Program-made: the position numbers and the translations under genes
Assembly: GCA_047610025.1 (NCBI GenBank)
Contig: JBLFZA010000001.1
Coordinates: forward strand, 1 to 54,779
DNA length: 54,779 bases
Direction of reading: 5' to 3'
Source: Bradymonadia bacterium
Lineage (GTDB): Bacteria; Myxococcota_A; Bradymonadia; REDH01
Shown here: positions 1-54,779 of the stretch, piece by piece
How the letters are laid out: each line of letters begins with the position of its first letter
How positions within the stretch are numbered: the stretch's first letter is position 1
The notes under the pieces: model-generated
The model's database searches: none
The model's input: the letters and a program-made list of their open reading frames with translations, nothing else
Told to the model about the DNA's origin: nothing

Positions 1-1043
1 CGCGCGGTGTACTGCAGGAACGTGATCAGCACCCCAACACTGACGAGCCCAGCTTGTGCGCGATCGTAGGCGAGCATGAGCACGCCAGCCGTCGCGAGAG
101 CGGAGGTCATCATCATCACGGGACGGAGAATACCCCACGCCTGAATGACGCTGCGCGTCGCGCTCTGGTGCGCCATTGTGAGTGCTTCGAACTCGGCCGC
201 TCGGCGGGGCTCGCGCCGGTAGATGTGGTTCTCACGCATGCCGGCTATGTTCTCGGCCCACCACGCATTCATGCGGCTTTGCGCCGCAGCCGAGGTGCGA
301 AGGCCGGGCCGACCGAAGTGGCGATAGCCGAGAGCTGCCCCGATGAGGATCGGCATAGCCGAGGCGAGCACGAGGGTCAGCCACGGATCGAGCGCGAACA
401 TCACGGCGAAGAGCACACCGAGGAACGCGATGTCTCGTACGCCTTGCGCAAATGCGTCGGCGAAGAGCTCGGAGAGGCTTTGAATGTCAAACGTCGTGCG
501 GTTGACGAGCCGCCCAATCGGGTTCTTGTGAATGAACCCCATGTCCATGCGCGTGATGTGATTGAAGACCTCCTTACGCAGATCGTGAACGACGTGTTGG
601 CCGAGCCGCTGCATCAGGTAGGTCGTCGTGACGGCGACCACCCAGCGAAAAAGCCAAACGCATCCGACCGCTAGGCCAAGAACGATAATCACCCGCGCGG
701 GCTCGACGGTGTTCGTCGCATCGAGCACCCACTGCGCTCCTCGGTCGAGTAGTCCGCCTTGTCTCTGCCTGCCGGCGATTGCATCGAGCGCATAGCCGAC
801 CGTGAAGGCTGGGAGCGTCATCGCGAAGGCCTCGACGAGCGCGAGCAGTACGGCGCTCGTGGCCTCTAGTCGGTGGGGTCTGAGGTAGCTGAGCAAGCGC
901 CAGAGCATCGCCGTGTCGAGCGACTCGCTCGCGATGCGCTCCTCTTCGAGCATTTGGCGCAGGATGGGATCGGCGGCCACCGCGGCGGCCTCACGCTCCA
1001 CCCGGCTGAGCTTGTGCGATGGAGGTGTTGGAGGGCTGCTCAT
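1..1043 (-). CDS. ABC exporter permease/ATP-binding protein, N-terminal transmembrane part (gene runs off the left edge)
   Basis: Absent from the ORF track because it is edge-truncated. My reverse translation from ATG 1043..1041 gives MSSPPTPPSHKLSRVEREAAAVAADPILRQMLEEERIASESLDTAMLWRLLSYLRPHRLEATSAVLLALVEAFAMTLPAFTVGYALD... and the segments I checked are stop-free, ending ...LITFLQYTAR at nt 1. This is a type-1 ABC exporter TMD pattern. The start overlaps the upstream stop (ATGA, 1040-1043). Confidence 0.8.
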   Translation of the reverse strand, partial: MSSPPTPPSHKLSRVEREAAAVAADPILRQMLEEERIASESLDTAMLWRLLSYLRPHRLEATSAVLLALVEAFAMTLPAFTVGYALDAIAGRQRQGGLLDRGAQWVLDATNTVEPARVIIVLGLAVGCVWLFRWVVAVTTTYLMQRLGQHVVHDLRKEVFNHITRMDMGFIHKNPIGRLVNRTTFDIQSLSELFADAFAQGVRDIAFLGVLFAVMFALDPWLTLVLASAMPILIGAALGYRHFGRPGLRTSAAAQSRMNAWWAENIAGMRENHIYRREPRRAAEFEALTMAHQSATRSVIQAWGILRPVMMMTSALATAGVLMLAYDRAQAGLVSVGVLITFLQYTA

Positions 1044-2881
1044 GGGCGAACCTCGCCGTGCGTATCCGTGCCCGCGTCGTTGTCCGCGTCGTTGTCCGCG
1101 TCTTGGCGGCCTTGCTCTTCCGCGAGGGCCGCGTAGCTGCCGCCGAACGCGATGAGTTCTTGGTGGGTGCCGGACTCCATGATTTGTCCCGCGTCGAGCA
1201 CAATCACCCGGTCGCACCCTTGCACCGCGCAGACCCGATGGGAGATGATGATGCCCGTTCGGCCCGCGAACATCTCGCGGAGAGAGGCGAGAATCGCCTC
1301 TTCCGTCTTCGCATCGACAGCGCTCAAGCAGTCGTCCAAGATCAGCACCCTCGGGTCCGTCGCCAAGGTTCGTGCGATCGCGAGTCTCTGCCGTTGCCCA
1401 CCGGAGAGGTTCACGCCGCGTTCGCCGAGCATGGTGTCGTACCCATCAGACAGCTCGAGCAGCTCATCGTGAAGCTGAGATTGTCGGGCGAACGCGTGGA
1501 CCTGTTCAAGAGAGACGTTTCGCCCAACGGCGATGTTTCGCGCGACGGTGTCGCTGAACAAGAAGGTGTCTTGTGGCGCCAGGACCACGGTCTCTCGGAT
1601 GGACCCCAGTCGCGCGTCGCGTACGTCGATACCGTCGATGAACACCGTGCCGCGAGGTGGGTTGTAGAGTCGCACCAAAAGCGACGCCAGAGTGGACTTT
1701 CCGCCCGCGACGGGGCCGATAATCCCGAGCGTCTCACCCGGTTGTAGGGCTAAGGTCACACCGCTCAGCGCGGGGCTCTCTGCGCCGGGATAGGTGAAGT
1801 GGATGTCTCTCAGTTCTATGGCCCCCACTCCGGGGAGGTCCACCGCGCCAGCGTCGTCGAAAACCGTCTCTGGCGTCGCCAACAGCGTGTCAATGCGGCG
1901 AAGAGAGGCTCGGCCTCGCTGGAAGAGGCTAACCGACCAGCCGAAGCCCATCATCGGGCCAGAGAGGTAGTCGACGAGGAAGAGGAACGCGACGAAGGTG
2001 CCCACAGAGATTTCGCCCCGGACGACGCTTAGGCCACCAAAGATGAGCACCAAGACGGTGGACATGCCGAGCATGAGATTCAGCGTCGGCATCAGCAGTG
2101 AGCGAATCTTCGCGAGCTCCAGGTTGATCTGCAAATGCTGCTGCGAGCGGGCATCAAAGCGTCGCCGATCGTGGTCTTCGCGCGCGTAGCCCTGCAGAAT
2201 TCTCAGACCGGCGTAACTCTCCCGCACCCGCTCTGTGAGGGACGCGAGGTCGTCTTGCACCGCACCGAAGCGCTTGTACTCATGGTGCGACAGCCAGTTC
2301 GTGACGATCGCAATGATAGGTAGCGGTATCATCGCGATGAGCGTGAGCTGCCACGACAACGAGAGCAGCACGAGGATGACCAAGGTGGCGATCATGAGGG
2401 TGTCGGAGCCGACCAGAACACCGGGGCCCAGCATCATCCGGGTCGCCTGAATGTCGCTGGTCGCGTGCGACATCAGATCGCCGCTGCGGGCTTTGTCGTA
2501 GAATGGCTGAGCGAGGCGGAGGAACTTCGCTGTCATTGTGTTGCGAAGGCCTTGCCCAATCTGATGCGAGGGTACGGCGACGTTCATCAGCATGGGGTAG
2601 CGCCCGGCGTTTGAAAGCAGGTGCAGCGCTAGGTAGGCGACGATGGCTGAGATCATCGTGAACGCGGCCGCGTCGAGCCCAACGAGGCGCATTAGCAGCG
2701 GCGTCTCGGGGGCGGGTCCGCCTAACGCGGTAGCCGTGAGGTCTACGGCGACGGCAAGAAACACCGGCGAGAGCGCATCGCATGCGTTCACGATGAAGAG
2801 CGCGGCCAACCCTCGAAGGTAGCGACTACGTTCGGGCCGAATGAGCTCGCGGATGCGGCTCGCATCCTTCCGAAGACTCAT
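1040..2881 (-). CDS. ABC exporter fused permease/ATP-binding protein (MsbA/MdlB-like)
   Basis: 613-aa ORF with an N-terminal 6-TM region, Walker A GPVAGGKST, signature LSGGQRQR and Walker B VLILDD. The acidic C-terminal tail DADNDADNDAGTD is encoded by a 12-bp tandem repeat near 1074-1111. Confidence 0.95.
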   Translation of the reverse strand: MSLRKDASRIRELIRPERSRYLRGLAALFIVNACDALSPVFLAVAVDLTATALGGPAPETPLLMRLVGLDAAAFTMISAIVAYLALHLLSNAGRYPMLMNVAVPSHQIGQGLRNTMTAKFLRLAQPFYDKARSGDLMSHATSDIQATRMMLGPGVLVGSDTLMIATLVILVLLSLSWQLTLIAMIPLPIIAIVTNWLSHHEYKRFGAVQDDLASLTERVRESYAGLRILQGYAREDHDRRRFDARSQQHLQINLELAKIRSLLMPTLNLMLGMSTVLVLIFGGLSVVRGEISVGTFVAFLFLVDYLSGPMMGFGWSVSLFQRGRASLRRIDTLLATPETVFDDAGAVDLPGVGAIELRDIHFTYPGAESPALSGVTLALQPGETLGIIGPVAGGKSTLASLLVRLYNPPRGTVFIDGIDVRDARLGSIRETVVLAPQDTFLFSDTVARNIAVGRNVSLEQVHAFARQSQLHDELLELSDGYDTMLGERGVNLSGGQRQRLAIARTLATDPRVLILDDCLSAVDAKTEEAILASLREMFAGRTGIIISHRVCAVQGCDRVIVLDAGQIMESGTHQELIAFGGSYAALAEEQGRQDADNDADNDAGTDTHGEVRP

Positions 2882-2884
2882 AAG

Positions 2885-3373
2885 CTAGGGCCGTCCCGTC
2901 TGGTTCCACTTCCGGACCTCAAGACGCGACGCGCGCCGAACAGCGGCCGCTTCGTAGCGATGATTGTCCCTCGGGTCAGAGCCTGGGGAGAACGTCGGCA
3001 CCGCGCGTGGGCGCCCGGAGCCATCGACGGCGACGAAGGTGAAGTAGGCTGTGCAGCAGTGGTCGCGCGTGCCGGTTGTCAGGTCTTCGCTCTCCACGCG
3101 CACGCCTACCTCCATTGAGGTGCGCCACGCGCGATTCACCTGCGAACGAAGCACAACGACCATTCCCTGGCGTACCGGCCGAAGGAAATCGAGTTGGTCC
3201 ATCGAGGCGGTCACGGCTTCGCCTCGGCAGAAGCGCTGAGCGGCGACGGCGGCGCAAATGTCGGCCCACGCCGCGATTTGCCCGCCGAACGCAGTACCGA
3301 GCGCGTTCGTATGGCTCGGCAGCACGATTTGCGTCATCTCGACGCGGGTCTGTTCGATAGGGACGGTCGTCAT
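2885..3373 (-). CDS. Acyl-CoA thioesterase, hotdog fold (YciA/acyl-CoA hydrolase-like)
   Basis: MTTVPIEQTRVEMTQIVLPSHTNALGTAFGGQIAAWADICAAVAA...MDQLDFLRPV is a typical acyl-CoA hydrolase pattern. I place the start at ATG 3373, where similarity begins; the 233-aa track ORF has an implausible N-extension. The stop lies 3 nt upstream of the ABC gene start, so the two are probably in one operon. Confidence 0.85.
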   Translation of the reverse strand: MTTVPIEQTRVEMTQIVLPSHTNALGTAFGGQIAAWADICAAVAAQRFCRGEAVTASMDQLDFLRPVRQGMVVVLRSQVNRAWRTSMEVGVRVESEDLTTGTRDHCCTAYFTFVAVDGSGRPRAVPTFSPGSDPRDNHRYEAAAVRRASRLEVRKWNQTGRP

Positions 3374-3587
3374 AGCAAAGCGTCTCACGGGCTGTGGCAG
3401 GTGTTCTGAACACGTTGTGCACGCACTTGCAACCGAGGAGCACGGTTCCCAACGCGCGTCGATGAGGCGCGTGAGGGGCGCCGATTCACGGGGGGACACC
3501 TGCGCACAAGCTATACGGGTTTCGCGTCCTCGGATGCCGCGTGCTAGACTCTCGCACTCCATTGTCCCCCCGCTGCAGAGACTCACG

Positions 3588-5666
3588 ATGAGTGACGAGA
3601 TCCCTCATTTTCTCGCGAACACTGAGTTGTTTGCGCACGTGCCGATTGAGATGCTGGAGAAGATTGCGCCTGCGTGTCAGGTGCAGCGCTTCTTCCAGAA
3701 CGTGATTGTGTTCGAGCAGAACACCGTCGCTGAGCATCTCTATCTGGTCTACAGCGGCTCGGTTGCGCTTCGGCGTCGCGACTCGTTGACCGGCATGGAG
3801 TTTCTGCTCGCGCTCTACGGCGCCGGTAAGAGTTTTGGTGAGGAGGGCGTCATCACGGATTCTCCCTACCCATTCTCCGCTCAGGCGACGGAGGAGACTC
3901 ATCTGCTGGCGATTCACAAGAACGACGTGCGCAAGATGATGCAGACGTTGCCCCAAGTGAGCATCGCCAGCGCTCAAATCATGGCGCGTCGGACCAACCG
4001 TTTTGTGGCGGAGAAGGGTGTTCGATACATCTCGCTTGGCAAGTTGAACGTGGATCCGGAGGTGCTCAAGCTGCTGCCGGAGCGCTTGATTCGAGAGCAT
4101 AAGCTGCTGCCCGTCGCGCAGCGCGGCAAGACACTCACCGTCGCGATGGTCGATCCCCACAACCTCGTCGCGTACGATGAGGTGCAGCGGGCCGCTCGTG
4201 AAATGTACATCGAGCCGGTCGGAATCGCCGAGTCAGACTTCGAGAAGTTCATTCGCGTGAGCCTATCCGGCGAAGCGGTGAGCGAGGGAGAGCATGTTTT
4301 AGCGGCGCTGCCACAGCGAAACTACAACATGCGGTTTGTTCAAGAAGGCGCTGAAAATATTTCAGAAGCTGAGCGCACGGCGCAGGTCCGTGGTGACGAG
4401 GTTATCCAGATCCTGAACCAAGTGTTCGGGGACGCGTTGCTGCTTGACGCCAGTGACATCCACATGGAGCCCCATCCCGAAGAAGTCGTCGTACGGTATC
4501 GCATCGACGGCAAACTGATGCGGAGGGCGGAGACCATTCCAGCGCGTTTTCACAACGCGTTGGTCAGCCGAGTAAAGGCGCTCGCGAGCATGGACATCAC
4601 TGAGCGTCGTCGCCCTGCGGATGGTCGCTTGGGGATCATGTTTAACAACAACGAAGTGTCCCTTCGTTTATCGACCGTGCCGACGCGCTTTGGGGAGAAC
4701 CTGGTCGTCCGAGTGCTCGATCGTTCGAACGCGTTGATGAGTCTCGACCGCATCGTGCTCGTGCCGGGCGTGCGCGAGATGATTCGCAACCTCATCTTCC
4801 AGCCTCACGGCATCGTCCTCGTTACGGGGCCAACCGGTTCGGGCAAGACGACGACGATGTACTCCGCAATCCTCGAGCGGAAGGATGAGGGCGTGAATAT
4901 TGTCACAATCGAAGACCCAATTGAGTATACAATTCCGGGAATTACGCAGGTGCAGTTCAACGATAATGTTGGATTGGACTATGCCAACGCGGTCCGCTCC
5001 TTCCTGCGACAAGACACCGACATCATGCTCATCGGCGAGACCCGCGATGCGCGAACTGCCCACAACGCGATGCAGGCCGCGCTCTCCGGGCACCTCGTCG
5101 TCACTTCGCTGCATACCAACTCAGCGCTCGGTTCGATTTATCGCCTGAAGGAGATGGGCATCGAGCAGTTCCTGCTCGCGAACGCGCTATCGGGCGTCAT
5201 CGCGCAGCGACTGGTGAGAACCGTCTGCCCCGATTGTCGCGAACCCGCACAGTACAGTCCGGTGATTCTTGGTAAGATTTACCATGAGGGTGAAGAGGTT
5301 CCGCAGCTCTATCAGGGCGCTGGCTGCGCTCGCTGCAACGACACCGGCTACCGGGGCCGAACGGCGATGATTGAGATTCTGCAAATCACCGAAGAGCTCC
5401 GCACCGAAATCGCAGCGGGCGCGAGCATGGCGGATCTCCGCGCGGTGGCCAATCGTGGAGGTATGGTGACATTCCGCGATTACGCACGCTTCTTACTCAG
5501 TCGTGGCTTGACGACGCCTCATGAGGTGCTCCGTGTGCTCTTTATCGAGCAGGACGTCGCGAGCATTGAGGCGGCCAGTCAGAAGTGCGGTTCGTGTGGG
5601 CACATCAGCTCCCGCGGGAACAAGTTCTGCGAAGAGTGTGGTCACAGCCTCGAAGACGAGGCCTAG
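3588..5666 (+). CDS. GspE/PilB-family secretion ATPase with N-terminal cyclic-nucleotide-binding domain and C-terminal zinc ribbon
   Basis: Start chosen at MSDEIPHF (ATG 3588). The cNMP-binding-like region reads FAHVPIEMLEKIAP...LYLVYSGSVALRR...FGEEGV. A T2SSE_N/MshEN-like segment follows (LGKLNVDPEVLKLLPERLIREHKLLPV). ATPase motifs: Walker A GPTGSGKTTT, Asp box TIEDPIE, Walker B DIMLIGETRD, His box GHLVVTSLHTN. Tetracysteine CPDC...CARC is present, plus an extra CGSCGH..FCEECGH. Confidence 0.9.
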   Translation: MSDEIPHFLANTELFAHVPIEMLEKIAPACQVQRFFQNVIVFEQNTVAEHLYLVYSGSVALRRRDSLTGMEFLLALYGAGKSFGEEGVITDSPYPFSAQATEETHLLAIHKNDVRKMMQTLPQVSIASAQIMARRTNRFVAEKGVRYISLGKLNVDPEVLKLLPERLIREHKLLPVAQRGKTLTVAMVDPHNLVAYDEVQRAAREMYIEPVGIAESDFEKFIRVSLSGEAVSEGEHVLAALPQRNYNMRFVQEGAENISEAERTAQVRGDEVIQILNQVFGDALLLDASDIHMEPHPEEVVVRYRIDGKLMRRAETIPARFHNALVSRVKALASMDITERRRPADGRLGIMFNNNEVSLRLSTVPTRFGENLVVRVLDRSNALMSLDRIVLVPGVREMIRNLIFQPHGIVLVTGPTGSGKTTTMYSAILERKDEGVNIVTIEDPIEYTIPGITQVQFNDNVGLDYANAVRSFLRQDTDIMLIGETRDARTAHNAMQAALSGHLVVTSLHTNSALGSIYRLKEMGIEQFLLANALSGVIAQRLVRTVCPDCREPAQYSPVILGKIYHEGEEVPQLYQGAGCARCNDTGYRGRTAMIEILQITEELRTEIAAGASMADLRAVANRGGMVTFRDYARFLLSRGLTTPHEVLRVLFIEQDVASIEAASQKCGSCGHISSRGNKFCEECGHSLEDEA

Positions 5667-5672
5667 CGATCG

Positions 5673-7730
5673 CTAGTTCGGGCCCGTCGCCGGTTCCGCT
5701 GGCGGCGGTGTGCGGACGCCCCACAAGAGCCAAAATCCAAGCGCGCATCCGACAAGGCCTGCCAACGCGGTGATGGCGACTGTGGCTGGCGCGATGTCTG
5801 CGGAGACGGCGTCAGCACCTGCGAAGAAGATGAGGGCCACCGCGATGCCATTGTTGATCGCGTGGAAGAGCACGCTCGTCCAGATGCTGCGCGTTCGCCA
5901 AGCAAGCACACCCATAACAATGCCCAACATCGCCGTGCCGGCGAAACGGTAGATCGAGAGGTGAAACGCGCCGAAGGCAATCGCGGTCGCCGCGACACAT
6001 ACGGTCGGAGAAACACGATCTCGCAGCGACGTGAAGAGATACCCGCGGAATATCGCCTCTTCACATATCGCTGGTGAGACACTGAAAAGCAGAACGAGCA
6101 GAATCCAGTCGATGGCGGAATCAGGCGTGCCGAAAAACTGTGCCATCTCTTCGGCCATACCGTCGGGAGTCGGCAGCACGACTTCGACGAGCGTGTTGAC
6201 GCCATTGACGACCCAGAGGGCGGACACTCCGAGCAAGACCGTCGCGAAGAGCGCTCGGGGAGAGGGGGCGCGCAGCTGAAAGGTGTGCCGCATGTCGACC
6301 TTGCTGTACCAAGCGAGGAAGAGCGTGGGTGCCAGCAGCGCGATCCAGAGCGTCGCCGCGAGTCCTATCTGCGGACTCATGCGCTGCCAGGTGGCGCCGA
6401 CGTAGAAGAGCAGCAGAAATGTGATCGCCCCCCAAGCGAGGCCGGCGCTCATCGAAGGCACACTGGTGCGCGCGATCTCGGAGCGTTTGGGGAACACCGT
6501 GAGCGAGGCCCGCTCGCCGAAGATGACGCTCTCTTGTCCGAAGAGTCGGGCCGCCATCAGCAGGGCGAGCGCCGTCCAAACGAGTGACGCAATCGTCGTT
6601 GTCACCAGCGGGCCAATCGAGACACCATCGAGCAGGAGCGATTTCATCAAGACGACCGCTCCGACCCCCGGAATCGTCCCGAGAATTGTTGAGTACTCGA
6701 CTCCCGGGAGCTGCGCCAAAACGCCTGGGACGATGCACAGAAGGTAGACCGGCGTGATGTACGTCTGTGCTTCTTTGAACGAACGAGCCAGTACGGCGAC
6801 GGCCAAGAGAACCGCAGAGAAAAGTAATGAAATCAGAAAGATGTTCCACATCAGTGCAAGTACTAGTGGAAAGCTCAAAGCGAGGTCGAATTCCGACGCA
6901 AGGTCGCCAGCGAGGTTCAGGCCTTGGCCAATCACCAGCACGATGCTCACCAGGTTTGCGAACCCCGAAATCATCGCGATGCACACGACAGCGAGGTACT
7001 TGCCCGCTACGATCTCTGACTCCGCAATCGGCGCGGTGAACAGCGTCTGAATGCTCCCGCGTTCCTTCTCGCCGGCGGTCAGATCGATCGCCGGGTAGTA
7101 GGCCCCGAGCAGTACGGTGACGATTACGAAGAGAGGGAGAATTGCGCCGAGGAGGTAGCCGCCTTGCTGTTGCTCACTGCTGTGGTTGACCAGCTGCGGC
7201 TGGATCGGCTCAACGAAGCTCTCGGAGAGGCCCTGCATAAGGAGCCGACGAGTCAACTCCGTTTGAGTGAGTTCGGTCAGCGCGGTCTCAATGCGGTCCA
7301 TCGCCTGCCGGCTCTCTTCGCTGATGCTTTGGAAGTGCAGCGAGACGGGAAAGGTCTGGGTGATAGACGGGACGGATGGCCAGGAGCGCGCGTCGATGAT
7401 GAGGTCGACGCGATGGGCAAAGGGGTCGCCGACGTCGTCCCCGCTCCCCTCGAGCATGGCGTCACCCTGAGGAAGGTCGACGAGCATCACCATCTCGGCG
7501 TCCACGAGCGCCACGCGGAGCGGATGGTCGGCGGCTGCGCCAATGAGGGCGACCGCGGATGGTTGCTCTTCGAGCTGTTCCATCTGCACCGATGTCGCTT
7601 GGGACACGAGCAGCAGCAGCGCGGGGTAAAGCAGAATGGGAAGCGCGACCATGAGGAAGAGAGTCCGGCGATCGCGCAGCGACTCTTTCAACTCCTTCTT
7701 GGTGATAATCCAAGCCGTTGAGAACTTCAT
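5673..7730 (-). CDS. ABC-2 type (NatB-like) permease fused to a C-terminal CPBP-family intramembrane protease domain
   Basis: The N-terminus MKFSTAWIITKKELKESLRDRRTLFLMVALPILLYP is typical of ABC-2/NatB permeases, followed by a large extracytoplasmic loop and multiple TMs. The C-terminal ~120 aa carry the CPBP motifs EEAIFRGY, FGAFH and HAINN. ATGA overlap with the upstream ATPase gene. Confidence 0.85.
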   Translation of the reverse strand: MKFSTAWIITKKELKESLRDRRTLFLMVALPILLYPALLLLVSQATSVQMEQLEEQPSAVALIGAAADHPLRVALVDAEMVMLVDLPQGDAMLEGSGDDVGDPFAHRVDLIIDARSWPSVPSITQTFPVSLHFQSISEESRQAMDRIETALTELTQTELTRRLLMQGLSESFVEPIQPQLVNHSSEQQQGGYLLGAILPLFVIVTVLLGAYYPAIDLTAGEKERGSIQTLFTAPIAESEIVAGKYLAVVCIAMISGFANLVSIVLVIGQGLNLAGDLASEFDLALSFPLVLALMWNIFLISLLFSAVLLAVAVLARSFKEAQTYITPVYLLCIVPGVLAQLPGVEYSTILGTIPGVGAVVLMKSLLLDGVSIGPLVTTTIASLVWTALALLMAARLFGQESVIFGERASLTVFPKRSEIARTSVPSMSAGLAWGAITFLLLFYVGATWQRMSPQIGLAATLWIALLAPTLFLAWYSKVDMRHTFQLRAPSPRALFATVLLGVSALWVVNGVNTLVEVVLPTPDGMAEEMAQFFGTPDSAIDWILLVLLFSVSPAICEEAIFRGYLFTSLRDRVSPTVCVAATAIAFGAFHLSIYRFAGTAMLGIVMGVLAWRTRSIWTSVLFHAINNGIAVALIFFAGADAVSADIAPATVAITALAGLVGCALGFWLLWGVRTPPPAEPATGPN

Positions 7731-8476
7731 GTGGCCCTCTCCTTGTCATCTCGTTGCACGAGGTCGAGGAACGCGCGCGAAAGGCTCGAGGCACCGGCCG
7801 CGGATTTCAGGTCATCCACGGACCCGCGTGCGATGACGACACCGCGGTTGATGAGTACGACGCGGTCGCAGATGAGCTCCACCTCGCCCATGATGTGGGT
7901 GCTGAACAGGACCGCGTGGCCTTGGTCCGCGAGGGACCGCATTTGGTCCAGGATGAACTGGCTTGAGACGAGATCCAGCCCGGACGTCGGCTCGTCGAGC
8001 ACCACGACCGGCGGATTGTGAAGCAGCGTTCTCGCCAAGCTGACGCGTTGCTTCTGCCCGGTAGAGAGGTTGCCGCAGAGTCGGTCATCAAACTCGTCGA
8101 TGCCGAATTGAGCGACGAGCGTGCGAATCCGTTCATCTAGTGTTAGTTTTGGGATGTGGTGTAGCTGTCCAAAATAACGAAGGAATTCGGTCGGAGTTAG
8201 CCGGCCATAGATGCCGGTGTCGCCCGTTTGGTATCCGAGTGAAGCCCGAACCTTGAGAGGCTCTTCAACGGCGTCGTGACCCGCGACGCTGACCCGACCA
8301 CGGTCCGGAGCGATCAGAGTGGCGAGCATCCGCAGTGTGGTGGTCTTGCCTGCGCCGTTTGGTCCAAGAAGCCCAACGACCTCTCCCTGGTTCACCTGGA
8401 AACTGATTCCGTCGACCGCGCGAACGCTGCCGTAGTGCCGCACCACGTCGTGAACCTCGATTGTCGGCTTCGTCAT
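7727..8476 (-). CDS. ABC transporter ATP-binding protein (NatA-like)
   Basis: Walker A GPNGAGKTTT, signature LSTGQKQRVSLA, Walker B VVVLDEPTSGLD, H-loop STHIM. Confidence 0.95.
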   Translation of the reverse strand: MTKPTIEVHDVVRHYGSVRAVDGISFQVNQGEVVGLLGPNGAGKTTTLRMLATLIAPDRGRVSVAGHDAVEEPLKVRASLGYQTGDTGIYGRLTPTEFLRYFGQLHHIPKLTLDERIRTLVAQFGIDEFDDRLCGNLSTGQKQRVSLARTLLHNPPVVVLDEPTSGLDLVSSQFILDQMRSLADQGHAVLFSTHIMGEVELICDRVVLINRGVVIARGSVDDLKSAAGASSLSRAFLDLVQRDDKERAT

Positions 8477-8567
8477 CGCGATACTCCTACTGGGGAGTAA
8501 CGGTTTTGGCGCGCTCGCGCCGACGACGCAATAGCCTTGGCAGAGCAGCCCTCGCGCAGAGCCGGGC

Positions 8568-10223
8568 TTGCGTCACCGAACGAGGGTCTCTGTGTTGCGA
8601 CATTGGATTCAACGTGTGCTGCTCTCCGGCTGGCTCGCGCTCGCGCTGCTGTCATTGCTTGTCGTCTCGCAGTTCAGCCGGGCGTACGCGGAGCAGCAAC
8701 GCTCGGTCATCGCAACCGATAGCGCCGCAGCGATTCAAACGTCCGCCGACTCCATGTCGAATGGGCTCGCGCATGCGAGGCGACTCACCGCCGACGCGGC
8801 AACGATACTTGGTGGCGTGAGGGCGGGAGACCTTGCAGCGGACGGGCTAGAATCACTCCTGGTGGCGCTGCCAGGGGGCAGGTGCGCTGCAATCTGGGAT
8901 ATCGGTCTCTCGCGGGATGCCATTGTCGGCGATTGCACGTCGGCGAGCCTCGTCTGGTCGCGGACAGGCGACCGGCTGACCACGCCTGAGCGAGGCGTGG
9001 TCAGCGCCGACGGAGAGGCGCTCGTGCTCTTGGCCTCGGCATTGGATGACCAACGCACGCTTCTCGTCGCGCTCGATGTGTCCGCGTTGGCGGACGAGAC
9101 TGTTTACGTGACGCACTTCAACGGTCACCGCTTCGCCGTTCTGCTCGGCGATCGCGCCGTTTGGCGAAGTAGTCGTGCAGAGACGAACATCCCGGACCGC
9201 GCTGTTACAACGGCTCTCACTGGCACCGAGTCTTCTCTGATGCTCGCCTCGTGGCCCCGGCTGCAGGTCATCTCAGCCGTTGTGAATCGGCCGGTTGGTG
9301 TGATTTGGCTCGGCGGTGGCACGCTCGCGGCGTTGCTCGGCGGTCTCGTCTTCGCCGCCCAACGTGCGGCTGAAGCTGAGGCCCGCGCGAAGTCGGAGAT
9401 ATTGATACGGAAGGAGCAGGACGAAGAACTTGAGACGCTCAATCGTGAGTTGGAGGAGCGCGTGGCGTCCCGCACCTTCGAGCTTGAGCGCTCCAACCAG
9501 GATCTTGAACAGCTCGCCTACGTAGCGTCGCACGATCTGCAGGAGCCGTTGCGAATGGTGGTCAGTTACCTGCAATTGCTGGATGAAGAGGCCGAGGCAA
9601 AGCTCAGTGAGAGGGAGCGAGAGTACGTGCATTTCGCCATTGACGGTGCTCGCCGGCTCCGCGTTTTGGTGCGCGGGTTGCTGCAGTATTCGCGAGTGGG
9701 ATCGCACGGCGCGGAGTTTGAGTGGCTCGCGCTTGAGGACGTCGTACAGGACGCCCTGAACGGGCTGGCGCTGCAGGTGCGAGAGCGAGGCGCGGAGGTG
9801 CGTTACAGCCCGCTTCCCCGCATCTTTGGCGACCCTACACAGCTTGTGATGGTGTTCCGAAACCTGATCGCGAATAGCGTCAAGTACAGTGAGGGTGAGC
9901 CGAACATCTGGATCTCGGCCGAAGAGACGCGAGTCAACTACACGTTCCGAGTGCGCGATGACGGGATCGGCATTCCCGAGGAGCACCGTAAGAAGGTGTT
10001 TCGCTTGTTCCAGCGACTTCACACGCGAGAGCGCTATCCGGGGACAGGGATCGGCCTCGCGTTGGTGAAACGCATCGTAGACCGACACAACGGCACGATT
10101 CGGATTGAGTCCCCTAGCACCGGATGCGGAACGTGCGTGGTCTTCGCACTGCCGCGCGGCGTTGTTCACCCCTTCGACACCGCCGCGGCGATCGCGCGCG
10201 AGAACGCGGCGATGGACGCGTAG
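8568..10223 (+). CDS. Membrane sensor histidine kinase
   Basis: Two TM segments flank a ~200-aa periplasmic region, followed by a coiled coil. H-box SHDLQEPLR, N-box NLIANSVKY, G-boxes DDGIGI and GTGIGLALV. The start is uncertain: TTG 8568, GTG 8592 or TTG 8595. Confidence 0.88.
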   Translation: MRHRTRVSVLRHWIQRVLLSGWLALALLSLLVVSQFSRAYAEQQRSVIATDSAAAIQTSADSMSNGLAHARRLTADAATILGGVRAGDLAADGLESLLVALPGGRCAAIWDIGLSRDAIVGDCTSASLVWSRTGDRLTTPERGVVSADGEALVLLASALDDQRTLLVALDVSALADETVYVTHFNGHRFAVLLGDRAVWRSSRAETNIPDRAVTTALTGTESSLMLASWPRLQVISAVVNRPVGVIWLGGGTLAALLGGLVFAAQRAAEAEARAKSEILIRKEQDEELETLNRELEERVASRTFELERSNQDLEQLAYVASHDLQEPLRMVVSYLQLLDEEAEAKLSEREREYVHFAIDGARRLRVLVRGLLQYSRVGSHGAEFEWLALEDVVQDALNGLALQVRERGAEVRYSPLPRIFGDPTQLVMVFRNLIANSVKYSEGEPNIWISAEETRVNYTFRVRDDGIGIPEEHRKKVFRLFQRLHTRERYPGTGIGLALVKRIVDRHNGTIRIESPSTGCGTCVVFALPRGVVHPFDTAAAIARENAAMDA

Positions 10224-11596
10224 CGGTCTGCGGGAGATTTCTGCAGCGCGACGGCGATGGCATCGCTCAGCGCCGGCGAGATCAATGGGTTGAGGCTTCT
10301 CGCTGACGGCGCCTCTTTCTTCAGGTGCGCGGTCATGAGCGAGAACTCCTTGTCAGCCTCGAAGGGCGGTCGCCGCGTCAGCGCTGCGTAGAGCGTGCAC
10401 GCGAAACCGTACACATCAGCTTCTGGGCCGACGTTGGAGGCGTCTGTGAGTTGCTCTGGCGCCATGTAGTGCAGCGAACCGATCATCGCTCCCTCCTGTG
10501 TGAGCGTCGATGCGCCCAGATTTGCGACGCCGAAGTCGCCGAGTTTTGCGTGCATGGCACCGCTCGGGCCGCGGGAGATCAGGATATTCTCAGGCTTGAT
10601 GTCGCGGTGAACGATGCCCTCGGAGTGAACGTAAGTGAGCGCGTGACAGATCGGCGCGAGCAGCGCGACAACCTCTGCGGGGGTGCGCGGCGCGTCCGAT
10701 GCCGTCATCAAGGTTGCTAGCGTCGTGCCCCGAACGAACTCCATCACGAGTGTTGCAGGTGGGGCTTCCACAACCTCCAAGACTTTCAGCAGATGCGGGT
10801 GGCGCAATGTCATCTGCGCCCGGCCTTCATCGAGAAAGCGCTGCCTTCGATCGAGCTGGCGCTCCACCCAGCCATGAATGATCTTCAGAGCCACAGTCGC
10901 GCCAGTCGTCGTGTCGAGCGCGCGGTAGACGGCCCCTGCGCTGCCAGCGTCGAGCAGCGCGACGACGTTGAAGCGGTCGTGGGCAATCTCCCCGACCCGC
11001 GACGTCGCGTTCGCTCGTCGGGCTTCTACGGCGCGCGTGACGGTTCCTGAACCGCAGCTCGGGCAGATCGCCGCGGAGCTCCCCATCAAAGCGCCACACG
11101 GGGCACATCGCGTTTCTTGGCGGAGCTGGTCGTTCACCTGGGCTGCCGCGCTGGCTCTCTCGACGGCGTGACGGATCGTGCGGCCAAGTCGCTTCGGGGA
11201 GATGTCATCCTTCGTCAGGTAGTCTTGGGCTCCTTCACCCATCGCCTCAATTCCGACTTGGTCGTCATCCAAGCCGGTGAGGACAATAACCGCGGCTTCA
11301 CAGACGGTCCTCACCAGTTCGATGCCTTCACCGTCTGGAAGGTGGAGGTCGAGCAGGACGGCAGCGAACGGCCGCGCGCGGAGTGCAGCTAAGCCGTCCT
11401 CCAACGTCCCGGCAAACGTCGGCTCAAACTCGAAGGAGGCGCGCTCGAGGTGCAGCCCAGCGAGTCTCGCATCGCCCAGGTTGTCTTCTATAACGAGAAC
11501 TCGAATGCTCACCGAGTTTCCAATCTGGCAGATTTCGGGAGCCGGCACTCTTGCGCATCCGCTTTCTCTCGGCCACACATCCAGGGTGAAACACAT
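10166..11596 (-). CDS. Response-regulator receiver - zinc ribbon - Ser/Thr protein kinase fusion
   Basis: REC domain: IRVLVIEDNLGDA...LLDLHLPDGEG...YLTKD. Zinc ribbon: CAPCG...CPSCG. Hanks kinase motifs: VALKII, HRDIKPENIL, DFGVA, APE. The start is uncertain: ATG 11596, or GTG 11513 immediately before the REC domain. The 567-aa track ORF is over-extended. Confidence 0.85.
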   Translation of the reverse strand: MCFTLDVWPRESGCARVPAPEICQIGNSVSIRVLVIEDNLGDARLAGLHLERASFEFEPTFAGTLEDGLAALRARPFAAVLLDLHLPDGEGIELVRTVCEAAVIVLTGLDDDQVGIEAMGEGAQDYLTKDDISPKRLGRTIRHAVERASAAAQVNDQLRQETRCAPCGALMGSSAAICPSCGSGTVTRAVEARRANATSRVGEIAHDRFNVVALLDAGSAGAVYRALDTTTGATVALKIIHGWVERQLDRRQRFLDEGRAQMTLRHPHLLKVLEVVEAPPATLVMEFVRGTTLATLMTASDAPRTPAEVVALLAPICHALTYVHSEGIVHRDIKPENILISRGPSGAMHAKLGDFGVANLGASTLTQEGAMIGSLHYMAPEQLTDASNVGPEADVYGFACTLYAALTRRPPFEADKEFSLMTAHLKKEAPSARSLNPLISPALSDAIAVALQKSPADRYASIAAFSRAIAAAVSKG

Positions 11597-11610
11597 GACA
11601 TTGAGTCCGA

Positions 11611-12015
11611 GTGCGAATCCTCCTGGTTGAAGACAGTCTAGCCGACGCGCAGCTATTCGAGCGCGCCCTCGAGCGGACGACACAGCTATCCGCTGTGACC
11701 CACGTGGAGAGCGGTGAGGCGGCTCTGAATGCGCTCGATGCTCATCCGTTTCAGATGATGGTGCTCGACCTGAATCTGCCCGGTAGCAGTGGGTTTGACG
11801 TGCTCCGCCGACTTCGCGCGTCTGAAGACGAGGCGCTGCGTGCGATGCCGGTGACGGTGCTGACGACAACTCGTGCGATCGCGGACCATCGACGAGCGTA
11901 CGCCTGCGGCGCGAACGTCGTGCTGACGAAGCCGGAAGACTGGCAGGAGTTCTGTGCGCAGATTAGCGCGTGGGCCAGCTTCTGGACCTCGACGGCCGCA
12001 CTGGTGGGTCGCTAG
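11611..12015 (+). CDS. Single-domain response regulator (CheY-like receiver)
   Basis: MRILLVEDSLADAQLFERAL...MVLDLNLPGSSG...VLTKP. Divergent from the REC-kinase gene. Confidence 0.9.
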   Translation: MRILLVEDSLADAQLFERALERTTQLSAVTHVESGEAALNALDAHPFQMMVLDLNLPGSSGFDVLRRLRASEDEALRAMPVTVLTTTRAIADHRRAYACGANVVLTKPEDWQEFCAQISAWASFWTSTAALVGR

Positions 12016-12018
12016 CGC

Positions 12019-13701
12019 GTGGAGGAGCAGCCACCGGTCGAGGGCGCAACGGGTCGCGGTGTGCCGCCGACGCCAGGAGAGTCGTGGACCGCCTACTTGA
12101 AGCGTGCGCCCGGACCGGGCCTCGAGGAGTTCGTTGGCCGCGAGTCTCTTCGAGCGCTGGCGGTTTTGCACGCGGCCGGTCAGGTTGTGGACGGCGAAGT
12201 GGGCGAGAGGATTCGCTGGGTGTCACAGGACGACGGAGACAGGTGGCGCGCCAAGGGGCGCACGCCAGAGGATGAAAAGTCGGACACACTGCGGCGCGCT
12301 GATCTCCTGAATTGGGCGATCGCCTGCCATCGCAGCATTGGACACTCCGTGGAGAGTGCGCTTCGGTCGAGGCGGGGTGGGAGCGGCGATGCGGTGTTAC
12401 GTCTGCGCCTGCAGCGCCTGCTACCCGACGAGCCTCCCGAGTGGACTTCAGCCTTCTCACGAGCCGTCTTGGCCGCAGTACGTGGCACCGCTTCGAGCGC
12501 AGCACCGCTGTACGGCGTACTCATGTTCGAAGGGGAGGAAGCGCCCGTATGGGAGTGGGGCACGTGGGCGGCATGGCAGGATATGCAAACCGGCGCTGGC
12601 GCGAGCGCGTCGCCCCTCCGATCGAGCCTCCCGCGGCTCCGTCGGGCCACTGTCGCGATTTTACTCGTCGCGATCACGTCCGCATTGCTGGGCCTGACGG
12701 CGCAGTGGCTCGGCAAATGGCGACCGCCACTATGTGACGCCGACTCGGAGTGCGGCGCGGATTTGTGCACCGACGGCGTCTGCACCCCAGCAGGATTCGT
12801 CTACATTCCATCCACGTCATTGGTTGTTGGGTCGCCACCCGGCGAACCCGGTCGTGAGCCGAGGGTTGAGGGTCAGTTTTCGGCGACGATCACTCGAGGC
12901 TACTACTTGCAAGCGACGGAGGTCACTCAGGGGGACTGGGAGCGATTCACCGGGTCGCGGCCCTCATATTTCGCCAGTTGTGGCCAGCGGTGTCCGGTCG
13001 ACAGCGTGAATTGGTACGAGGCTGTGGCTTTCGCCAATGCCCGCTCGCGAGTGGAGGGGTTGACCCAGTGCTACGTCGCCCATCGCTGCCGGGGAGAGCT
13101 TGGAAGCGGCTGCGAAAGCACGGAGCCACGCCTGGAGCACGGCTGCGGTGGAGACTACCATTGCGAACGGGTGGAGTTCGTTGGTTTGGAGTGCAATGGC
13201 TACCGGCTGCCAACCGAAGTTGAATGGGAGAATGGAGCGCGCGCCGGGACGATGACGGCGACCTGGTGGGGGCCGCTCGAGGTCAATGAGAGAGGGACTG
13301 TGCAGGGGTCGAGCTTTGAAGGTCGCGCACGTGTCGCCGGCACCGACGTCGTTCGGAGGAGTGATCTCGCGGAGGCTTGGCCTTGCGCGCTGGCGCAAAA
13401 CGAGACGTGCGGCCCGGGCGACGTTGCGACGCTCGACCCCAACCAGTGGGGGTTACACGACATGCTCGGTGGCGTTTCAGAGTGGACCCATGATGCGTGG
13501 GTCGGCTACCCTAGCGAAGCCGTAGTCGACCGGGTTGCTGACGATGAAGAGGCGACGAGCCGCCTCGTTCGAGGCGGCGCTTGGTATCATACCCCGGACA
13601 CGGCGAGGGCGGCCCAGCGCCGTCGGCCGTCGGCGAGAACGCGTTGGTACGACGTCGGCTTTCGCCTCGCGAGAACCGCAATTCTGTCGAGTGAACTATG
13701 A
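12019..13701 (+). CDS. Membrane protein with extracytoplasmic FGE-sulfatase (SUMF1/EgtB/PvdO family) domain
   Basis: GTG start 3 nt after the REC stop. A ~210-aa cytoplasmic region is followed by a TM (VAILLVAITSALLGLTAQWL). FGE-type motifs: TRGYYLQATEVTQGDWERF, VNWYEAVAFAN, YRLPTEVEWENGARAG, LHDMLGGVSEWT, RGGAWY, GFRLAR. Confidence 0.85.
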   Translation: MEEQPPVEGATGRGVPPTPGESWTAYLKRAPGPGLEEFVGRESLRALAVLHAAGQVVDGEVGERIRWVSQDDGDRWRAKGRTPEDEKSDTLRRADLLNWAIACHRSIGHSVESALRSRRGGSGDAVLRLRLQRLLPDEPPEWTSAFSRAVLAAVRGTASSAAPLYGVLMFEGEEAPVWEWGTWAAWQDMQTGAGASASPLRSSLPRLRRATVAILLVAITSALLGLTAQWLGKWRPPLCDADSECGADLCTDGVCTPAGFVYIPSTSLVVGSPPGEPGREPRVEGQFSATITRGYYLQATEVTQGDWERFTGSRPSYFASCGQRCPVDSVNWYEAVAFANARSRVEGLTQCYVAHRCRGELGSGCESTEPRLEHGCGGDYHCERVEFVGLECNGYRLPTEVEWENGARAGTMTATWWGPLEVNERGTVQGSSFEGRARVAGTDVVRRSDLAEAWPCALAQNETCGPGDVATLDPNQWGLHDMLGGVSEWTHDAWVGYPSEAVVDRVADDEEATSRLVRGGAWYHTPDTARAAQRRRPSARTRWYDVGFRLARTAILSSEL

Positions 13702-14384
13702 AACGCACCCTGCTCATCGCGGCGACACTCGCCACCTGCTTGTTTACCGCTCCGCCTCACGCGGCGGCGCAGTACCTGACAGGAGACCGCTCGGCCGCAA
13801 TCGCGGGTGGGGCGGACCCGGATTTTTGGGACTATCAGGACGCGCCAAGAACCCACGATCGGGGGCTGCTCCTGCGCGCCTCTTTCGGGCCTTCGTTCAT
13901 CACGACCCGCTCCTACGTTGACCAAGACACGCGCTTGATTCTGTCCGGTGGCGCGCTGGCAGGGCAATTGACGGTCGGAGGCATCGTCGCGCCGGACGTC
14001 GCCGTTCACCTGTCAGGCTCGATTCAGCTCGCGCTCTCCCCGGCCGTCTACATTGGTGGAGAGGCGCTCGAGGCGGAATCGGCAGGGCTCAAGGTCTGGG
14101 GGATAGCGCCAGGTTTGACTCTCTACCTGCCAAACGATGTGTTCTTTTCGCCTTCTTTTGGCGTCGCGATTCTTGCTGTTCGCTTCGACGAGCAGGAGCT
14201 GGGACAACCGGATCCCTTGCTCGGTTTTTACGTCGACATCTCCGCTGGCAAGGAGTGGTGGATTGCCGACAAATTCTCCACAGGTGTCGCCGCGCAGCTG
14301 ACCGTGCATAACGCCCCAAGCAACCTGTCGGCACCCTTTGGCGGCCTGTCGTTTGGGGTTAACTGGACGTCGACCTTTAACTAG
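13698..14384 (+). CDS. Exported hypothetical protein, possibly an outer-membrane beta-barrel
   Basis: Signal peptide MKRTLLIAATLATCLFTAPPHAAAQ. Alternating-hydrophobic beta-strand-like segments, and a C-terminus ...GVNWTSTFN. ATGA overlap with the preceding gene. Confidence 0.6.
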   Translation: MKRTLLIAATLATCLFTAPPHAAAQYLTGDRSAAIAGGADPDFWDYQDAPRTHDRGLLLRASFGPSFITTRSYVDQDTRLILSGGALAGQLTVGGIVAPDVAVHLSGSIQLALSPAVYIGGEALEAESAGLKVWGIAPGLTLYLPNDVFFSPSFGVAILAVRFDEQELGQPDPLLGFYVDISAGKEWWIADKFSTGVAAQLTVHNAPSNLSAPFGGLSFGVNWTSTFN

Positions 14385-14455
14385 GTTCCGCCTCAGCAGA
14401 CGTTCCTGACACGCGGCCCAGCCAATCGCGGGCGCGGCCTCCTAGCAGCGGGCGG

Positions 14456-14779
14456 CTAGGCGGCGGTGAGCTCGACGAGCTGCCGCTGTGCCGAGGCGGG
14501 CAGGGCGACGAATTGGATACCCATTCCCACGCGGTCCACGCCGTGGTGCACGCGAGCAACACGGCCGCGCGCCGCAACGGCCGTGCCGTCGACCGAGATC
14601 TCACAGACGAACTCTGACCCCTCCGGCACGAAGGCCGGCGTGTACACGAAGAGCCCGGTCAAGCTCAGGTCGCGGCAGCGAACCGAGACCGAGCCGCGTC
14701 CTTCGGGATCTCGCAGAACGACGTCCGCTTCAAGCACACGTCGACGGGCGAGACGGATTCCTTCTTCTTTCGTAGTCAT
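14456..14779 (-). CDS. PilZ domain protein (putative c-di-GMP receptor)
   Basis: RxxxR (RLARRRV) and D/NxSxxG (DLSLTG) PilZ signature at the correct spacing. Start chosen at MTTKEEG (ATG 14779). Confidence 0.8.
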   Translation of the reverse strand: MTTKEEGIRLARRRVLEADVVLRDPEGRGSVSVRCRDLSLTGLFVYTPAFVPEGSEFVCEISVDGTAVAARGRVARVHHGVDRVGMGIQFVALPASAQRQLVELTAA

Positions 14780-14861
14780 GGGGCGTCGCGCGGTGCATGT
14801 GGGATAAGCATCCACACCGTGCCACTACGAAAGATCGGGCGCAAAAAATCGATCGCGAAGT

Positions 14862-15245
14862 TTAGGAGACGATCGCGATGGCCTCGACTTCAACGAGTGC
14901 GCCAAGCGGCAGCCCAGCAACAGCGATCGTCGAGCGTGCCGGCATTCCGGAACCGAAGTGCTCGGCGTAGACCGCGTTCATCTCGGCGAAGTGATCCATG
15001 GTCGTTAGGAAGACGGTCGTCTTCACGACGTTGTCCATCGACGAGCCAGCGGCTTCGAGCACCGCCCGTAGGTTCTTAAGAACGAGCTCCGACTGCTCGG
15101 CAACGGTACCGTGGGTCATCGTCGCGGTCGCGGGATTGATCGCGATCTGGCCGGAAGTGTAGACCAACTCGCCGATGCAAATCGCTTGCGAGTAGGGACC
15201 GACGGCTGCTGGGGCTGCTTCGGTGTGGATGATGGTGCGTTCCAT
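14862..15245 (-). CDS. ridA: RidA/YjgF-family reactive-intermediate deaminase
   Basis: MERTIIHTEAAPAAVGPYSQAI..GELVYTSGQI...VVKTTVFL..M.DFAEMNAVY...PARSTI.V..LP.GALVEVEAIA is a near-canonical RidA pattern. Confidence 0.93.
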   Translation of the reverse strand: MERTIIHTEAAPAAVGPYSQAICIGELVYTSGQIAINPATATMTHGTVAEQSELVLKNLRAVLEAAGSSMDNVVKTTVFLTTMDHFAEMNAVYAEHFGSGMPARSTIAVAGLPLGALVEVEAIAIVS

Positions 15246-15290
15246 AGGAGTCTCCGGAGTGACTGGGCGCAGAGGCCACAAGTGAGGATG

Positions 15291-16229
<939 letters not shown>

Positions 16230-16283
16230 TTTACGCTGTCGGGAGCGGGGCGGTGTCCCTCCTAGCGCGTCAGAGGGGCGCCG

Positions 16284-16895
16284 TCACCGTCTGCGCTGTA
16301 CCTGTTCGTTTAGGCGCTCGAAGAGTGTCGGCAGCGTGCGGTTTGTCGCCCAGTTGATAACCGAGTTGGGGATCGGGATCCCTGCGTCCGCGTCGACCAC
16401 ATAGCGGACGATGGACGCGCTCGCGTCGTGGGGCCAGGGGCAGGCGAGCCAATATCCAGAGGTGTCCTCGAGGTTGCCGCTGCCAGCGACATAGGTCCAC
16501 GACATGCTCCAGCACTCTTGTCCATCGACGGTGAGGCTCTCTGCGCGCGTCATGATGTGCCAGGTTCGGTCGGAGATTGGCCACGGCAACTCGGTCGCGC
16601 CCGCGACGCGTGTTTGAGCGCCTTCTTCGCCTACGACCCTGACGTCGTAGGCCGACGGTGACCATTGGTCGAAGGTGTTCCAGTCCATGAGCGTCGCGGC
16701 GACCTCGGCGACGGTCCCCTCGATCTTGCCGAGCGCTTCCCCGTGGTTGGGGGTGCCGGCGACAACGCTGCGCAGCACCTCCCCGTTCTCGAGCTCAGTG
16801 AGTACGCCGCTGTCAACGCGCCCTAGGCTGGGCGCCGCGCTAGCAGCCGAAGCGGTGAAGAAGCAGACGAAGAGGGTGAGCGGCAGAATCCGCAT
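16284..16895 (-). CDS. Exported SRPBCC/START-like domain protein
   Basis: Signal peptide MRILPLTLFVCFFTASAASAAP. The ~180-aa mature part has START/Bet v1-like features (DWNTFDQWSP..., WPISDRTWHIM). Start at ATG 16895. Confidence 0.65.
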   Translation of the reverse strand: MRILPLTLFVCFFTASAASAAPSLGRVDSGVLTELENGEVLRSVVAGTPNHGEALGKIEGTVAEVAATLMDWNTFDQWSPSAYDVRVVGEEGAQTRVAGATELPWPISDRTWHIMTRAESLTVDGQECWSMSWTYVAGSGNLEDTSGYWLACPWPHDASASIVRYVVDADAGIPIPNSVINWATNRTLPTLFERLNEQVQRRR

Positions 16896-16970
16896 GGATG
16901 ACTCAGGTAGGGGCAGCGAAGGGGGCCGAACATACCATCTGGTCGGTCGGATTGGCATTGCGCCTTGCAC

Positions 16971-17003
16971 GAACGAAAGAAGGCGACCGAGTGGGTCGCC
17001 TTC
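16971..17003 (-). terminator. Rho-independent terminator candidate downstream of 17023..17496
   Basis: Perfect 10-bp stem GAAGGCGACC/GGTCGCCTTC (16979-16988 / 16994-17003) with a 5-nt loop. On the minus strand it is followed by TTTCGTTCG. Confidence 0.6.
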
Positions 17004-17022
17004 GTCCGTCGATCTCGGTCGA

Positions 17023-17496
17023 CTACATGGGCGAAATCTCGGTGATGTTCAGCGTAGCGGGCGGCGTGGCGGCGGCGTCGAACGTGCCGACGTAGATGTC
17101 GTAAACGCCCGACGCGGGGGTGGGGAACGCGACGAGCGGGTTGAAGCCGATCGTGTCGTCAGCGCAGATCCACGATCCGTCGGGTTGGTTGATCAGGAGC
17201 GTGGTGTCAGTGTCGGACTCCACGTGAATGTAAAGCGGCACCGAGCCCGCCTCGTACGTCAGCTCGACGTCAGGTGCGCTTGCGTGAAAGCCAGCGCATG
17301 AGCCAGTGCCTTCGACGGAGGTGTCGATCGGGCCGCCGGCCGCGAGGGGAATGACAACAGGGTCAGGCATGAAACCTACCGAGAGGTTCTGGTTGCCATA
17401 GGTCGCGTCGGCGGAGGTGTCCTGAGCTGAGGCCGCGCCGGAGAATGCCATGATGCCGGCTGCTGCTGCGAAACTGATGAGTGACTTCGTGTACAT
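17023..17496 (-). CDS. Secreted protein with one copy of an uncharacterised ~130-aa domain
   Basis: Signal peptide MYTKSLISFAAAAGIMAFSGAASAQ, then GNQNLSVGFMPDPVVIPLAAGG...CAGFHASAPDVELTYEAG...LYIHVESDTDTTLLINQPDGSWICADD...SGVYDIYVGTF. Paralogous to both domains of 17927..18877. Confidence 0.8.
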   Translation of the reverse strand: MYTKSLISFAAAAGIMAFSGAASAQDTSADATYGNQNLSVGFMPDPVVIPLAAGGPIDTSVEGTGSCAGFHASAPDVELTYEAGSVPLYIHVESDTDTTLLINQPDGSWICADDTIGFNPLVAFPTPASGVYDIYVGTFDAAATPPATLNITEISPM

Positions 17497-17559
17497 GTGC
17501 TTCCTTCTGTTGGAACGTTTTAGCGTGGCCTCCGAAGAGACCGAGTAGACTGCGAGTTG

Positions 17560-17685
17560 TTATGCCTCAACTCTGACGACCCTATAGCAGGAAATCTTCA
17601 GAAGTTTCTTCACTCCCCGTACGAAAGTCGGCTCGCGCTTGGATTCGACCAGCGTGACGGCGTCCCCTCATCTGCCCGCAGCCTG
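17560..17685 (-). pseudogene. Decayed duplicate of the 3' end of the YbgC-like thioesterase gene
   Basis: The reverse strand reads ...AGR*GDAVTLVESKREPTFVRGVKKLLKISCYRVVRVEA*. The intact gene (18941..19339) ends ARRKGDDVTLVESDIELACVDRGKKLVKIPRDVVVRVGA*. The fragment has an in-frame stop and no N-terminal part. Confidence 0.65.
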
Positions 17686-17690
17686 GAGAA

Positions 17691-17800
17691 TCTCACGCTC
17701 AGCGCGCGCGTCGCCGTCAAGGTGCTCCGGACTTCGCGTCGCTCTCTCAGCCGAAGCGGTGACGAGCTAGTTAAAGACGGTGAGCTGTAGAAGTCGCCTA
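17691..17800 (-). pseudogene. Decayed duplicate of the 5' end of the START-like gene (duplication junction)
   Basis: aagacggtgagctgtagaagtcgcctagatgactc (17774-17808) aligns with aagagggtgagcggcagaatccgcatggatgactc (16869-16903) at the START-like gene start. tcaccgcttcggctg is identical in both copies. The start-codon position is mutated (cat to cta on the plus strand). Confidence 0.45.
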
Positions 17801-17874
17801 GATGACTCAAGCGGGCACGATGACGGGGGCTGAGCGCATCGTGTGGGCGGTCGGAGGCGGGCAGCGCCTTGCAC

Positions 17875-17907
17875 GAACGAAAGAAGGCGACCCAGAGGAT
17901 CGCCTTC
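17875..17907 (-). terminator. Rho-independent terminator candidate downstream of 17927..18877 (paralogous copy)
   Basis: Stem GAAGGCGA/TCGCCTTC (17883-17890 / 17900-17907) with a 9-nt loop. On the minus strand it is followed by TTTCGTTCG. It is the diverged copy of the 16979-17003 hairpin. Confidence 0.5.
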
Positions 17908-17926
17908 GTCCGTCGAACTCGGTCGA

Positions 17927-18877
17927 TTACATCGGCGAGAGCTCAGTGATCTTCAGCGTAGCGGCCGGCATGGAGTCAGCGTCGTACGTGCCGACATAGA
18001 TGTCGTACACGCCCGACATCGGTGTTGGGAACTCGACGAGCGGGTTGTAGCCGATCGTGTCGTCCGCGCAGATCCACGATCCGTCGGGCTGGTTGACCAG
18101 GAGGGTCGTGTCGGCGTCGGACTCGACGTGAATGTACAGCGGCATCGCGCCGGCTTCGTACGTGAGCTCGACATCAGGCGCGCTTGCGTGGAAGCCAGCG
18201 CATGAGCCCGCGCCTTCGACGGTGGCTTCGATCGAGCCGCCGGCAATGAGGGTCACCTCGACGGGGTCAGGCATGAAGCCGGCCGACAGGTTCTGGTTGC
18301 CGAACGTCGCGTCTGCGGAGAGGTCCATAGCGTCTGCGGCGCCTGCGGTGTCTTCGTACGTTGCAGCGGCAGCTGCGGCAGCAGCGGCAGCAGCGGCGTC
18401 ATCATCGATCGGCGAGATCTCCGTGATCATCAGCGTCGCAGGCGGCGTCGAGCCAGCGTCGTACGTGCCGACATAGATGTCGTACACGCCGGACAGAGGC
18501 GTCGGGAACTCGACGAGCGGGTTGTAACCGATGGTGTCGTCCGCGCAGACCCAGGAGCCGTCGGGCTGGTTGATCAGGAGCGTTGTGTCCACGTCGGACT
18601 CGACGTGAATGAACAGCGGCATCGCGCCGGCTTCGTAGGTGAGTTCGACGTCCGGGGCGCTTGCGTGGAAGCCAGCGCATGGGCCGGTGCCTTCGACGGT
18701 GGCTTCGATCGAGCCGCCGGCCGCGAGGGTCACCACGACGGGATCGGGCATGAAGCCGGCCGACAGGTTCTGGTTGCCGAACGTCGCGTCTGCGGAGAGA
18801 TCTTGAGCCGATACGGCGCCGGACAATGCCATGACGCTTGCAGCTGCTGCGAAACCGATAACTGACTTGGTAGACAT
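17927..18877 (-). CDS. Secreted protein with two tandem copies of the same uncharacterised ~130-aa domain joined by a poly-Ala linker
   Basis: Start chosen at MSTKSVIGFAAAASVMALSGAVSAQ, homologous to the paralog's start. The two domains are ~85-90% identical to each other by eye. Linker: DDDAAAAAAAAAAAATYEDTAGAADAMD. Confidence 0.85.
   Translation of the reverse strand: MSTKSVIGFAAAASVMALSGAVSAQDLSADATFGNQNLSAGFMPDPVVVTLAAGGSIEATVEGTGPCAGFHASAPDVELTYEAGAMPLFIHVESDVDTTLLINQPDGSWVCADDTIGYNPLVEFPTPLSGVYDIYVGTYDAGSTPPATLMITEISPIDDDAAAAAAAAAAAATYEDTAGAADAMDLSADATFGNQNLSAGFMPDPVEVTLIAGGSIEATVEGAGSCAGFHASAPDVELTYEAGAMPLYIHVESDADTTLLVNQPDGSWICADDTIGYNPLVEFPTPMSGVYDIYVGTYDADSMPAATLKITELSPM
18362..18397 (-). 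repeat. (GCN)12 trinucleotide tract encoding Ala12
   Basis: The plus strand reads tgcagcggcagctgcggcagcagcggcagcagcggc, which is 12 consecutive Ala codons on the minus strand. Confidence 0.9.
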
Positions 18878-18940
18878 GTTCTTCCTTCTGATGGAGCGTT
18901 TCAACGTGGTCTCGAAAGAGACCGGATGGACTGCAGTTTG

Positions 18941-19339
18941 TTATGCACCGACTCGGACGACGACGTCGCGAGGAATCTTCACAAGTTTCTTCCCTCTATC
19001 CACGCAGGCGAGCTCAATATCGGACTCCACCAGCGTGACATCGTCGCCCTTCCTTCGCGCAACGTGATGAAAGTTCAGCCGATACTCGCTCTCGGCCCGA
19101 ACGGTCGTGTTCACGATAACAGTGTCGCCGAACACGGCGCCAGCGCGGAACGTGAGCGACGCCTTGTACACGACGAACCCTATCTGATCGCGCTCCCACA
19201 GCGAGCGAAGATGCGCGACGCCGAGCATGTGCTCCCTCGCGCGCTCGAAGTACTTCAGGTAGTTCGCGTGGTACACGACCCCCGAGTGATCCGTGTCCTC
19301 GTAGTAGACCTGAACTTCGTGATGGAAGGCTTGCGCCAT
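18941..19339 (-). CDS. YbgC/FadM-family acyl-CoA thioesterase (4HBT hotdog)
   Basis: MAQAFHHEVQVYYEDTDHSGVVYHANYLKYFERAREHML is the canonical YbgC N-terminal motif with the catalytic Asp. Confidence 0.9.
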   Translation of the reverse strand: MAQAFHHEVQVYYEDTDHSGVVYHANYLKYFERAREHMLGVAHLRSLWERDQIGFVVYKASLTFRAGAVFGDTVIVNTTVRAESEYRLNFHHVARRKGDDVTLVESDIELACVDRGKKLVKIPRDVVVRVGA

Positions 19340-19443
19340 CGGCCAACGACCTAAAGGAGTTTCGGTGCAGAGCGCGGTGATCTAACTCACTCGCACGTCG
19401 TCGCCAAACTACCGCACCCCCAAACCTCGAACATCTTCGAAAT

Positions 19444-21312
19444 ATGGACACCAGCGCCTTCAATCAAGGGTGGGACGCCTTCGCGTACCGTTGGCTCGGC
19501 TCTCATGTGACCGAATCTGGGGTGGACTTCCGGGTCTGGGCGCCAAACGCCCAGCAAATCCACGTTCTCGGCGATTTCAATGGGTGGAGCCTGGGCGCGC
19601 ACCAGATGTACCCCATCGAACAAAGCGGCGTTTGGACCTGCGCCGTTCAGGGCGCAGCAGCTGGCGACCGCTATAAGTACGCCATCACCACGCGAGATGG
19701 GAGCCTGATCGAGAAGGCTGACCCCATGGCGCAGCTGCAAGAAGAGGCACCGCGGACGGCATCAATCGTTTATCGTACGCGGTACACGTGGCGCGACGAG
19801 GAGTGGACGAGCGCGCGCCAAGGGAAGCAACCGCATCGTGAACCCGCGCAGATGTACGAGTTGCATCTCGGTTCTTGGCGGCACATCGACGGCCAGGTGA
19901 AGTATCGCGACATCGCGGCTCCCCTAGGAGACTATCTGGTGAACGGGGGCTTCACGCACGTGGAGATTCTTCCGCTCATGGAGCACCCCTTCTACGGATC
20001 CTGGGGCTACCAAGTTACCGGCCACTTTGCGCCGACCGCCCGCTACGGTGACCCCGACGATCTCCGCTACTTGATCGATGTGCTTCACCAGCGCGGCATT
20101 GGGGTCGTTCTCGATTGGGTGCCAGCACATTTTCCGACAGACGCTCATGGTCTCGCCGAATTCGACGGGACGGCGCTCTACGAGCACGCGGACCCGAAGC
20201 AGGGATGGCATCCCGACTGGGATACGAACATCTTCAACTACGGTCGCACCGAGGTTCGCTCTTTCCTCCTCAGCTCTGCCATGTTTTGGATCGAGGAGTT
20301 TCACGCCGACGGGCTGCGCGTTGATGCCGTCGCATCGATGATCTACCGCGACTACTCCAGAAAAGACGGAGAGTGGGTACCGAACGAGCGCGGCGGACGC
20401 GAAAACGACGAGGCCGAGAGCCTGTTGCAGAAGGTCAACGAGACTCTGTACGCCCGTCACCCAGGGATACTGATGATCGCCGAGGAGTCGACCGCGTGGC
20501 CAGGTGTCTCTCGCCCGACAAAGGACGGTGGCCTCGGGTTCGGCTTCAAGTGGGACATGGGCTGGATGCACGACACCCTGCAGCACTTCGAGCGAGAGCC
20601 AGTGCATCGGCAATACCACCGTGACGAGCTTACCTTCCGCTCGGTGTATGCGAGCAGTGAGAATTACATGCTCGCGCTGTCTCATGACGAGGTGGTGCAC
20701 GGGAAACGCCCCCTGCTCACGAAGTTGCCAGGCGATCGCTGGCAACAGTTCGCGAACAACCGTCTGCTTTGGGCCTATCAGGCGACGCAGCCGGGCAAGT
20801 CGCTCATCTTTATGGGGATGGAGTTTGGGCAGACCACCGAGTGGAACCACGACGAGGCCCTGCCTTGGAATCTTCTGGAGCATGCACAGCATGTAGAGCT
20901 GCTGCGGTGGACAGCCGCCCTGAACAAGCTCGTCGTCGGCACGCCCGCCCTTCACGAGCGTGACTGCCATGAGGACGGAACGCGCTGGCTTCAGTCTGGG
21001 CGTGCGGAAGACGGCGTCATGGTCGCTGCGCGTTTTGCCGACGATGGAAGCGCTGTTGTGGTGTGCCTGAATTTCACGCCGATAGCGCGACAAGGATTCC
21101 GAGTAGGTGTGCCCAGCGATGGCCTGTGGCTGGAAGTGTTAAACAGCGACGACCTCGCTTTTGGCGGAACGGGCTTAGTGTACGACTCTCCGCGAGCCGC
21201 GACCGCCGTCCCCGCAATGGGAGAAGACCACTCTGTCGAGGTGTTGGTACCGCCGCTCGGTGCTGTGTTCCTCGCGCGTGCCCGGACTCAAGAGGCGGAG
21301 ACAGAGCGATGA
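19444..21312 (+). CDS. glgB: 1,4-alpha-glucan branching enzyme
   Basis: FRVWAPNA..V.VLGDFNGW, GFTHVEILPLMEHPFYGSWGYQVTG.FAPT.RYG, GIGVVLDWVPAHF, DGLRVDAVASM, IAEESTAWP, LSHDEVVHGK: all GH13 GlgB signature blocks are present. Confidence 0.97.
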   Translation: MDTSAFNQGWDAFAYRWLGSHVTESGVDFRVWAPNAQQIHVLGDFNGWSLGAHQMYPIEQSGVWTCAVQGAAAGDRYKYAITTRDGSLIEKADPMAQLQEEAPRTASIVYRTRYTWRDEEWTSARQGKQPHREPAQMYELHLGSWRHIDGQVKYRDIAAPLGDYLVNGGFTHVEILPLMEHPFYGSWGYQVTGHFAPTARYGDPDDLRYLIDVLHQRGIGVVLDWVPAHFPTDAHGLAEFDGTALYEHADPKQGWHPDWDTNIFNYGRTEVRSFLLSSAMFWIEEFHADGLRVDAVASMIYRDYSRKDGEWVPNERGGRENDEAESLLQKVNETLYARHPGILMIAEESTAWPGVSRPTKDGGLGFGFKWDMGWMHDTLQHFEREPVHRQYHRDELTFRSVYASSENYMLALSHDEVVHGKRPLLTKLPGDRWQQFANNRLLWAYQATQPGKSLIFMGMEFGQTTEWNHDEALPWNLLEHAQHVELLRWTAALNKLVVGTPALHERDCHEDGTRWLQSGRAEDGVMVAARFADDGSAVVVCLNFTPIARQGFRVGVPSDGLWLEVLNSDDLAFGGTGLVYDSPRAATAVPAMGEDHSVEVLVPPLGAVFLARARTQEAETER

Positions 21313-22781
21313 AGCGAATGATCTGCGTGCATGGGCACTTCTACCAACCGCCGCGGGAAGACCCGTGGACACGTGCTGTGCCGAACGAGCCGAGCGCGAG
21401 TCCCTTCGACAACTGGAACAGCCGAATCACAGAAGAGTGCTACCGCCCGATGGGTTGCGCGAAGGTGCATGCAACCGAGCGGCACGGCGAGCGTGTCATC
21501 AACAACTATGAGTGGATGAACTTCAACATTGGGCCGACGCTGCTGAGATGGCTGGCGACTGAAGCGCCGGAAGTGATCGCAAAGTTGAAGCACGCCGATC
21601 AGGCGTCCATTGAGCGTTGGGGTGCAGGAAACGCTATCGCCCAAAGCTACCATCACGCGATTCTTCCCCTCTGTACCGAGAGGGACCGCCGGACCGAATT
21701 GGAGTGGAGCAAAGCGGTGTTTCGGCAGACGTTCGGCCGCGACCCGGAAGGGCTCTGGTTACCGGAGGCGGCGGTGGATCTCGCGACGCTCGAGAGCGTT
21801 GCCCGCGCGGGATTTCGATTCGTGATCCTCGCCCCTCGGCAATGCAAGGCCGTACGAGCGCCCGGTGCGACAGCCTATCGAGACGTCAGCGGAGTCGAGA
21901 CGGCCCGTGCGTACGGTGTCCCACTGCCATCAGGGCGGAAAATTGCCGCCTTCTTTTATCATGGCCCGCTGTCGCAGGCGGTCGCGTTTGAGCAGTTACT
22001 CGACGACGGCGAGCGTTTCGCGCAGCGGTTACGAGGCGAGGCGTTGCGGTCTCCTGTGCGCGAGGGGCTGACGCATATCGCAACGGACGGAGAGAGCTAC
22101 GGTCATCACCATCGCTTCGGTGAGATGGCGCTGGCCTACGCGTTGATGCGATTGACCGAGTCGGATGACGTGGCTCTCACGAACTACTCGGCCTATCTGA
22201 ACGCCCACCCCGCTCAGTGGGACGCGTTGATACACGAACCGTCGTCTTGGAGCTGTGCTCATGGCGTCGAGCGCTGGCGGAGCAATTGCGGATGCGGAAT
22301 GCGCGACGAACGCCGCTGGACTCACGGGTGGCGGGTGCCGTTGCGAGCAGCACTCGAGACGCTCCGTGATCAGATCGCGTTCGCGTATGAACGTGCGCTC
22401 GCTCCCCTCGTGCGAGATTGCTGGCAGCTTCGCGATGAGTACGAAGCCGCCGCGATCGCCGATCTCATTGACCCGCTGCTCGACGCTCACGCCGTCGCCC
22501 CGCTGGCTGATGATGAACGCACGCGACTGTATCGATGGCTTTCGCTGCAGCGAGATTCGCTCGCCATGTTCGCGAGCTGCGGCTGGTTCTTTGACGACCC
22601 GATCGGGCTGGAGCCGACGAACAATCTCAAGACTGCGGCGCGAGCAATTGAGCAGTTAGAGGAGTTGAGCGGAGAAGAGGTCGGCGAGGAATTTTTCGAG
22701 TCCCTCCGCGGGTGGCCTACTGCGGGCAACGCGGCACCGGCTTGGCGCGAGCACATTCTGGGCGAGCGGCCGAAAGCCTAG
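21309..22781 (+). CDS. Glycoside hydrolase family 57 protein (alpha-glucan-active, DUF3536-type C-terminus)
   Basis: MKRMICVHGHFYQPPREDPW is the typical GH57 N-terminus. GESYGHHH is also present. The ATG overlaps the glgB stop (ATGA, 21309-21312). The track ORF from 21063 is an out-of-context extension inside glgB. Confidence 0.9.
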   Translation: MKRMICVHGHFYQPPREDPWTRAVPNEPSASPFDNWNSRITEECYRPMGCAKVHATERHGERVINNYEWMNFNIGPTLLRWLATEAPEVIAKLKHADQASIERWGAGNAIAQSYHHAILPLCTERDRRTELEWSKAVFRQTFGRDPEGLWLPEAAVDLATLESVARAGFRFVILAPRQCKAVRAPGATAYRDVSGVETARAYGVPLPSGRKIAAFFYHGPLSQAVAFEQLLDDGERFAQRLRGEALRSPVREGLTHIATDGESYGHHHRFGEMALAYALMRLTESDDVALTNYSAYLNAHPAQWDALIHEPSSWSCAHGVERWRSNCGCGMRDERRWTHGWRVPLRAALETLRDQIAFAYERALAPLVRDCWQLRDEYEAAAIADLIDPLLDAHAVAPLADDERTRLYRWLSLQRDSLAMFASCGWFFDDPIGLEPTNNLKTAARAIEQLEELSGEEVGEEFFESLRGWPTAGNAAPAWREHILGERPKA

Positions 22782-22828
22782 TCGAGAGTAATCTGGACAG
22801 AATCGTAATGCCCACTCTGGCAAAACGA

Positions 22829-22862
22829 AGAGAGCCGCCGTGGATCTCCGCGGCGGCTCTCT
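22829..22862. terminator. Bidirectional terminator hairpin between convergent GH57 and sigma-factor genes
   Basis: Perfect 12-bp stem AGAGAGCCGCCG/CGGCGGCTCTCT (22829-22840 / 22851-22862) with a 10-nt loop, followed by TTGCT on the plus strand. Confidence 0.6.
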
Positions 22863-22885
22863 TTGCTCGATCAGCGAACTGACGG

Positions 22886-23443
22886 CTACGCAAGCTCGGC
22901 CGCGAGTATTCGAACCGCTTGGCGCGCGCGATGCAGGCGGGACTTCACGGCAGCTGTAGTCAGTCCGAGTGTCTCAGCGACCTCTTCCTTCGACCGGCCC
23001 TCGACATCCATCGCAAGAAAGAGCTCACGGTTCAGCGGATCGAGGTCGTCCAGACAGCGTTCAACCTGAACCAACGCTTGCCGCGAAGCGGTTACGGCGT
23101 CCGGCCGAACCTTCGCGTCGGAGTTCAAATCTCCGAAGTTCGCTGCTTCGACCACCTGAGCGTCGATCGGCATCGGCACTCTCTTTCTCTTCCGGAGAAG
23201 CATCAACGCTGCATTGCGCGTCACCTGCGACACCCACGCCTTCAAGTTTGTATTCTCTCGCAAGAACTCCGCCTTCCGGTAGGTGATCCACACCACATCT
23301 TGCAGAACTTCTTCCGCATCCCACTCGTCTGTCACGATCCGGCGTGCAATTGCCAGGATGTGGCCCTTGTAGCGCTCGTAGAAAACATCAAGCGCGAGGA
23401 TGTCTTTGCACTGCAAACCGTCGAGTAGTTGTTGCTTGTCCAT
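22886..23443 (-). CDS. ECF-type RNA polymerase sigma-70 family factor
   Basis: Region 2: FYERYKGHILAIARRIV.DEWDAEEVLQDVVWITY; AWVSQVTRNAALMLLRKRKR. Region 4: REL.FLAMDVEGRSKEEVAETLGLTTAAVKSRLHRARQAV. Start at MDKQQ (ATG 23443). Confidence 0.9.
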   Translation of the reverse strand: MDKQQLLDGLQCKDILALDVFYERYKGHILAIARRIVTDEWDAEEVLQDVVWITYRKAEFLRENTNLKAWVSQVTRNAALMLLRKRKRVPMPIDAQVVEAANFGDLNSDAKVRPDAVTASRQALVQVERCLDDLDPLNRELFLAMDVEGRSKEEVAETLGLTTAAVKSRLHRARQAVRILAAELA

Positions 23444-23499
23444 CTTTTTGTTCTGATTGGCGATGTGGGATGCTCTGGATGTGGACAGAGTATGGACAC

Positions 23500-23526
23500 A
23501 ATTCCCTCTTGAGGCAAGGGGGAATT
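23500..23526. promoter_or_regulatory. Near-perfect 12-3-12 inverted repeat upstream of the ECF sigma gene (candidate operator or 5' UTR hairpin)
   Basis: AATTCCCTCTTG-agg-CAAGGGGGAATT has one mismatch and lies 57-83 nt upstream of the chosen start codon. Confidence 0.3.
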
Positions 23527-23794
23527 GGGGCAGAATCAAAGATTGGCTCAAAATCTAGACAGATTGTTCATGTTTTGTCGGCCTTTGTGCGGATGTCTGC
23601 GGCGCGCTGTTGTGTAAGTGCTCGTAAATTAGGGGAAAGGCTTCTTGTGCGCGCGGCCGGGAGGTTGGCCGCGCTGCGAGCGCAATGACGCGGTAACGTG
23701 CTCCCAACGCGGATGGAGACGGCGTAATGTCGGCAAAACCGATCGCGGGCGATCCATACCCACCCCCACAAAGAACGACTCGTCGCGGTGCTGT

Positions 23795-25225
23795 CTAGGT
23801 CGTGCCGAAGCGAAAGCGGACAACCTGGCGCCTGTACGAGAAGATACGACGGAGCTCGTGGCGGATGAACATCCAGTGCACGATGCGCCCAAGGATCCCA
23901 AGCGGGGGGCGATAATGCACGACATCAAGCATGGTCGTCTGCCCCTGATCCTCCCCCGCGATGAAGCGATGCTCGTGCAACCAGCTTCGGTAGGGGCCGC
24001 GAAGCTGCACATCTACAAAGTGACTTCCTGGCACGAACGAGGCGATCTCTGTCTGCCAGTTCATGGGAATTGGGCCGAGCGTGATGCGATAATCGATCAC
24101 ATCGCCCGTCTCGGTGTCGCCCGCGGGCGGCGTTAGAATGTCGAACGACATGTGCGGAGGCGTGAGAATCCCTAGATTTTCTGCGCGACTGAAGAACGAG
24201 AAGACGTCGTCGAGCGATTGCTGCAGCGTTACCTCAGTTCGCAATCTGTACGTCGCACCGCGCTTGTCCAGATACTGACTCTTGGGGGTGTCCGTTGCCC
24301 CTCCGATCTCGACATCTCCGTTGTCGAGGATGTCGCGCAGCGCGTCTTCTACAGTGCGGAACGCGAATTCAAATCCCAGCGCCTCAAGTCTCGTCGGCCG
24401 AGCAAACTGACCCCCTAGCATTGGCTGCGCGCCCTCGCCGAACAACGCCTTGAGGGCGAGCGGAGGGACTGGGATAAGCGCGGGTCGATTTAGCTGAGAC
24501 GCGAGCGCTTTTGTGAACTCGGCATTGGAAACGGGATTCGGCGCCGTGCCATTGATGGCACCTTCCACGGCGTCGTTTTCAATCGCGAACACAATCGCCT
24601 CGACGATGTCAGCATGATGAATCCATGCCATCCCCTGTCGGCCAGAGCCGATCCGCCCTCCTGCGCCCAGTCGAAACGGTGGCAACATTTTCTGCAGCGC
24701 GCCGCCCTCGGCGCCAAGCACGATGCCGGTGCGTAGCAGCACCACGCGACAACCGATCGCCGCGGCGTCTGCGGCTGCGGTCTCCCAGTCGACAGTCAGC
24801 TGTGCGAGGAAGTCATCACCCGCAGAACTATCCTCGTCGACCTCTGCGGCGTTGAGCCCGTAGAAGCCGACGGCAGAGCCGGATACGAAGACTCGCGGGG
24901 CGTCGTCACCCACCTCATTCATTGCAGACACTAGCCGCTTCGTGACTCCAATCCGCGACGTTCGCAAGGTGTCTTTATAGCCCTTCGACCACCGTTTCCC
25001 GACAACAGGCGCACCTGCGAGATTGACGACAGCGTCAGCACGTCTCATCGCATCGAGCAGCCCCGACCTGTCGGATGTGGACACCAACTCGATGGACCGT
25101 TCAAGTTGAGTACGCGCACTCTTCGTGTCGCGTACCCAGGCCGTGAGGGTGTGTCCGTCTCGCATGAGGCGGTGGCAGAGCGCACCGCCGATGAAACCGG
25201 TTGCACCGGTAATGAAGATGTTCAA
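23795..25225 (-). CDS. TIGR01777/YfcH-like SDR epimerase fused to a C-terminal SRPBCC (cyclase/dehydrase-like) domain
   Basis: TTG start. ITGATGFIGGAL Rossmann motif. DUF1731-like block RPALIPVPPLALKALFGEGA...RLEALGFEFAF. The SRPBCC-like C-terminal ~150 aa read YRLRTEVTL...FSFFSRAENLG..TPP...GPYRSWLHEHRF. Confidence 0.85.
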   Translation of the reverse strand: MNIFITGATGFIGGALCHRLMRDGHTLTAWVRDTKSARTQLERSIELVSTSDRSGLLDAMRRADAVVNLAGAPVVGKRWSKGYKDTLRTSRIGVTKRLVSAMNEVGDDAPRVFVSGSAVGFYGLNAAEVDEDSSAGDDFLAQLTVDWETAAADAAAIGCRVVLLRTGIVLGAEGGALQKMLPPFRLGAGGRIGSGRQGMAWIHHADIVEAIVFAIENDAVEGAINGTAPNPVSNAEFTKALASQLNRPALIPVPPLALKALFGEGAQPMLGGQFARPTRLEALGFEFAFRTVEDALRDILDNGDVEIGGATDTPKSQYLDKRGATYRLRTEVTLQQSLDDVFSFFSRAENLGILTPPHMSFDILTPPAGDTETGDVIDYRITLGPIPMNWQTEIASFVPGSHFVDVQLRGPYRSWLHEHRFIAGEDQGQTTMLDVVHYRPPLGILGRIVHWMFIRHELRRIFSYRRQVVRFRFGTT

Positions 25226-25303
25226 AATCCGGTCCTGCAGGGGGGCTTGACGCTGCGCGGCGGCTCTCGATGAGAGATGAGTCTCGGGCGCGGCTGTGCG
25301 AGT

Positions 25304-26275
25304 CTACTGTGAATTGTGCTCAATAGCGCGTGAAAGGAGCTCTTCAATAATGGACCGCGCTTGAGCGGTACCGTCTGCCAGCTCATCATGGAATGCTGAT
25401 TCGAACTCGTCGTTGCGGTGACAGCTGCGACAATATTGCTCAAAAGCGATCAGCGACGTTGCGAGCTGCGACAGATGATTTGGGCAGGCACAGTCGCTGT
25501 GAATACCGGCCTCTCTGAGGTCTTCAAGCTGGCTGTCGGAGTATCGCCTGAGGCTCATCCGCGGCGGGTCGTCTCGTGAATCGCGTTCAAGCTGCTGAAG
25601 CCGCACGTAGTCCACCACGACCTCGACAATCGACTGCGTGCGGAGTGGCCCTTGCACAAGCTTGATTCCTGCGTTCTGCAGACGCTTCAGCACGTCTTTG
25701 GGGGCGAATGTATAGAGGACGATTGCCGAGCTGGCGTCTACCCATCGCATGCACGATTCAAGCGTGAGGACTGGAGTATCCCCGAGCAGGGGTAGCGACG
25801 CCACCACGACATCTGCCTTAGAGTTCGGCATGCGCCCCAAAAAGGCCTTTGGCGTATCGCCTCGATGAGCCACGTCGAGGGACATGCGACTCACTACGGT
25901 CGGTTCATCCTCTATTCGGCCGGCGAGTTTCCCGTGTACCACGGCGACGCGGATACTTTTGGGGGTATCGGAAGTCGGGGTGTTGGGCACAAGTTGGGCC
26001 CGCAGCTCATCGTCAGGCAGATTTGCGACCGCCCCGATGGAGAAGCCTCTGTCGGTCAATGTCTTCAAGAGTCGCAGCCGAACGACGTCGTTTTCGCTAA
26101 AACGTCGTGTACCGCCGGAAGAGCGCTGGGGCTGAACAGCACCGTAACGCCTTTCCCACACTCGGATTGTCTCCGCCTTTACACCGGTGAGCTCGGCTAC
26201 TGCACCAATGTGATAGAGTCCTCTGGTGCCGTCGACCGCGTCGAAGAGCCCTGCGTTCGCATGTTGATCATCCAT
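25304..26275 (-). CDS. MerR-family transcriptional regulator with a large C-terminal domain ending in a Cys cluster
   Basis: HTH: LYHIGAVAELTGVKAETIRVWERRYGAV.P.RS.GG.RRFSENDVVRLRLLK. The C-terminal ~230 aa are unassigned and include DCACPNH...CRSCH. Start chosen at MDDQHAN (ATG 26275). Confidence 0.85.
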   Translation of the reverse strand: MDDQHANAGLFDAVDGTRGLYHIGAVAELTGVKAETIRVWERRYGAVQPQRSSGGTRRFSENDVVRLRLLKTLTDRGFSIGAVANLPDDELRAQLVPNTPTSDTPKSIRVAVVHGKLAGRIEDEPTVVSRMSLDVAHRGDTPKAFLGRMPNSKADVVVASLPLLGDTPVLTLESCMRWVDASSAIVLYTFAPKDVLKRLQNAGIKLVQGPLRTQSIVEVVVDYVRLQQLERDSRDDPPRMSLRRYSDSQLEDLREAGIHSDCACPNHLSQLATSLIAFEQYCRSCHRNDEFESAFHDELADGTAQARSIIEELLSRAIEHNSQ

Positions 26276-26608
26276 GGTTTGTCCAACTCTGGTTTCGATG
26301 TTGCCGCCCGAGGCCGCGGGATAGCGGGCCGAAAGCAGACATCCTTCAGACACTGAATGCTGAAGTAACCTTGGGTGGTTCGCGACAGAATCTCGACAAA
26401 GCTGGAAATCGGCAAGTTGCCCAGATTTTTCTGCGAGCTGTAGCGATTTGGCCAGACGTTGGCCGGATGACTCGGTTCTTGACAATGGGTCTCTGACGCA
26501 CCGTTTGGAGTGTTCTTCAAAAAAGTCAGCTGCCTGCGTTGTTCGCCTGCGATCCGTACGGTAGTGTACAGATATAGTCAGACACCCTTTTGTCGCTTTG
26601 GAGCTGCA

Positions 26609-29600
26609 ATGAACTCTCGTCCCCTCTGTCGTGCTCTCAGCCTATGCTTGCTGACGTTGTTCGCGTGCTCCGATGAGCAGGTGAGCGAGCCCTCAACAGA
26701 CACCGGCCTCACGCTATCCGACGTGGACGAGACGCGAGACGCCAGCGTGGCCTCGCTGATTGAGGACGCGGACCTGGCGATCGAATTCGAAGGATCGTGG
26801 GACCCCGCGACCGGTGTGTTCGATATCGCGCCGGTTCGAGTGATGACCATGGGGCTCGACTTCGACGAAGCCACAGGGGAACTGAGGCGTTCCGAGCAAG
26901 GCCTCTATTGTGCGATTCGCACGAGCGCTGGTGTGCGTGACACACTTGTTCTGTCCACGGACCCTGCGACGATTGGTACTCACGCGGATGGACCGACAGG
27001 CCCCTGCGGCGTCGGTGGCGCTCCATTCAACCTCGCCTACGACAGCCCACTGGCGTCAGGCGCTCTGTGTGCAGAGGTCAGCATTCGCTCGAGTTTCGAG
27101 TCGCTTGAGCTGACCAACGTGCATGCGATGATCACTGAGATCAGCAGCGAACCCAATCGCGCCTACACGTATGCGGAGTTCCTGACCCTCGGCTTAGGAA
27201 ACGGCGCACCGTCGCCTATCGGCTTTGGAGCGCCCAGCGACCAGTTTGGAGGGCTCTTCTCCTACGGGTCCATCGCTCCGGCGGCCACGTCCGCGGAACG
27301 GTGGGTGTTCCGTTATGACGGCCAGGTGTTCACGTTCAGCGGGATACTCAAGGCGACGATCGTAGAGTCGTGCAATGGCTTCGATGATGACTGTGATGGC
27401 ACCGTGGATGAAAGCTCAGGCTGCTACCCCAATGGCGACCAGTGCCTGTCAGACGCCGACTGCCAGAGCTCGTTCTGTGACGCTTCCATTCGCCAATGCG
27501 ATGGCAGCCTGCTGCCGGAAGATTGCACGAATGGCGTAGATGACAACGGCGATGGCGACATCGATTGCCTCGACCGGCGCTGCGCCGGTTTGGACGGCTG
27601 CGCCGATTTCGGTTGCCTTAATGGAAATCTCGGAAGCCCGGTGTCGATCTTCGACCCGGGCGGCGCGAGCATGAGCGTCGTCGTTGGCGACGACGCCAAA
27701 ACCGTCTCTGAAGAGTTCTCGGACTTCAGCCTCGTGAACACGCAGTGTGGCTCGAACTTCGCCGGCGCCGAGCGCGCTTTCCTGTGGGAAGCCCCGGTGG
27801 CCGGCGACTACCGATTCGCTGGAATGAGTGACGAGTTTGATGTCGCGCTGATCGTCACGCGCGCCGCAGGCTGCCCCTTCGACCTCGACGCTGATTTCGA
27901 TGATGTGCGCGCGAGCTGTTCGGACAACGTTTCAGGCATCGGTGGCGAGAGCGTTGCTCTGAGCGCAGCCGCGGGCGAGACCTTCGTCGTCATTGTCGGT
28001 AGTGCTGTTGCCTCGGACGACCCGCTTGGTTTTGGCGACTTTGAACTCGTCGTCGAGAAGACCTCACTCTGTGGTGATGGCTTCCACGATCCCTACAGCG
28101 ATTTGGTCGGCACACCAGACGAGTTCTGCGACGACGGCGGCGCATCGGCGACGTGCGATGAAGACTGCACCGAGATTATCTGCAACGACGGCGTCATCAA
28201 TCAGGTGATTGAGTCCTGCGAAGACGGCAACGCCGTCGCGACGGACGGCTGCTCGGAACTTTGTGTGACAGAGGTCGGCTGGGACTGCTCGTTGATAGGC
28301 CAGCCTTGCACCGAGATTTGCGGTGACTCGCTGATTGTCGGCGGCGAAGGCTGTGACGACGGCAATGATGATGGCGGCGATGGCTGCCCTGTCGACTGTA
28401 ACGCGGTCGAGTCGGGTTGGGACTGCACCGCTCCTGGCGTCGCGTGCGACGAAGTCTGCGGCGATGTGCTGCGCGTCGGCGCGGAAGCCTGTGATGACGG
28501 CAACTTCGTCGATGGCGATGGCTGCACACTTGACTGTCTCACTGTCGAGGACGGCTACCGCTGCCCTGGCGCGGGTGGTGTGTGCACGGACATTGATGAG
28601 TGTGCAGAGGCGTCGGACGACTGCTCCGAGAACGCGGCGTGCACGAACTCGGTTGGGTCGTTCTCGTGTGTTTGCAACTCCGGGTTCAGCGGAGACGGCG
28701 TCGTATGTGGGAACATCGACGAGTGCGCCGGCGGATTGGACAACTGCAACGCCGACGCCACCTGCACGGACACCTCGGGCTCGTTCACATGCGCCTGTAA
28801 CTCCGGGTTCAGCGGAGACGGCCTGATCTGCGCGGACATCGACGAGTGCCTGGGCACTCCCTGCGATGCTGATGCGCTTTGCGCCAATGGCATTGGAGAC
28901 TTCGCTTGCACATGCAATGCGGGTTACAGCGGCGACGGCGTCGTCTGCGACGACATCGACGAGTGCGGCGAAGGCACCGACAACTGCGCGGCGAACACGA
29001 CCTGCAGCAACTTACCCGGCACGTTTGGGTGCGCTTGCGCGCCAGGCTTCGAAGGCGACCCGCTCGTTGGGTGCACGGACATCGATGAGTGTCTGGCGAA
29101 CCCATGTGATGGGTCGGCTAGCTGTTTGAATGTTGTCGGCGGCTTCTCTTGCACCTGTGGCGCCGGGTACGTTGGCGACGGGTTCACCTGCACCAACGTC
29201 GACGAGTGCACCGAGGGCTTGGACAACTGCGGCGCCAATAGCGCGTGCACGAACCTCGACCCCGACACGGACGGCGCGCCGTTTGAATGCGGCTGTCTCC
29301 CCGGCTTCGATGGGGACCCGATAGCGGGGTGCGCGGACCTCGATGAGTGTGTCTTGAACACGGACAACTGCAGCGATAGCGCAATCTGCGCGAACACGGT
29401 GGGGGCGTTCGCGTGCACCTGCTTACCGGGCTTCGTCGGAGACGGTGTGTCGTGCGGCGACCTCAACGAGTGTGTGACCGGCGACAACGACTGCGACGGC
29501 AACGCTACCTGTCAGAATACGACGGGCGACTTCCTCTGCATCTGCAACCCTGGGTTCCAAGGCACAGGCGACGTCTGTACGGACCGCGACGAGTGCGCGG

Positions 29601-31744
29601 CGAGCGCGGACGACTGTTCGGCTGACGCGACCTGCGCGAACCTCGACTACGTTGTGGAGCCGAACCCGTTCACCTGCACCTGCAACCCCGGCTACGGGGG
29701 GGATGGCGTGACGTGTGGCGATCTGGATGAGTGCACGCTGGTCACCGACGACTGCGATGCAAACGCGAGCTGTAGCAACAACATTGGTGGCTTCACGTGC
29801 TCCTGCGCCGCGGGCTACACGGGCACCGGCCAAGTCTGCACAGACGTGAACGAGTGCCTGACCAACAACGGCGGGTGTCTTGGCAACGCCATCTGCAACA
29901 ACTCGCCGGGCACGTCGAGCTGTTCCTGCCCATCGGGCTACGAGTTAGCGGGCGACGGTGTGAGCTGTGTCGACCTGAACGAGTGCACGCTCGGTACTGA
30001 CAACTGCTCGGCGGACGCGACGTGTTCTAATGCCGCTGGAGGATTCACTTGTGGATGCAACACTGGATTCTCCGGAGACGGAGTGACGTGCGCCAACGTG
30101 AACGAGTGTTCGGTAGGCACCGACAACTGCAACTCGAACGCAGCGTGCAGCGATTTGACCCCTTCGGTGGGTAATGGCTTCGCCCGCTTCGCTTGCGCGT
30201 GCAACACGGGGTACAGCGGGGACGGCGTCACGTGTCTCGATAACAACGAGTGTTCCCTCGGCACGGACAACTGCGCTGACGCGGCGATTTGTACCAACAC
30301 GCCGGGTGCGTTCACGTGTGACTGCCGCGAAGGCTTCACCGGTAACGGCCTCAACTGCACAAACGTGAATGAGTGCGCAGCCGAGACAGATAACTGCCAC
30401 CCCGATGCTGGCTGCGCAGATGTGGTGCCCTCCGTCGGGAACGGCTGGGATCGCTTCTCTTGCACGTGCAACAGCGGTTACAGCGGGGACGGTGTCACGT
30501 GTAACGACATCAACGAGTGCATCGGTGACCCGTGCGGTATCGGCACGACGTGTACGAACACGGCGGGCAGCTACACGTGCCAGTGCACCACGGGTTACTC
30601 GGGTGGAGATGCCTACGCGGCTGGTTGCTACCCAGTTTGCGGCGATGGTTTGGTGCGGACCGGCCCTGGCGCGTCCGGGAACCAGAACTCGGAGCAGTGT
30701 GACTATGGTCAGGGCGGCGTTGATGGCCCCGGTGCTCCGGCATGTGAGAGCGATGGCGGGTGCGGATACTGCGACTCAAACTGCGATAATGCGGCGACCA
30801 GCGTCAACGCCACGGGGTGTGACAATGGCTACGTCGACGACGACGGCGACGGCGACCCCGACTGCGAAGATTCGATCTGCAGCGGCGTGTTTGGCTGTTA
30901 CGCGTGGGTGTGCAGTCAGATTGACGACTTCATGACCCGTGAGGGCACGAAGTCCGGCAACCTCAGCGGCAACGACTACGCGTTCCAGTACCCCTACAGC
31001 TGTAACCCCTACAACTGTAACGCCTACGATTGTAACTCGTACTCTTGCGGATGGAATGGTTGGAGCACTTGCTACAACACCTGCTACAACACCTGCTACG
31101 ACACCTGCTACGCGCAGCATGGGGACGACTACTCCGTGCTCTTTCAATCGCCGAATCAGTACCGCAATATCGAGGTCGAGACCGTTACACCGACGGCCTT
31201 CGACACCTACATGTTTGTGAATCGTGACGAACGTATGTGTGGTGGGACATCGGCCGATCACTCCGACGATGATGGCGGTGTTGGTTCTTTGTCGCGCATC
31301 ACGTTCGCATCATGGCGCGCCACGCAAGTGCACACTGTGGTCGTTGAGGAGTACCGAACAAACTCGGCTGCTGCCGGCGCTGCGGTGACTGTCGACTTCG
31401 ACGTTCAGGGATGCCAGGGCGGTTTCCAGACGGACTGTAATGGCGTCTGCCAGCCCTCCACTTGGATTGGCAACGGAACGTGTAACGATGGTCAGGTCGC
31501 GTACCAGACGGGTGACGTCAACGCTGATTTCCGCTGTGGCACGTCGTACACTGGCGAGGTCTGTGACTGTACGGGCAACGCTCGCGGGGAGTGCGGCCAG
31601 TCGACGTCATGCGCACAGCAGTCTACGACGTGCTGGGACCTTTGGGGCGCATTCAGCTGCGATGAGCATCGCACGCGACAATGCGACAATTGTGGATGTG
31701 GTCAGTGCACCGGCTGGTCTGGTTGGTCTGGCGGTGGATGCTAG
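26609..31744 (+). CDS. Giant exported lipoprotein with cysteine-rich myxobacterial repeats and 16 tandem calcium-binding EGF-like domains
   Basis: Lipoprotein signal MNSRPLCRALSLCLLTLFAC. C.DG.D.NGDGD.DC modules are present, plus about four CGD...E.CDDGN...DGC repeats and 16 copies of D/N-x-D/N-E-C...C.N..G.F.C.C..G[FY].GDG..C. The C-terminal region has a C/Y/N micro-repeat and a beta-sandwich-like module. Confidence 0.9.
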   Translation: MNSRPLCRALSLCLLTLFACSDEQVSEPSTDTGLTLSDVDETRDASVASLIEDADLAIEFEGSWDPATGVFDIAPVRVMTMGLDFDEATGELRRSEQGLYCAIRTSAGVRDTLVLSTDPATIGTHADGPTGPCGVGGAPFNLAYDSPLASGALCAEVSIRSSFESLELTNVHAMITEISSEPNRAYTYAEFLTLGLGNGAPSPIGFGAPSDQFGGLFSYGSIAPAATSAERWVFRYDGQVFTFSGILKATIVESCNGFDDDCDGTVDESSGCYPNGDQCLSDADCQSSFCDASIRQCDGSLLPEDCTNGVDDNGDGDIDCLDRRCAGLDGCADFGCLNGNLGSPVSIFDPGGASMSVVVGDDAKTVSEEFSDFSLVNTQCGSNFAGAERAFLWEAPVAGDYRFAGMSDEFDVALIVTRAAGCPFDLDADFDDVRASCSDNVSGIGGESVALSAAAGETFVVIVGSAVASDDPLGFGDFELVVEKTSLCGDGFHDPYSDLVGTPDEFCDDGGASATCDEDCTEIICNDGVINQVIESCEDGNAVATDGCSELCVTEVGWDCSLIGQPCTEICGDSLIVGGEGCDDGNDDGGDGCPVDCNAVESGWDCTAPGVACDEVCGDVLRVGAEACDDGNFVDGDGCTLDCLTVEDGYRCPGAGGVCTDIDECAEASDDCSENAACTNSVGSFSCVCNSGFSGDGVVCGNIDECAGGLDNCNADATCTDTSGSFTCACNSGFSGDGLICADIDECLGTPCDADALCANGIGDFACTCNAGYSGDGVVCDDIDECGEGTDNCAANTTCSNLPGTFGCACAPGFEGDPLVGCTDIDECLANPCDGSASCLNVVGGFSCTCGAGYVGDGFTCTNVDECTEGLDNCGANSACTNLDPDTDGAPFECGCLPGFDGDPIAGCADLDECVLNTDNCSDSAICANTVGAFACTCLPGFVGDGVSCGDLNECVTGDNDCDGNATCQNTTGDFLCICNPGFQGTGDVCTDRDECAASADDCSADATCANLDYVVEPNPFTCTCNPGYGGDGVTCGDLDECTLVTDDCDANASCSNNIGGFTCSCAAGYTGTGQVCTDVNECLTNNGGCLGNAICNNSPGTSSCSCPSGYELAGDGVSCVDLNECTLGTDNCSADATCSNAAGGFTCGCNTGFSGDGVTCANVNECSVGTDNCNSNAACSDLTPSVGNGFARFACACNTGYSGDGVTCLDNNECSLGTDNCADAAICTNTPGAFTCDCREGFTGNGLNCTNVNECAAETDNCHPDAGCADVVPSVGNGWDRFSCTCNSGYSGDGVTCNDINECIGDPCGIGTTCTNTAGSYTCQCTTGYSGGDAYAAGCYPVCGDGLVRTGPGASGNQNSEQCDYGQGGVDGPGAPACESDGGCGYCDSNCDNAATSVNATGCDNGYVDDDGDGDPDCEDSICSGVFGCYAWVCSQIDDFMTREGTKSGNLSGNDYAFQYPYSCNPYNCNAYDCNSYSCGWNGWSTCYNTCYNTCYDTCYAQHGDDYSVLFQSPNQYRNIEVETVTPTAFDTYMFVNRDERMCGGTSADHSDDDGGVGSLSRITFASWRATQVHTVVVEEYRTNSAAAGAAVTVDFDVQGCQGGFQTDCNGVCQPSTWIGNGTCNDGQVAYQTGDVNADFRCGTSYTGEVCDCTGNARGECGQSTSCAQQSTTCWDLWGAFSCDEHRTRQCDNCGCGQCTGWSGWSGGGC
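28589..30628 (+). repeat. Array of 16 tandem cbEGF-encoding units (~120-140 bp each)
   Basis: I counted these units: DIDECAEA, NIDECAGG, DIDECLGT, DIDECGEG, DIDECLAN, NVDECTEG, DLDECVLN, DLNECVTG, DRDECAAS, DLDECTLV, DVNECLTN, DLNECTLG, NVNECSVG, NNNECSLG, NVNECAAE, DINECIGD. Some nucleotide stretches recur exactly, for example aactccgggttcagcggagacggc twice. Confidence 0.9.
31070..31111 (+). repeat. 12-bp tandem repeat (tgctacaacacc x3.5) encoding CYNTCYNTCYDTCY
   Basis: Direct reading: units at 31070-31081 and 31082-31093 are identical, 31094-31105 has one substitution, and a partial fourth unit follows. Confidence 0.9.
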
Positions 31745-34215
31745 TCGAGTCCGAAATCACGTGCGCGGCGGGCCTTAATGCCCGCCGCTTTTCGTTCGGC
31801 CTGACGGTATGGCTGCTCATCCAGGCTCTCGCCGTCGTGATGCTCTCAGCATGCTCGAGCGGCGGCCGGTCGTCTGACGATGTCGTGATTGGCGTGCCGG
31901 ACCTCGATGCAGGCCAAGACAGTCTTCGAGATCCAGAGGACTCTCTCGGGCCGCTGCCTGATGCAGGGGACGATGCGCATGACGTGACAGCCGTTGACGG
32001 CGATAGCGATACAGATGACCGCACGGAACCCGATGTCGAGAACCCTTGCGGCTGTTCACTCGAGGAAGTGTGTGTCGCGGGTGTCTGTCGCACCGCGTCG
32101 CGGGGAGGCTGTAAGCTTGGGGAGGTGCCTACGCTCGATGGGCGCTGTTTGTTAAGGTGCGAGGACTCATCGACCTGCGCGCCGGGGTCGTTCTGCGAAG
32201 AGGGACGATGTTCGTGGGGCTGTGAAGCCGCCGCTGATTGCGGCGCGAACGAGCAGTGTGAGCGCGAGGCGTGCGTAGCGAGTTGCGGTGAGCGGAGTCC
32301 TTGCGCTGCCGGTCAGTGCATCGCGGGCGTTTGTCGGGCGAGTCTCTGTGCCTCTGACTGCGGCGCGGGCGCGCGCTGCGTCGACGAGGTCTGCATCGTT
32401 ACGGGGGATCGAACTTGCGACGCGGAAGAGCAGTGCGCTCGGTCTGAGCGTTGTATTGACGCAGAGTGCCAGTCGGTCGCTGGAGAGGGTGCGGTTTTCG
32501 CAAGCATCGAGTCTGGTCTGGACTTGCACAGATTCGGTACTGATGGGTTGGACGAATTGGGCTTCGGAGGAGCGATTGCGCCAGGCGATTTTGACGGAGA
32601 TGGAGACATCGATTTGGCGCTCGCCATCGATTTGAACGGAGACGGGTGCGTCTACTGGAACAGAGATGGGCGATTCGAGAGAGCCGGTGCTACCTGTAAT
32701 GAGTGGACGAACGGTGAGTCGCTGAGCAGCGCAGACCTCGATGGGGACGGTCGGGATGAGTTACTGATCGGACGAGTCGGGGGGGTAGGGCTGTTTTCGC
32801 CCGCGGATGGCATAATGCTCGTGGAGCTCGACGTCATTGATGAGGGTTCTGGCGCGCCAATCTTCGTGGCGAGTCTGCTGCCGTTTGATGTCGATGCCGA
32901 CGGTCAGTGGGAGTTGTTGGCTGGCACGAGCATCGTGCTCACTCAGCCAGGTGACCGGATAGCTCGGGCGCCGAACTTCGTCGTGTCGGTCGGCACGTCG
33001 CCTTGGTCATTGACTGTGGATGACCGGCACTATGGCTTCGAAGATCGCGGCCAGGCAAACACGTTTGCGGTCTTCGATTGGGATGATGACGGCCTCCACG
33101 AGGTCATGATCGTGAACGACAGTTTCAGCTCCGATACTGCCCGCAATACAAGCGAACAGCCGGGGCTGCTCATGACGGTTGGGTTTCCTGGCTCTTCAGA
33201 TGTCTGGGCTGCGTCGCCAATTCTACCCGATGAGAAGGCCTGGGGCTCGTTCATGGGCGCCGTATGGACAGCGTGGAATGGACACGATGGGTTGTACTTG
33301 ACCGACCGAACGTCGAATCGATTTTTAGTTTGGGAAGGTACGGAGTTCGCCGTTGATCTCGGCGCGGCGTTCAATCTTCTGGTCGATCGCGCGGGTCCTG
33401 CTGATAGCGGGCTATTCAGCTGGAGCGTCATTTCCGCCGATTTCGATTTGGACGACGACGAAGACCTGCTGATTTCTCAAGGGTCAGCCGAGCTCGGAGT
33501 AGGGAGCACCGAACCGTGGCATCAGACGACGTTGCTTATCCAAAATCCATCGGGAGCAGCCGCGCGAATTGAGGGAGGCTTCGGGTTTAGTTCGCCGGTC
33601 GATCGGCTGAGCGATGAGGTTTTTCGGTATGCGTCGTCAAGAGCCGCGCTGGCGCTGGACCTCGACGCCGACGGTCGGCTGGAGGTCGTCATGACCCACC
33701 TCTTCGGCGCCGTGGAGCATTATGAGGAAGTGGGCGACCCGTCGCGTTGTGCGGTGCTGGCTCGCTCGCGCGTCGTGCTGGCGGCTGGCTGGGGCGTCGA
33801 TTGGGCGCCGGCGCGTGGCGCCCGATGGCGGCGCTCCAACAACTTCGGTCACACCTTCTCGTCGCCTGGGCCAACCATCGTCGCGGATCGACGCTCGGGG
33901 GTGGTGCGCTTCCCCAGCGGCGCCGTAGCGTCTTTCGATTGCGAGGCCGATCAGCAGCTGATTGTGGAGCCGGATTGGATTGCGCGAGAGACGGGCTCCG
34001 GCGATTTTCGCATCGATGCTGCGGTGCTTGAACTCGGAGAGATCTACACGATAGCCGCGGTGATTCGGTTCGCCGACGGCACCGCCCGTCAAGGCACGGC
34101 GACTAGGGATCCCCAGACCGGGTTGTGGCGGGTGACGGACGCGTCTGCTGAAGACGATATCATGCTGCGCATCAACGGCCGCTGGGTGCGGCGCTGGTGG
34201 AGCGGGTCCCTCTAG
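31738..34215 (+). CDS. Lipoprotein with N-terminal cysteine-rich repeats and FG-GAP/VCBS beta-propeller repeats (CRTAC1/ASPIC-like architecture)
   Basis: ATG 31738 overlaps the stop of the upstream gene. Signal and lipobox: RRFSFGLTVWLLIQALAVVMLSAC. An acidic linker is followed by multiple C..g..C...C motifs. FG-GAP Ca-binding loops: DFDGDGDIDL, DLDGDGRDELL, DVDADGQWELL, DWDDDGLHEVM, DFDLDDDEDLL, DLDADGRLEVV. Confidence 0.85.
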   Translation: MLVESEITCAAGLNARRFSFGLTVWLLIQALAVVMLSACSSGGRSSDDVVIGVPDLDAGQDSLRDPEDSLGPLPDAGDDAHDVTAVDGDSDTDDRTEPDVENPCGCSLEEVCVAGVCRTASRGGCKLGEVPTLDGRCLLRCEDSSTCAPGSFCEEGRCSWGCEAAADCGANEQCEREACVASCGERSPCAAGQCIAGVCRASLCASDCGAGARCVDEVCIVTGDRTCDAEEQCARSERCIDAECQSVAGEGAVFASIESGLDLHRFGTDGLDELGFGGAIAPGDFDGDGDIDLALAIDLNGDGCVYWNRDGRFERAGATCNEWTNGESLSSADLDGDGRDELLIGRVGGVGLFSPADGIMLVELDVIDEGSGAPIFVASLLPFDVDADGQWELLAGTSIVLTQPGDRIARAPNFVVSVGTSPWSLTVDDRHYGFEDRGQANTFAVFDWDDDGLHEVMIVNDSFSSDTARNTSEQPGLLMTVGFPGSSDVWAASPILPDEKAWGSFMGAVWTAWNGHDGLYLTDRTSNRFLVWEGTEFAVDLGAAFNLLVDRAGPADSGLFSWSVISADFDLDDDEDLLISQGSAELGVGSTEPWHQTTLLIQNPSGAAARIEGGFGFSSPVDRLSDEVFRYASSRAALALDLDADGRLEVVMTHLFGAVEHYEEVGDPSRCAVLARSRVVLAAGWGVDWAPARGARWRRSNNFGHTFSSPGPTIVADRRSGVVRFPSGAVASFDCEADQQLIVEPDWIARETGSGDFRIDAAVLELGEIYTIAAVIRFADGTARQGTATRDPQTGLWRVTDASAEDDIMLRINGRWVRRWWSGSL

Positions 34216-34274
34216 GCTCGGGTGTTCAAGCGGAGGTCAGCCTACACTGCCGGCTGCGTACGCCTCTCGGAGCG

Positions 34275-35993
34275 CTACGGCGTCCGTTGATAGCCGCGCT
34301 GAGGCGTTCCAGGGAAGGTGGACTCGCTGTTTTGTCCGAGGTAGCCGAACACTCCGCTGGTGGGGCTCGCCTCGCCGAGGTCGACGCGCTCGACCTGCCA
34401 GTAGCCGTCGCCCTCTAGGCGAACAAAGAAGCCTTGGAAGCTCGCAGCGATGAGCTCAATGCGGCCATCGCCGTCGAGATCGGCCACTGCGGGAGTGGAC
34501 ATGCTTGTTCCTGGCATCTCCCGGAGCAGAACCATCTCGTTCGTTTCGCCGCGGTACATCCAGAGGTCGGCCGTATTGGGTGTGTCAGCGAGCCCGGTTG
34601 TCGCAGAGCCTGCAATCAGAACATCCGTTCGTCCGCCTTGGTCGAGGTCGAGCGTAATGGCGGAGTTCCAGGGGAAGTACTCGAACATCGGCTGCTCGAG
34701 GATGGGCGTACCGTCGACGCCTGAGAGGACCGCAACGGCGCCGCCGGTGTAAGTGGGATAGACGCCGCGCATGTAGCAAACGAATACATCCGGAACGTCG
34801 TCTCCATCGAAGTATCCGATGCCGGGCGTTGTATAGGACTCGTGGTTTTCAATCCTGTGGGCCCAAAGCGGTTCGTATGTGGCCCCGTCGACCACCGTTG
34901 TTGTTTCGAGGAAGGCGGATACGACGATGTCCAGGATACCGTCGTTGTTAAGGTCTGCCAGCACGGGAGGAGCCATGATCCCGCGCCCATCTCCGCTCAA
35001 GACGAGCTGCCATTCCGCTGTCTCGGGGGCAGCATCGAACGACGCGAGAGGCAGTGACCAAAGCGAGCCCGGCAGCGTCTCGCCGCCGGTTCCAACGAGC
35101 AGGACGTCTTCTTGACCGTTGTTGTGCACGAGAGGCGTCATGTACGTTTCGGCGCCATCCGGCATTTGGCCGCGCCACAAGATCGCGCCGTCGGCACCGG
35201 AGAGAAGCAGCAGCTCGCCGGCGGGCCGGGGCTCGAAGGGAGGGGCGGCGCCATTGCCGCCATTCGTTGCCACCACCTCGGGGTAGCCATCACCGTTACG
35301 GTCGGCGATTATCTGGGGCGTGCTGAAGTTCAGCCAGCCGAATACGAGCGGGTTACTGCCCGTCTCCCACTGCCAAATGACAGATCCATCATGGGTAGAG
35401 ACCGCGAGAAGCTCGCCGTTTCTGCCCCCGATCACGGCGTCCTCGATACCATCGTTGTTGAGGTCGCCGAGTGTGGCCGTGCCGACAAGCTCGTAGCGCG
35501 CTGGTGTTGTCCACAGCGGCTCACCCGTCGCGCCGGAGAGCGCCACGATCGCGTTGGCCTCCTCGTCGACGACATACTTTTCGACGCCGGTGCCGAAAAT
35601 GATGTCGAGCACACCATCGTCGTCGATGTGTACGAGCCGTGGGCTCGAGAAAACATGCTTTTCCCCGGTCGCCGTCCACGCGACTTCGAGGGAGGGTGGA
35701 AACGGCACAGGCTGTCCAGCGTCCCTCTCTGTATCTGGAACGACGTCCTGAACGCTGTCAGCGACGTCTTGGCTGTCGGCGGACAGGTCCTCGACGTCGA
35801 CATCCGGCTCCGGCGCATCTGGCCCTGCCTCAGCCGTGTCGAGGGCATCATCCTGCAGGTCATCGTCGTTGAGGTCACTCACCTCGGCGTCTTGGGCGAC
35901 ATCGACAGGCGTCTGCTCAGAGTCGCTTGAGCAGCCGGAGAGAGCCGCGGTGGACACGACGACAACGAGCCGTCGAAGCGCTAAGGAATACAC
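34275..35993 (-). CDS. Lipoprotein with FG-GAP / PQQ-like beta-propeller repeats
   Basis: I prefer GTG 35993, which gives (M)YSLALRRLVVVVSTAALSGC, a canonical-length lipoprotein signal; ATG 36041 is the alternative. An acidic linker follows. Repeats: DDDGVLDIIFG, DLNNDGIEDAVIGG, DRNGDGYPEVVA, DLNNDGILDIVV, DLDGDGRIELIA. Interleaved with L.ALSGATGEPLW-type motifs. Confidence 0.85.
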   Translation of the reverse strand: MYSLALRRLVVVVSTAALSGCSSDSEQTPVDVAQDAEVSDLNDDDLQDDALDTAEAGPDAPEPDVDVEDLSADSQDVADSVQDVVPDTERDAGQPVPFPPSLEVAWTATGEKHVFSSPRLVHIDDDGVLDIIFGTGVEKYVVDEEANAIVALSGATGEPLWTTPARYELVGTATLGDLNNDGIEDAVIGGRNGELLAVSTHDGSVIWQWETGSNPLVFGWLNFSTPQIIADRNGDGYPEVVATNGGNGAAPPFEPRPAGELLLLSGADGAILWRGQMPDGAETYMTPLVHNNGQEDVLLVGTGGETLPGSLWSLPLASFDAAPETAEWQLVLSGDGRGIMAPPVLADLNNDGILDIVVSAFLETTTVVDGATYEPLWAHRIENHESYTTPGIGYFDGDDVPDVFVCYMRGVYPTYTGGAVAVLSGVDGTPILEQPMFEYFPWNSAITLDLDQGGRTDVLIAGSATTGLADTPNTADLWMYRGETNEMVLLREMPGTSMSTPAVADLDGDGRIELIAASFQGFFVRLEGDGYWQVERVDLGEASPTSGVFGYLGQNSESTFPGTPQRGYQRTP

Positions 35994-38900
35994 TGGAAGC
36001 CTCCAGCTTCGTTGTCTCGACAGAGGGCCGGAGGAGCACATTGATCCCCGCGCTCAGTGGGATCGCAGACGGTATCGAGCGGGAGCTGTGTGGCACACAT
36101 TCCAGAGCCGTCGCAGTAGTCGCCCGCTTCGCAGTCGAAGCTGAACGAGCAGCCGCTGTCCTCCGGCGTCCAGCACGCGATGCCGTCAAATTCGTCGTCT
36201 CGACACTCAAGGTCCTGCAAACATTGAATCGCTGACAGGCCTAACGTGCACGCGTCTCCTTCGGCACTTCGCGGCTCGCACAGGCCGACGCTGCACCACT
36301 CGCCGTCGACACAGTCTGAGTTGGCAAAACACGAGCCAACCTGAACGCATCGCCTACTCGCGTCCGGAAGCTCGGCACAGAAGTAGCCGAAGTCACAGGC
36401 GCCCTCCGCTGGGTTATCTGTGCAGGCATCGCCGGGAGCGAGTCGTGCGCGACAGGTCGCGCCCGGCAGCGGCGTCAAGTCTGGAGCCAGTGGGCTGCAC
36501 ACCGCGCCAAGTTCACAGCGTGGATTCTCTTCGCACGAGTCGCCGATTGCGATCGTTTCGTCGGGCGGAGAACAGACATCCCCTGGCCCGTCTACCGCGG
36601 GAATGCAGACGAACCCCGGCACACACTGCCGTGTCGTTTCAGACGAGTAGCAGGGTTGGCCAATGCTGCCCGCTCGCGCACATTCGCCGAGTCCGCCGAC
36701 AGAGTAGCCGACACAGTCGGTGTTGCTGGGACACGTGACCACCGCGTTGTCGCAGGGGTCACCCTCCGCCGCGACCGGGTTCAGGCATCGCCCTCCATCG
36801 AGCGGTATTATGGCACACAAAAGGTCCGCGACGCAGCTCTCGGCAACTCCGGGTGCGCAGGTCTCGCCTAGCTCGGCCTGAGCGACGCACTCGCGATCGA
36901 GACACGTCAAGCCCAACGCGCATTCGGATTCGAGGGGGGGGCCACATTCGTCACCTTCCGCCAACTCGCTAGGGGTGCAGACGAGCGCCGCAGCGTCGCA
37001 AACGAGATCTGGCAAGCAGTTCGAATCGAAGAGGCATCCAGTGCCGCGATCGCCCAGTGAGCGCCCGGTCACGGCGAGACTTCCGCTACCCGTGCCCTCC
37101 GCCACTTCGACAAATACAAACACACGCTCGCCTTCACGCAGGACCGACGACACCTCGGCGCCGCCGTCTACCGACACACTGCACTCGAGCTCGGTCGCGG
37201 AGCGCTCACACGAGCGTCGAGTGTAGATAACGGCGGAGTCTGCGCCTGCGCTTGCGCGGAAGCGGTAGGCTCCGGGCCCGGGCGCGCTGAACTCAAAGAC
37301 GGCGTCGGTGAGTCCGCCAGGACCGCAGCTGCCGGTCGAGGTGTTGACGGAGTCTGTGGTGTCGAACCCGACCAGGATGCCTCGGTCGCCGAAGACATCT
37401 CCGCTGTCCGGTCCGAGAACGTTCGGCGAGCCACAGCTCCCAGTCCCAGCGAATTCACAGGCGCCGATGCCGTTACAGAAGAGGCCGGGGCCGCAGCGAG
37501 AAGATTCGCCATCGACATCGCAGAGCTCAGCTTCGCCCGCGATGGGGATCTCCCGCACCATGAGGTCTAACGGCCCGTTCGCGCCGATAAACAGCAGAAT
37601 CGGCTCACCGGGAGCGGCGGGGGTCTCGAGCGTCGCACCTAACCCTGTGACAGCCTGGGCGCATCCGAGTTCGCCGAATGTTTCGCCACAGGTTTCGCCG
37701 AGCGCGATGACGATGTCAGCGTCGACGGTGGAGCTGCTGGCAGAGAATTCGATCCACGCCGCCGCCGCCGGTTGGTACGTCAGGTAGATTCCGCTCGGCA
37801 CGTCACCGCAGAGTAGGTCCGGCGCAGGAGCCGCCAGAACGCTCGTCGACCAGGCCCCGCCTCCCCCATCAACCGGAGTAAGACGGATTTGCAGGTCCGC
37901 CGGATTCAAGCAGCCGGTGCCGGCGATGGCCTCGCAGATATTGCCGAGGCACTCCAGAGAAGTGTCGCAGCTGAGCAGGCCGTCCAGCGGGTCACCGCAC
38001 GCTTCCCCCAAACCTGCGAGATCAGCCTCGGGGAGAGTGCAAGTGGCATCCAGGCAGAGCGTGCTGATCTCGCAGTACACGTCGAACTCTCCGCTGATGC
38101 ACGCGTCACCAAGAGTCGCGATTGCCCCCACCGGTTGTGCCTCGATCACGACAATCCCCTGGGAGGTCCGCGCAGAGTCCATGGAGAAGACGTATGTGGT
38201 CCCGGCCTCAAGCGAGACGAGGACCGCGCCGCGGTCACCCACACCGTCCGTTGCCGAGCACGCCAATTCATCCTCCGGCGCGCAGCTGGTCCCGACGCTG
38301 ACTGTGACGGGGATGTTCGTACCGCGTCCATTAGCGTTGATCAGCCAGATGCCCGAACTCGGAGGCACGAACTCGACCGCGACATCGAAGCCTTCGCGAT
38401 CGATGCAGGTCGGGACACGGTCATCGAGCGCTGTCGCGTTGAGACTGAATTGGAACCGCAGTCCGTCACCTGAGGTGACCGCCCCGGCGTTGAAGTCCTG
38501 TACCGCGAGTTCGCCGAGACACCGATCGGTCGTGCAGTTCGCCCGGCAACGCTCGCCGCCATCGCACTCCTCATCGGTATCCAGCACGCTGTCGCCGCAG
38601 CCTGCGATTTGGCAATCCAACCGGCACGCGTCGGCGTCGGTGTCGCTGTTGGTGTCGCCGTCATCACACGACTCACCGGCATTGAGTTCACCGTCTCCGC
38701 ATTCGCCAGCAGGGCAGAACTGGACGCAGTCGGGATCATCGCAGTCCGTGCGACCGTCGCCGTCGTTGTCGATGCCGTCATCGCAGACCTCGACCGACGG
38801 TGGACACAGTACGTCGTTGTCCGCGCAGTCATCGTCTTCGCAATCCACCAGACCGTCGTCGTCGTTGTCGACACCATCATCACAAACTTCAATCTCTGGC

Positions 38901-39439
38901 GCGCAGCCTGCATCAGCATCACAGTCGGCGTCTGCGCAGTCGGTGTTACCGTCGCCGTCGTTATCGACGCCGTCTCCGCAGTCCTCGTCAGTCAGGGTCT
39001 CGCAGGCGGGTTCTGCCGCACAGTCGGTGTCATCACAATCTGCGTTGCCATCGCCGTCGTTGTCGACGCCGTCGTCACAGAGTTCGATCGCCGCAGTCTC
39101 TGTTGCGCAGATTGCTGAGCAGCCATCGCCGCTCACGGTGTTGCCATCGTCACAGGCCTCGTCGCCCGCGACGACATCGTCGCCACACATCGTAGCGCAG
39201 ATGATCTGGCCACCGAGTTCGGAGCACGTCCAGCCGGCTTCTGATGTACACGTGAGGGAGCACCCATCGCCTGGGAAGGCGTTACCATCATCGCACGTCT
39301 CGTCGCCTTCGACAGCGCCGTCACCGCACGTGGGATCCGGTTCGGAGTCCCCGCAGGCCGCAAACACGGCGACAGAGCACAAGAGCAAGAGGCGCAGCAG
39401 GCAGGCTTGAGTCAATGTCATCTTCATCTTTCGATTCAC
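35981..39439 (-). CDS. 1152-aa cysteine-rich exported lipoprotein
   Basis: Signal MNRKMKMTLTQACLLRLLLLCSVAVFAAC. Contains CGDG..E.CDDGN..DGC repeats, four C.DG.DNDGDG..DC.D.DC modules, three Cys-framed beta-sandwich-like modules and ~10 C-terminal four-Cys repeats (G[DE].C....C..gl.C....C). Confidence 0.9.
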   Translation of the reverse strand: MNRKMKMTLTQACLLRLLLLCSVAVFAACGDSEPDPTCGDGAVEGDETCDDGNAFPGDGCSLTCTSEAGWTCSELGGQIICATMCGDDVVAGDEACDDGNTVSGDGCSAICATETAAIELCDDGVDNDGDGNADCDDTDCAAEPACETLTDEDCGDGVDNDGDGNTDCADADCDADAGCAPEIEVCDDGVDNDDDGLVDCEDDDCADNDVLCPPSVEVCDDGIDNDGDGRTDCDDPDCVQFCPAGECGDGELNAGESCDDGDTNSDTDADACRLDCQIAGCGDSVLDTDEECDGGERCRANCTTDRCLGELAVQDFNAGAVTSGDGLRFQFSLNATALDDRVPTCIDREGFDVAVEFVPPSSGIWLINANGRGTNIPVTVSVGTSCAPEDELACSATDGVGDRGAVLVSLEAGTTYVFSMDSARTSQGIVVIEAQPVGAIATLGDACISGEFDVYCEISTLCLDATCTLPEADLAGLGEACGDPLDGLLSCDTSLECLGNICEAIAGTGCLNPADLQIRLTPVDGGGGAWSTSVLAAPAPDLLCGDVPSGIYLTYQPAAAAWIEFSASSSTVDADIVIALGETCGETFGELGCAQAVTGLGATLETPAAPGEPILLFIGANGPLDLMVREIPIAGEAELCDVDGESSRCGPGLFCNGIGACEFAGTGSCGSPNVLGPDSGDVFGDRGILVGFDTTDSVNTSTGSCGPGGLTDAVFEFSAPGPGAYRFRASAGADSAVIYTRRSCERSATELECSVSVDGGAEVSSVLREGERVFVFVEVAEGTGSGSLAVTGRSLGDRGTGCLFDSNCLPDLVCDAAALVCTPSELAEGDECGPPLESECALGLTCLDRECVAQAELGETCAPGVAESCVADLLCAIIPLDGGRCLNPVAAEGDPCDNAVVTCPSNTDCVGYSVGGLGECARAGSIGQPCYSSETTRQCVPGFVCIPAVDGPGDVCSPPDETIAIGDSCEENPRCELGAVCSPLAPDLTPLPGATCRARLAPGDACTDNPAEGACDFGYFCAELPDASRRCVQVGSCFANSDCVDGEWCSVGLCEPRSAEGDACTLGLSAIQCLQDLECRDDEFDGIACWTPEDSGCSFSFDCEAGDYCDGSGMCATQLPLDTVCDPTERGDQCAPPALCRDNEAGGFQCIP

Positions 39440-39466
39440 GAGCTAAGGAACCAGAGAAGGCAGGGA

Positions 39467-40858
39467 CTAATCGGTCACGAAGGTGTCGCTGATTACGACG
39501 CCGGCTCCGCTCACGGGCGACACACAAGGTGTAGACGCTCGCAACGTGCTGGCCGTGATGGCAATCGGATCCGAGACGGCCAGATCCGCACGGTACACCT
39601 GCACAGTGCCAGTGCGGCCGCTGCCAAAGACGAGGCCTGCCCCATCGCGGCGGACGTACGCGTCGCGCTCGGAGGGGCTGGACGTATAAGTCTGCATTTG
39701 ACCGGTCGTTATGTTGAGTCGGCGCAGCGCTGTGATGCCGTCGCCCGAGGCGACAGAGTAGAAGAGCAGTTCGCCCGTGGGGTCGATTCCGAACGCGCCG
39801 CGCATACCGGTTGCCGTGGTCAACTGGATCGGAGTGGCGCCGTCCGCGAGAGTGTCGATCGTGAAGACCTCGACGCCGCCGTCGGCGTCGGAGACATAAG
39901 CGAGGCGCCCATCGTTGATCCACCTCGGGTAGGTGTCCGCGGTGTCGTTGTCGGTGAGCGCGACGAGCTCGGGCGTCTCCGCGTTGACGTCGAACAAGTA
40001 GATCTCGTTGTCAGCGTCTTCGTCGCTGCGTCCGTTCAGAGCGATCTCGCCTCCGACGGGGGCCCACGAGAGATTCTCAAAGATCGTCAGCGGAGCGAGC
40101 GAAAACTCCTCCGGCTGCCCCGTCGTCACGTCGACAACGACCAAAGCACGCTCGGCGCTCAGTGTGAACGCAATGAACGCTAAGCGCGTCCCGTCGGGCG
40201 ACCAGGTCGGCGAGAACGTGCTGAGGTAGTCGGTGTCCGCGAAGAGCTGCCGGTCTTCGCCGCCGTCATGTGCCGTGATGAAGACTTGCTCGAGTGTGAG
40301 CGAGCTGGCCTGACGAATGAATGCCACCCAGGGGTTCTCCGCGAGAGGAACCACAACAGGGTACGGATCGGTTGGCCCCGTATCGGTCTCAGTGTCGGCG
40401 TCCTCTTCAACATCTGTTTCGGCGTCGGCGTCGGCATCGGTCTCCACGTCTGTGGTTTCAACGTCCGCCACGTCGGGGTCGATGGTGTCGGCGTCATCTG
40501 CGTCCGAGACGTCAGGCACCTCGGTGTCAGCGTCCTGTTCGACATCCCCGGGAACATCGGGCAGCACGTCATCGACGACATCAGTCGTGACATCGGGGAC
40601 AGTCACATCTTCCTCCGCGTCCGCGTCCGCGCCTGCGTCTAACCCAGTGGTGTCTGCCGCGTCGTCTTGCCCGCAGATGCCGAGAGCCGTGCACACTTGA
40701 CCGCTGTTGCAGTCGTCGTTCGACTCACAGGGGCAAATGAGAGTCGTGCACTCGGAGTCAGAGCCGCTGGTCGAGTCGCCACAGCCAATCGGCGCGATCA
40801 ACATCATGACAAGCGCGGGCAGAGAGAGCTGGCGGTACAATCGTGAAGTCATCGGCAA
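39467..40858 (-). CDS. TolB-like (PD40/WD40-like) beta-propeller lipoprotein with a ~100-aa poly-acidic linker
   Basis: Lipobox LIAPIGC and a small Cys knot. D/E/T/V-rich linker at aa 64-162. PD40-type repeats: FSPTWSPDGTRLAFIA, YPRWINDGRLAYVSD and others. Confidence 0.85.
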   Translation of the reverse strand: MPMTSRLYRQLSLPALVMMLIAPIGCGDSTSGSDSECTTLICPCESNDDCNSGQVCTALGICGQDDAADTTGLDAGADADAEEDVTVPDVTTDVVDDVLPDVPGDVEQDADTEVPDVSDADDADTIDPDVADVETTDVETDADADAETDVEEDADTETDTGPTDPYPVVVPLAENPWVAFIRQASSLTLEQVFITAHDGGEDRQLFADTDYLSTFSPTWSPDGTRLAFIAFTLSAERALVVVDVTTGQPEEFSLAPLTIFENLSWAPVGGEIALNGRSDEDADNEIYLFDVNAETPELVALTDNDTADTYPRWINDGRLAYVSDADGGVEVFTIDTLADGATPIQLTTATGMRGAFGIDPTGELLFYSVASGDGITALRRLNITTGQMQTYTSSPSERDAYVRRDGAGLVFGSGRTGTVQVYRADLAVSDPIAITASTLRASTPCVSPVSGAGVVISDTFVTD

Positions 40859-41051
40859 AGGGCGAAACGGCGAAGAAATGAGTGTTCATGCGCAGTCGCA
40901 CAACATCCATACGATACAGGCGTAAACGAATGCGTTGCAAGCCAACGGCACGTTATGACGTGGTTTTCTTTACGAAGGGTGGCTCTGGGCGCCCGTTTGC
41001 GCGCAATCGCCCGCTGAACGAGCGAAAATCACGCTAGCGGGAGGGCCAGTC

Positions 41052-41147
41052 TTAGGCCACGCGTTGGCGACGAGTACGGAGAACCATGCCAAGCGAGACC
41101 AAGACGAACCATAGGCTCGGCAGCGTGCCGGCAGAGGCGCTACATCC
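41052..41147 (-). other. MYXO-CTERM-type C-terminal sorting signal (Gly-Cys, hydrophobic helix, Arg cluster)
   Basis: GCSASAGTLPSLWFVLVSLGMVLRTRRQRVA* follows a long acidic linker. This matches the GC + TM + RRR layout of MYXO-CTERM as I recall it. Confidence 0.7.
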
Positions 41148-44100
41148 AGACTCGCTGCCTCCGCTGTCTTCGTCGCCGTTCTCCACTCCCCCCTCCGGGT
41201 TGTCCGCCTCGCCGGTATCTGCGCCTGCGGAGTCAGCGTCGGGCACCATGATGTCCGACTCGGCGTCTTCACCGCCGTCGTCCTGACCGGTATCGTCGGT
41301 CGTGCCGTCTTCAGCGTCCGGGGTCGGCGTGTCAGTCTGAACGTCGTCCGTAACGCCGTCTGGCGTGGCGTCGCTGTCCGCATCACCGCCAGCGTCCTCT
41401 TCGACATCCGGGCCAAAAGGCACAATCGCGCAGTCGAGGCCGCAAGCGCCGGGCTCATCGTTGTTGTCCGTGCCGTCGTCGCATTCCTCAGCGCCATCAA
41501 CGATGCTGTCGCCGCACGCGGGCACCCGGCAGTCCAAGCGGCAGACGTCTGGAAGGTCGTCGTTGTCGGCGCCCGCGTCACACTCCTCGTCGCTGTCGAG
41601 GATGCTGTCGCCGCAGTAGGGGAGGGTGCACATGGTTCGGCATGAGTCGCTCTCATCGGCATTCTCCGCCCCTTCATCGCACTCCTCTTCGCCGTTGATG
41701 ACACCGTCGCCGCAGCTTGGCGCAGCGCATTCGAACGAGCACGTCGCGGAGGGGTCATCGCTGTTCGCCTCACCCTCATCACAGGCCTCACCCACATCCA
41801 CGACGGCGTCGCCGCAGAATGGCAGCAGGCAGTCTGCACGGCAGGCGTCGCTGAACTCGTCGCTGTTATCGTCCGCGTCGTCGCACTCTTCGTCGGCGTC
41901 GATGACACCGTCTCCGCAGCTCGGAAGCGTGCAGCTCGTGCGGCACGCGTCGCCGACCTCGTCGTTGTTGAACAGGCCTTCGTCGCAGGCCTCGCCTGAA
42001 TCGACCACGCCATCGCCGCAGCCGGCCGGCATGCAGGTGGTGCGACAGCCGTCGGGCGAATTCCCGTTCGTTTCCCCCGCGTCACACATCTCGCCGGTAT
42101 CCACGATGCTGTCGCCACATCGCGGCAACTCGCAACCCGGGCGACACGCGTCGGCCGTCGCCTCATTCGCCGGGCCCTCATCGCACGCTTCATCTGGGTC
42201 CACGACGCCATCTCCACAGAACGGAGCGCTGCAATCCGTGCGGCACGCGCCCGGTGTGATGTCCGAGTTCTCGTCGCCATCGTCGCAGTCTTCGTCGCCT
42301 TCGGTCACGCCGTCGCCGCATTCAGGGCCAGGGACGGTGACGAGCAACTCGAAGTCTCCACAATCTCCTTCGTAGCCGCTGACGGCGAGGAAGACGGTTT
42401 GGTTGTCAATCAGCGTCGCTTGCAGCTCAGAGCGCCGCCCAACTGTGTCGTCGTTGCAGTCGATTTGGGAGCCCCCACAAGACTCGCTGAGCGTCAGCAC
42501 GGTGTCGAAGTCCGTCAGATCGGAGTCCGTCGTAAACGTGTAGGTGCCCGCTGTCGGGGCCGTGAACGCGATCGGGAACGCCGCGCCGTCTTCGCCGTCA
42601 CCGCAGTTGGGGGCATCCTCGAAGCCGAACTCACAGCTGTCGCCAACAAATGAGCCGATCGCGAAGTCGAGTGTCGCCGTCAACAGGCAGCCGTCGAACG
42701 CGCAGAGCGCGTTACAGCCATCGAACTCGACGTCGTTTCCGTCGTCGCAGGCTTCGCCTTCATCAACGGTCCCATCGCCGCATCGCGGCACATCTTCGAA
42801 CACGCAGTCCGCGTCGCAGCCGTCACCGTCATCGACGTTTCCGTCGTCGCACTGCTCGTCGGCTTCCAGCCGGGAGTTCCCGCATTCGTCTGTCGTGGCG
42901 AGCAGTTCGAAGACACCGCAATTGTTTTGGAATCCGTGTACAAAGACAATGACCGCTTCTCCGTCGTTCAGGTCCAACGACAAAAGCGATCGCGTGTCGT
43001 CGTCGTCCACATCGTCGTTGCAGTCGAGTTCGTCGCCGAGGCACTCCGAGCGCGAGTAGATGACGGTGTCCATGTCTGTCGCGTCGCCGAGCGTGTCAAA
43101 GCGGTAGGTACCCGCTTGCGGGGCGAGGAAGGCGAATGAACGCTCGAGGCTTGTCGCCGTGTCGTCACCGCATGTCGCGCCATTGTCAGAGTTCTCCCCA
43201 TCACAGCTGTCCAAGACAACCGGGCTGTTGAGCACGAGGACGGTATCTTCCGTCACGCAGCTGTCGGGCTCTTCCAACAGACAGAGCGCCGAACACCCAT
43301 CGTCGCTGTCGAGGTTACCGTCGTCACACTGCTCGCCGTCAGTCGTTTCGCCATCTCCACAAGGCGAGACGCTGACGTTAAGCCCGTAGTCGCCGCAGTT
43401 GGTGCGAAAGCCGGAGACGTACACGACGATCTCGTCGCCGCTGTCTAGCGTCAGGGAGAACGAGGACTCCTCGTCGGCGCCGGGTAAATCGGAGTCATCG
43501 TTGCACGCCAGCTCGTCTGCGCCGCAGGCCGTTCGAGCGTAGAGGACGGTGTCAAATTCGGTCGATTCGGACAGGGTGTCGAACGAGTACATGCCGTCGC
43601 GGGGTGCGATGAACAGGTAGCCATCGTCTCCACCGGAGGTGCCGTCTCCGCAGCTGGCCACACCATCGACGTCCGCTCCGTCGCACGTATCTCCGATCGT
43701 GGTGGTGCCAACCAACAACGAGAAGTCGTTCAGCGGACAGAGCTCTTGGCGACAGGTCGCGCTGCATCCGTCGCCATCTTCGACGTTACCGTCATCACAC
43801 GCTTCGTCGCCTTCGATGTCTCCGTTGCCGCATTCGACAACGCACGTGTTGCTGCAACCGTCGTTGGAGATGTCGTTTCCATCATCACAGAACTCATCGA
43901 GGCCGGGCTGAATGACGGCGTCGCCGCAGAACTCGGTGCTGCAAATCGCGCTGCATCCGTCCCCAGAGTCGAGGTTGTTGTCGTCGCACTCTTCGCCTTC
44001 ATCGGTCACGCCATCGCCACACGTCGCGCTGGCGCCGCACAGGCGCGCGCTTGGCCAATTCGCGTTGTTGCAGAGGTCGTCGATCGCTCGCCGGACGTAC

Positions 44101-45002
44101 GTGACGTCCTCCGCCGTCCCGCTGTCTTCTGCGAGCACCCGCACCCGGTTGCATCCGGCATCGTCGTCAAACGAGTAGTCCGTCGCGCCGCGGACGAGGA
44201 TTCCCACGAGCTCACGGGCGTCGTTGAACACGCCTGAGCCCGAGTTGCCGCCGAAGGTGTCGAGGGTGGCTTCGAAGTAGTCCAAGCTGTCGGGCCGCCC
44301 GTCGGTGACGACGCCTCCTTCGTCAACCTTGGCAGGAATGCCGCTTCCGAACCCGATGACGGTCAAGTCGCTGTCGGCGGGCAGCGCGACGTCCACCAAA
44401 TTCACGTTGGCAGGTGTTCTGCCGACGACTGGGCGGTCCAACTCAACGATGGCGTAATCTAGGGTGCCGGCATCGATGGTCACAACAACGGACTCGCATT
44501 CGTACACGTCGTCGGGATCGATCTCCTGCAGGTCGCCGTCGGCTTCGAAGTAGTAGTCGAAGACGTAGAGTTGCGAGCGACATTCGCCGAGGTCCTCGAC
44601 GCAGTGGCCAGCGGTCAGGACGAGGTTGTCATCGATGAGCGTGCCCGAGCAGTTGCCCATCGTCGGATCGTCGAGGAAGCGCTCGTCTGAGCAAAGTCCT
44701 CGAGAGTTTCCGAGCATGTTCCCGAGCGGTATCGCCGTGCCTGCGGGGTCGTCGTCAAAGGCCGTGACGTCGATATCATCCCGCAAAACGAGCGCGACAA
44801 TGGACTGATCGAGCAACGTCTGCAGCGCTGGGTCGGCAACCGCGTAATAGTCGGTGCGGTCATCGTCGCCGTAAACGACGGTCTGTTCCGCGCTGCGTTC
44901 GGCGCTCGGCTGCGAGCCATCGTGAGAGAGCTTGGTTCCTTCACAAGCGAGCAGAGCGGCGCATGCGCTCAACGAGAGAGCGGTCAGTCGAGCGATAGAC
45001 AT
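41052..45002 (-). CDS. Exported trypsin-like (S1 family) serine protease with 15 cysteine-rich repeats, three beta-sandwich modules and a C-terminal MYXO-CTERM sorting signal
   Basis: Signal MSIARLTALSLSACAALLAC. Catalytic triad context: CSGTLIDDNLVLTAGHC (His), DYAIVELD (Asp), GGNSGSGVF (Ser). I counted 15 CGD[GSA]...E.CD[DEA]G...C...C repeats. C-terminus: GCSASAGTLPSLWFVLVSLGMVLRTRRQRVA. Confidence 0.92.
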   Translation of the reverse strand: MSIARLTALSLSACAALLACEGTKLSHDGSQPSAERSAEQTVVYGDDDRTDYYAVADPALQTLLDQSIVALVLRDDIDVTAFDDDPAGTAIPLGNMLGNSRGLCSDERFLDDPTMGNCSGTLIDDNLVLTAGHCVEDLGECRSQLYVFDYYFEADGDLQEIDPDDVYECESVVVTIDAGTLDYAIVELDRPVVGRTPANVNLVDVALPADSDLTVIGFGSGIPAKVDEGGVVTDGRPDSLDYFEATLDTFGGNSGSGVFNDARELVGILVRGATDYSFDDDAGCNRVRVLAEDSGTAEDVTYVRRAIDDLCNNANWPSARLCGASATCGDGVTDEGEECDDNNLDSGDGCSAICSTEFCGDAVIQPGLDEFCDDGNDISNDGCSNTCVVECGNGDIEGDEACDDGNVEDGDGCSATCRQELCPLNDFSLLVGTTTIGDTCDGADVDGVASCGDGTSGGDDGYLFIAPRDGMYSFDTLSESTEFDTVLYARTACGADELACNDDSDLPGADEESSFSLTLDSGDEIVVYVSGFRTNCGDYGLNVSVSPCGDGETTDGEQCDDGNLDSDDGCSALCLLEEPDSCVTEDTVLVLNSPVVLDSCDGENSDNGATCGDDTATSLERSFAFLAPQAGTYRFDTLGDATDMDTVIYSRSECLGDELDCNDDVDDDDTRSLLSLDLNDGEAVIVFVHGFQNNCGVFELLATTDECGNSRLEADEQCDDGNVDDGDGCDADCVFEDVPRCGDGTVDEGEACDDGNDVEFDGCNALCAFDGCLLTATLDFAIGSFVGDSCEFGFEDAPNCGDGEDGAAFPIAFTAPTAGTYTFTTDSDLTDFDTVLTLSESCGGSQIDCNDDTVGRRSELQATLIDNQTVFLAVSGYEGDCGDFELLVTVPGPECGDGVTEGDEDCDDGDENSDITPGACRTDCSAPFCGDGVVDPDEACDEGPANEATADACRPGCELPRCGDSIVDTGEMCDAGETNGNSPDGCRTTCMPAGCGDGVVDSGEACDEGLFNNDEVGDACRTSCTLPSCGDGVIDADEECDDADDNSDEFSDACRADCLLPFCGDAVVDVGEACDEGEANSDDPSATCSFECAAPSCGDGVINGEEECDEGAENADESDSCRTMCTLPYCGDSILDSDEECDAGADNDDLPDVCRLDCRVPACGDSIVDGAEECDDGTDNNDEPGACGLDCAIVPFGPDVEEDAGGDADSDATPDGVTDDVQTDTPTPDAEDGTTDDTGQDDGGEDAESDIMVPDADSAGADTGEADNPEGGVENGDEDSGGSESGCSASAGTLPSLWFVLVSLGMVLRTRRQRVA
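41420..42320 (-). repeat. Nine back-to-back ~33-aa (99-bp) cysteine-rich repeat units
   Basis: The run goes from CGDGVTEGDEDCDDGDENSDITPGACRTDCSAPF to CGDSIVDGAEECDDGTDNNDEPGACGLDCAIV. Coordinates are approximate. Confidence 0.8.
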
Positions 45003-45109
45003 AAGTGGTTCTTAGAGGAACAGAGGGGGCCGAGTGCTGGTGGACAGGCGGCCCAATGGAGCGAGCAGACAACGAGCATCATCCGCGGGTTCTAACGTCT
45101 TCGGTGACG

Positions 45110-45916
45110 CTAGGGCGGCGACGAGCCGACCTCAAGCCATGCGGGCAACATCGTCATGGCTGAAGCCGTCTCTACGATTTGCTCGATCGCGTCAACTTCA
45201 CCTCCAAGGTCGTCCATGGCGGCGAGGAGATTCTCGGCTGGCGCTCGAATCGGGCCCTCGAGCGCCGCGAAGGCGGTACGCGCCGCGTTGGTCACGATTC
45301 CGAGGCCGAGGGGAGCCGCGCTGTCAGTGAGCGCGCCCTCGACGCGCGTCCATCCGTCAAGGGCGCTCCGTAGTGCCTCTGCTGCCGGGGAGACCTGGGC
45401 GCGAACGGTCACGAGATCGCGTTCGAGGGTGGTCGCTTCTTCGCGTAAGCGGAGCAGTTGGGCCCGACTCGTCCACCCCCACGCCGACGAGTTCCAAAGC
45501 TGCGTGAACTCGCGCGAACTCGACTCGCTCGCTTCGAGTCCTGCGAGGATCTCGTCGGCGTCCGCGAGAACGGTCACCAATGAGTCGACGCCAAGGTCTG
45601 CAGCCGCGATGATGTCCGAACGGCGCCGCACGACTTCCCACGGTTGGGTCGCTTGGCCCAGCACGGTGATTTCAGAATCTCTCCACCGGTCGAATCGATC
45701 AACGACGTCGGTGTGGGTCCGCAGCGCGACGAGGGTGGTTCGAACGCGCAGTAATTGTTGGGTGCGCTCGGCGACACGCTCCGACAGGTCTGGTGTCGCC
45801 CTGCCGATCTCTCGAAGCTGGTGAGTCATGATCACGGGCTCGACAACGAACATCCAAGCGCTGCCGGTGAGCAGCGCAAAAACCAACAGCGCCACGATGA
45901 AGCGTAGGAGCTTCAT
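45110..45916 (-). CDS. Hypothetical single-pass membrane protein with helical/coiled-coil ectodomain
   Basis: MKLLRFIVALLVFALLTGSAWMFVV is followed by an Ala/Leu/Arg/Glu-rich helical sequence. Same strand as its neighbours and tightly spaced (the upstream gene stops at 45956). The alternative start is ATG 45949. Confidence 0.6.
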   Translation of the reverse strand: MKLLRFIVALLVFALLTGSAWMFVVEPVIMTHQLREIGRATPDLSERVAERTQQLLRVRTTLVALRTHTDVVDRFDRWRDSEITVLGQATQPWEVVRRRSDIIAAADLGVDSLVTVLADADEILAGLEASESSSREFTQLWNSSAWGWTSRAQLLRLREEATTLERDLVTVRAQVSPAAEALRSALDGWTRVEGALTDSAAPLGLGIVTNAARTAFAALEGPIRAPAENLLAAMDDLGGEVDAIEQIVETASAMTMLPAWLEVGSSPP

Positions 45917-45955
45917 CGTGGCGCTGGCTCTGCTGCGTTGTGCAGTCACTGGGTT

Positions 45956-47971
45956 CTACTCAAGCACGTAGGCGGCGCCAGCGGCGGCCCCGTCATTCGA
46001 GTCACGGATGGCGCCCACCGCGATCCGGTTTCCGGTAGTGGCGACGGCTGCGCCGAAGCGCGCACCTGTGGTGGCGTCGCCGGCGACAAAGGAGCCGCCG
46101 TCGGCCCAAATGGTGCCATCGAATTCGTAGACGAAAACAACTCCGCCTCGGCTGACCGCGCCCGAGTTATCGCGGAACGCTCCGACTGCGAGGGTGTCGC
46201 CGGAGAGCGCGACGCTCTGCCCGAAGCGATCTCCCGCTACCGTGCTGGGGTCGCGGAGCGATGCTGCCAACGCCCAGACGCCGCCAACCAGATTGTAGAT
46301 GTAGGCTTCGCCGTTTGCGCCGCTGGCGCCAATTGCCAGCCGCGTCGCGGCGCCACTCACCGAACCGCCGAAGCCACCGCCAACCGCGCCGACAGGAGAC
46401 GCGATAACGGCTTCTTCTGCCCAGGTTCCTTCGGTGTTTCGGAACACGTACACCGCACCATGCGACCCTTCTCCAGGAGCGCCAACGAAGGCGACATCGC
46501 CGACGATGTCGACCGAGCTGCCGTAGCTCGCGTCGCTGTTCAGAGCGACGCTCGGCGTCAACGCCGAGGCAGTCCACACTCCGACAACCTCTGCGTAGAC
46601 GTAGGCGGCCCCGGGGCCGGCCACGTCGAAGCCCGTTCCGCTGCCCGTCCCCGGCGCGCCGACGATGAAGGTGTCGCCGTCAACGCCAACAGCGTCGCCG
46701 AACTTAGCACGTTCAACGGTGCCCCCAGGAGTCAAGGTGGCATCAAGAGTCCAGGTTGTTCCTGCTCGCGTGAAGACGTGAGCTTCCCCATTGTCATCTG
46801 CTTGCCAGCCGCCGACGACGATCAACTCATCGTCAATCGCCACGGCCGAACCAAACCGGTCCCACTCCGCCACGACGCCCACTCCGAGCTCTTGCTCGAG
46901 GACCCAACCGGCGATTCGCTCGTGCCGGTAGACGTACGCCGAGCCTCCGTAGCGGATATGGCGGTCCGATTTGTCCGCTCCGACGATCATGCGGATACCG
47001 TCGGCGGCAATGCTCGAGCCCAATTCATCTCTAGCCTCCGTATCACCGACGACATGCGATTCGCTCAAGCGCGCCTCGGATGCAAAAGCGTCGGGGCAGC
47101 TGAAGACGCCAACATCCACGGCCGCGCCGTCATTCTGGACCTCGACGCGGTGCCAGAGCTCCCCTGGGAAGCCGGCAACGCCATCACATTCCAGCACCTC
47201 AAGCCCAGCGGCACGCACTGAGCCATCGCGCGGGTACATGAATCGAACGACCGTTGAGCAGTCGGCGGCGTCCGACACGTAGAAGCGGAAGTGTACGATG
47301 CCGAGGACTGCGACATCGGCGACGGTGCTGCTCCACTTGTCGGACGAGAAGGTGGCAGACAACGTGCCATGGTCGAGCGTTTGAATGCAGACGAATTCGT
47401 CGCCCGCAACATCCTCTAAGAGGTTCTGAATCCGGAGCTGGAGGTCGAACTCAGTCTCCGTTGGCACCGGACAGACGTCCGGTCCCCAGCTGCCAACGGT
47501 ACTCGTGCTGGTGATTTCGGCTTGAATCCACGTCAAGCCGCCAGAGTCGGCGCAGGCTGTCACGGGTACCCGCCGAAGCGCGGCGACCGAAGACTCGCCG
47601 TCGCCGGGCCAGAGGTCCCCATCATCGGAGGCACATGTCGAAAGCACCGACTCGAAGTATCGGAAGCGATAGGTGCTCGGCAGCGAAAGAAACGGCTTCA
47701 CCGTCCACTTTGAACCCGTGAAGGTCATGGGCACCGGCGCGAAGCCCTGGATCTCTAAGCACGCGGTCGCGCTGCCGGTTATCACGGAGCCTTGGTAGCG
47801 GAACTGCACCTTCACGGTGGGCGTGCCCTTCGGAATCAGCCGTTCGCCGGACTGGTCAACTGCCGTGAGTTCGACGCCGTCGTGGTCCAGTTCTGACGCG
47901 CAGGCGCCTACCGACGCGACGGCTGTCACGAGCGCCGCGCGATGCAGCAAGGTCGTTAGCAGGTTTCTCAT
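45956..47971 (-). CDS. Lipoprotein with two N-terminal beta-sandwich-like domains and a seven-blade integrin-alpha-type FG-GAP propeller
   Basis: Signal MRNLLTTLLHRAALVTAVASVGAC. Seven [FY]G.[SA]V...G....VGA blades: LGSSIAADGIRMIVGA, RFGSAVAIDDELIVVG, KFGDAVGVDGDTFIVGAP, YGSSVDIVGDVAFVGAP, GFGGSVSGAATRLAIGA, RFGQSVALSGDTLAVGA, RFGAAVATTGNRIAVGA. Confidence 0.85.
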   Translation of the reverse strand: MRNLLTTLLHRAALVTAVASVGACASELDHDGVELTAVDQSGERLIPKGTPTVKVQFRYQGSVITGSATACLEIQGFAPVPMTFTGSKWTVKPFLSLPSTYRFRYFESVLSTCASDDGDLWPGDGESSVAALRRVPVTACADSGGLTWIQAEITSTSTVGSWGPDVCPVPTETEFDLQLRIQNLLEDVAGDEFVCIQTLDHGTLSATFSSDKWSSTVADVAVLGIVHFRFYVSDAADCSTVVRFMYPRDGSVRAAGLEVLECDGVAGFPGELWHRVEVQNDGAAVDVGVFSCPDAFASEARLSESHVVGDTEARDELGSSIAADGIRMIVGADKSDRHIRYGGSAYVYRHERIAGWVLEQELGVGVVAEWDRFGSAVAIDDELIVVGGWQADDNGEAHVFTRAGTTWTLDATLTPGGTVERAKFGDAVGVDGDTFIVGAPGTGSGTGFDVAGPGAAYVYAEVVGVWTASALTPSVALNSDASYGSSVDIVGDVAFVGAPGEGSHGAVYVFRNTEGTWAEEAVIASPVGAVGGGFGGSVSGAATRLAIGASGANGEAYIYNLVGGVWALAASLRDPSTVAGDRFGQSVALSGDTLAVGAFRDNSGAVSRGGVVFVYEFDGTIWADGGSFVAGDATTGARFGAAVATTGNRIAVGAIRDSNDGAAAGAAYVLE

Positions 47972-48280
47972 TGCGACTTCTGTTCAATGGGGAACGCGCG
48001 ACCAGGGGAGTGGAAGCACGGTGTTAGCTCACAACGGTACATCGGTACTTACGCTGCTCAATTTAGTTCGAGTATTAGACACTTCATCGTTGTCGAGGCG
48101 AAAGTCTAGAAGAACAGTGAGGATCTCGTGCCGTGTGCCGGAGTACGCTCGAGCACAGTGCTCCGGGGTTGAGGCCTACTGCTCGGGGATCGCGTTGATA
48201 TAGTACAGGCCGCCCTGGGGGCCTTGAGCAGCGCGAAGCGTCCCGCCGGGATGTCCGGGCCCGGAACAATGACCTCGCCA

Positions 48281-48703
48281 TCAGACGCTCTCACACGTCT
48301 CGTCGGTGTCGACGACCGTGACGTACACCGCCCACATTGGCGGCATCTCGCCCCATTCCTGCGCGATCGTCGTCCCGAGAGCGATGGTGTTGCCGTGGTT
48401 GTGGCACAGCTTCAGGCCGCCAGCGCCATCCTCGACCGTCCACCCGAACAGGTCGGCATAGAACATCGACGCGGTGTTTACGTCCCTGGCGTCGTGCTCG
48501 TTCCAGCACCACGTGTTGGGGATGTTTGCGACGGTGTGCCCCTGATAGGGGAACATCCAATACGGATGGTTACTTGGCGTCTTCTGCTTCGCCGCAGTCC
48601 AACCGAAGAGCGCTCCGTACCATTTGGCAGCGGCTTCGCCGTCCCTCGTCGTGAGGTCGATCCAGTTAGCATGGCCGTGCGGATGCGATTCGAATGTGGA
48701 CAT
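48281..48703 (-). CDS. VOC (glyoxalase/bleomycin-resistance) family protein, probably 3'-truncated by frameshifts
   Basis: WIDLTTRDGEAAAKWYGALFGWT and ARDVNTASMFYADLFGWTV are typical VOC module starts. See the finding on the 3' end. Confidence 0.7.
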   Translation of the reverse strand: MSTFESHPHGHANWIDLTTRDGEAAAKWYGALFGWTAAKQKTPSNHPYWMFPYQGHTVANIPNTWCWNEHDARDVNTASMFYADLFGWTVEDGAGGLKLCHNHGNTIALGTTIAQEWGEMPPMWAVYVTVVDTDETCESV

Positions 48704-48756
48704 GCGTTCCTCTTGTCCAACTTGGGTCTTGAGGAGGTACTATGACAGCGCATTGC

Positions 48757-49014
48757 TTATCTGTACAGAAGGCGGGGATGCGCTCCCAGGGCGATCGCAA
48801 GAAGTTCTTCTTCTTGGACTCCGTCCAAACCTGCCAAAGGCTTCGCCCTTGGAACCCACGGAATCTGCTCCGCAGTTTCCTCTGTTGGATGAATCTCAGG
48901 CGCAAACCCCAGCTGATTCGCCAAAATTCGCGGTGTGACCTCTTCTTTCGGCCACTCTGGTCGCGCTCCACCATCGAGGCGTAGCGTTCCGGCATTCGAC
49001 GTGTCGCTTGACAT
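48757..49014 (-). CDS. Hypothetical protein (85 aa), divergent from the ArsR gene
   Basis: Open frame only, with no recognisable motif, in a lower-GC patch. Competing ORFs overlap it, so this is a weak call. Confidence 0.3.
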   Translation of the reverse strand: MSSDTSNAGTLRLDGGARPEWPKEEVTPRILANQLGFAPEIHPTEETAEQIPWVPRAKPLAGLDGVQEEELLAIALGAHPRLLYR

Positions 49015-49058
49015 GAAACCAAATGGTTTCTAGTGGGCGCAACCTAGAGGTTTCGTAT

Positions 49059-49373
49059 ATGTCAGAGCAACTGGTTTTCAGGGCACTCGCCGACCCCACC
49101 CGCCGGAGCATCATCGCGATGCTGGCCGAGGGGGAGCGCACGCTGGGGCAGATCGCGTCGAACTACGACATGACGCGGCCGGCCGTGAGCAAACATCTCA
49201 TCATTCTGCGAGAAGGCGGCCTTATCGATGTGCGCGCGAGCGGACGTGAGCGTCTGCACACACTGCGCCCGGAAGCGTTGAAACCGGTATCCGACTGGCT
49301 GGGATTCTACATCCAATTCTGGGACCAACAATTGGAGCACCTGAAACAAGCTGTGGAGGCTGATGATGAGTAA
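49059..49373 (+). CDS. ArsR/SmtB-family transcriptional regulator
   Basis: FRALADPTRRSIIAMLAEGERTLGQIASNYDMTRPAVSKHLIILREGGLI is a canonical ArsR wHTH. Start at MSEQ (ATG 49059). Confidence 0.92.
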   Translation: MSEQLVFRALADPTRRSIIAMLAEGERTLGQIASNYDMTRPAVSKHLIILREGGLIDVRASGRERLHTLRPEALKPVSDWLGFYIQFWDQQLEHLKQAVEADDE

Positions 49374-49773
49374 CGGCGTGATTGTGAAGACGATTGTTCT
49401 AAAGGCGAGCCCGGAGAAGGTCTGGCGATTCTTAACCGAGAAAGACAAGCTAGCTCGCTGGTTTCACGAGACAGATCGAGACCTGACGGAGCCGTCGGCG
49501 TTTCACTATCTCCGGCACGATGATGAAGCAGAAGACCGCAAGATGATGTGGGGCGACGTCCTTGAGATCGTGCCGCATTCCAAACTCGTCCATACATTCA
49601 CGCATCAATGGCTCGAAGGCGTGGTGACGACGGTGACGTGGGAGCTGACGCCGATTGAGGATGGCACACAGCTGAGGATGACTCACGAGGGGCTAAACAC
49701 ACTCGCGGCGCTGAGCGGCCACGACTCGGGTTGGGATCAGCACCTCACGAGGCTGCGCAACATCGCGAGCTAG
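49363..49773 (+). CDS. SRPBCC-superfamily protein, AHSA1 (activator of Hsp90 ATPase homolog 1-like) type
   Basis: IVKTIVLKASPEKVWRFLTEKDKLARWF...G.V.E..P...L..T.....VTWEL.P...GT.L...H.G. It overlaps the ArsR gene by 11 nt; ArsR-SRPBCC is a common two-gene cassette. Confidence 0.9.
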   Translation: MMSNGVIVKTIVLKASPEKVWRFLTEKDKLARWFHETDRDLTEPSAFHYLRHDDEAEDRKMMWGDVLEIVPHSKLVHTFTHQWLEGVVTTVTWELTPIEDGTQLRMTHEGLNTLAALSGHDSGWDQHLTRLRNIAS

Positions 49774-49923
49774 ATAATGGGCGCCGCGTGTCGGTGGCAT
49801 CGGCTGCGGCGGGGCGGTTTCTTTGGGCAGCGGCGGGGCCGGCGCGCGTGATTTGGCTGCGCTCGTGCCCAACAGAAGCTCGGGCTCTCAGCGCAGAATC
49901 CCCGCGTCGCAGTGGTCGGACCC

Positions 49924-49964
49924 CACTGGCTTGTTAAGGGGAACACTGGTGATTCAAGCCAGTG
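49924..49964. other. Intergenic hairpin (10-bp perfect stem, 21-nt loop)
   Basis: CACTGGCTTG (49924-49933) pairs with CAAGCCAGTG (49955-49964). It lies between convergent genes and has no U-tract, so it may be a terminator or another RNA or protein-binding element. Confidence 0.3.
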
Positions 49965-50025
49965 CTGGTTCTACGCGACTCGGCGGCGCGCGCTTCCCCG
50001 CCCCCTTCTTGCACGCTAGTGGGGT

Positions 50026-51561
50026 TCAATCGTCGACGGCGCCGTCCGCGATCCACTGTCGAATCATCGCGACGGACGCGTCCGGCAGAAGCTCCGGTGC
50101 GTTAAGCGGCATGTGAGGCACAGCTACGCCGCCGACGCTCGGCGTGCAGGTGGACAGCAGCTGGTAGAGCGTGCTGCCCTCTGGATCGCCGGGCACGATG
50201 AGCGGGTCGGCGCCCGGTCGGCTCACGGAGTGCGTCATCAGGCGCTCGTAGAGCCCGTCGCTGGCGAGGTCGAGGTTCGCGGCCGAGAGAGGGCCGCCGT
50301 GGCAGCTGCTGAATGTGCAGCTCGGTCGGAAAATGGCGCTCTCAATGGCTGAGAGCGTGGTGTCACCCGGAGGCGCGGCGTCGCTTGGCGTGTCGACGCA
50401 GACGCCTTCTAGCCGCTCCGTCACCGTCCCATCTGATGGGGGGAGGTAGAGGTCGCCCGCGATCTCCTCGTCGGTCGGCCCGCGCTGCTCGCGGTTCTGC
50501 GGAATACCTATCACCGAGCAGGCGCCTTCGTTGAGAAGCCTGCCTTCGCCCTCGACCGTCGAGTCGGTGCTGTCGACGGTGCCATCGATCATGAAGCCAG
50601 ACTCCGCCAAGGCGAGCATGACGCACATCTCTTGATCCCCAATTCCCCAGCCCACCGAGTTGGGCGTCGGGTTGTAGAACCCGCAAGTAAAGCGCAGCCC
50701 GTCCGCGTCGCTGAGCTCCAAGGGAGGGTCGAAGGCTTGCCCGTTCGCGTCGCTGTTGAACCCATCTAGCTCGTAGAGGACGTCTCCGTCATTGGGGCCG
50801 CCGAGCACCTCGAGGCGAAAGTGATTCCCGAGGTAGTGGTAGTGGGGGACCACCCAGTGAATCTTGATGTCTCCGTTTCCAACCCGGCTCAGATCGCACT
50901 CGGCCGAGAAGCGCGCGTCCGCGCCCGCTGGGATGTCGAGGTCGAGGTAGGTGAAGCGAATTGGGCCGAGGATTGCGTCGACCTCGCGCGGATGGATGAG
51001 GTCGAGCTGCATGCGCAGCTCGGTGCTGCGTGTTTGGTTTGAGAGGTTCAGCAGGTGCGCGGCTGCGATGATACTGGAACGGGCCGGGATCTTGATGACC
51101 GCCCCGTCGCGAAAGGCCTGTTCTTCAAAGAGTGACTGCGTGCTCTGGGCAAAGAGCACCGTGCCCTTGATGGCCGCATCGAGCTCCGTGAATCGACGCT
51201 CGTCGCAGGGGAAGTATCCGTCTGGCCCAGCGTACAAGTCGTCCGGAACAGAGAACCAGTTCGAGTGGTGGAAGCCCCCTTCGTTCGCGAGCACCACCCT
51301 GTTTACGTAGAGGGGCTGCTCGTTGTTGAGGGTCCAGACGACGCACGGCGACGTCTCTTCGAATGGCTCGAGCTCGAACACGCCGAACGAGTGATAGACG
51401 GAGCCTGGTGCGGGCTCGAAAGGTGGCCGTTCAGCCGCGTCCGCGCCGTCCACTGCGTCTGCTGGGCCGTCGGCTGCTGCTCCGTCAGTTGACGGCGAGT
51501 CGTCGCAAGCGAGCAGCGCAAGCAACGCAATTGAGACACTGAAGAGGAGGCGCTTCGACAT
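50026..51561 (-). CDS. Lipoprotein resembling copper type II ascorbate-dependent monooxygenases (PHM/DBH-like), with a C-terminal planctomycete-cytochrome-c-like domain
   Basis: Lipobox LLALLAC. His/Met ligand pattern: GGFHHSNWF, AAHLLN, PHYHYLG, RFTCGFYN....GWGIGDQEMC. C-terminus: IFRPSCTFSSCHGG...IVPGDPEGSTLYQLL...MPLNAPELL....IRQWIADGA. The CDS is confident; the function is moderately so. Confidence 0.75.
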   Translation of the reverse strand: MSKRLLFSVSIALLALLACDDSPSTDGAAADGPADAVDGADAAERPPFEPAPGSVYHSFGVFELEPFEETSPCVVWTLNNEQPLYVNRVVLANEGGFHHSNWFSVPDDLYAGPDGYFPCDERRFTELDAAIKGTVLFAQSTQSLFEEQAFRDGAVIKIPARSSIIAAAHLLNLSNQTRSTELRMQLDLIHPREVDAILGPIRFTYLDLDIPAGADARFSAECDLSRVGNGDIKIHWVVPHYHYLGNHFRLEVLGGPNDGDVLYELDGFNSDANGQAFDPPLELSDADGLRFTCGFYNPTPNSVGWGIGDQEMCVMLALAESGFMIDGTVDSTDSTVEGEGRLLNEGACSVIGIPQNREQRGPTDEEIAGDLYLPPSDGTVTERLEGVCVDTPSDAAPPGDTTLSAIESAIFRPSCTFSSCHGGPLSAANLDLASDGLYERLMTHSVSRPGADPLIVPGDPEGSTLYQLLSTCTPSVGGVAVPHMPLNAPELLPDASVAMIRQWIADGAVDD

Positions 51562-51647
51562 AGAGGCTCGCGGCTGAGAAGGAGGGCGGGTACTCTAGAG
51601 CGCTGGCCCCTCGCCCTCCATCATGACCGAACGATGACCGTTTTCCA

Positions 51648-52208
51648 ATGAGGCCCCGACACTTCGTTGGTTCCACGCTCGTCATCTTGTTGGCAGGATG
51701 CGGTGCGGACGAGGCTGACCCAGGCGTTTGCACTGGCTTGGCGTCCCCGCGCGTGATCGCCCCTGCTGCGGGCTGGAGACAGGTCGCCCTGGGGGCGGAC
51801 CCGTTCTATGAGGGCTCCGATGCCCCGGTGAGCTGTGCGCCCGCGACGTTCGGGCTCGAAGCCGGCGTCGACGGCGAGTGGTGGGGAATCGAGACGGTGC
51901 AGTGCGGCTACGTCACTTTTGAGCAGCCGACGGCGACGGCGCTTTGCCCAGGCGACGAGGTCGTCATGCGGCTCTGGCACTTCAATCTGCTCGACAACGA
52001 CGCGGACTTCGAAGCGTTGCTGGCGGTCGACGCGGCCACCCCGTTGATTCGCGAGACCATTCCGATTCCAGCAGATGCCCGGCTTGTCGAGATGCGCGCG
52101 ACCCTCGTGGAGTTCGTGGATGCAGGCACCCCGCTCTTGTTTCATCTCGAGAATCACGGGTCGAACAGCTGGGGGTTGCTGGACGTTGTCGTCGAGCGTT
52201 CGAGGTGA
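51648..52208 (+). CDS. Hypothetical lipoprotein
   Basis: Signal and lipobox MRPRHFVGSTLVILLAGC. 186 aa with no recognisable motif. Divergent from the monooxygenase-like gene. Confidence 0.6.
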   Translation: MRPRHFVGSTLVILLAGCGADEADPGVCTGLASPRVIAPAAGWRQVALGADPFYEGSDAPVSCAPATFGLEAGVDGEWWGIETVQCGYVTFEQPTATALCPGDEVVMRLWHFNLLDNDADFEALLAVDAATPLIRETIPIPADARLVEMRATLVEFVDAGTPLLFHLENHGSNSWGLLDVVVERSR

Positions 52209-52210
52209 AC

Positions 52211-54739
52211 TTAAGGTGCCGGCGCGTCCGCCGCGCGCAAAATTTCTACGATCCGGCGGCGTTGCGAGGCGGCGGCGATCTCGAGTGCGGTCTCGCCGGC
52301 AGCATTAACGATTGCCGGATTTGCGCCGGCTTGAAGCAGGGCTCGTACGTTCTCCGCGTGTGCCCACGCGGCCGCGTAGTGGAGCGCGGTGTTGCCGTCG
52401 TGATCCCGCCGATCGACCGCAGGCTGGTGCTGCAGAAGTAGCTGCACCAACTCGGCGCTCTCCCGCGAGGCGCTGAGGTGCAGCGGGCTCTGGCCGTGCT
52501 CGTCTTCGCTACTGACCCTCGCGCCTCGGCTTAGCAGGAGGGACGTCGCCGAAATGTGCCCCTTGCTCACCGCCAAGTGGAGCGGTGTTTGGCCAACGGA
52601 GTTGAGACGTTCGACCGCGAACCCGGCCGTTAGGAGAGCGCTGAGGATCTCGATGTCACCGCCATGCGCGGCGTGGTGGAGGCGGTTCGAGTCGTGGTTG
52701 ATCGCCCCTCGCGTGGCCTCCGCGGACCACAAAATCTCAAACGCGGCAGAGTGGCCAAAGTAGGCGGCGTAGTCGACCGGGCGGTAGCCGAAGCGATCAA
52801 GAACGTCGTCAGAAGTCGCGCTCTCTAACTGTCGCTCGAGGATCGTCGTATGGCCTCGCCGCGCGGCGCCGTGGAGTGCGGTCATCGTCCCTGCCCCGAA
52901 GTCATCCGGCGGCGCTCCCGCGTCCAGGAGCAGCGAGACCATCGGCAACGACGACTGGTCGGTCGCTCGGCGTAGTGGGTCGACGAGCTCGCTTGGAGTG
53001 GCCTCGCTGCGATCGTCCGCCACTGCGAGAATCGTCTCCGCGAGCGTGACATTGTCCAGACGAGCGCATCGTCCAATCGGCGTCTCGCCCGCCTGGTCGC
53101 GCAACCCGATGGCGCGGGGCGGGAGGAGTAACGCCGCCATCTCGGGATGTCGTTGGTGACAACTCCAATGGAGCGCGAGTGCCCCCCATTGATCGCGCGA
53201 GCCGAGGTCGACGCCGGATTCGAGCAGCCGCTGGGTCTCGTCTAAATCTCCGCGTCTCACTGCGTGATGAAGTGCTGGCAGCTCACTCGCACCGGCACCC
53301 TGCACGCTCGGCGCGCCAGCGAAGGCGCTCAGTGCCGCGAGGAGGGGGTCCTGACTATCTGGCCCGATGTCCAACATGAACGGCTCATAGCGCGCCAGCT
53401 CGGGCCGCGACGAGAGCTTCCAATACAAAATTCCTGCGAGCGCTACGCTGTGTTCGTGCACAGCCGAGTGCAGCGCGGAGTGCAGAGCTCGCACGGCGGC
53501 TGCCCGTTCGTCCTGGACGATCGGCTGCTTGGACCAAACGAGGATCGACGGGATTACGTCGTCCCAGATCGGGACGAACCCGGTCTGGCTCCAGGGAGCA
53601 GCGGTGGCTCCACTACGCTGCGTGTACCCAAGCTCGGTGAAGAGGACGGGCAGCGCGAGGTCCCTCTCGTCCGAAAACGAGGCGATCCCGTCGAATATCG
53701 CGGACCAGGCTTGGGTGAGAGACGCCTCATCGCGCGGTGAGCTTGGGGTCTCTCGCAGCGGGAAGTAGGCGTTGATGCCGATGAGATCGAGCACGTCCCA
53801 GAATGCGACCTCGTGGTAGCTGTCGAAATTGGCCGCGAACGTGACGTGTCCGCCGTACGCGTCGCGCACGTCTGCGATCAGTGCACGCCAATGTCGTTCG
53901 AGGCGTGCACGTCGCTCGTTCATGCGCTCGATCGGATTGGCGCGCCCGTGGAACGTATAGGCCCGAGCCCATGCCCGCTCGGCGCGATTCCGCTCGATGA
54001 GGAACTGCTCGACCGACGGGAAGTCGCTGGCGCCCAAGGCGGCGAGGTCCTCTGGACCAAAGAGGTGCCCGTTCCGGCTGACCAGGGCGCGGAGCTCTCC
54101 TTGTCGCGTGTCGTCGAGATAGTAGTCCGTCAGGTGTGGCGCTTGTTCGATGGGTAGGGTGGCGGCGAGCGCGTTCATCTCGCTGCCGATGCCAAGCACC
54201 CGAACCCCCTCCTGAGCGGCGATCTCAGCCCACTTGACGACGAATGCGGTGTACCTGTCGAACCAATCGATGACGTCCGCGTCGCTCTGCGGCCAGATCA
54301 GGCCATGCCAGAGAAACCGGTTTTCTGGATAGTCGTGGCTCAGCGCAACCCGCAGCACCAGCACCACTTCAAGCCCATGGCGATGCGCTGCTCGAATCTC
54401 GGCCCGGACCGCAGGCTCATCGTCTTCGAACCAAAGCTCGGACCCGTTCCACGCGCCCTGGTGCGCGTACACCGTAACTTGCACGGTGTTCATCTCCGCC
54501 TGCAGGAGCGCCGCGGCCCAACGGTCGTGATCGTCTTCGTTAAGCTGAATGCCACCGAGCAGAAAGGGCAGGGCGCGCGTCTGCGTCGCTGGCGTTTCCT
54601 GCGTCTCCGGAGGTTCCGCGGCTTCCACGGCTTCCGGGGCTTCCACGGCTTCCGGTAGGGGGGTGTCGTCCGGTGCCTGGCACGCCGCGAACACGACCAC
54701 CAAGAGTGACGTCAGCAGCAAGACGACAAGTGTGGGCAT
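52211..54739 (-). CDS. Lipoprotein with an N-terminal TIM-barrel glycoside-hydrolase-like domain and ~10 C-terminal ankyrin repeats
   Basis: Signal MPTLVVLLLTSLLVVVFAAC. PEAVEA x2 linker. GH clan-A-like blocks: GIGSEMN, INAYFPL, VLFTELGY. ANK repeats include G.TALHGAARRGH, NRLHHAAHGGDIEILSALL.AG, GQTPLHLAVSKGH...LLLSRGA, GQSPLHLSA, GNTALHYAAAWAHAENVRALLQAGANP. Confidence 0.88.
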   Translation of the reverse strand: MPTLVVLLLTSLLVVVFAACQAPDDTPLPEAVEAPEAVEAAEPPETQETPATQTRALPFLLGGIQLNEDDHDRWAAALLQAEMNTVQVTVYAHQGAWNGSELWFEDDEPAVRAEIRAAHRHGLEVVLVLRVALSHDYPENRFLWHGLIWPQSDADVIDWFDRYTAFVVKWAEIAAQEGVRVLGIGSEMNALAATLPIEQAPHLTDYYLDDTRQGELRALVSRNGHLFGPEDLAALGASDFPSVEQFLIERNRAERAWARAYTFHGRANPIERMNERRARLERHWRALIADVRDAYGGHVTFAANFDSYHEVAFWDVLDLIGINAYFPLRETPSSPRDEASLTQAWSAIFDGIASFSDERDLALPVLFTELGYTQRSGATAAPWSQTGFVPIWDDVIPSILVWSKQPIVQDERAAAVRALHSALHSAVHEHSVALAGILYWKLSSRPELARYEPFMLDIGPDSQDPLLAALSAFAGAPSVQGAGASELPALHHAVRRGDLDETQRLLESGVDLGSRDQWGALALHWSCHQRHPEMAALLLPPRAIGLRDQAGETPIGRCARLDNVTLAETILAVADDRSEATPSELVDPLRRATDQSSLPMVSLLLDAGAPPDDFGAGTMTALHGAARRGHTTILERQLESATSDDVLDRFGYRPVDYAAYFGHSAAFEILWSAEATRGAINHDSNRLHHAAHGGDIEILSALLTAGFAVERLNSVGQTPLHLAVSKGHISATSLLLSRGARVSSEDEHGQSPLHLSASRESAELVQLLLQHQPAVDRRDHDGNTALHYAAAWAHAENVRALLQAGANPAIVNAAGETALEIAAASQRRRIVEILRAADAPAP
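54620..54656 (-). repeat. 18-bp tandem duplication encoding PEAVEA-PEAVEA
   Basis: gcttccacggcttccggg (54621-54638) and gcttccacggcttccggt (54639-54656). Confidence 0.85.
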
Positions 54740-54779
54740 GGCCCTGCGGCGAGCTCCGTGGCGACGGTGGGGCTCGACG

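Follow-up and report, generated by a model that had tools for sequence, protein, structure and literature searches.

A neighbourhood of predicted exported-protein genes around a putative surface-tethered protease in a Bradymonadia bacterium

Introduction

Do eight consecutive genes for predicted exported proteins in a Myxococcota genome encode one cell-surface system, or do they only lie next to each other? The question is raised by a stretch of 54,779 nucleotides (the window) from a Bradymonadia bacterium (assembly GCA_047610025.1, contig JBLFZA010000001.1, positions 1 to 54,779), in which a sequence-only reading had singled out positions 26609-47971 as an island coding for an undescribed apparatus made of eukaryote-like matrix parts. 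MYXO-CTERM proteins are known to be cut by a myxosortase and to reach the surface via the T2SS (PMC11980579). In Bradymonadales, such proteins are abundant and the myxosortase MrtP is present (bioRxiv 10.1101/2023.06.07.544157). The supernatant of bradymonabacteria lacks killing activity, and their predation appears to be contact-dependent (PMC7460792).

Results

Layout of the locus

The eight ORFs, hereafter g1 to g8, were confirmed at the positions originally given for all of them, g1 and g2 on the plus strand and g8 to g3 on the minus strand. On the latter, the genes are separated by 6 nt (g8 to g7), 107 nt (g7 to g6), 193 nt (g6 to g5) and 27 nt (g5 to g4), and g4 and g3 overlap by about 20-60 nt, in agreement with the 6-190 nt gaps or overlaps reported before. 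The claim that the locus encodes only Sec- or lipobox-bearing proteins was also recovered, as judged from sequence patterns: export signals were read in 8/8 products versus about 5 of the 23 ORFs in the flanks. Seven products carry a lipobox with its Cys (LFAC, within LTLFAC, in g1; LSAC in g2; LSGC in g3; FAAC in g4; PIGC in g5; LLAC in g6; VGAC in g8), and g7 has an N-terminal signal anchor instead. In composition, the region is not an island, with a uniform GC content of 0.60-0.65 and neither tRNA genes nor Rfam matches across it. The next genes (50026-51561 and 52211-54739) likewise encode lipoproteins. No myxosortase and no T2SS core were visible within the window; the CPBP protein at 5673-7730 was considered as a myxosortase and rejected, its family being NF041647 and not Mrt.

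The surface protease g6

The g6 gene (41052..45002, minus strand) encodes a predicted surface protease of 1316 aa, identified with Pfam, NCBIfam, a triad alignment and TIGR03901.2. Behind a signal peptide or lipobox lies a V8/glutamyl-endopeptidase-like S1 domain. Next come TIGR02232 repeats with three PPC-like modules set among them, and then about nine CGDG repeats in a row; an acidic linker leads on to the MYXO-CTERM tail. Trypsin_2/Trypsin and seven DUF4215 stretches were scored by Pfam, and 17 CG[DN][GSA] repeat starts were obtained by motif count. The stalk thus described comprises some 1000 residues of disulfide-rich TIGR02232 repeats and three PPC/collagen-binding-type beta-sandwiches. 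The trypsin-like protease with a MYXO-CTERM anchor that had been proposed was confirmed, since the H/D/S triad is intact when aligned with 1p3c and the tail, taken alone, reaches 22.0 bits with TIGR03901.2 (cut-off 20). This tail also resembles those of several myxosortase-dependent families in the same scan.

The protease head has more than 1000 homologues, many of which carry Pfam PPC (PF04151) and measure 430-560 aa; g6 thus represents a known family in expanded form, its head being 43-55% identical to more than 100 members. These are mostly solitary, and for the three nearest homologues of the protease domain that were looked up (45-50% identity), the gene context is unrelated. From its sequence, g6 appears to share the architecture of TraA, in which a head is followed by a Cys-rich stalk and MYXO-CTERM, the head of g6 being a V8-like protease. 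Both g6 and its orthologue in the relative L039 possess an N-terminal lipobox together with a C-terminal sorting tag, a duality that the TraA model does not explain.

Modules shared with g1 and g4

A module of about 125 aa, aligned in eight copies (alignment A4), is common to g1, g4 and g6, also in all-against-all BLASTP comparisons, so that the module vocabulary said to be shared by the giants was found again. Its AF2 model (pLDDT 77) has a PPC/ColG collagen-binding-domain fold, and Foldseek matched it to 1nqj (E 4.6e-5, TM-score 0.81 on target). According to this model, what had been described as a Cys-framed sandwich is the PPC/collagen-binding-domain fold. Judging by their sequences, g1 and g4 are built from the same shuffled modules as g6.

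The 1711-aa lipoprotein g1 (26609..31744, plus strand; Pfam, motif count and lipobox) begins with an N-terminal domain, a MopE-like/acidic Cys motif, a PPC-like module and two to three DUF4215 repeats, and continues with 16 cbEGF repeats and a Cys-rich C-terminal region that contains a second PPC-like module. Pfam recovered EGF_3 (E 2.6e-111), EGF_CA (E 4.6e-89) and DUF4215. The description of g1 as a 16x cbEGF giant was exact: we counted 16 canonical tandem units starting with [DN]x[DN]EC, with six Cys in 15 of them and seven in the last segment as cut. The Cys-rich lipoprotein g4 (1152 aa; 35981..39439, minus strand; NCBIfam, motif counts and alignment A4) combines two TIGR02232 repeats, four acidic double-disulfide repeats, three PPC-like modules and about 360 aa of small disulfide knots, with a weak match to DUF7107.

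Propeller lipoproteins and the helical protein g7

Pfam and NCBIfam bore out the domain content previously assigned to the eight products, save for the labels of g2 and g5. The g2 product (31738..34215, plus strand; Pfam) is an FG-GAP/VCBS-type propeller lipoprotein with a Cys-rich N-terminal insert; its ORF opens at 31681, and the likely start, read from the sequence, is the ATG at 31738 that overlaps the g1 stop. It had been called CRTAC1-like, but only its FG-GAP repeats (FG-GAP_3 and FG-GAP) are supported, Pfam finding no UnbV_ASPIC domain in it. Just 3' of the g1 stop, within the signal-peptide codons of g2, we read a candidate terminator-like hairpin (31766..31797, plus strand), GCGGCGGGC-CTTAAT-GCCCGCCGC, then TTTTCGTT. 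The g5 product (39467..40858, minus strand; Pfam and NCBIfam) is a lipoprotein whose PD40 beta-propeller is accompanied by an acidic linker and a small Cys knot. Of its TolB-like label the PD40 propeller stands, the TolB propeller being matched in part, but g5 is not TolB, scoring 89 bits against TIGR02800 (cut-off 343) and lacking the TolB N-terminal domain. The beta-propeller lipoprotein g3 (588 aa, or about 575 aa; 34275..36041, minus strand; Pfam) is of the FG-GAP_3/PQQ_2 type with an acidic linker and has a single, marginal match among PDB sequences. BamB was rejected as an identity for g3 (30 bits for TIGR03300 versus a cut-off of 285).

In the 671-aa lipoprotein g8 (45956..47971, minus strand; Pfam), beta modules containing Cys take up about 300 aa at the N-terminus and precede an FG-GAP_2 propeller (E 1e-47), in which seven FG..V blades were recognized by eye. 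The product of g7 (45110..45949, minus strand; HMMER and AF2), of 268-279 aa, combines a membrane anchor at the N-terminus with a long helical bundle (AF2 pLDDT 84, pTM 0.74). Scans of Pfam and NCBIfam gave no family match for it, a word-indexed search returned only itself, and Foldseek against the PDB gave nothing at E 0.001 or better; exhaustive HMMER searching recovered seven distant homologues, a small family without annotation. Directly 3' of the g8 stop, a perfect hairpin of 17 bp with a U-rich run behind it (45877..45926, minus strand; terminator scan and RNA fold) encloses the g7 ATG and signal-anchor codons; its folding z-score is -5.3, and 0/200 shuffles fold equally well. A weak terminator-like hairpin was also observed 3' of g6.

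Gene order in relatives

The relatives are metagenome contigs of 2-5 kb. In each of three lineages (L037, L038 and L039), counted as distinct by the more than 50% divergence of their g7 homologues (<50% mutual identity), a g8-like gene immediately precedes a g7-like gene. The g8 orthologue is full-length in L039/L040 (40%) and partial in L037 and L038. A g6 orthologue (58-59% identity), which extends into the DUF4215 repeats, is located two genes downstream of the g8-g7 pair in L039, where an inserted, convergent and unrelated lipoprotein gene separates it from the g7-like gene. In L010, a g6-like C-terminus (36% identity to g6 over 600 aa), a g5-like gene (42-46%) and a g2-like gene (about 30%) follow each other on one strand with gaps of 70-100 nt; the nearest g5 homologue, P0123 (44%), is found there between the g6-like and g2-like genes, and the g2-like gene occupies the place held by g4 and g3 in the window. 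Of the g7 homologues looked up, the most distant, P0237 (L042-L045), has a different lipoprotein as neighbour and no FG-GAP_2 neighbour, and g5 homologues at 27-28% are found among housekeeping genes. The conservation of the neighbourhood, suggested earlier as a check, was thus recovered for g8-g7, for g6 in L039 and for g6-g5-g2 in L010, but on these short contigs no relative has more than three of the genes together, and none of those examined carries all eight, or even six, as a fixed unit.

Discussion

The proposal that g1 to g8 constitute one undescribed eight-part system is only partly supported. Export signals in all eight products versus few in the flanks, the tight spacing of the minus-strand genes, the modules common to g1, g4 and g6 and the linkage of four or five genes in relatives would fit one coordinated surface adhesion, matrix or proteolysis apparatus, with propellers binding the EGF and Cys-rich modules. 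We nevertheless consider such an apparatus quite unlikely, as at most three genes occur together in any relative (on short contigs), a foreign convergent gene sits inside the set in L039, a g2-like gene stands at the g4/g3 place in L010, the g7 subfamily of P0237 pairs with a different lipoprotein and the protease family is mostly solitary. The L039 insertion and the hairpins after g1, g8 and, weakly, g6 suggest separate transcripts, and shared modules are a sign of domain shuffling rather than of interaction. Conversely, the genes could be functionally unrelated secreted or lipoprotein genes, abundant in such genomes and lying side by side in an order that is merely inherited. As the relatives are 2-5 kb contigs that may lie at any phylogenetic distance, shared order could be due to inherited synteny and not to functional coupling; the dense background of exported proteins (50026-51561 and 52211-54739 included), the varied settings in which protease-family members and distant g5 homologues occur and the uniform GC point the same way. 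This reading seems rather unlikely given the g8-g7 adjacency in three lineages with g7 below 50% mutual identity, the g6 orthologue kept nearby in L039 despite the insertion, and the g6-g5-g2 homologues that share a strand in L010, 70-100 nt apart.

The layout of g6, shared with TraA (head, Cys-rich repeat stalk, MYXO-CTERM tail; PMC3325183), raises the further idea of a TraA-like polymorphic receptor for kin recognition or outer-membrane exchange, with the neighbours as its partners. We regard it as highly improbable: in place of a PA14 lectin domain, the head consists of a protease whose triad is intact, the repeats are TIGR02232 and not TIGR04201, and Pfam detected no TraB-like OmpA-domain partner among the neighbours. 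Moreover, L001, the sole other sample compared, is 99.99% identical over 12.9 kb, and polymorphism was therefore not seen.

On balance, we lean towards a cell-envelope or cell-surface gene neighbourhood around surface-tethered proteolysis and binding, to which modular adhesin-like lipoproteins were added, rather than a single eight-part machine. The centre of this neighbourhood would be g6. By analogy with TraA and Vibrio VesB, g6 would cross the inner membrane via Sec, be lipidated at the tail Cys and have its tail cut by a myxosortase (MrtP in Bradymonadales). The g8 product, together with its helical, membrane-anchored partner from g7, and those of g5 and g2 may be ligand-binding or scaffolding partners of g6 or, alternatively, merely co-regulated surface proteins; the giant cbEGF protein g1, as well as g3 and g4, seem to be additional lipoproteins of a modular, adhesin-like kind. 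Overall, the products could serve at the cell surface to bind and digest external protein (of the prey envelope or of a matrix) in a Ca-dependent manner. Such a role would fit the contact-dependent predation reported for Bradymonabacteria, although a part in predation is something that we purely infer.

Among known systems, TraA (MXAN_6895) and other MYXO-CTERM proteins share with g6 an N-terminal signal, a head, a disulfide-rich tandem-repeat stalk and the tripartite tail (Cys motif, TM helix, Arg cluster). Beyond the differences in head, repeats and TraB partner, g6 has a far longer stalk with three inserted PPC modules, an N-terminal lipobox, and propeller lipoproteins as conserved neighbours. 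Hydrolases that depend on a myxosortase are also represented in NCBIfam, by NF038112, an M36 metallopeptidase, and NF045638, a phytase-like phosphatase. Vibrio cholerae VesB (and VesC), trypsin-like S1 proteases with a GlyGly-CTERM that are rhombosortase-processed, exported by the T2SS and held at the surface, resemble g6 in joining an S1 serine protease to a C-terminal tripartite sorting signal, and surface retention is predicted for g6 as for the surface-tethered VesB (PMC6219818); VesC is one of the few PDB sequence matches of the g6 head, at a marginal 20 bits. In contrast to VesB, with its GlyGly-CTERM and rhomboid and no repeat stalk, g6 has a MYXO-CTERM, which goes with a CPBP-type myxosortase, and a long repeat stalk.

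Fibrillin/Notch/LTBP-type cbEGF arrays are matched by the 16 units of g1 ([DN]x[DN]EC start, six Cys, C-x-[DN]-x4-[FY]-x-C-x-C), and the propeller repeats of integrin-alpha by the FG-GAP-type repeats of g8, g2 and g3. Unlike these eukaryotic matrix proteins, g1, g8, g2 and g3 are bacterial lipoproteins: the EGF array of g1 is joined to myxobacterial repeats and PPC modules, the TB/8-Cys domain and the integrin stalk and transmembrane region are absent, and g2 lacks the UnbV_ASPIC domain that defines CRTAC1/ASPIC. Among the closest known proteins to g6 are the "V8-like Glu-specific endopeptidases" of Myxococcota/Bradymonadia (protease plus PPC), in which PPC-type modules also follow the protease and whose nearest solved relative is the Bacillus intermedius glutamyl endopeptidase (1p3c). 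Typical members have one PPC or none, whereas g6 has three PPC-like modules, about 17 Cys-rich repeats and a membrane-sorting tail; a closer orthologue was seen only in L039. That the locus corresponds to no named system holds for the gene set and not for its parts, each of which belongs to a known kind, that of well-known myxobacterial building blocks (MYXO-CTERM, TIGR02232, PPC, FG-GAP, PD40).

Gene Layout and Regional Setting

ORF reading combined with Pfam and NCBIfam scans confirmed that the eight neighbouring surface-protein genes, g1 to g8, are real genes with the domain content that had been noted from the sequence alone. Two of them lie on the plus strand, g1 (26609-31744) and g2, whose ORF opens at 31681 and whose likely start is the ATG at 31738, overlapping the stop codon of g1. 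The other six, g8 (45956-47971), g7 (45110-45949), g6 (41052-45002), g5 (39467-40858), g4 (35981-39439) and g3 (34275-36041), are on the minus strand and converge on this pair; the gaps from g8 to g4 measure 6, 107, 193 and 27 nt, and g4 overlaps g3 slightly. Two long ORFs in alternative frames, one of 436 aa inside g6 (40970-42280, minus strand) and one of 497 aa inside g4 (37917-39410, plus strand), were rejected: their Ser/Thr/Ala/Arg-rich translations identify them as artefacts of coding in GC-rich repeats, which gene-calling software could take for genes.

A lipobox Cys is predicted after a hydrophobic N-terminus in seven of the eight proteins, and g7 has a predicted signal anchor. All eight products thus look exported, against about 5 of the 23 ORFs in the flanks, so that the run of eight is not a background effect; two more lipoprotein genes stand just outside it. 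The GC content is uniform across the region, which contains no tRNA genes and no Rfam matches, and the flanks are ordinary: one carries genes for glycogen enzymes, an ECF sigma factor, an epimerase and a MerR regulator, the other glyoxalase-like, ArsR and SRPBCC genes. The region is thus not a compositional or mobile island, and horizontal transfer as an island was ruled out by the lack of a GC shift, of a tRNA gene and of an integrase among the annotated flanking genes.

The window comes from a metagenome. Identical g8 genes were found on contigs of three samples; one of these contigs, L001 from another sample, was 99.99% identical to the window across 12.9 kb and is thus uninformative on strain variation. 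An origin in Myxococcota, probably Bradymonadia, is suggested by the myxobacterial repeat and sorting signal, by the taxonomy of the best protease matches and by a g7 homologue in a Bradymonadia MAG. Elsewhere in the window, we observed an unusual regulatory fusion in which a GspE/PilB-type secretion ATPase bears an MshEN domain and, at its N-terminus, a cyclic-nucleotide-binding domain (3258-5666, plus strand), and a lipoprotein composed of a GH113 glycoside hydrolase domain and a C-terminal ankyrin repeat array (52211-54739, minus strand).

Propeller and Adhesin-Like Lipoproteins

The giant protein g1 matched EGF_3 (E 2.6e-111), EGF_CA (E 4.6e-89) and DUF4215 in Pfam. Its array comprises exactly 16 tandem units starting with [DN]x[DN]EC; there are six Cys in each of 15 units and seven in the final segment as delimited. 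Since cbEGF arrays are recognised as tandem units of ~40 aa with six Cys and the calcium-site consensus [DN]-x-[DN]-E-C, the proposed 16-fold cbEGF array was borne out, and calcium binding is predicted from this consensus. This 16-unit cbEGF lipoprotein is a clean case of animal-type matrix modules reused in bacteria.

The specific names proposed for two of the propellers fared less well. The g2 protein, made of FG-GAP_3 and FG-GAP domains (Pfam), had been described as CRTAC1-like, a label that calls for FG-GAP/VCBS repeats with a UnbV_ASPIC domain behind them; UnbV_ASPIC was absent from it even at E up to 1 on its C-terminal 194 aa, and the label was dropped. The TolB-like label of the PD40 propeller g5 had to be dropped as well, the protein scoring 89 bits with TIGR02800 against a cut-off of 343, a match to the propeller only, and having neither the N-terminal domain of TolB (PF04052) nor tol/pal neighbours. 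For g3, which combines FG-GAP_3 and PQQ_2, we rejected an assignment to BamB (30 bits with TIGR03300 against a cut-off of 285, and 15 bits with NF008351 against 423), leaving a generic PQQ-like propeller. A PDB sequence search returned nothing for g2 or g8 and one marginal match for g3. The Cys-rich protein g4 consists of TIGR02232 repeats and four acidic double-disulfide repeats; scans of viral contigs with g3 and g4 gave no match.

A Cys-framed beta-sandwich module of ~125 aa is present in eight copies, two of them in g1 and three each in g4 and g6 (alignment A4). Its AF2 model (pLDDT 77, pTM 0.74) matched in Foldseek the collagen-binding domain of ColG (1nqj, E 4.6e-5, TM 0.64 on the query and 0.81 on the target) and also a pre-peptidase C-terminal (PPC) domain (5sv5). 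Membership of the PPC/ColG family was taken to imply a beta-sandwich of that fold of ~100-120 aa plus a match to PF04151; a sequence scan at E up to 1 gave no match to PF04151, and we refer to the module as PPC-like. A PPC fold fits the protease family of g6, since many of its members carry a Pfam PPC domain after the protease domain. Both g1 and g4 draw on the shuffled modules also used in g6 and seem to be adhesin-like lipoproteins that depend on calcium; g3 appears to be a further propeller lipoprotein.

A Protease on a Long Stalk

The head of g6 matched Trypsin_2 (53.8 bits, cut-off 27.6) and Trypsin (38.2 bits, cut-off 20.6) and is followed by TIGR02232/DUF4215 repeats, seven of them scored, with 17 CG[DN][GSA] starts. 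Its TAGHC, DYAIVEL and GNSGSG motifs align to TNGHC, DFAVIKT and GNSGSA of the Bacillus glutamyl endopeptidase 1p3c, so that all three triad residues (His, Asp and Ser) are conserved. These features assign the head to the chymotrypsin-fold serine peptidases of family S1, in the V8/glutamyl-endopeptidase branch, and Glu/Asp would be the putative P1 specificity of a V8-like enzyme. The best matches to the protease belonged to MAGs of Bradymonadia and Myxococcales, including one in the same samples, and no protein in a large database search exceeded 55% identity to the head.

At the other end of g6, the tail ...SGCSASAGTLPSLWFVLVSLGMVLRTRRQRVA scored on its own 22.0 bits to TIGR03901.2 (cut-off 20, E 1.6e-4); in the NCBIfam scan of the full-length protein, only the tail model NF045638 appeared. 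The g6 tail has all three parts of a MYXO-CTERM signal: a short motif around the invariant Cys, then a TM helix, then an Arg-rich end. An N-terminal lipobox Cys is present both in g6 (LLAC) and in its orthologue of 58-59% identity on contig L039 (4493-5491; LGAC). The latter ends with the contig, its tail lying outside, so that the MYXO-CTERM signal is seen in g6 only. As judged from these two signals, the g6 protein might be lipid-anchored at both ends, beyond the published TraA model. Its unusually long protease-on-a-stalk design may be new.

The window also encodes an ABC-2 permease fused to a CPBP (Rce1-like) intramembrane protease (5673-7730, minus strand; NF041647, 643 bits), adjoined by an ABC ATPase gene (7727-8476, minus strand). 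Sorting of a MYXO-CTERM substrate calls for a myxosortase (MrtX, MrtC or MrtP) and a T2SS encoded in the same genome. We considered this fusion, the single CPBP protein in the 55 kb of the window, as the cognate myxosortase and rejected it: it belongs to NF041647 and scored 18.7 bits to MrtP against a cut-off of 250. It is akin to myxosortases via the generic CPBP core only, so it is not the sorting enzyme of g6.

The g8-g7 Pair and the Conservation of the Neighbourhood

The g8 protein is a seven-bladed FG-GAP_2 propeller (E 1e-47). Its neighbour g7 matched no Pfam or NCBIfam family, and a word-indexed search returned only g7 itself. We dropped its status as an orphan when exhaustive HMMER searching gave seven distant full-length homologues (22-28% identity), one of them from a Bradymonadia MAG; four were looked up. 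The AF2 model of g7 (pLDDT 84) shows a TM helix, then an elongated helical bundle with a small hairpin. Foldseek retrieved no specific solved structure for it but generic helical bundles (maquettes, ClyA, receptor sensor domains), all with E > 0.001 and a TM-score of at most 0.42 on the query, and a ClyA-like nature was ruled out by the non-hydrophobic character of the small hairpin.

A g8 orthologue stands directly upstream of a g7 homologue on L037, L038 and L039-L041, and g7 with a beta-propeller lipoprotein is a small recurrent two-gene module. On L039 the g8 orthologue is 40% identical over its full length, with the same ...YV[FL]E ending. The most distant g7 homologue looked up (P0237, on L042-L045) is without an FG-GAP_2 neighbour; the next gene encodes instead a lipoprotein of 1005 aa that contains MopE-type repeats. 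In the latter (L042, 10001-13908; also on L043-L045), the repeats read CNGLDDDCDG and the C-terminal region looks propeller-like by eye. Pairing with a large surface lipoprotein of this type may be a general trait of the g7 family, and an unannotated family paired with propeller lipoproteins may be new. Converging on the g8-g7 pair of L037 (1441-1761, minus strand) and L038 (2029-3123, minus strand), we also observed genes for proteins rich in acidic thrombospondin-type-3-like calcium-binding repeats, whose C-termini are typical MYXO-CTERM tails (TIGR03901, 29 bits for L037).

The linkage extends to other genes of the run. On L039, the g7-like gene is separated by an unrelated convergent lipoprotein gene from the g6 orthologue, which could be followed over the head and into a CGDG repeat before the contig end. 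The only close homologue of g5 (P0123, 42-46% identity) lies on a 5-kb contig, L010, downstream of the C-terminal half of a g6-like gene (36% identity over 600 aa, with a PPC-like module, CGDG repeats, an acidic linker and a MYXO-CTERM-like tail) and upstream of a g2-like FG-GAP gene (about 30% identity), the three being on one strand with gaps of 70-100 nt. Other contexts spoke against a fixed unit: the three looked-up homologues of the protease head with 45-50% identity were in unrelated contexts, and g5 homologues with 27-28% identity were among housekeeping genes. Scanning with the g5 alignment gave one irrelevant Chloroflexota PD40 match in the genome collection and none in the metagenomes; the metagenome scan with the g2 alignment gave 22 generic FG-GAP loci, none of them matched by any of the eight proteins at E 1e-6.

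A core of g8-g7, g6, g5 and g2 is thus linked in at least two related lineages, but neither the order nor the operon structure is fixed. The neighbourhood is partly conserved, the linkage seen covering these five genes of the eight-gene block. The linkage evidence comes from a few short contigs, and the recurrent core neighbourhood may be new.

Hairpins at Gene Junctions

A terminator scan detected a perfect hairpin of 17 bp, with a U-rich run behind it, at 45877-45926 (minus strand; RNA fold z = -5.3), directly after the g8 stop codon and enclosing the ATG and signal-anchor codons of g7. It could act as an intra-operon attenuator or occlude the start codon of g7. By sequence reading, a canonical-looking intrinsic terminator with a 9-bp GC stem and a 6-nt loop, then TTTTCGTT, lies at 31766-31797 (plus strand), just past the g1 stop codon and within the signal-peptide-coding part of g2. 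The g1/g2 and g8/g7 junctions have the same arrangement, with a hairpin inside the start region of the next gene. The hairpins after g1 and g8 are strong and terminator-like and the one after g6 is weak; they count against a fixed unit.

Interpretation and Comparison With Known Systems

The sequence-only reading had described eight exported proteins and taken them as a candidate for one coordinated, undescribed adhesion, matrix or proteolysis apparatus. The description as a whole was confirmed; the interpretation stands in part, since part of the neighbourhood is linked in relatives, but a unit of eight parts is unsupported by conserved order.

MYXO-CTERM proteins are cleaved by myxosortase and delivered to the surface by the T2SS (PMC11980579), and Bradymonadales have many of them as well as their own myxosortase, MrtP (bioRxiv 10.1101/2023.06.07.544157). 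In Vibrio, the S1 protease VesB stays attached to the surface through a sorting tag at its C-terminus (PMC6219818). From this literature, the VesB precedent and the layout shared with TraA, we infer by analogy that g6 is a surface-tethered protease. The propellers g8 (with its helical partner g7), g5 and g2 would be ligand binders, scaffolds or simply co-regulated surface proteins. Bradymonabacterial supernatants are reported to be inactive and killing appears contact-dependent (PMC7460792); a role in contact-dependent feeding would fit these inactive supernatants, which is speculation. A more specific reading is that g8 with g7, g6, g5 and g2 form a dedicated undescribed complex of Bradymonadia-like predators, in which the propellers position or gate the tethered protease for contact-dependent attack on prey envelopes, with g1 and g4 as its calcium-dependent adhesins; we regard this as unlikely. 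Should the core genes cooperate, they would offer a concrete and testable candidate for how Bradymonadia keep hydrolytic activity on the cell surface.

The closest published layout is that of TraA, in which a Cys-rich stalk lies between a head and a MYXO-CTERM tail (PMC3325183). A role of g6 as a TraA/TraB-type exchange receptor was rejected: Pfam found no PA14 head in g6, whose head is Trypsin_2/Trypsin, and no OmpA domain, as in the TraB partner, in any of the eight proteins. Every part is of a known kind, and current understanding is not overturned. The g6 protein shares the layout of TraA but differs in having a V8-like protease as its head and PPC-like modules in its stalk; if the core genes work together, the TraA-type design of head, stalk and MYXO-CTERM would extend from recognition receptors to enzymes.

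Follow-up and report, generated by a model that had tools for sequence, protein, structure and literature searches.

Sixteen tandem calcium-binding-type EGF domains in a predicted lipoprotein of a marine Bradymonadia bacterium

The calcium-binding EGF (cbEGF) domains of eukaryotic proteins such as NELL1/2, NEL, Notch1 (EGF11-13 and 20-24), uromodulin, CD97/EMR2 and fibrillin-1 have a characteristic six-Cys spacing and a D/N-x-D/N-E-C start, carry an Asn/Asp and an aromatic residue in the C3-C4 loop, end in C-x-C-x2-G-[FY]-x-G-[DN]-G and are joined by one-residue linkers. Within the Myxococcota, the TraA-type receptors of Myxococcus are surface proteins in which a Cys-rich repeat stalk bears a distal recognition domain (see also PMC5562445). 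RefSeq already lists proteins with cbEGF arrays under the name 'EGF domain-containing protein'; they are uncharacterised. Our literature search found no description of cbEGF proteins of Myxococcota and no experiments on any bacterial cbEGF protein. Here we analyze a gene from this phylum that encodes an array with the eukaryotic cbEGF features listed above.

The gene lies in a 54,779-nucleotide stretch of DNA (the window) from an uncultured marine Bradymonadia bacterium (phylum Myxococcota) found in sea-ice and seawater metagenomes. The host is a predatory-type bacterium. On the forward strand, the reading frame is open without interruption from 26510 to 31744, and the gene called within it (26609-31744; 1711 aa) recurs identically in a public assembly. 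A partial protein 100% identical to the target is deposited under Bradymonadia bacterium, and the segment 30925-31579 is matched exactly by three metatranscriptome contigs, indicating that the gene region is transcribed. The protein contains 175 Cys and is extremely acidic, with 272 Asp and Glu vs 41 Lys and Arg overall and 102 vs 4 within the array. NCBIfam profiles gave zero matches to it. It begins with a signal peptide with lipobox (26609..26668, +; MNSRPLCRALSLCLLTLFA followed by Cys), which by sequence reading is LTLFA-C20 and agrees with the pattern [LVI]-x-[GAS]-C near residue 20. Since Cys20 is invariant in all four members of the family alignment, the lipoprotein assignment made in the sequence-only reading of this DNA is supported. 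A MYXO-CTERM sorting signal, which combines a C-terminal Gly-Cys with a hydrophobic helix and a basic tail and is found in several other bacterial cbEGF proteins, is absent; the target terminates in ...GWSGWSGGGC, without a hydrophobic or basic tail. TraA, by comparison, lacks cbEGF, carries a PA14-like variable domain and is attached by a MYXO-CTERM anchor; the target has a predicted N-terminal lipid anchor and no hydrophobic tail after its ...GGGC end. The two have the phylum in common, and the target, too, contains Cys-rich repeats, of the DUF4215 type.

The array occupies 28589..30631 (+), as supported by motifs, Pfam, PDB sequence matches, AlphaFold and Foldseek. The interval originally proposed, 28589-30628, is in frame and spans 16 head-to-tail units, with Cys 6 of unit 16 encoded by 30629-30631. 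Units 1-8 start at 28589, 28712, 28835, 28952, 29078, 29195, 29336 and 29459, and units 9-16 at 29582, 29720, 29843, 29972, 30095, 30239, 30362 and 30506 (all +), each unit being 39-48 aa long. Every unit opens with [DN]-x-[DN]-E-C, as the sequence-only reading had stated, and contains exactly six Cys (16/16 for both), with the spacing C1-x4/6-C2-x5-C3-x8(13/15)-C4-x-C5-x10-13-C6 throughout. The unit junctions invariably read C-x-[DN]-x-[DN]-E-C (all 16), leaving a linker of one residue. The C3-C4 loop carries inserts of 5-7 residues in units 6, 9, 13 and 15, and in unit 11 Ser replaces its aromatic residue. Asp or Asn at position C3+2 is kept in all 16 units and Phe or Tyr at C4-2 in 15.

Profile searches identified the units with high confidence. 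Pfam EGF_CA (PF07645), the profile suggested as a check, scored 292.3 bits (E=7.1e-89; 12 stretches), far over its curated cut-off of 27, and EGF_3 (PF12947) scored 363.4 bits (cut-off 28.5; E=3.8e-111; 15 stretches). Together with a cEGF match (E=5e-68), these E-values indicate that the cbEGF assignment is not due to chance. Phmmer against the PDB matched NELL2 (1.5e-29), NEL, Notch1 and uromodulin. Modeled with AlphaFold, units 4-7 (pLDDT 91.9) showed the canonical turn and two beta-hairpins per unit, and Foldseek retrieved NEL/NELL2, Notch1, uromodulin, CD97 and fibrillin-1 with a probability of 1.0. The predicted fold superposed on three-unit crystal structures at 3.6-4.4 Å (Notch1 EGF11-13: rmsd 4.0 Å, TM 0.65), which implies a 1-3, 2-4, 5-6 disulfide pairing. 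The profile scores, PDB matches and predicted fold rule out a look-alike, non-EGF bacterial Cys repeat. Thus, judged by sequence and model, the units are bona fide calcium-binding-type EGF domains homologous to the eukaryotic ones, with Ca2+ binding predicted. This homology excludes convergent expansion, one of the two origins initially envisaged, in the sense of an independent invention.

Apart from its bacterial host, the target differs from the eukaryotic cbEGF proteins in its DUF4215 flanks, its lipoprotein signal, the 5-7-residue loop inserts of four units and the lack of ER-type modification machinery, and it has no TB, hybrid, LNR, NOD, ZP, GAIN or 7TM domain. TB, hybrid, LNR and NOD domains were not among the Pfam matches of the full protein. 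Membership in the fibrillin/LTBP group was rejected, as there is neither a TB or hybrid Pfam match nor a CCC triplet motif, and so was membership in the Notch group, since LNR, NOD/NODP, a transmembrane segment and ankyrin repeats are missing from the full-protein Pfam matches. Nor are unbroken cbEGF arrays restricted to the fibrillin/Notch/LTBP-type animal matrix proteins whose hallmark they had been said to be: other proteins of the Myxococcota contain arrays of between 12 and 26 units. Among these are WP_146959289.1 of the cultured Microvenator marinus (12 cbEGF; 'EGF domain-containing protein' in RefSeq), HEX2730178.1 of Polyangiaceae and MDH5672520.1 of Myxococcales (about 18 and 26 EGF_CA stretches or motifs, respectively); the relatives cited here are named or contig-supported cases only. 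These secreted proteins resemble the target in their long unbroken cbEGF arrays. Their end modules (RCC1 propellers, subtilisin, bacterial Ig domains, MYXO-CTERM tails) are of other kinds than those of the target, and the 660-aa N-terminal portion typical of its family is missing from them.

For 15 of the 16 target units, the nearest neighbor is a bacterial unit from such annotated Myxococcota EGF proteins. This bears on whether the EGF stretch could be eukaryotic DNA mis-assembled into a bacterial contig, a reading to which some eukaryotic units might lend credence, the closest ones (Chromera velia; an amphioxus fibrillin-3-like protein) being 55-60% identical over the matched stretches. We regard it as vanishingly unlikely. 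At least four runs independently yielded identical junctions, the array sits in a single continuous ORF with a lipoprotein signal and bacterial DUF4215 repeats on both sides, and a syntenic ortholog exists. The GC content, GC3 and codon use of the array resemble those of the neighboring genes. Eukaryotic contamination is effectively refuted by the independent junctions, the continuous ORF, the host-like codon use and the syntenic ortholog: the array is a native part of its bacterial gene. Note that an attempt to sort the best 150 matches of the exhaustive search into bacterial and eukaryotic by amino-acid composition was abandoned, because GC-rich eukaryotes (Chromera) overlap with bacteria.

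The array is embedded between modules of a different kind. Downstream of the signal peptide lies a conserved beta-rich N-terminal domain (26669..27370, +) with 41-55% identity across the four family members and no Pfam match. It is followed by a region (27371..28069, +) of Cys-rich motifs (CNGFDDDCDGTVDE; CTNGVDDNGDGDIDCLD) and a stretch whose fold may be beta-sandwich-like (FLWEAPVAGDYRF); these motifs are invariant in the four-member alignment, and a MopE-type metal-binding motif matched the region weakly, below threshold (E=0.12). AlphaFold modeled the N-terminal 660 aa from a four-row alignment with low confidence (pLDDT 42.6), and this model was not used for fold searches. Myxococcota cysteine-rich repeats of the DUF4215 type (28070..28588, +; PF13948, 5.9e-22, three stretches, residues 488-660; about four CGDG...CDDGN...DGC repeats by eye) directly precede the array, and such repeats are also found in genes neighboring the cbEGF gene. 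One more DUF4215-like Cys repeat (30632..30808, +; PVCGDGLV...EQCD...) follows the array; it gave no separate Pfam match and is kept in the three relatives P0001-P0003 in the C-terminal alignment. In the C-terminal module (30809..31741, +), seen in the same alignment, the CxxxDDDGDGDxDCxDxxC motif occurs for the second time, together with a beta-sandwich-like domain and a tail rich in Cys whose last residues are ...GGGC. The beta-sandwich-like domain is split by a Tyr/Cys-rich insert, whose coding DNA consists of short tandem repeats (30990-31111).

The cbEGF gene is overlapped at its stop codon by a gene for an FG-GAP/VCBS-type repeat lipoprotein (31681..34215, +; Pfam FG-GAP_3, 5.7e-10), a possible operon partner. 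The ortholog locus and the P0002 contig likewise have a gene at this position, with barely alignable sequences. As a conserved partner the FG-GAP gene was rejected, only a 34-aa motif aligning with its counterpart at the ortholog locus (E=2e-5), and we claim no functional link.

The target family comprises, besides the target, P0001, P0002 and P0003. In common are the lipoprotein signal, the N-terminal 660 aa (41-55% identity), the C-terminal module of Cys-motif and beta-sandwich, and the adjoining FG-GAP gene. The members differ in their central cassette, which consists of 16 cbEGF in the target and P0001, of 3 cbEGF and an F5/8 type C (discoidin) domain in P0002, and of 3 cbEGF and at least 14 Sushi/CCP repeats, with a MYXO-CTERM-like tail, in P0003. 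The family alignment thus shows conserved end modules that appear to house exchangeable central cassettes (cbEGF, Sushi/CCP, discoidin). The family search returned five matches with the full protein and one with the N-terminal 487 aa, its word index saturating on Cys-rich words. Scanning genome and metagenome contigs with the family alignment revealed no further orthologs, the matches being generic CNGxDDDCDG or DUF4215 ones from Myxococcota MAGs.

P0001, the syntenic ortholog (52% identity) and the one protein on which the comparison of array length rests, has exactly 16 cbEGF units in largely the same order. Identity with the target units was 60% on the diagonal and 47% off the diagonal, units 7 and 8 showing 80-83%, and the loop inserts of units 6 and 9 are conserved within the lineage. 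Units 13-15, in the last third of the array, do not correspond one-to-one. Within the target, units 13 and 15 are mutually closest (71% DNA and 67% protein identity). Exact 24-nt recurrences had been reported in the plural; we found a single one, at 28676 and 28799 in units 1 and 2, and none longer. The one 24-nt match, the similarity of units 13 and 15 and the imperfect correspondence of units 13-15 with the ortholog are features that a contingency-type repeat might show if recombination between its units made it longer or shorter. The remaining data argue strongly against such behavior. Codon-aligned DNA identity among units averages 57% (maximum 71%), and Tandem Repeats Finder did not report the EGF stretch as a tandem array. 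Contigs from four independent metagenome runs are collinear with the array, without indels. Apparent deletion 'joints' (96-3263 nt) were rejected: they rest on partial matches of 21-44 nt to contigs that are unrelated and have foreign letters separating the two sides, and were ascribed to cross-matches from other EGF genes and to the low-complexity word GGCGAC. Because the ortholog also has 16 units in largely the same order and the contigs from four metagenomes are collinear, the array is not rapidly expanding or contracting, and we consider a contingency repeat very improbable. The proposed recombinational expansion and contraction is at odds with the divergence of the units, their position-specific conservation in an ortholog of equal unit number and the lack of indels in four assemblies. 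Sequence comparison instead indicates that the array is old and its unit number stable.

The units had further been described as mostly carrying the Asp/Asn beta-hydroxylation consensus C-x-[DN]-x4-[FY]-x-C-x-C. The strict pattern is indeed present in 11/16 target units and in 12/16 units of P0001. As a sign of hydroxylation it does not hold: the pattern is uninformative, because its residues are those by which cbEGF is defined, namely the Ca-ligand Asn/Asp and the aromatic residue used in packing, and it is expected without hydroxylation. Human factor VII bears the consensus, yet is unhydroxylated, and human AspH requires a disulfide-bonded (Cys3-4) substrate, Fe(II), 2-oxoglutarate (2OG) and an oxidising compartment (PMC6817910). 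In a Gram-negative bacterium, disulfides would arise only after export, apart from cytoplasmic 2OG. The Pfam scan found no Asp/Asn hydroxylase (PF05118) in the 45 ORFs of at least about 116 aa in the window, and no PF05118 protein is in the gene list of the P0001 locus. Hence, despite the frequency of the pattern, it is highly unlikely that a bacterial AspH-like 2OG oxygenase acts on the units and that they bear beta-hydroxy-Asn/Asp as in animal cbEGF proteins.

What the array does can be approached from its architecture. With somewhat better than even confidence, we propose that the 16 cbEGF units with their one-residue linkers form a stalk, rich in disulfides and stiffened by Ca2+, within an adhesin-like lipoprotein of the cell surface. 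For this protein we infer surface exposure, lipidation, a rod shape, Ca2+ binding and disulfide pairing; the label 'adhesin' is a guess drawn from architecture and neighbors. The protein would leave the cytoplasm through Sec, receive its lipid at Cys20 and become oxidised in the periplasm. Each junction may bind one Ca2+ through D/N-x-D/N-E and the Asn/Asp of the C3-C4 loop, and marine Ca2+ levels would lock the 16 units into a stiff, protease-resistant rod, estimated from known fibrillin/Notch cbEGF pairs to be perhaps a few tens of nanometres long. Such a rod could act as a spacer or an interaction surface, holding the Cys-rich C-terminal module off the cell. With neighbors encoding secreted FG-GAP, DUF4215 and protease proteins, the target may be a component of a surface adhesion or cell-contact apparatus. 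This model requires no Asp/Asn hydroxylation, and none is expected.

The position-specific conservation of units, as in units 7 and 8, could equally reflect ligand binding by single units rather than a passive spacer. The array may thus chiefly be a ligand-binding or mimicry surface whose units bind prey or eukaryotic (algal/protist) surface molecules, in the manner of Notch, NELL and uromodulin EGF. The lineage-conserved loop inserts of units 6 and 9 are consistent with this possibility, as are the eukaryote-type binding modules (Sushi, discoidin) that relatives place at the same position and the identity of the closest solved structures as receptor-binding EGF proteins. Against it, the sequence reveals no binding site, and a structural rod likewise predicts conserved units. 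We therefore view a predominantly ligand-binding array as the less likely case, though one to be taken seriously, and favor the stalk. More speculatively, predatory marine Bradymonadia may maintain a eukaryote-derived 'matrix and adhesion toolkit' of shuffled cassettes (cbEGF rods, Sushi/CCP strings, discoidin domains, FG-GAP propellers and ankyrin proteins), in which the cbEGF rod engages sea-ice algal/protist or prey surfaces and is perhaps hydroxylated by an unlinked bacterial oxygenase. This broader scenario strikes us as improbable.

In conclusion, a lipoprotein with 16 cbEGF leaves known EGF chemistry unchanged, and provides a well-supported case of a bacterium that natively and stably uses an extracellular module known from textbooks as 'animal'. 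It bears on how 96 consecutive EGF cysteines are folded in the periplasm without ER chaperones or hydroxylation, and on the traffic of domains between eukaryotes and Myxococcota. The cultured M. marinus, with its 12-unit relative, would offer a tractable entry to the role of Ca2+-stiffened EGF rods on the bacterial surface.

The gene under study lies within an uninterrupted open reading frame at window 26510-31744 (+) and, with the start at 26609 taken from the public-assembly gene call, encodes a protein of 1711 aa. The interval 28589-30628 is in frame and comprises 16 back-to-back units of 39-48 aa. All open with [DN]-x-[DN]-E-C and contain exactly six Cys (C1-C6), and the unit junctions read C-x-[DN]-x-[DN]-E-C (16/16), with a linker of one residue. 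Pfam assigned EGF_3 (3.8e-111), EGF_CA (7.1e-89) and cEGF (5e-68), plus DUF4215. The motif counts and Pfam hits thus bear out the array of 16 units with a Ca-ligand start motif proposed in the sequence-only reading. A phmmer search against all PDB sequences matched only eukaryotic EGF proteins, including NELL2 (1.5e-29), NEL, Notch1, CD97 and uromodulin. Units 4-7 were modeled with AlphaFold2 from aligned four-unit windows, both paralogous and orthologous (mean pLDDT 91.9), each unit showing an N-terminal turn followed by two β-hairpins. Foldseek matched the model to PDB entries of NEL/NELL2, Notch1 (EGF20-24, EGF8-12 and EGF11-13), CD97, uromodulin, EMR2, thrombospondin and fibrillin-1, all with probability 1.0; the rmsd to Notch1 EGF11-13 was 4.0 Å (TM 0.65 over three units). 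With the EGF_CA profile recognizing the array and an EGF-like predicted structure, we assign the domains as calcium-binding EGF (cbEGF) with high confidence.

The array had also been read as carrying the consensus recognized by metazoan Asp/Asn β-hydroxylase (AspH). The pattern C-x-[DN]-x4-[FY]-x-C-x-C is matched by 11/16 units; units 6, 9, 13 and 15 carry an insert of 5-7 residues in the C3-C4 loop, and unit 11 has Ser at the aromatic position. Asn/Asp occurs two residues past C3 in all 16 units and Phe/Tyr two residues ahead of C4 in 15. The residues of this hydroxylation pattern are those that serve as the Asn/Asp Ca2+ ligand and as the aromatic side chain steadying the adjacent Ca site in tandem cbEGFs, as established for fibrillin and factor IX/X; the pattern is thus the structural Ca-site consensus and in itself gives no indication of hydroxylation. 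Neither PF05118, the AspH family, nor an AspH-like family was found among the 45 window ORFs of at least ~116 aa scanned or in the gene list of the locus of P0001, a syntenic ortholog. AspH requires its own TPR domain and a substrate form with a non-canonical Cys3-4 disulfide, factor VII carries the consensus yet is not hydroxylated, and no effect of hydroxylation was observed (PMC6817910). Asp/Asn hydroxylation of the array is highly improbable. The eukaryotic O-fucose pattern C2-x4-[ST]-C3, present in 8/16 units, illustrates that such motifs can be retained where the enzymes for them are missing. A 560-aa protein (12019-13701, +) contains an FGE-sulfatase (formylglycine-generating enzyme-like) domain. 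No other domain of a protein-modifying oxidase type was seen in the window, and this one is unrelated to AspH.

The sole NCBI copy of the gene (P0169) is a 422-aa partial protein on a 5-kb contig of a "Bradymonadia bacterium" MAG, corresponding to window 26609-27874 and 100% identical to the N-terminal 422 residues. Short-read MAG assemblies evidently break up at the repeats, and cbEGF arrays are therefore probably under-counted in MAG-based catalogues. Eight or more "ice metagenome" runs contained the DNA nearly unchanged; in seawater and sediment runs its coverage was patchier. The window content is Myxococcota-like, with a PilB/T2SSE-type ATPase fused to cNMP-binding and MshEN domains (3258-5666, +), a Ser/Thr protein kinase with an N-terminal response-regulator receiver domain (10166-11869, -), an ECF sigma factor and several secreted DUF4215, FG-GAP and PD40 proteins. 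A run of secreted repeat proteins (31681-47971) follows the cbEGF gene. The first, from 31681, is an FG-GAP lipoprotein whose gene overlaps the cbEGF stop codon. The others lie on the minus strand and comprise proteins of FG-GAP/PQQ propeller (34275-36041), DUF4215 (1152 aa; 35981-39439), PD40/Tricorn-like (39467-40858) and FG-GAP_2 (45956-47971) type, as well as a trypsin-like protease (41052-45002) in which the DUF4215 repeat occurs five times. In an 842-aa protein (52211-54739, -), a GH113 glycoside hydrolase domain is joined to a long stretch of ankyrin repeats, a further eukaryote-typical repeat in this genome.

In GC (0.629), GC3 (0.79) and codon preferences the array agrees with the adjoining genes, and contigs of four independent runs are collinear across it with 0-1 differences. 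P0001 (52% identity) occurs in another metagenome in a shared GlgB-GH57-sigma-epimerase-MerR / FG-GAP-DUF4215 neighborhood. Together, these findings exclude mis-assembly with eukaryotic DNA. Three seawater metatranscriptome contigs from one run match window 30925-31579, the 3' part of the gene, exactly, suggesting that it is probably transcribed in situ, with DNA carry-over possible.

Exact 24-nt recurrences had been taken to permit recombinational expansion and contraction of the array. One such recurrence exists, between units 1 and 2, but there are no others; DNA identity between units averages 57% (maximum 71%), and Tandem Repeats Finder did not detect the array as a tandem repeat. P0001 likewise has 16 cbEGF units in a common subtype order (39-aa units at 3 and 5, a GDPxxGC ending at 4 and 6), with loop inserts at 6 and 9. 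Units of the two proteins are 60% identical on the diagonal and 47% off it, the same-position unit being the best match for units 1, 2, 4-8, 10 and 16. The shared number and order indicate, from sequence comparison, that the array is older than the divergence of the two species and has not changed in length since. A reshuffled look is limited to units 13-15; in the 1711-aa protein, units 13 and 15 are mutual closest relatives. The assemblies examined, which drop rare variants, contained no unit-number variants. Thus, expansion and contraction are not supported, and a contingency-type mechanism is unlikely.

Individual units are up to 50-75% identical to eukaryotic units; for units from further bacterial proteins the figure is 52-75%. 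Our nearest-neighbor test covered 281 units, drawn from 14 bacterial proteins and 7 eukaryotic ones, and left out own-protein neighbors. The nearest neighbor came from the same domain of life in 81% of cases, compared to 53 ± 8% (maximum 78%) upon protein-level label permutation (300), and was bacterial for 15/16 units of the array; the eukaryotic sample is small and chosen for similarity to the query, so the test does not fix the direction and date of transfer. The result fits homology with eukaryotic cbEGF units, which would then have diversified inside Myxococcota. Of the two origins suggested earlier, ancient lateral transfer or convergence, the latter does not fit, nor does repeated recent import; the host-like codon usage also argues against recent transfer.

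When the array was used as query in an exhaustive HMMER search of 1.84 billion representative proteins, 28,102 matched at E<=1e-3, of which 2,315 reached E<=1e-30. The best 150 of the 28,102 were a bacterial/eukaryotic mixture, the named eukaryotic ones being Chromera velia proteins, an amphioxus fibrillin-3-like and a coral ADGRE1-like protein, with Myxococcota MDQ3036035.1 a named bacterial match. Further named bacterial matches were Myxococcales MDH5672520.1 (26 EGF_CA stretches and, in addition, RCC1 repeats), Polyangiaceae HEX2730178.1 (annotated "EGF domain-containing protein") and WP_146959289.1 ("EGF domain-containing protein"; 12 EGF_CA stretches along with bacterial Ig domains) of Microvenator marinus, a cultured member of the Bradymonadales (genome 5.85 Mb); the cluster of WP_146959289.1 includes a MYXO-CTERM member. 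About 15 more matches, on contigs of ~5-880 kb, had lipobox N-termini or MYXO-CTERM-like tails. Long cbEGF arrays thus recur in Myxococcota, already annotated and uncharacterized, and are not the hallmark of animal matrix proteins that they had been taken for. Our literature search for bacterial cbEGF proteins found no description in Myxococcota. The protein is one more bacterial (Myxococcota) EGF domain-containing protein inside the universal cbEGF family.

From the N-terminus, the protein (175 Cys; D+E 272 vs K+R 41) consists of a lipoprotein signal with Cys20 invariant across the family, a conserved β-rich domain, CNGxDDDCDGxxDE-type Cys motifs with a β-sandwich-like region, DUF4215 repeats (three Pfam stretches, ~4 by eye), the 16 cbEGF units, a single extra DUF4215-like repeat, a second Cys-motif and β-sandwich module, and a Cys-rich tail. 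A GGCGAC hexamer repeat (30827-30867) encodes DGDGD of the Cys motif; this very common low-complexity word has a depth of ~600-7900x in every metagenome and draws spurious 'joints' in read mapping. At 30990-31111, two stretches of short tandem repeats in the DNA, with units of 15 nt (x3.1) and 12 nt (x3.8), encode an insert rich in Tyr, Cys and Asn (NPYNCNAYDCNSYSC...CYNTCYNTCYDTCY) that splits the C-terminal β-sandwich-like domain and is absent from the three relatives.

Both end modules are retained in two other family members, P0002 and P0003. Most of the array is replaced by an F5/8 type C (discoidin) domain in P0002 and by no fewer than 14 Sushi/CCP repeats (523 bits) in P0003, which has a MYXO-CTERM-like tail. 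These are other eukaryote-type cassettes standing in for the long cbEGF array. On the simplest reading, the center is an elongated cassette that can be exchanged and serves as a spacer or for interaction. If the array behaves like fibrillin and Notch pairs, its 16 units, joined by single residues and with their Ca sites complete, would form a Ca2+-locked rod in seawater; the model of units 4-7 superposes on Ca-bound Notch1 EGF11-13. We favor, with some reservation, an adhesin-like lipoprotein that is exposed on the cell surface and has the cbEGF array as its stalk. That the cbEGF units are themselves ligand-binding surfaces, the main rival, appears rather unlikely. The interest of this adhesin-like candidate rests in part on its membership in a cassette-swapping family.
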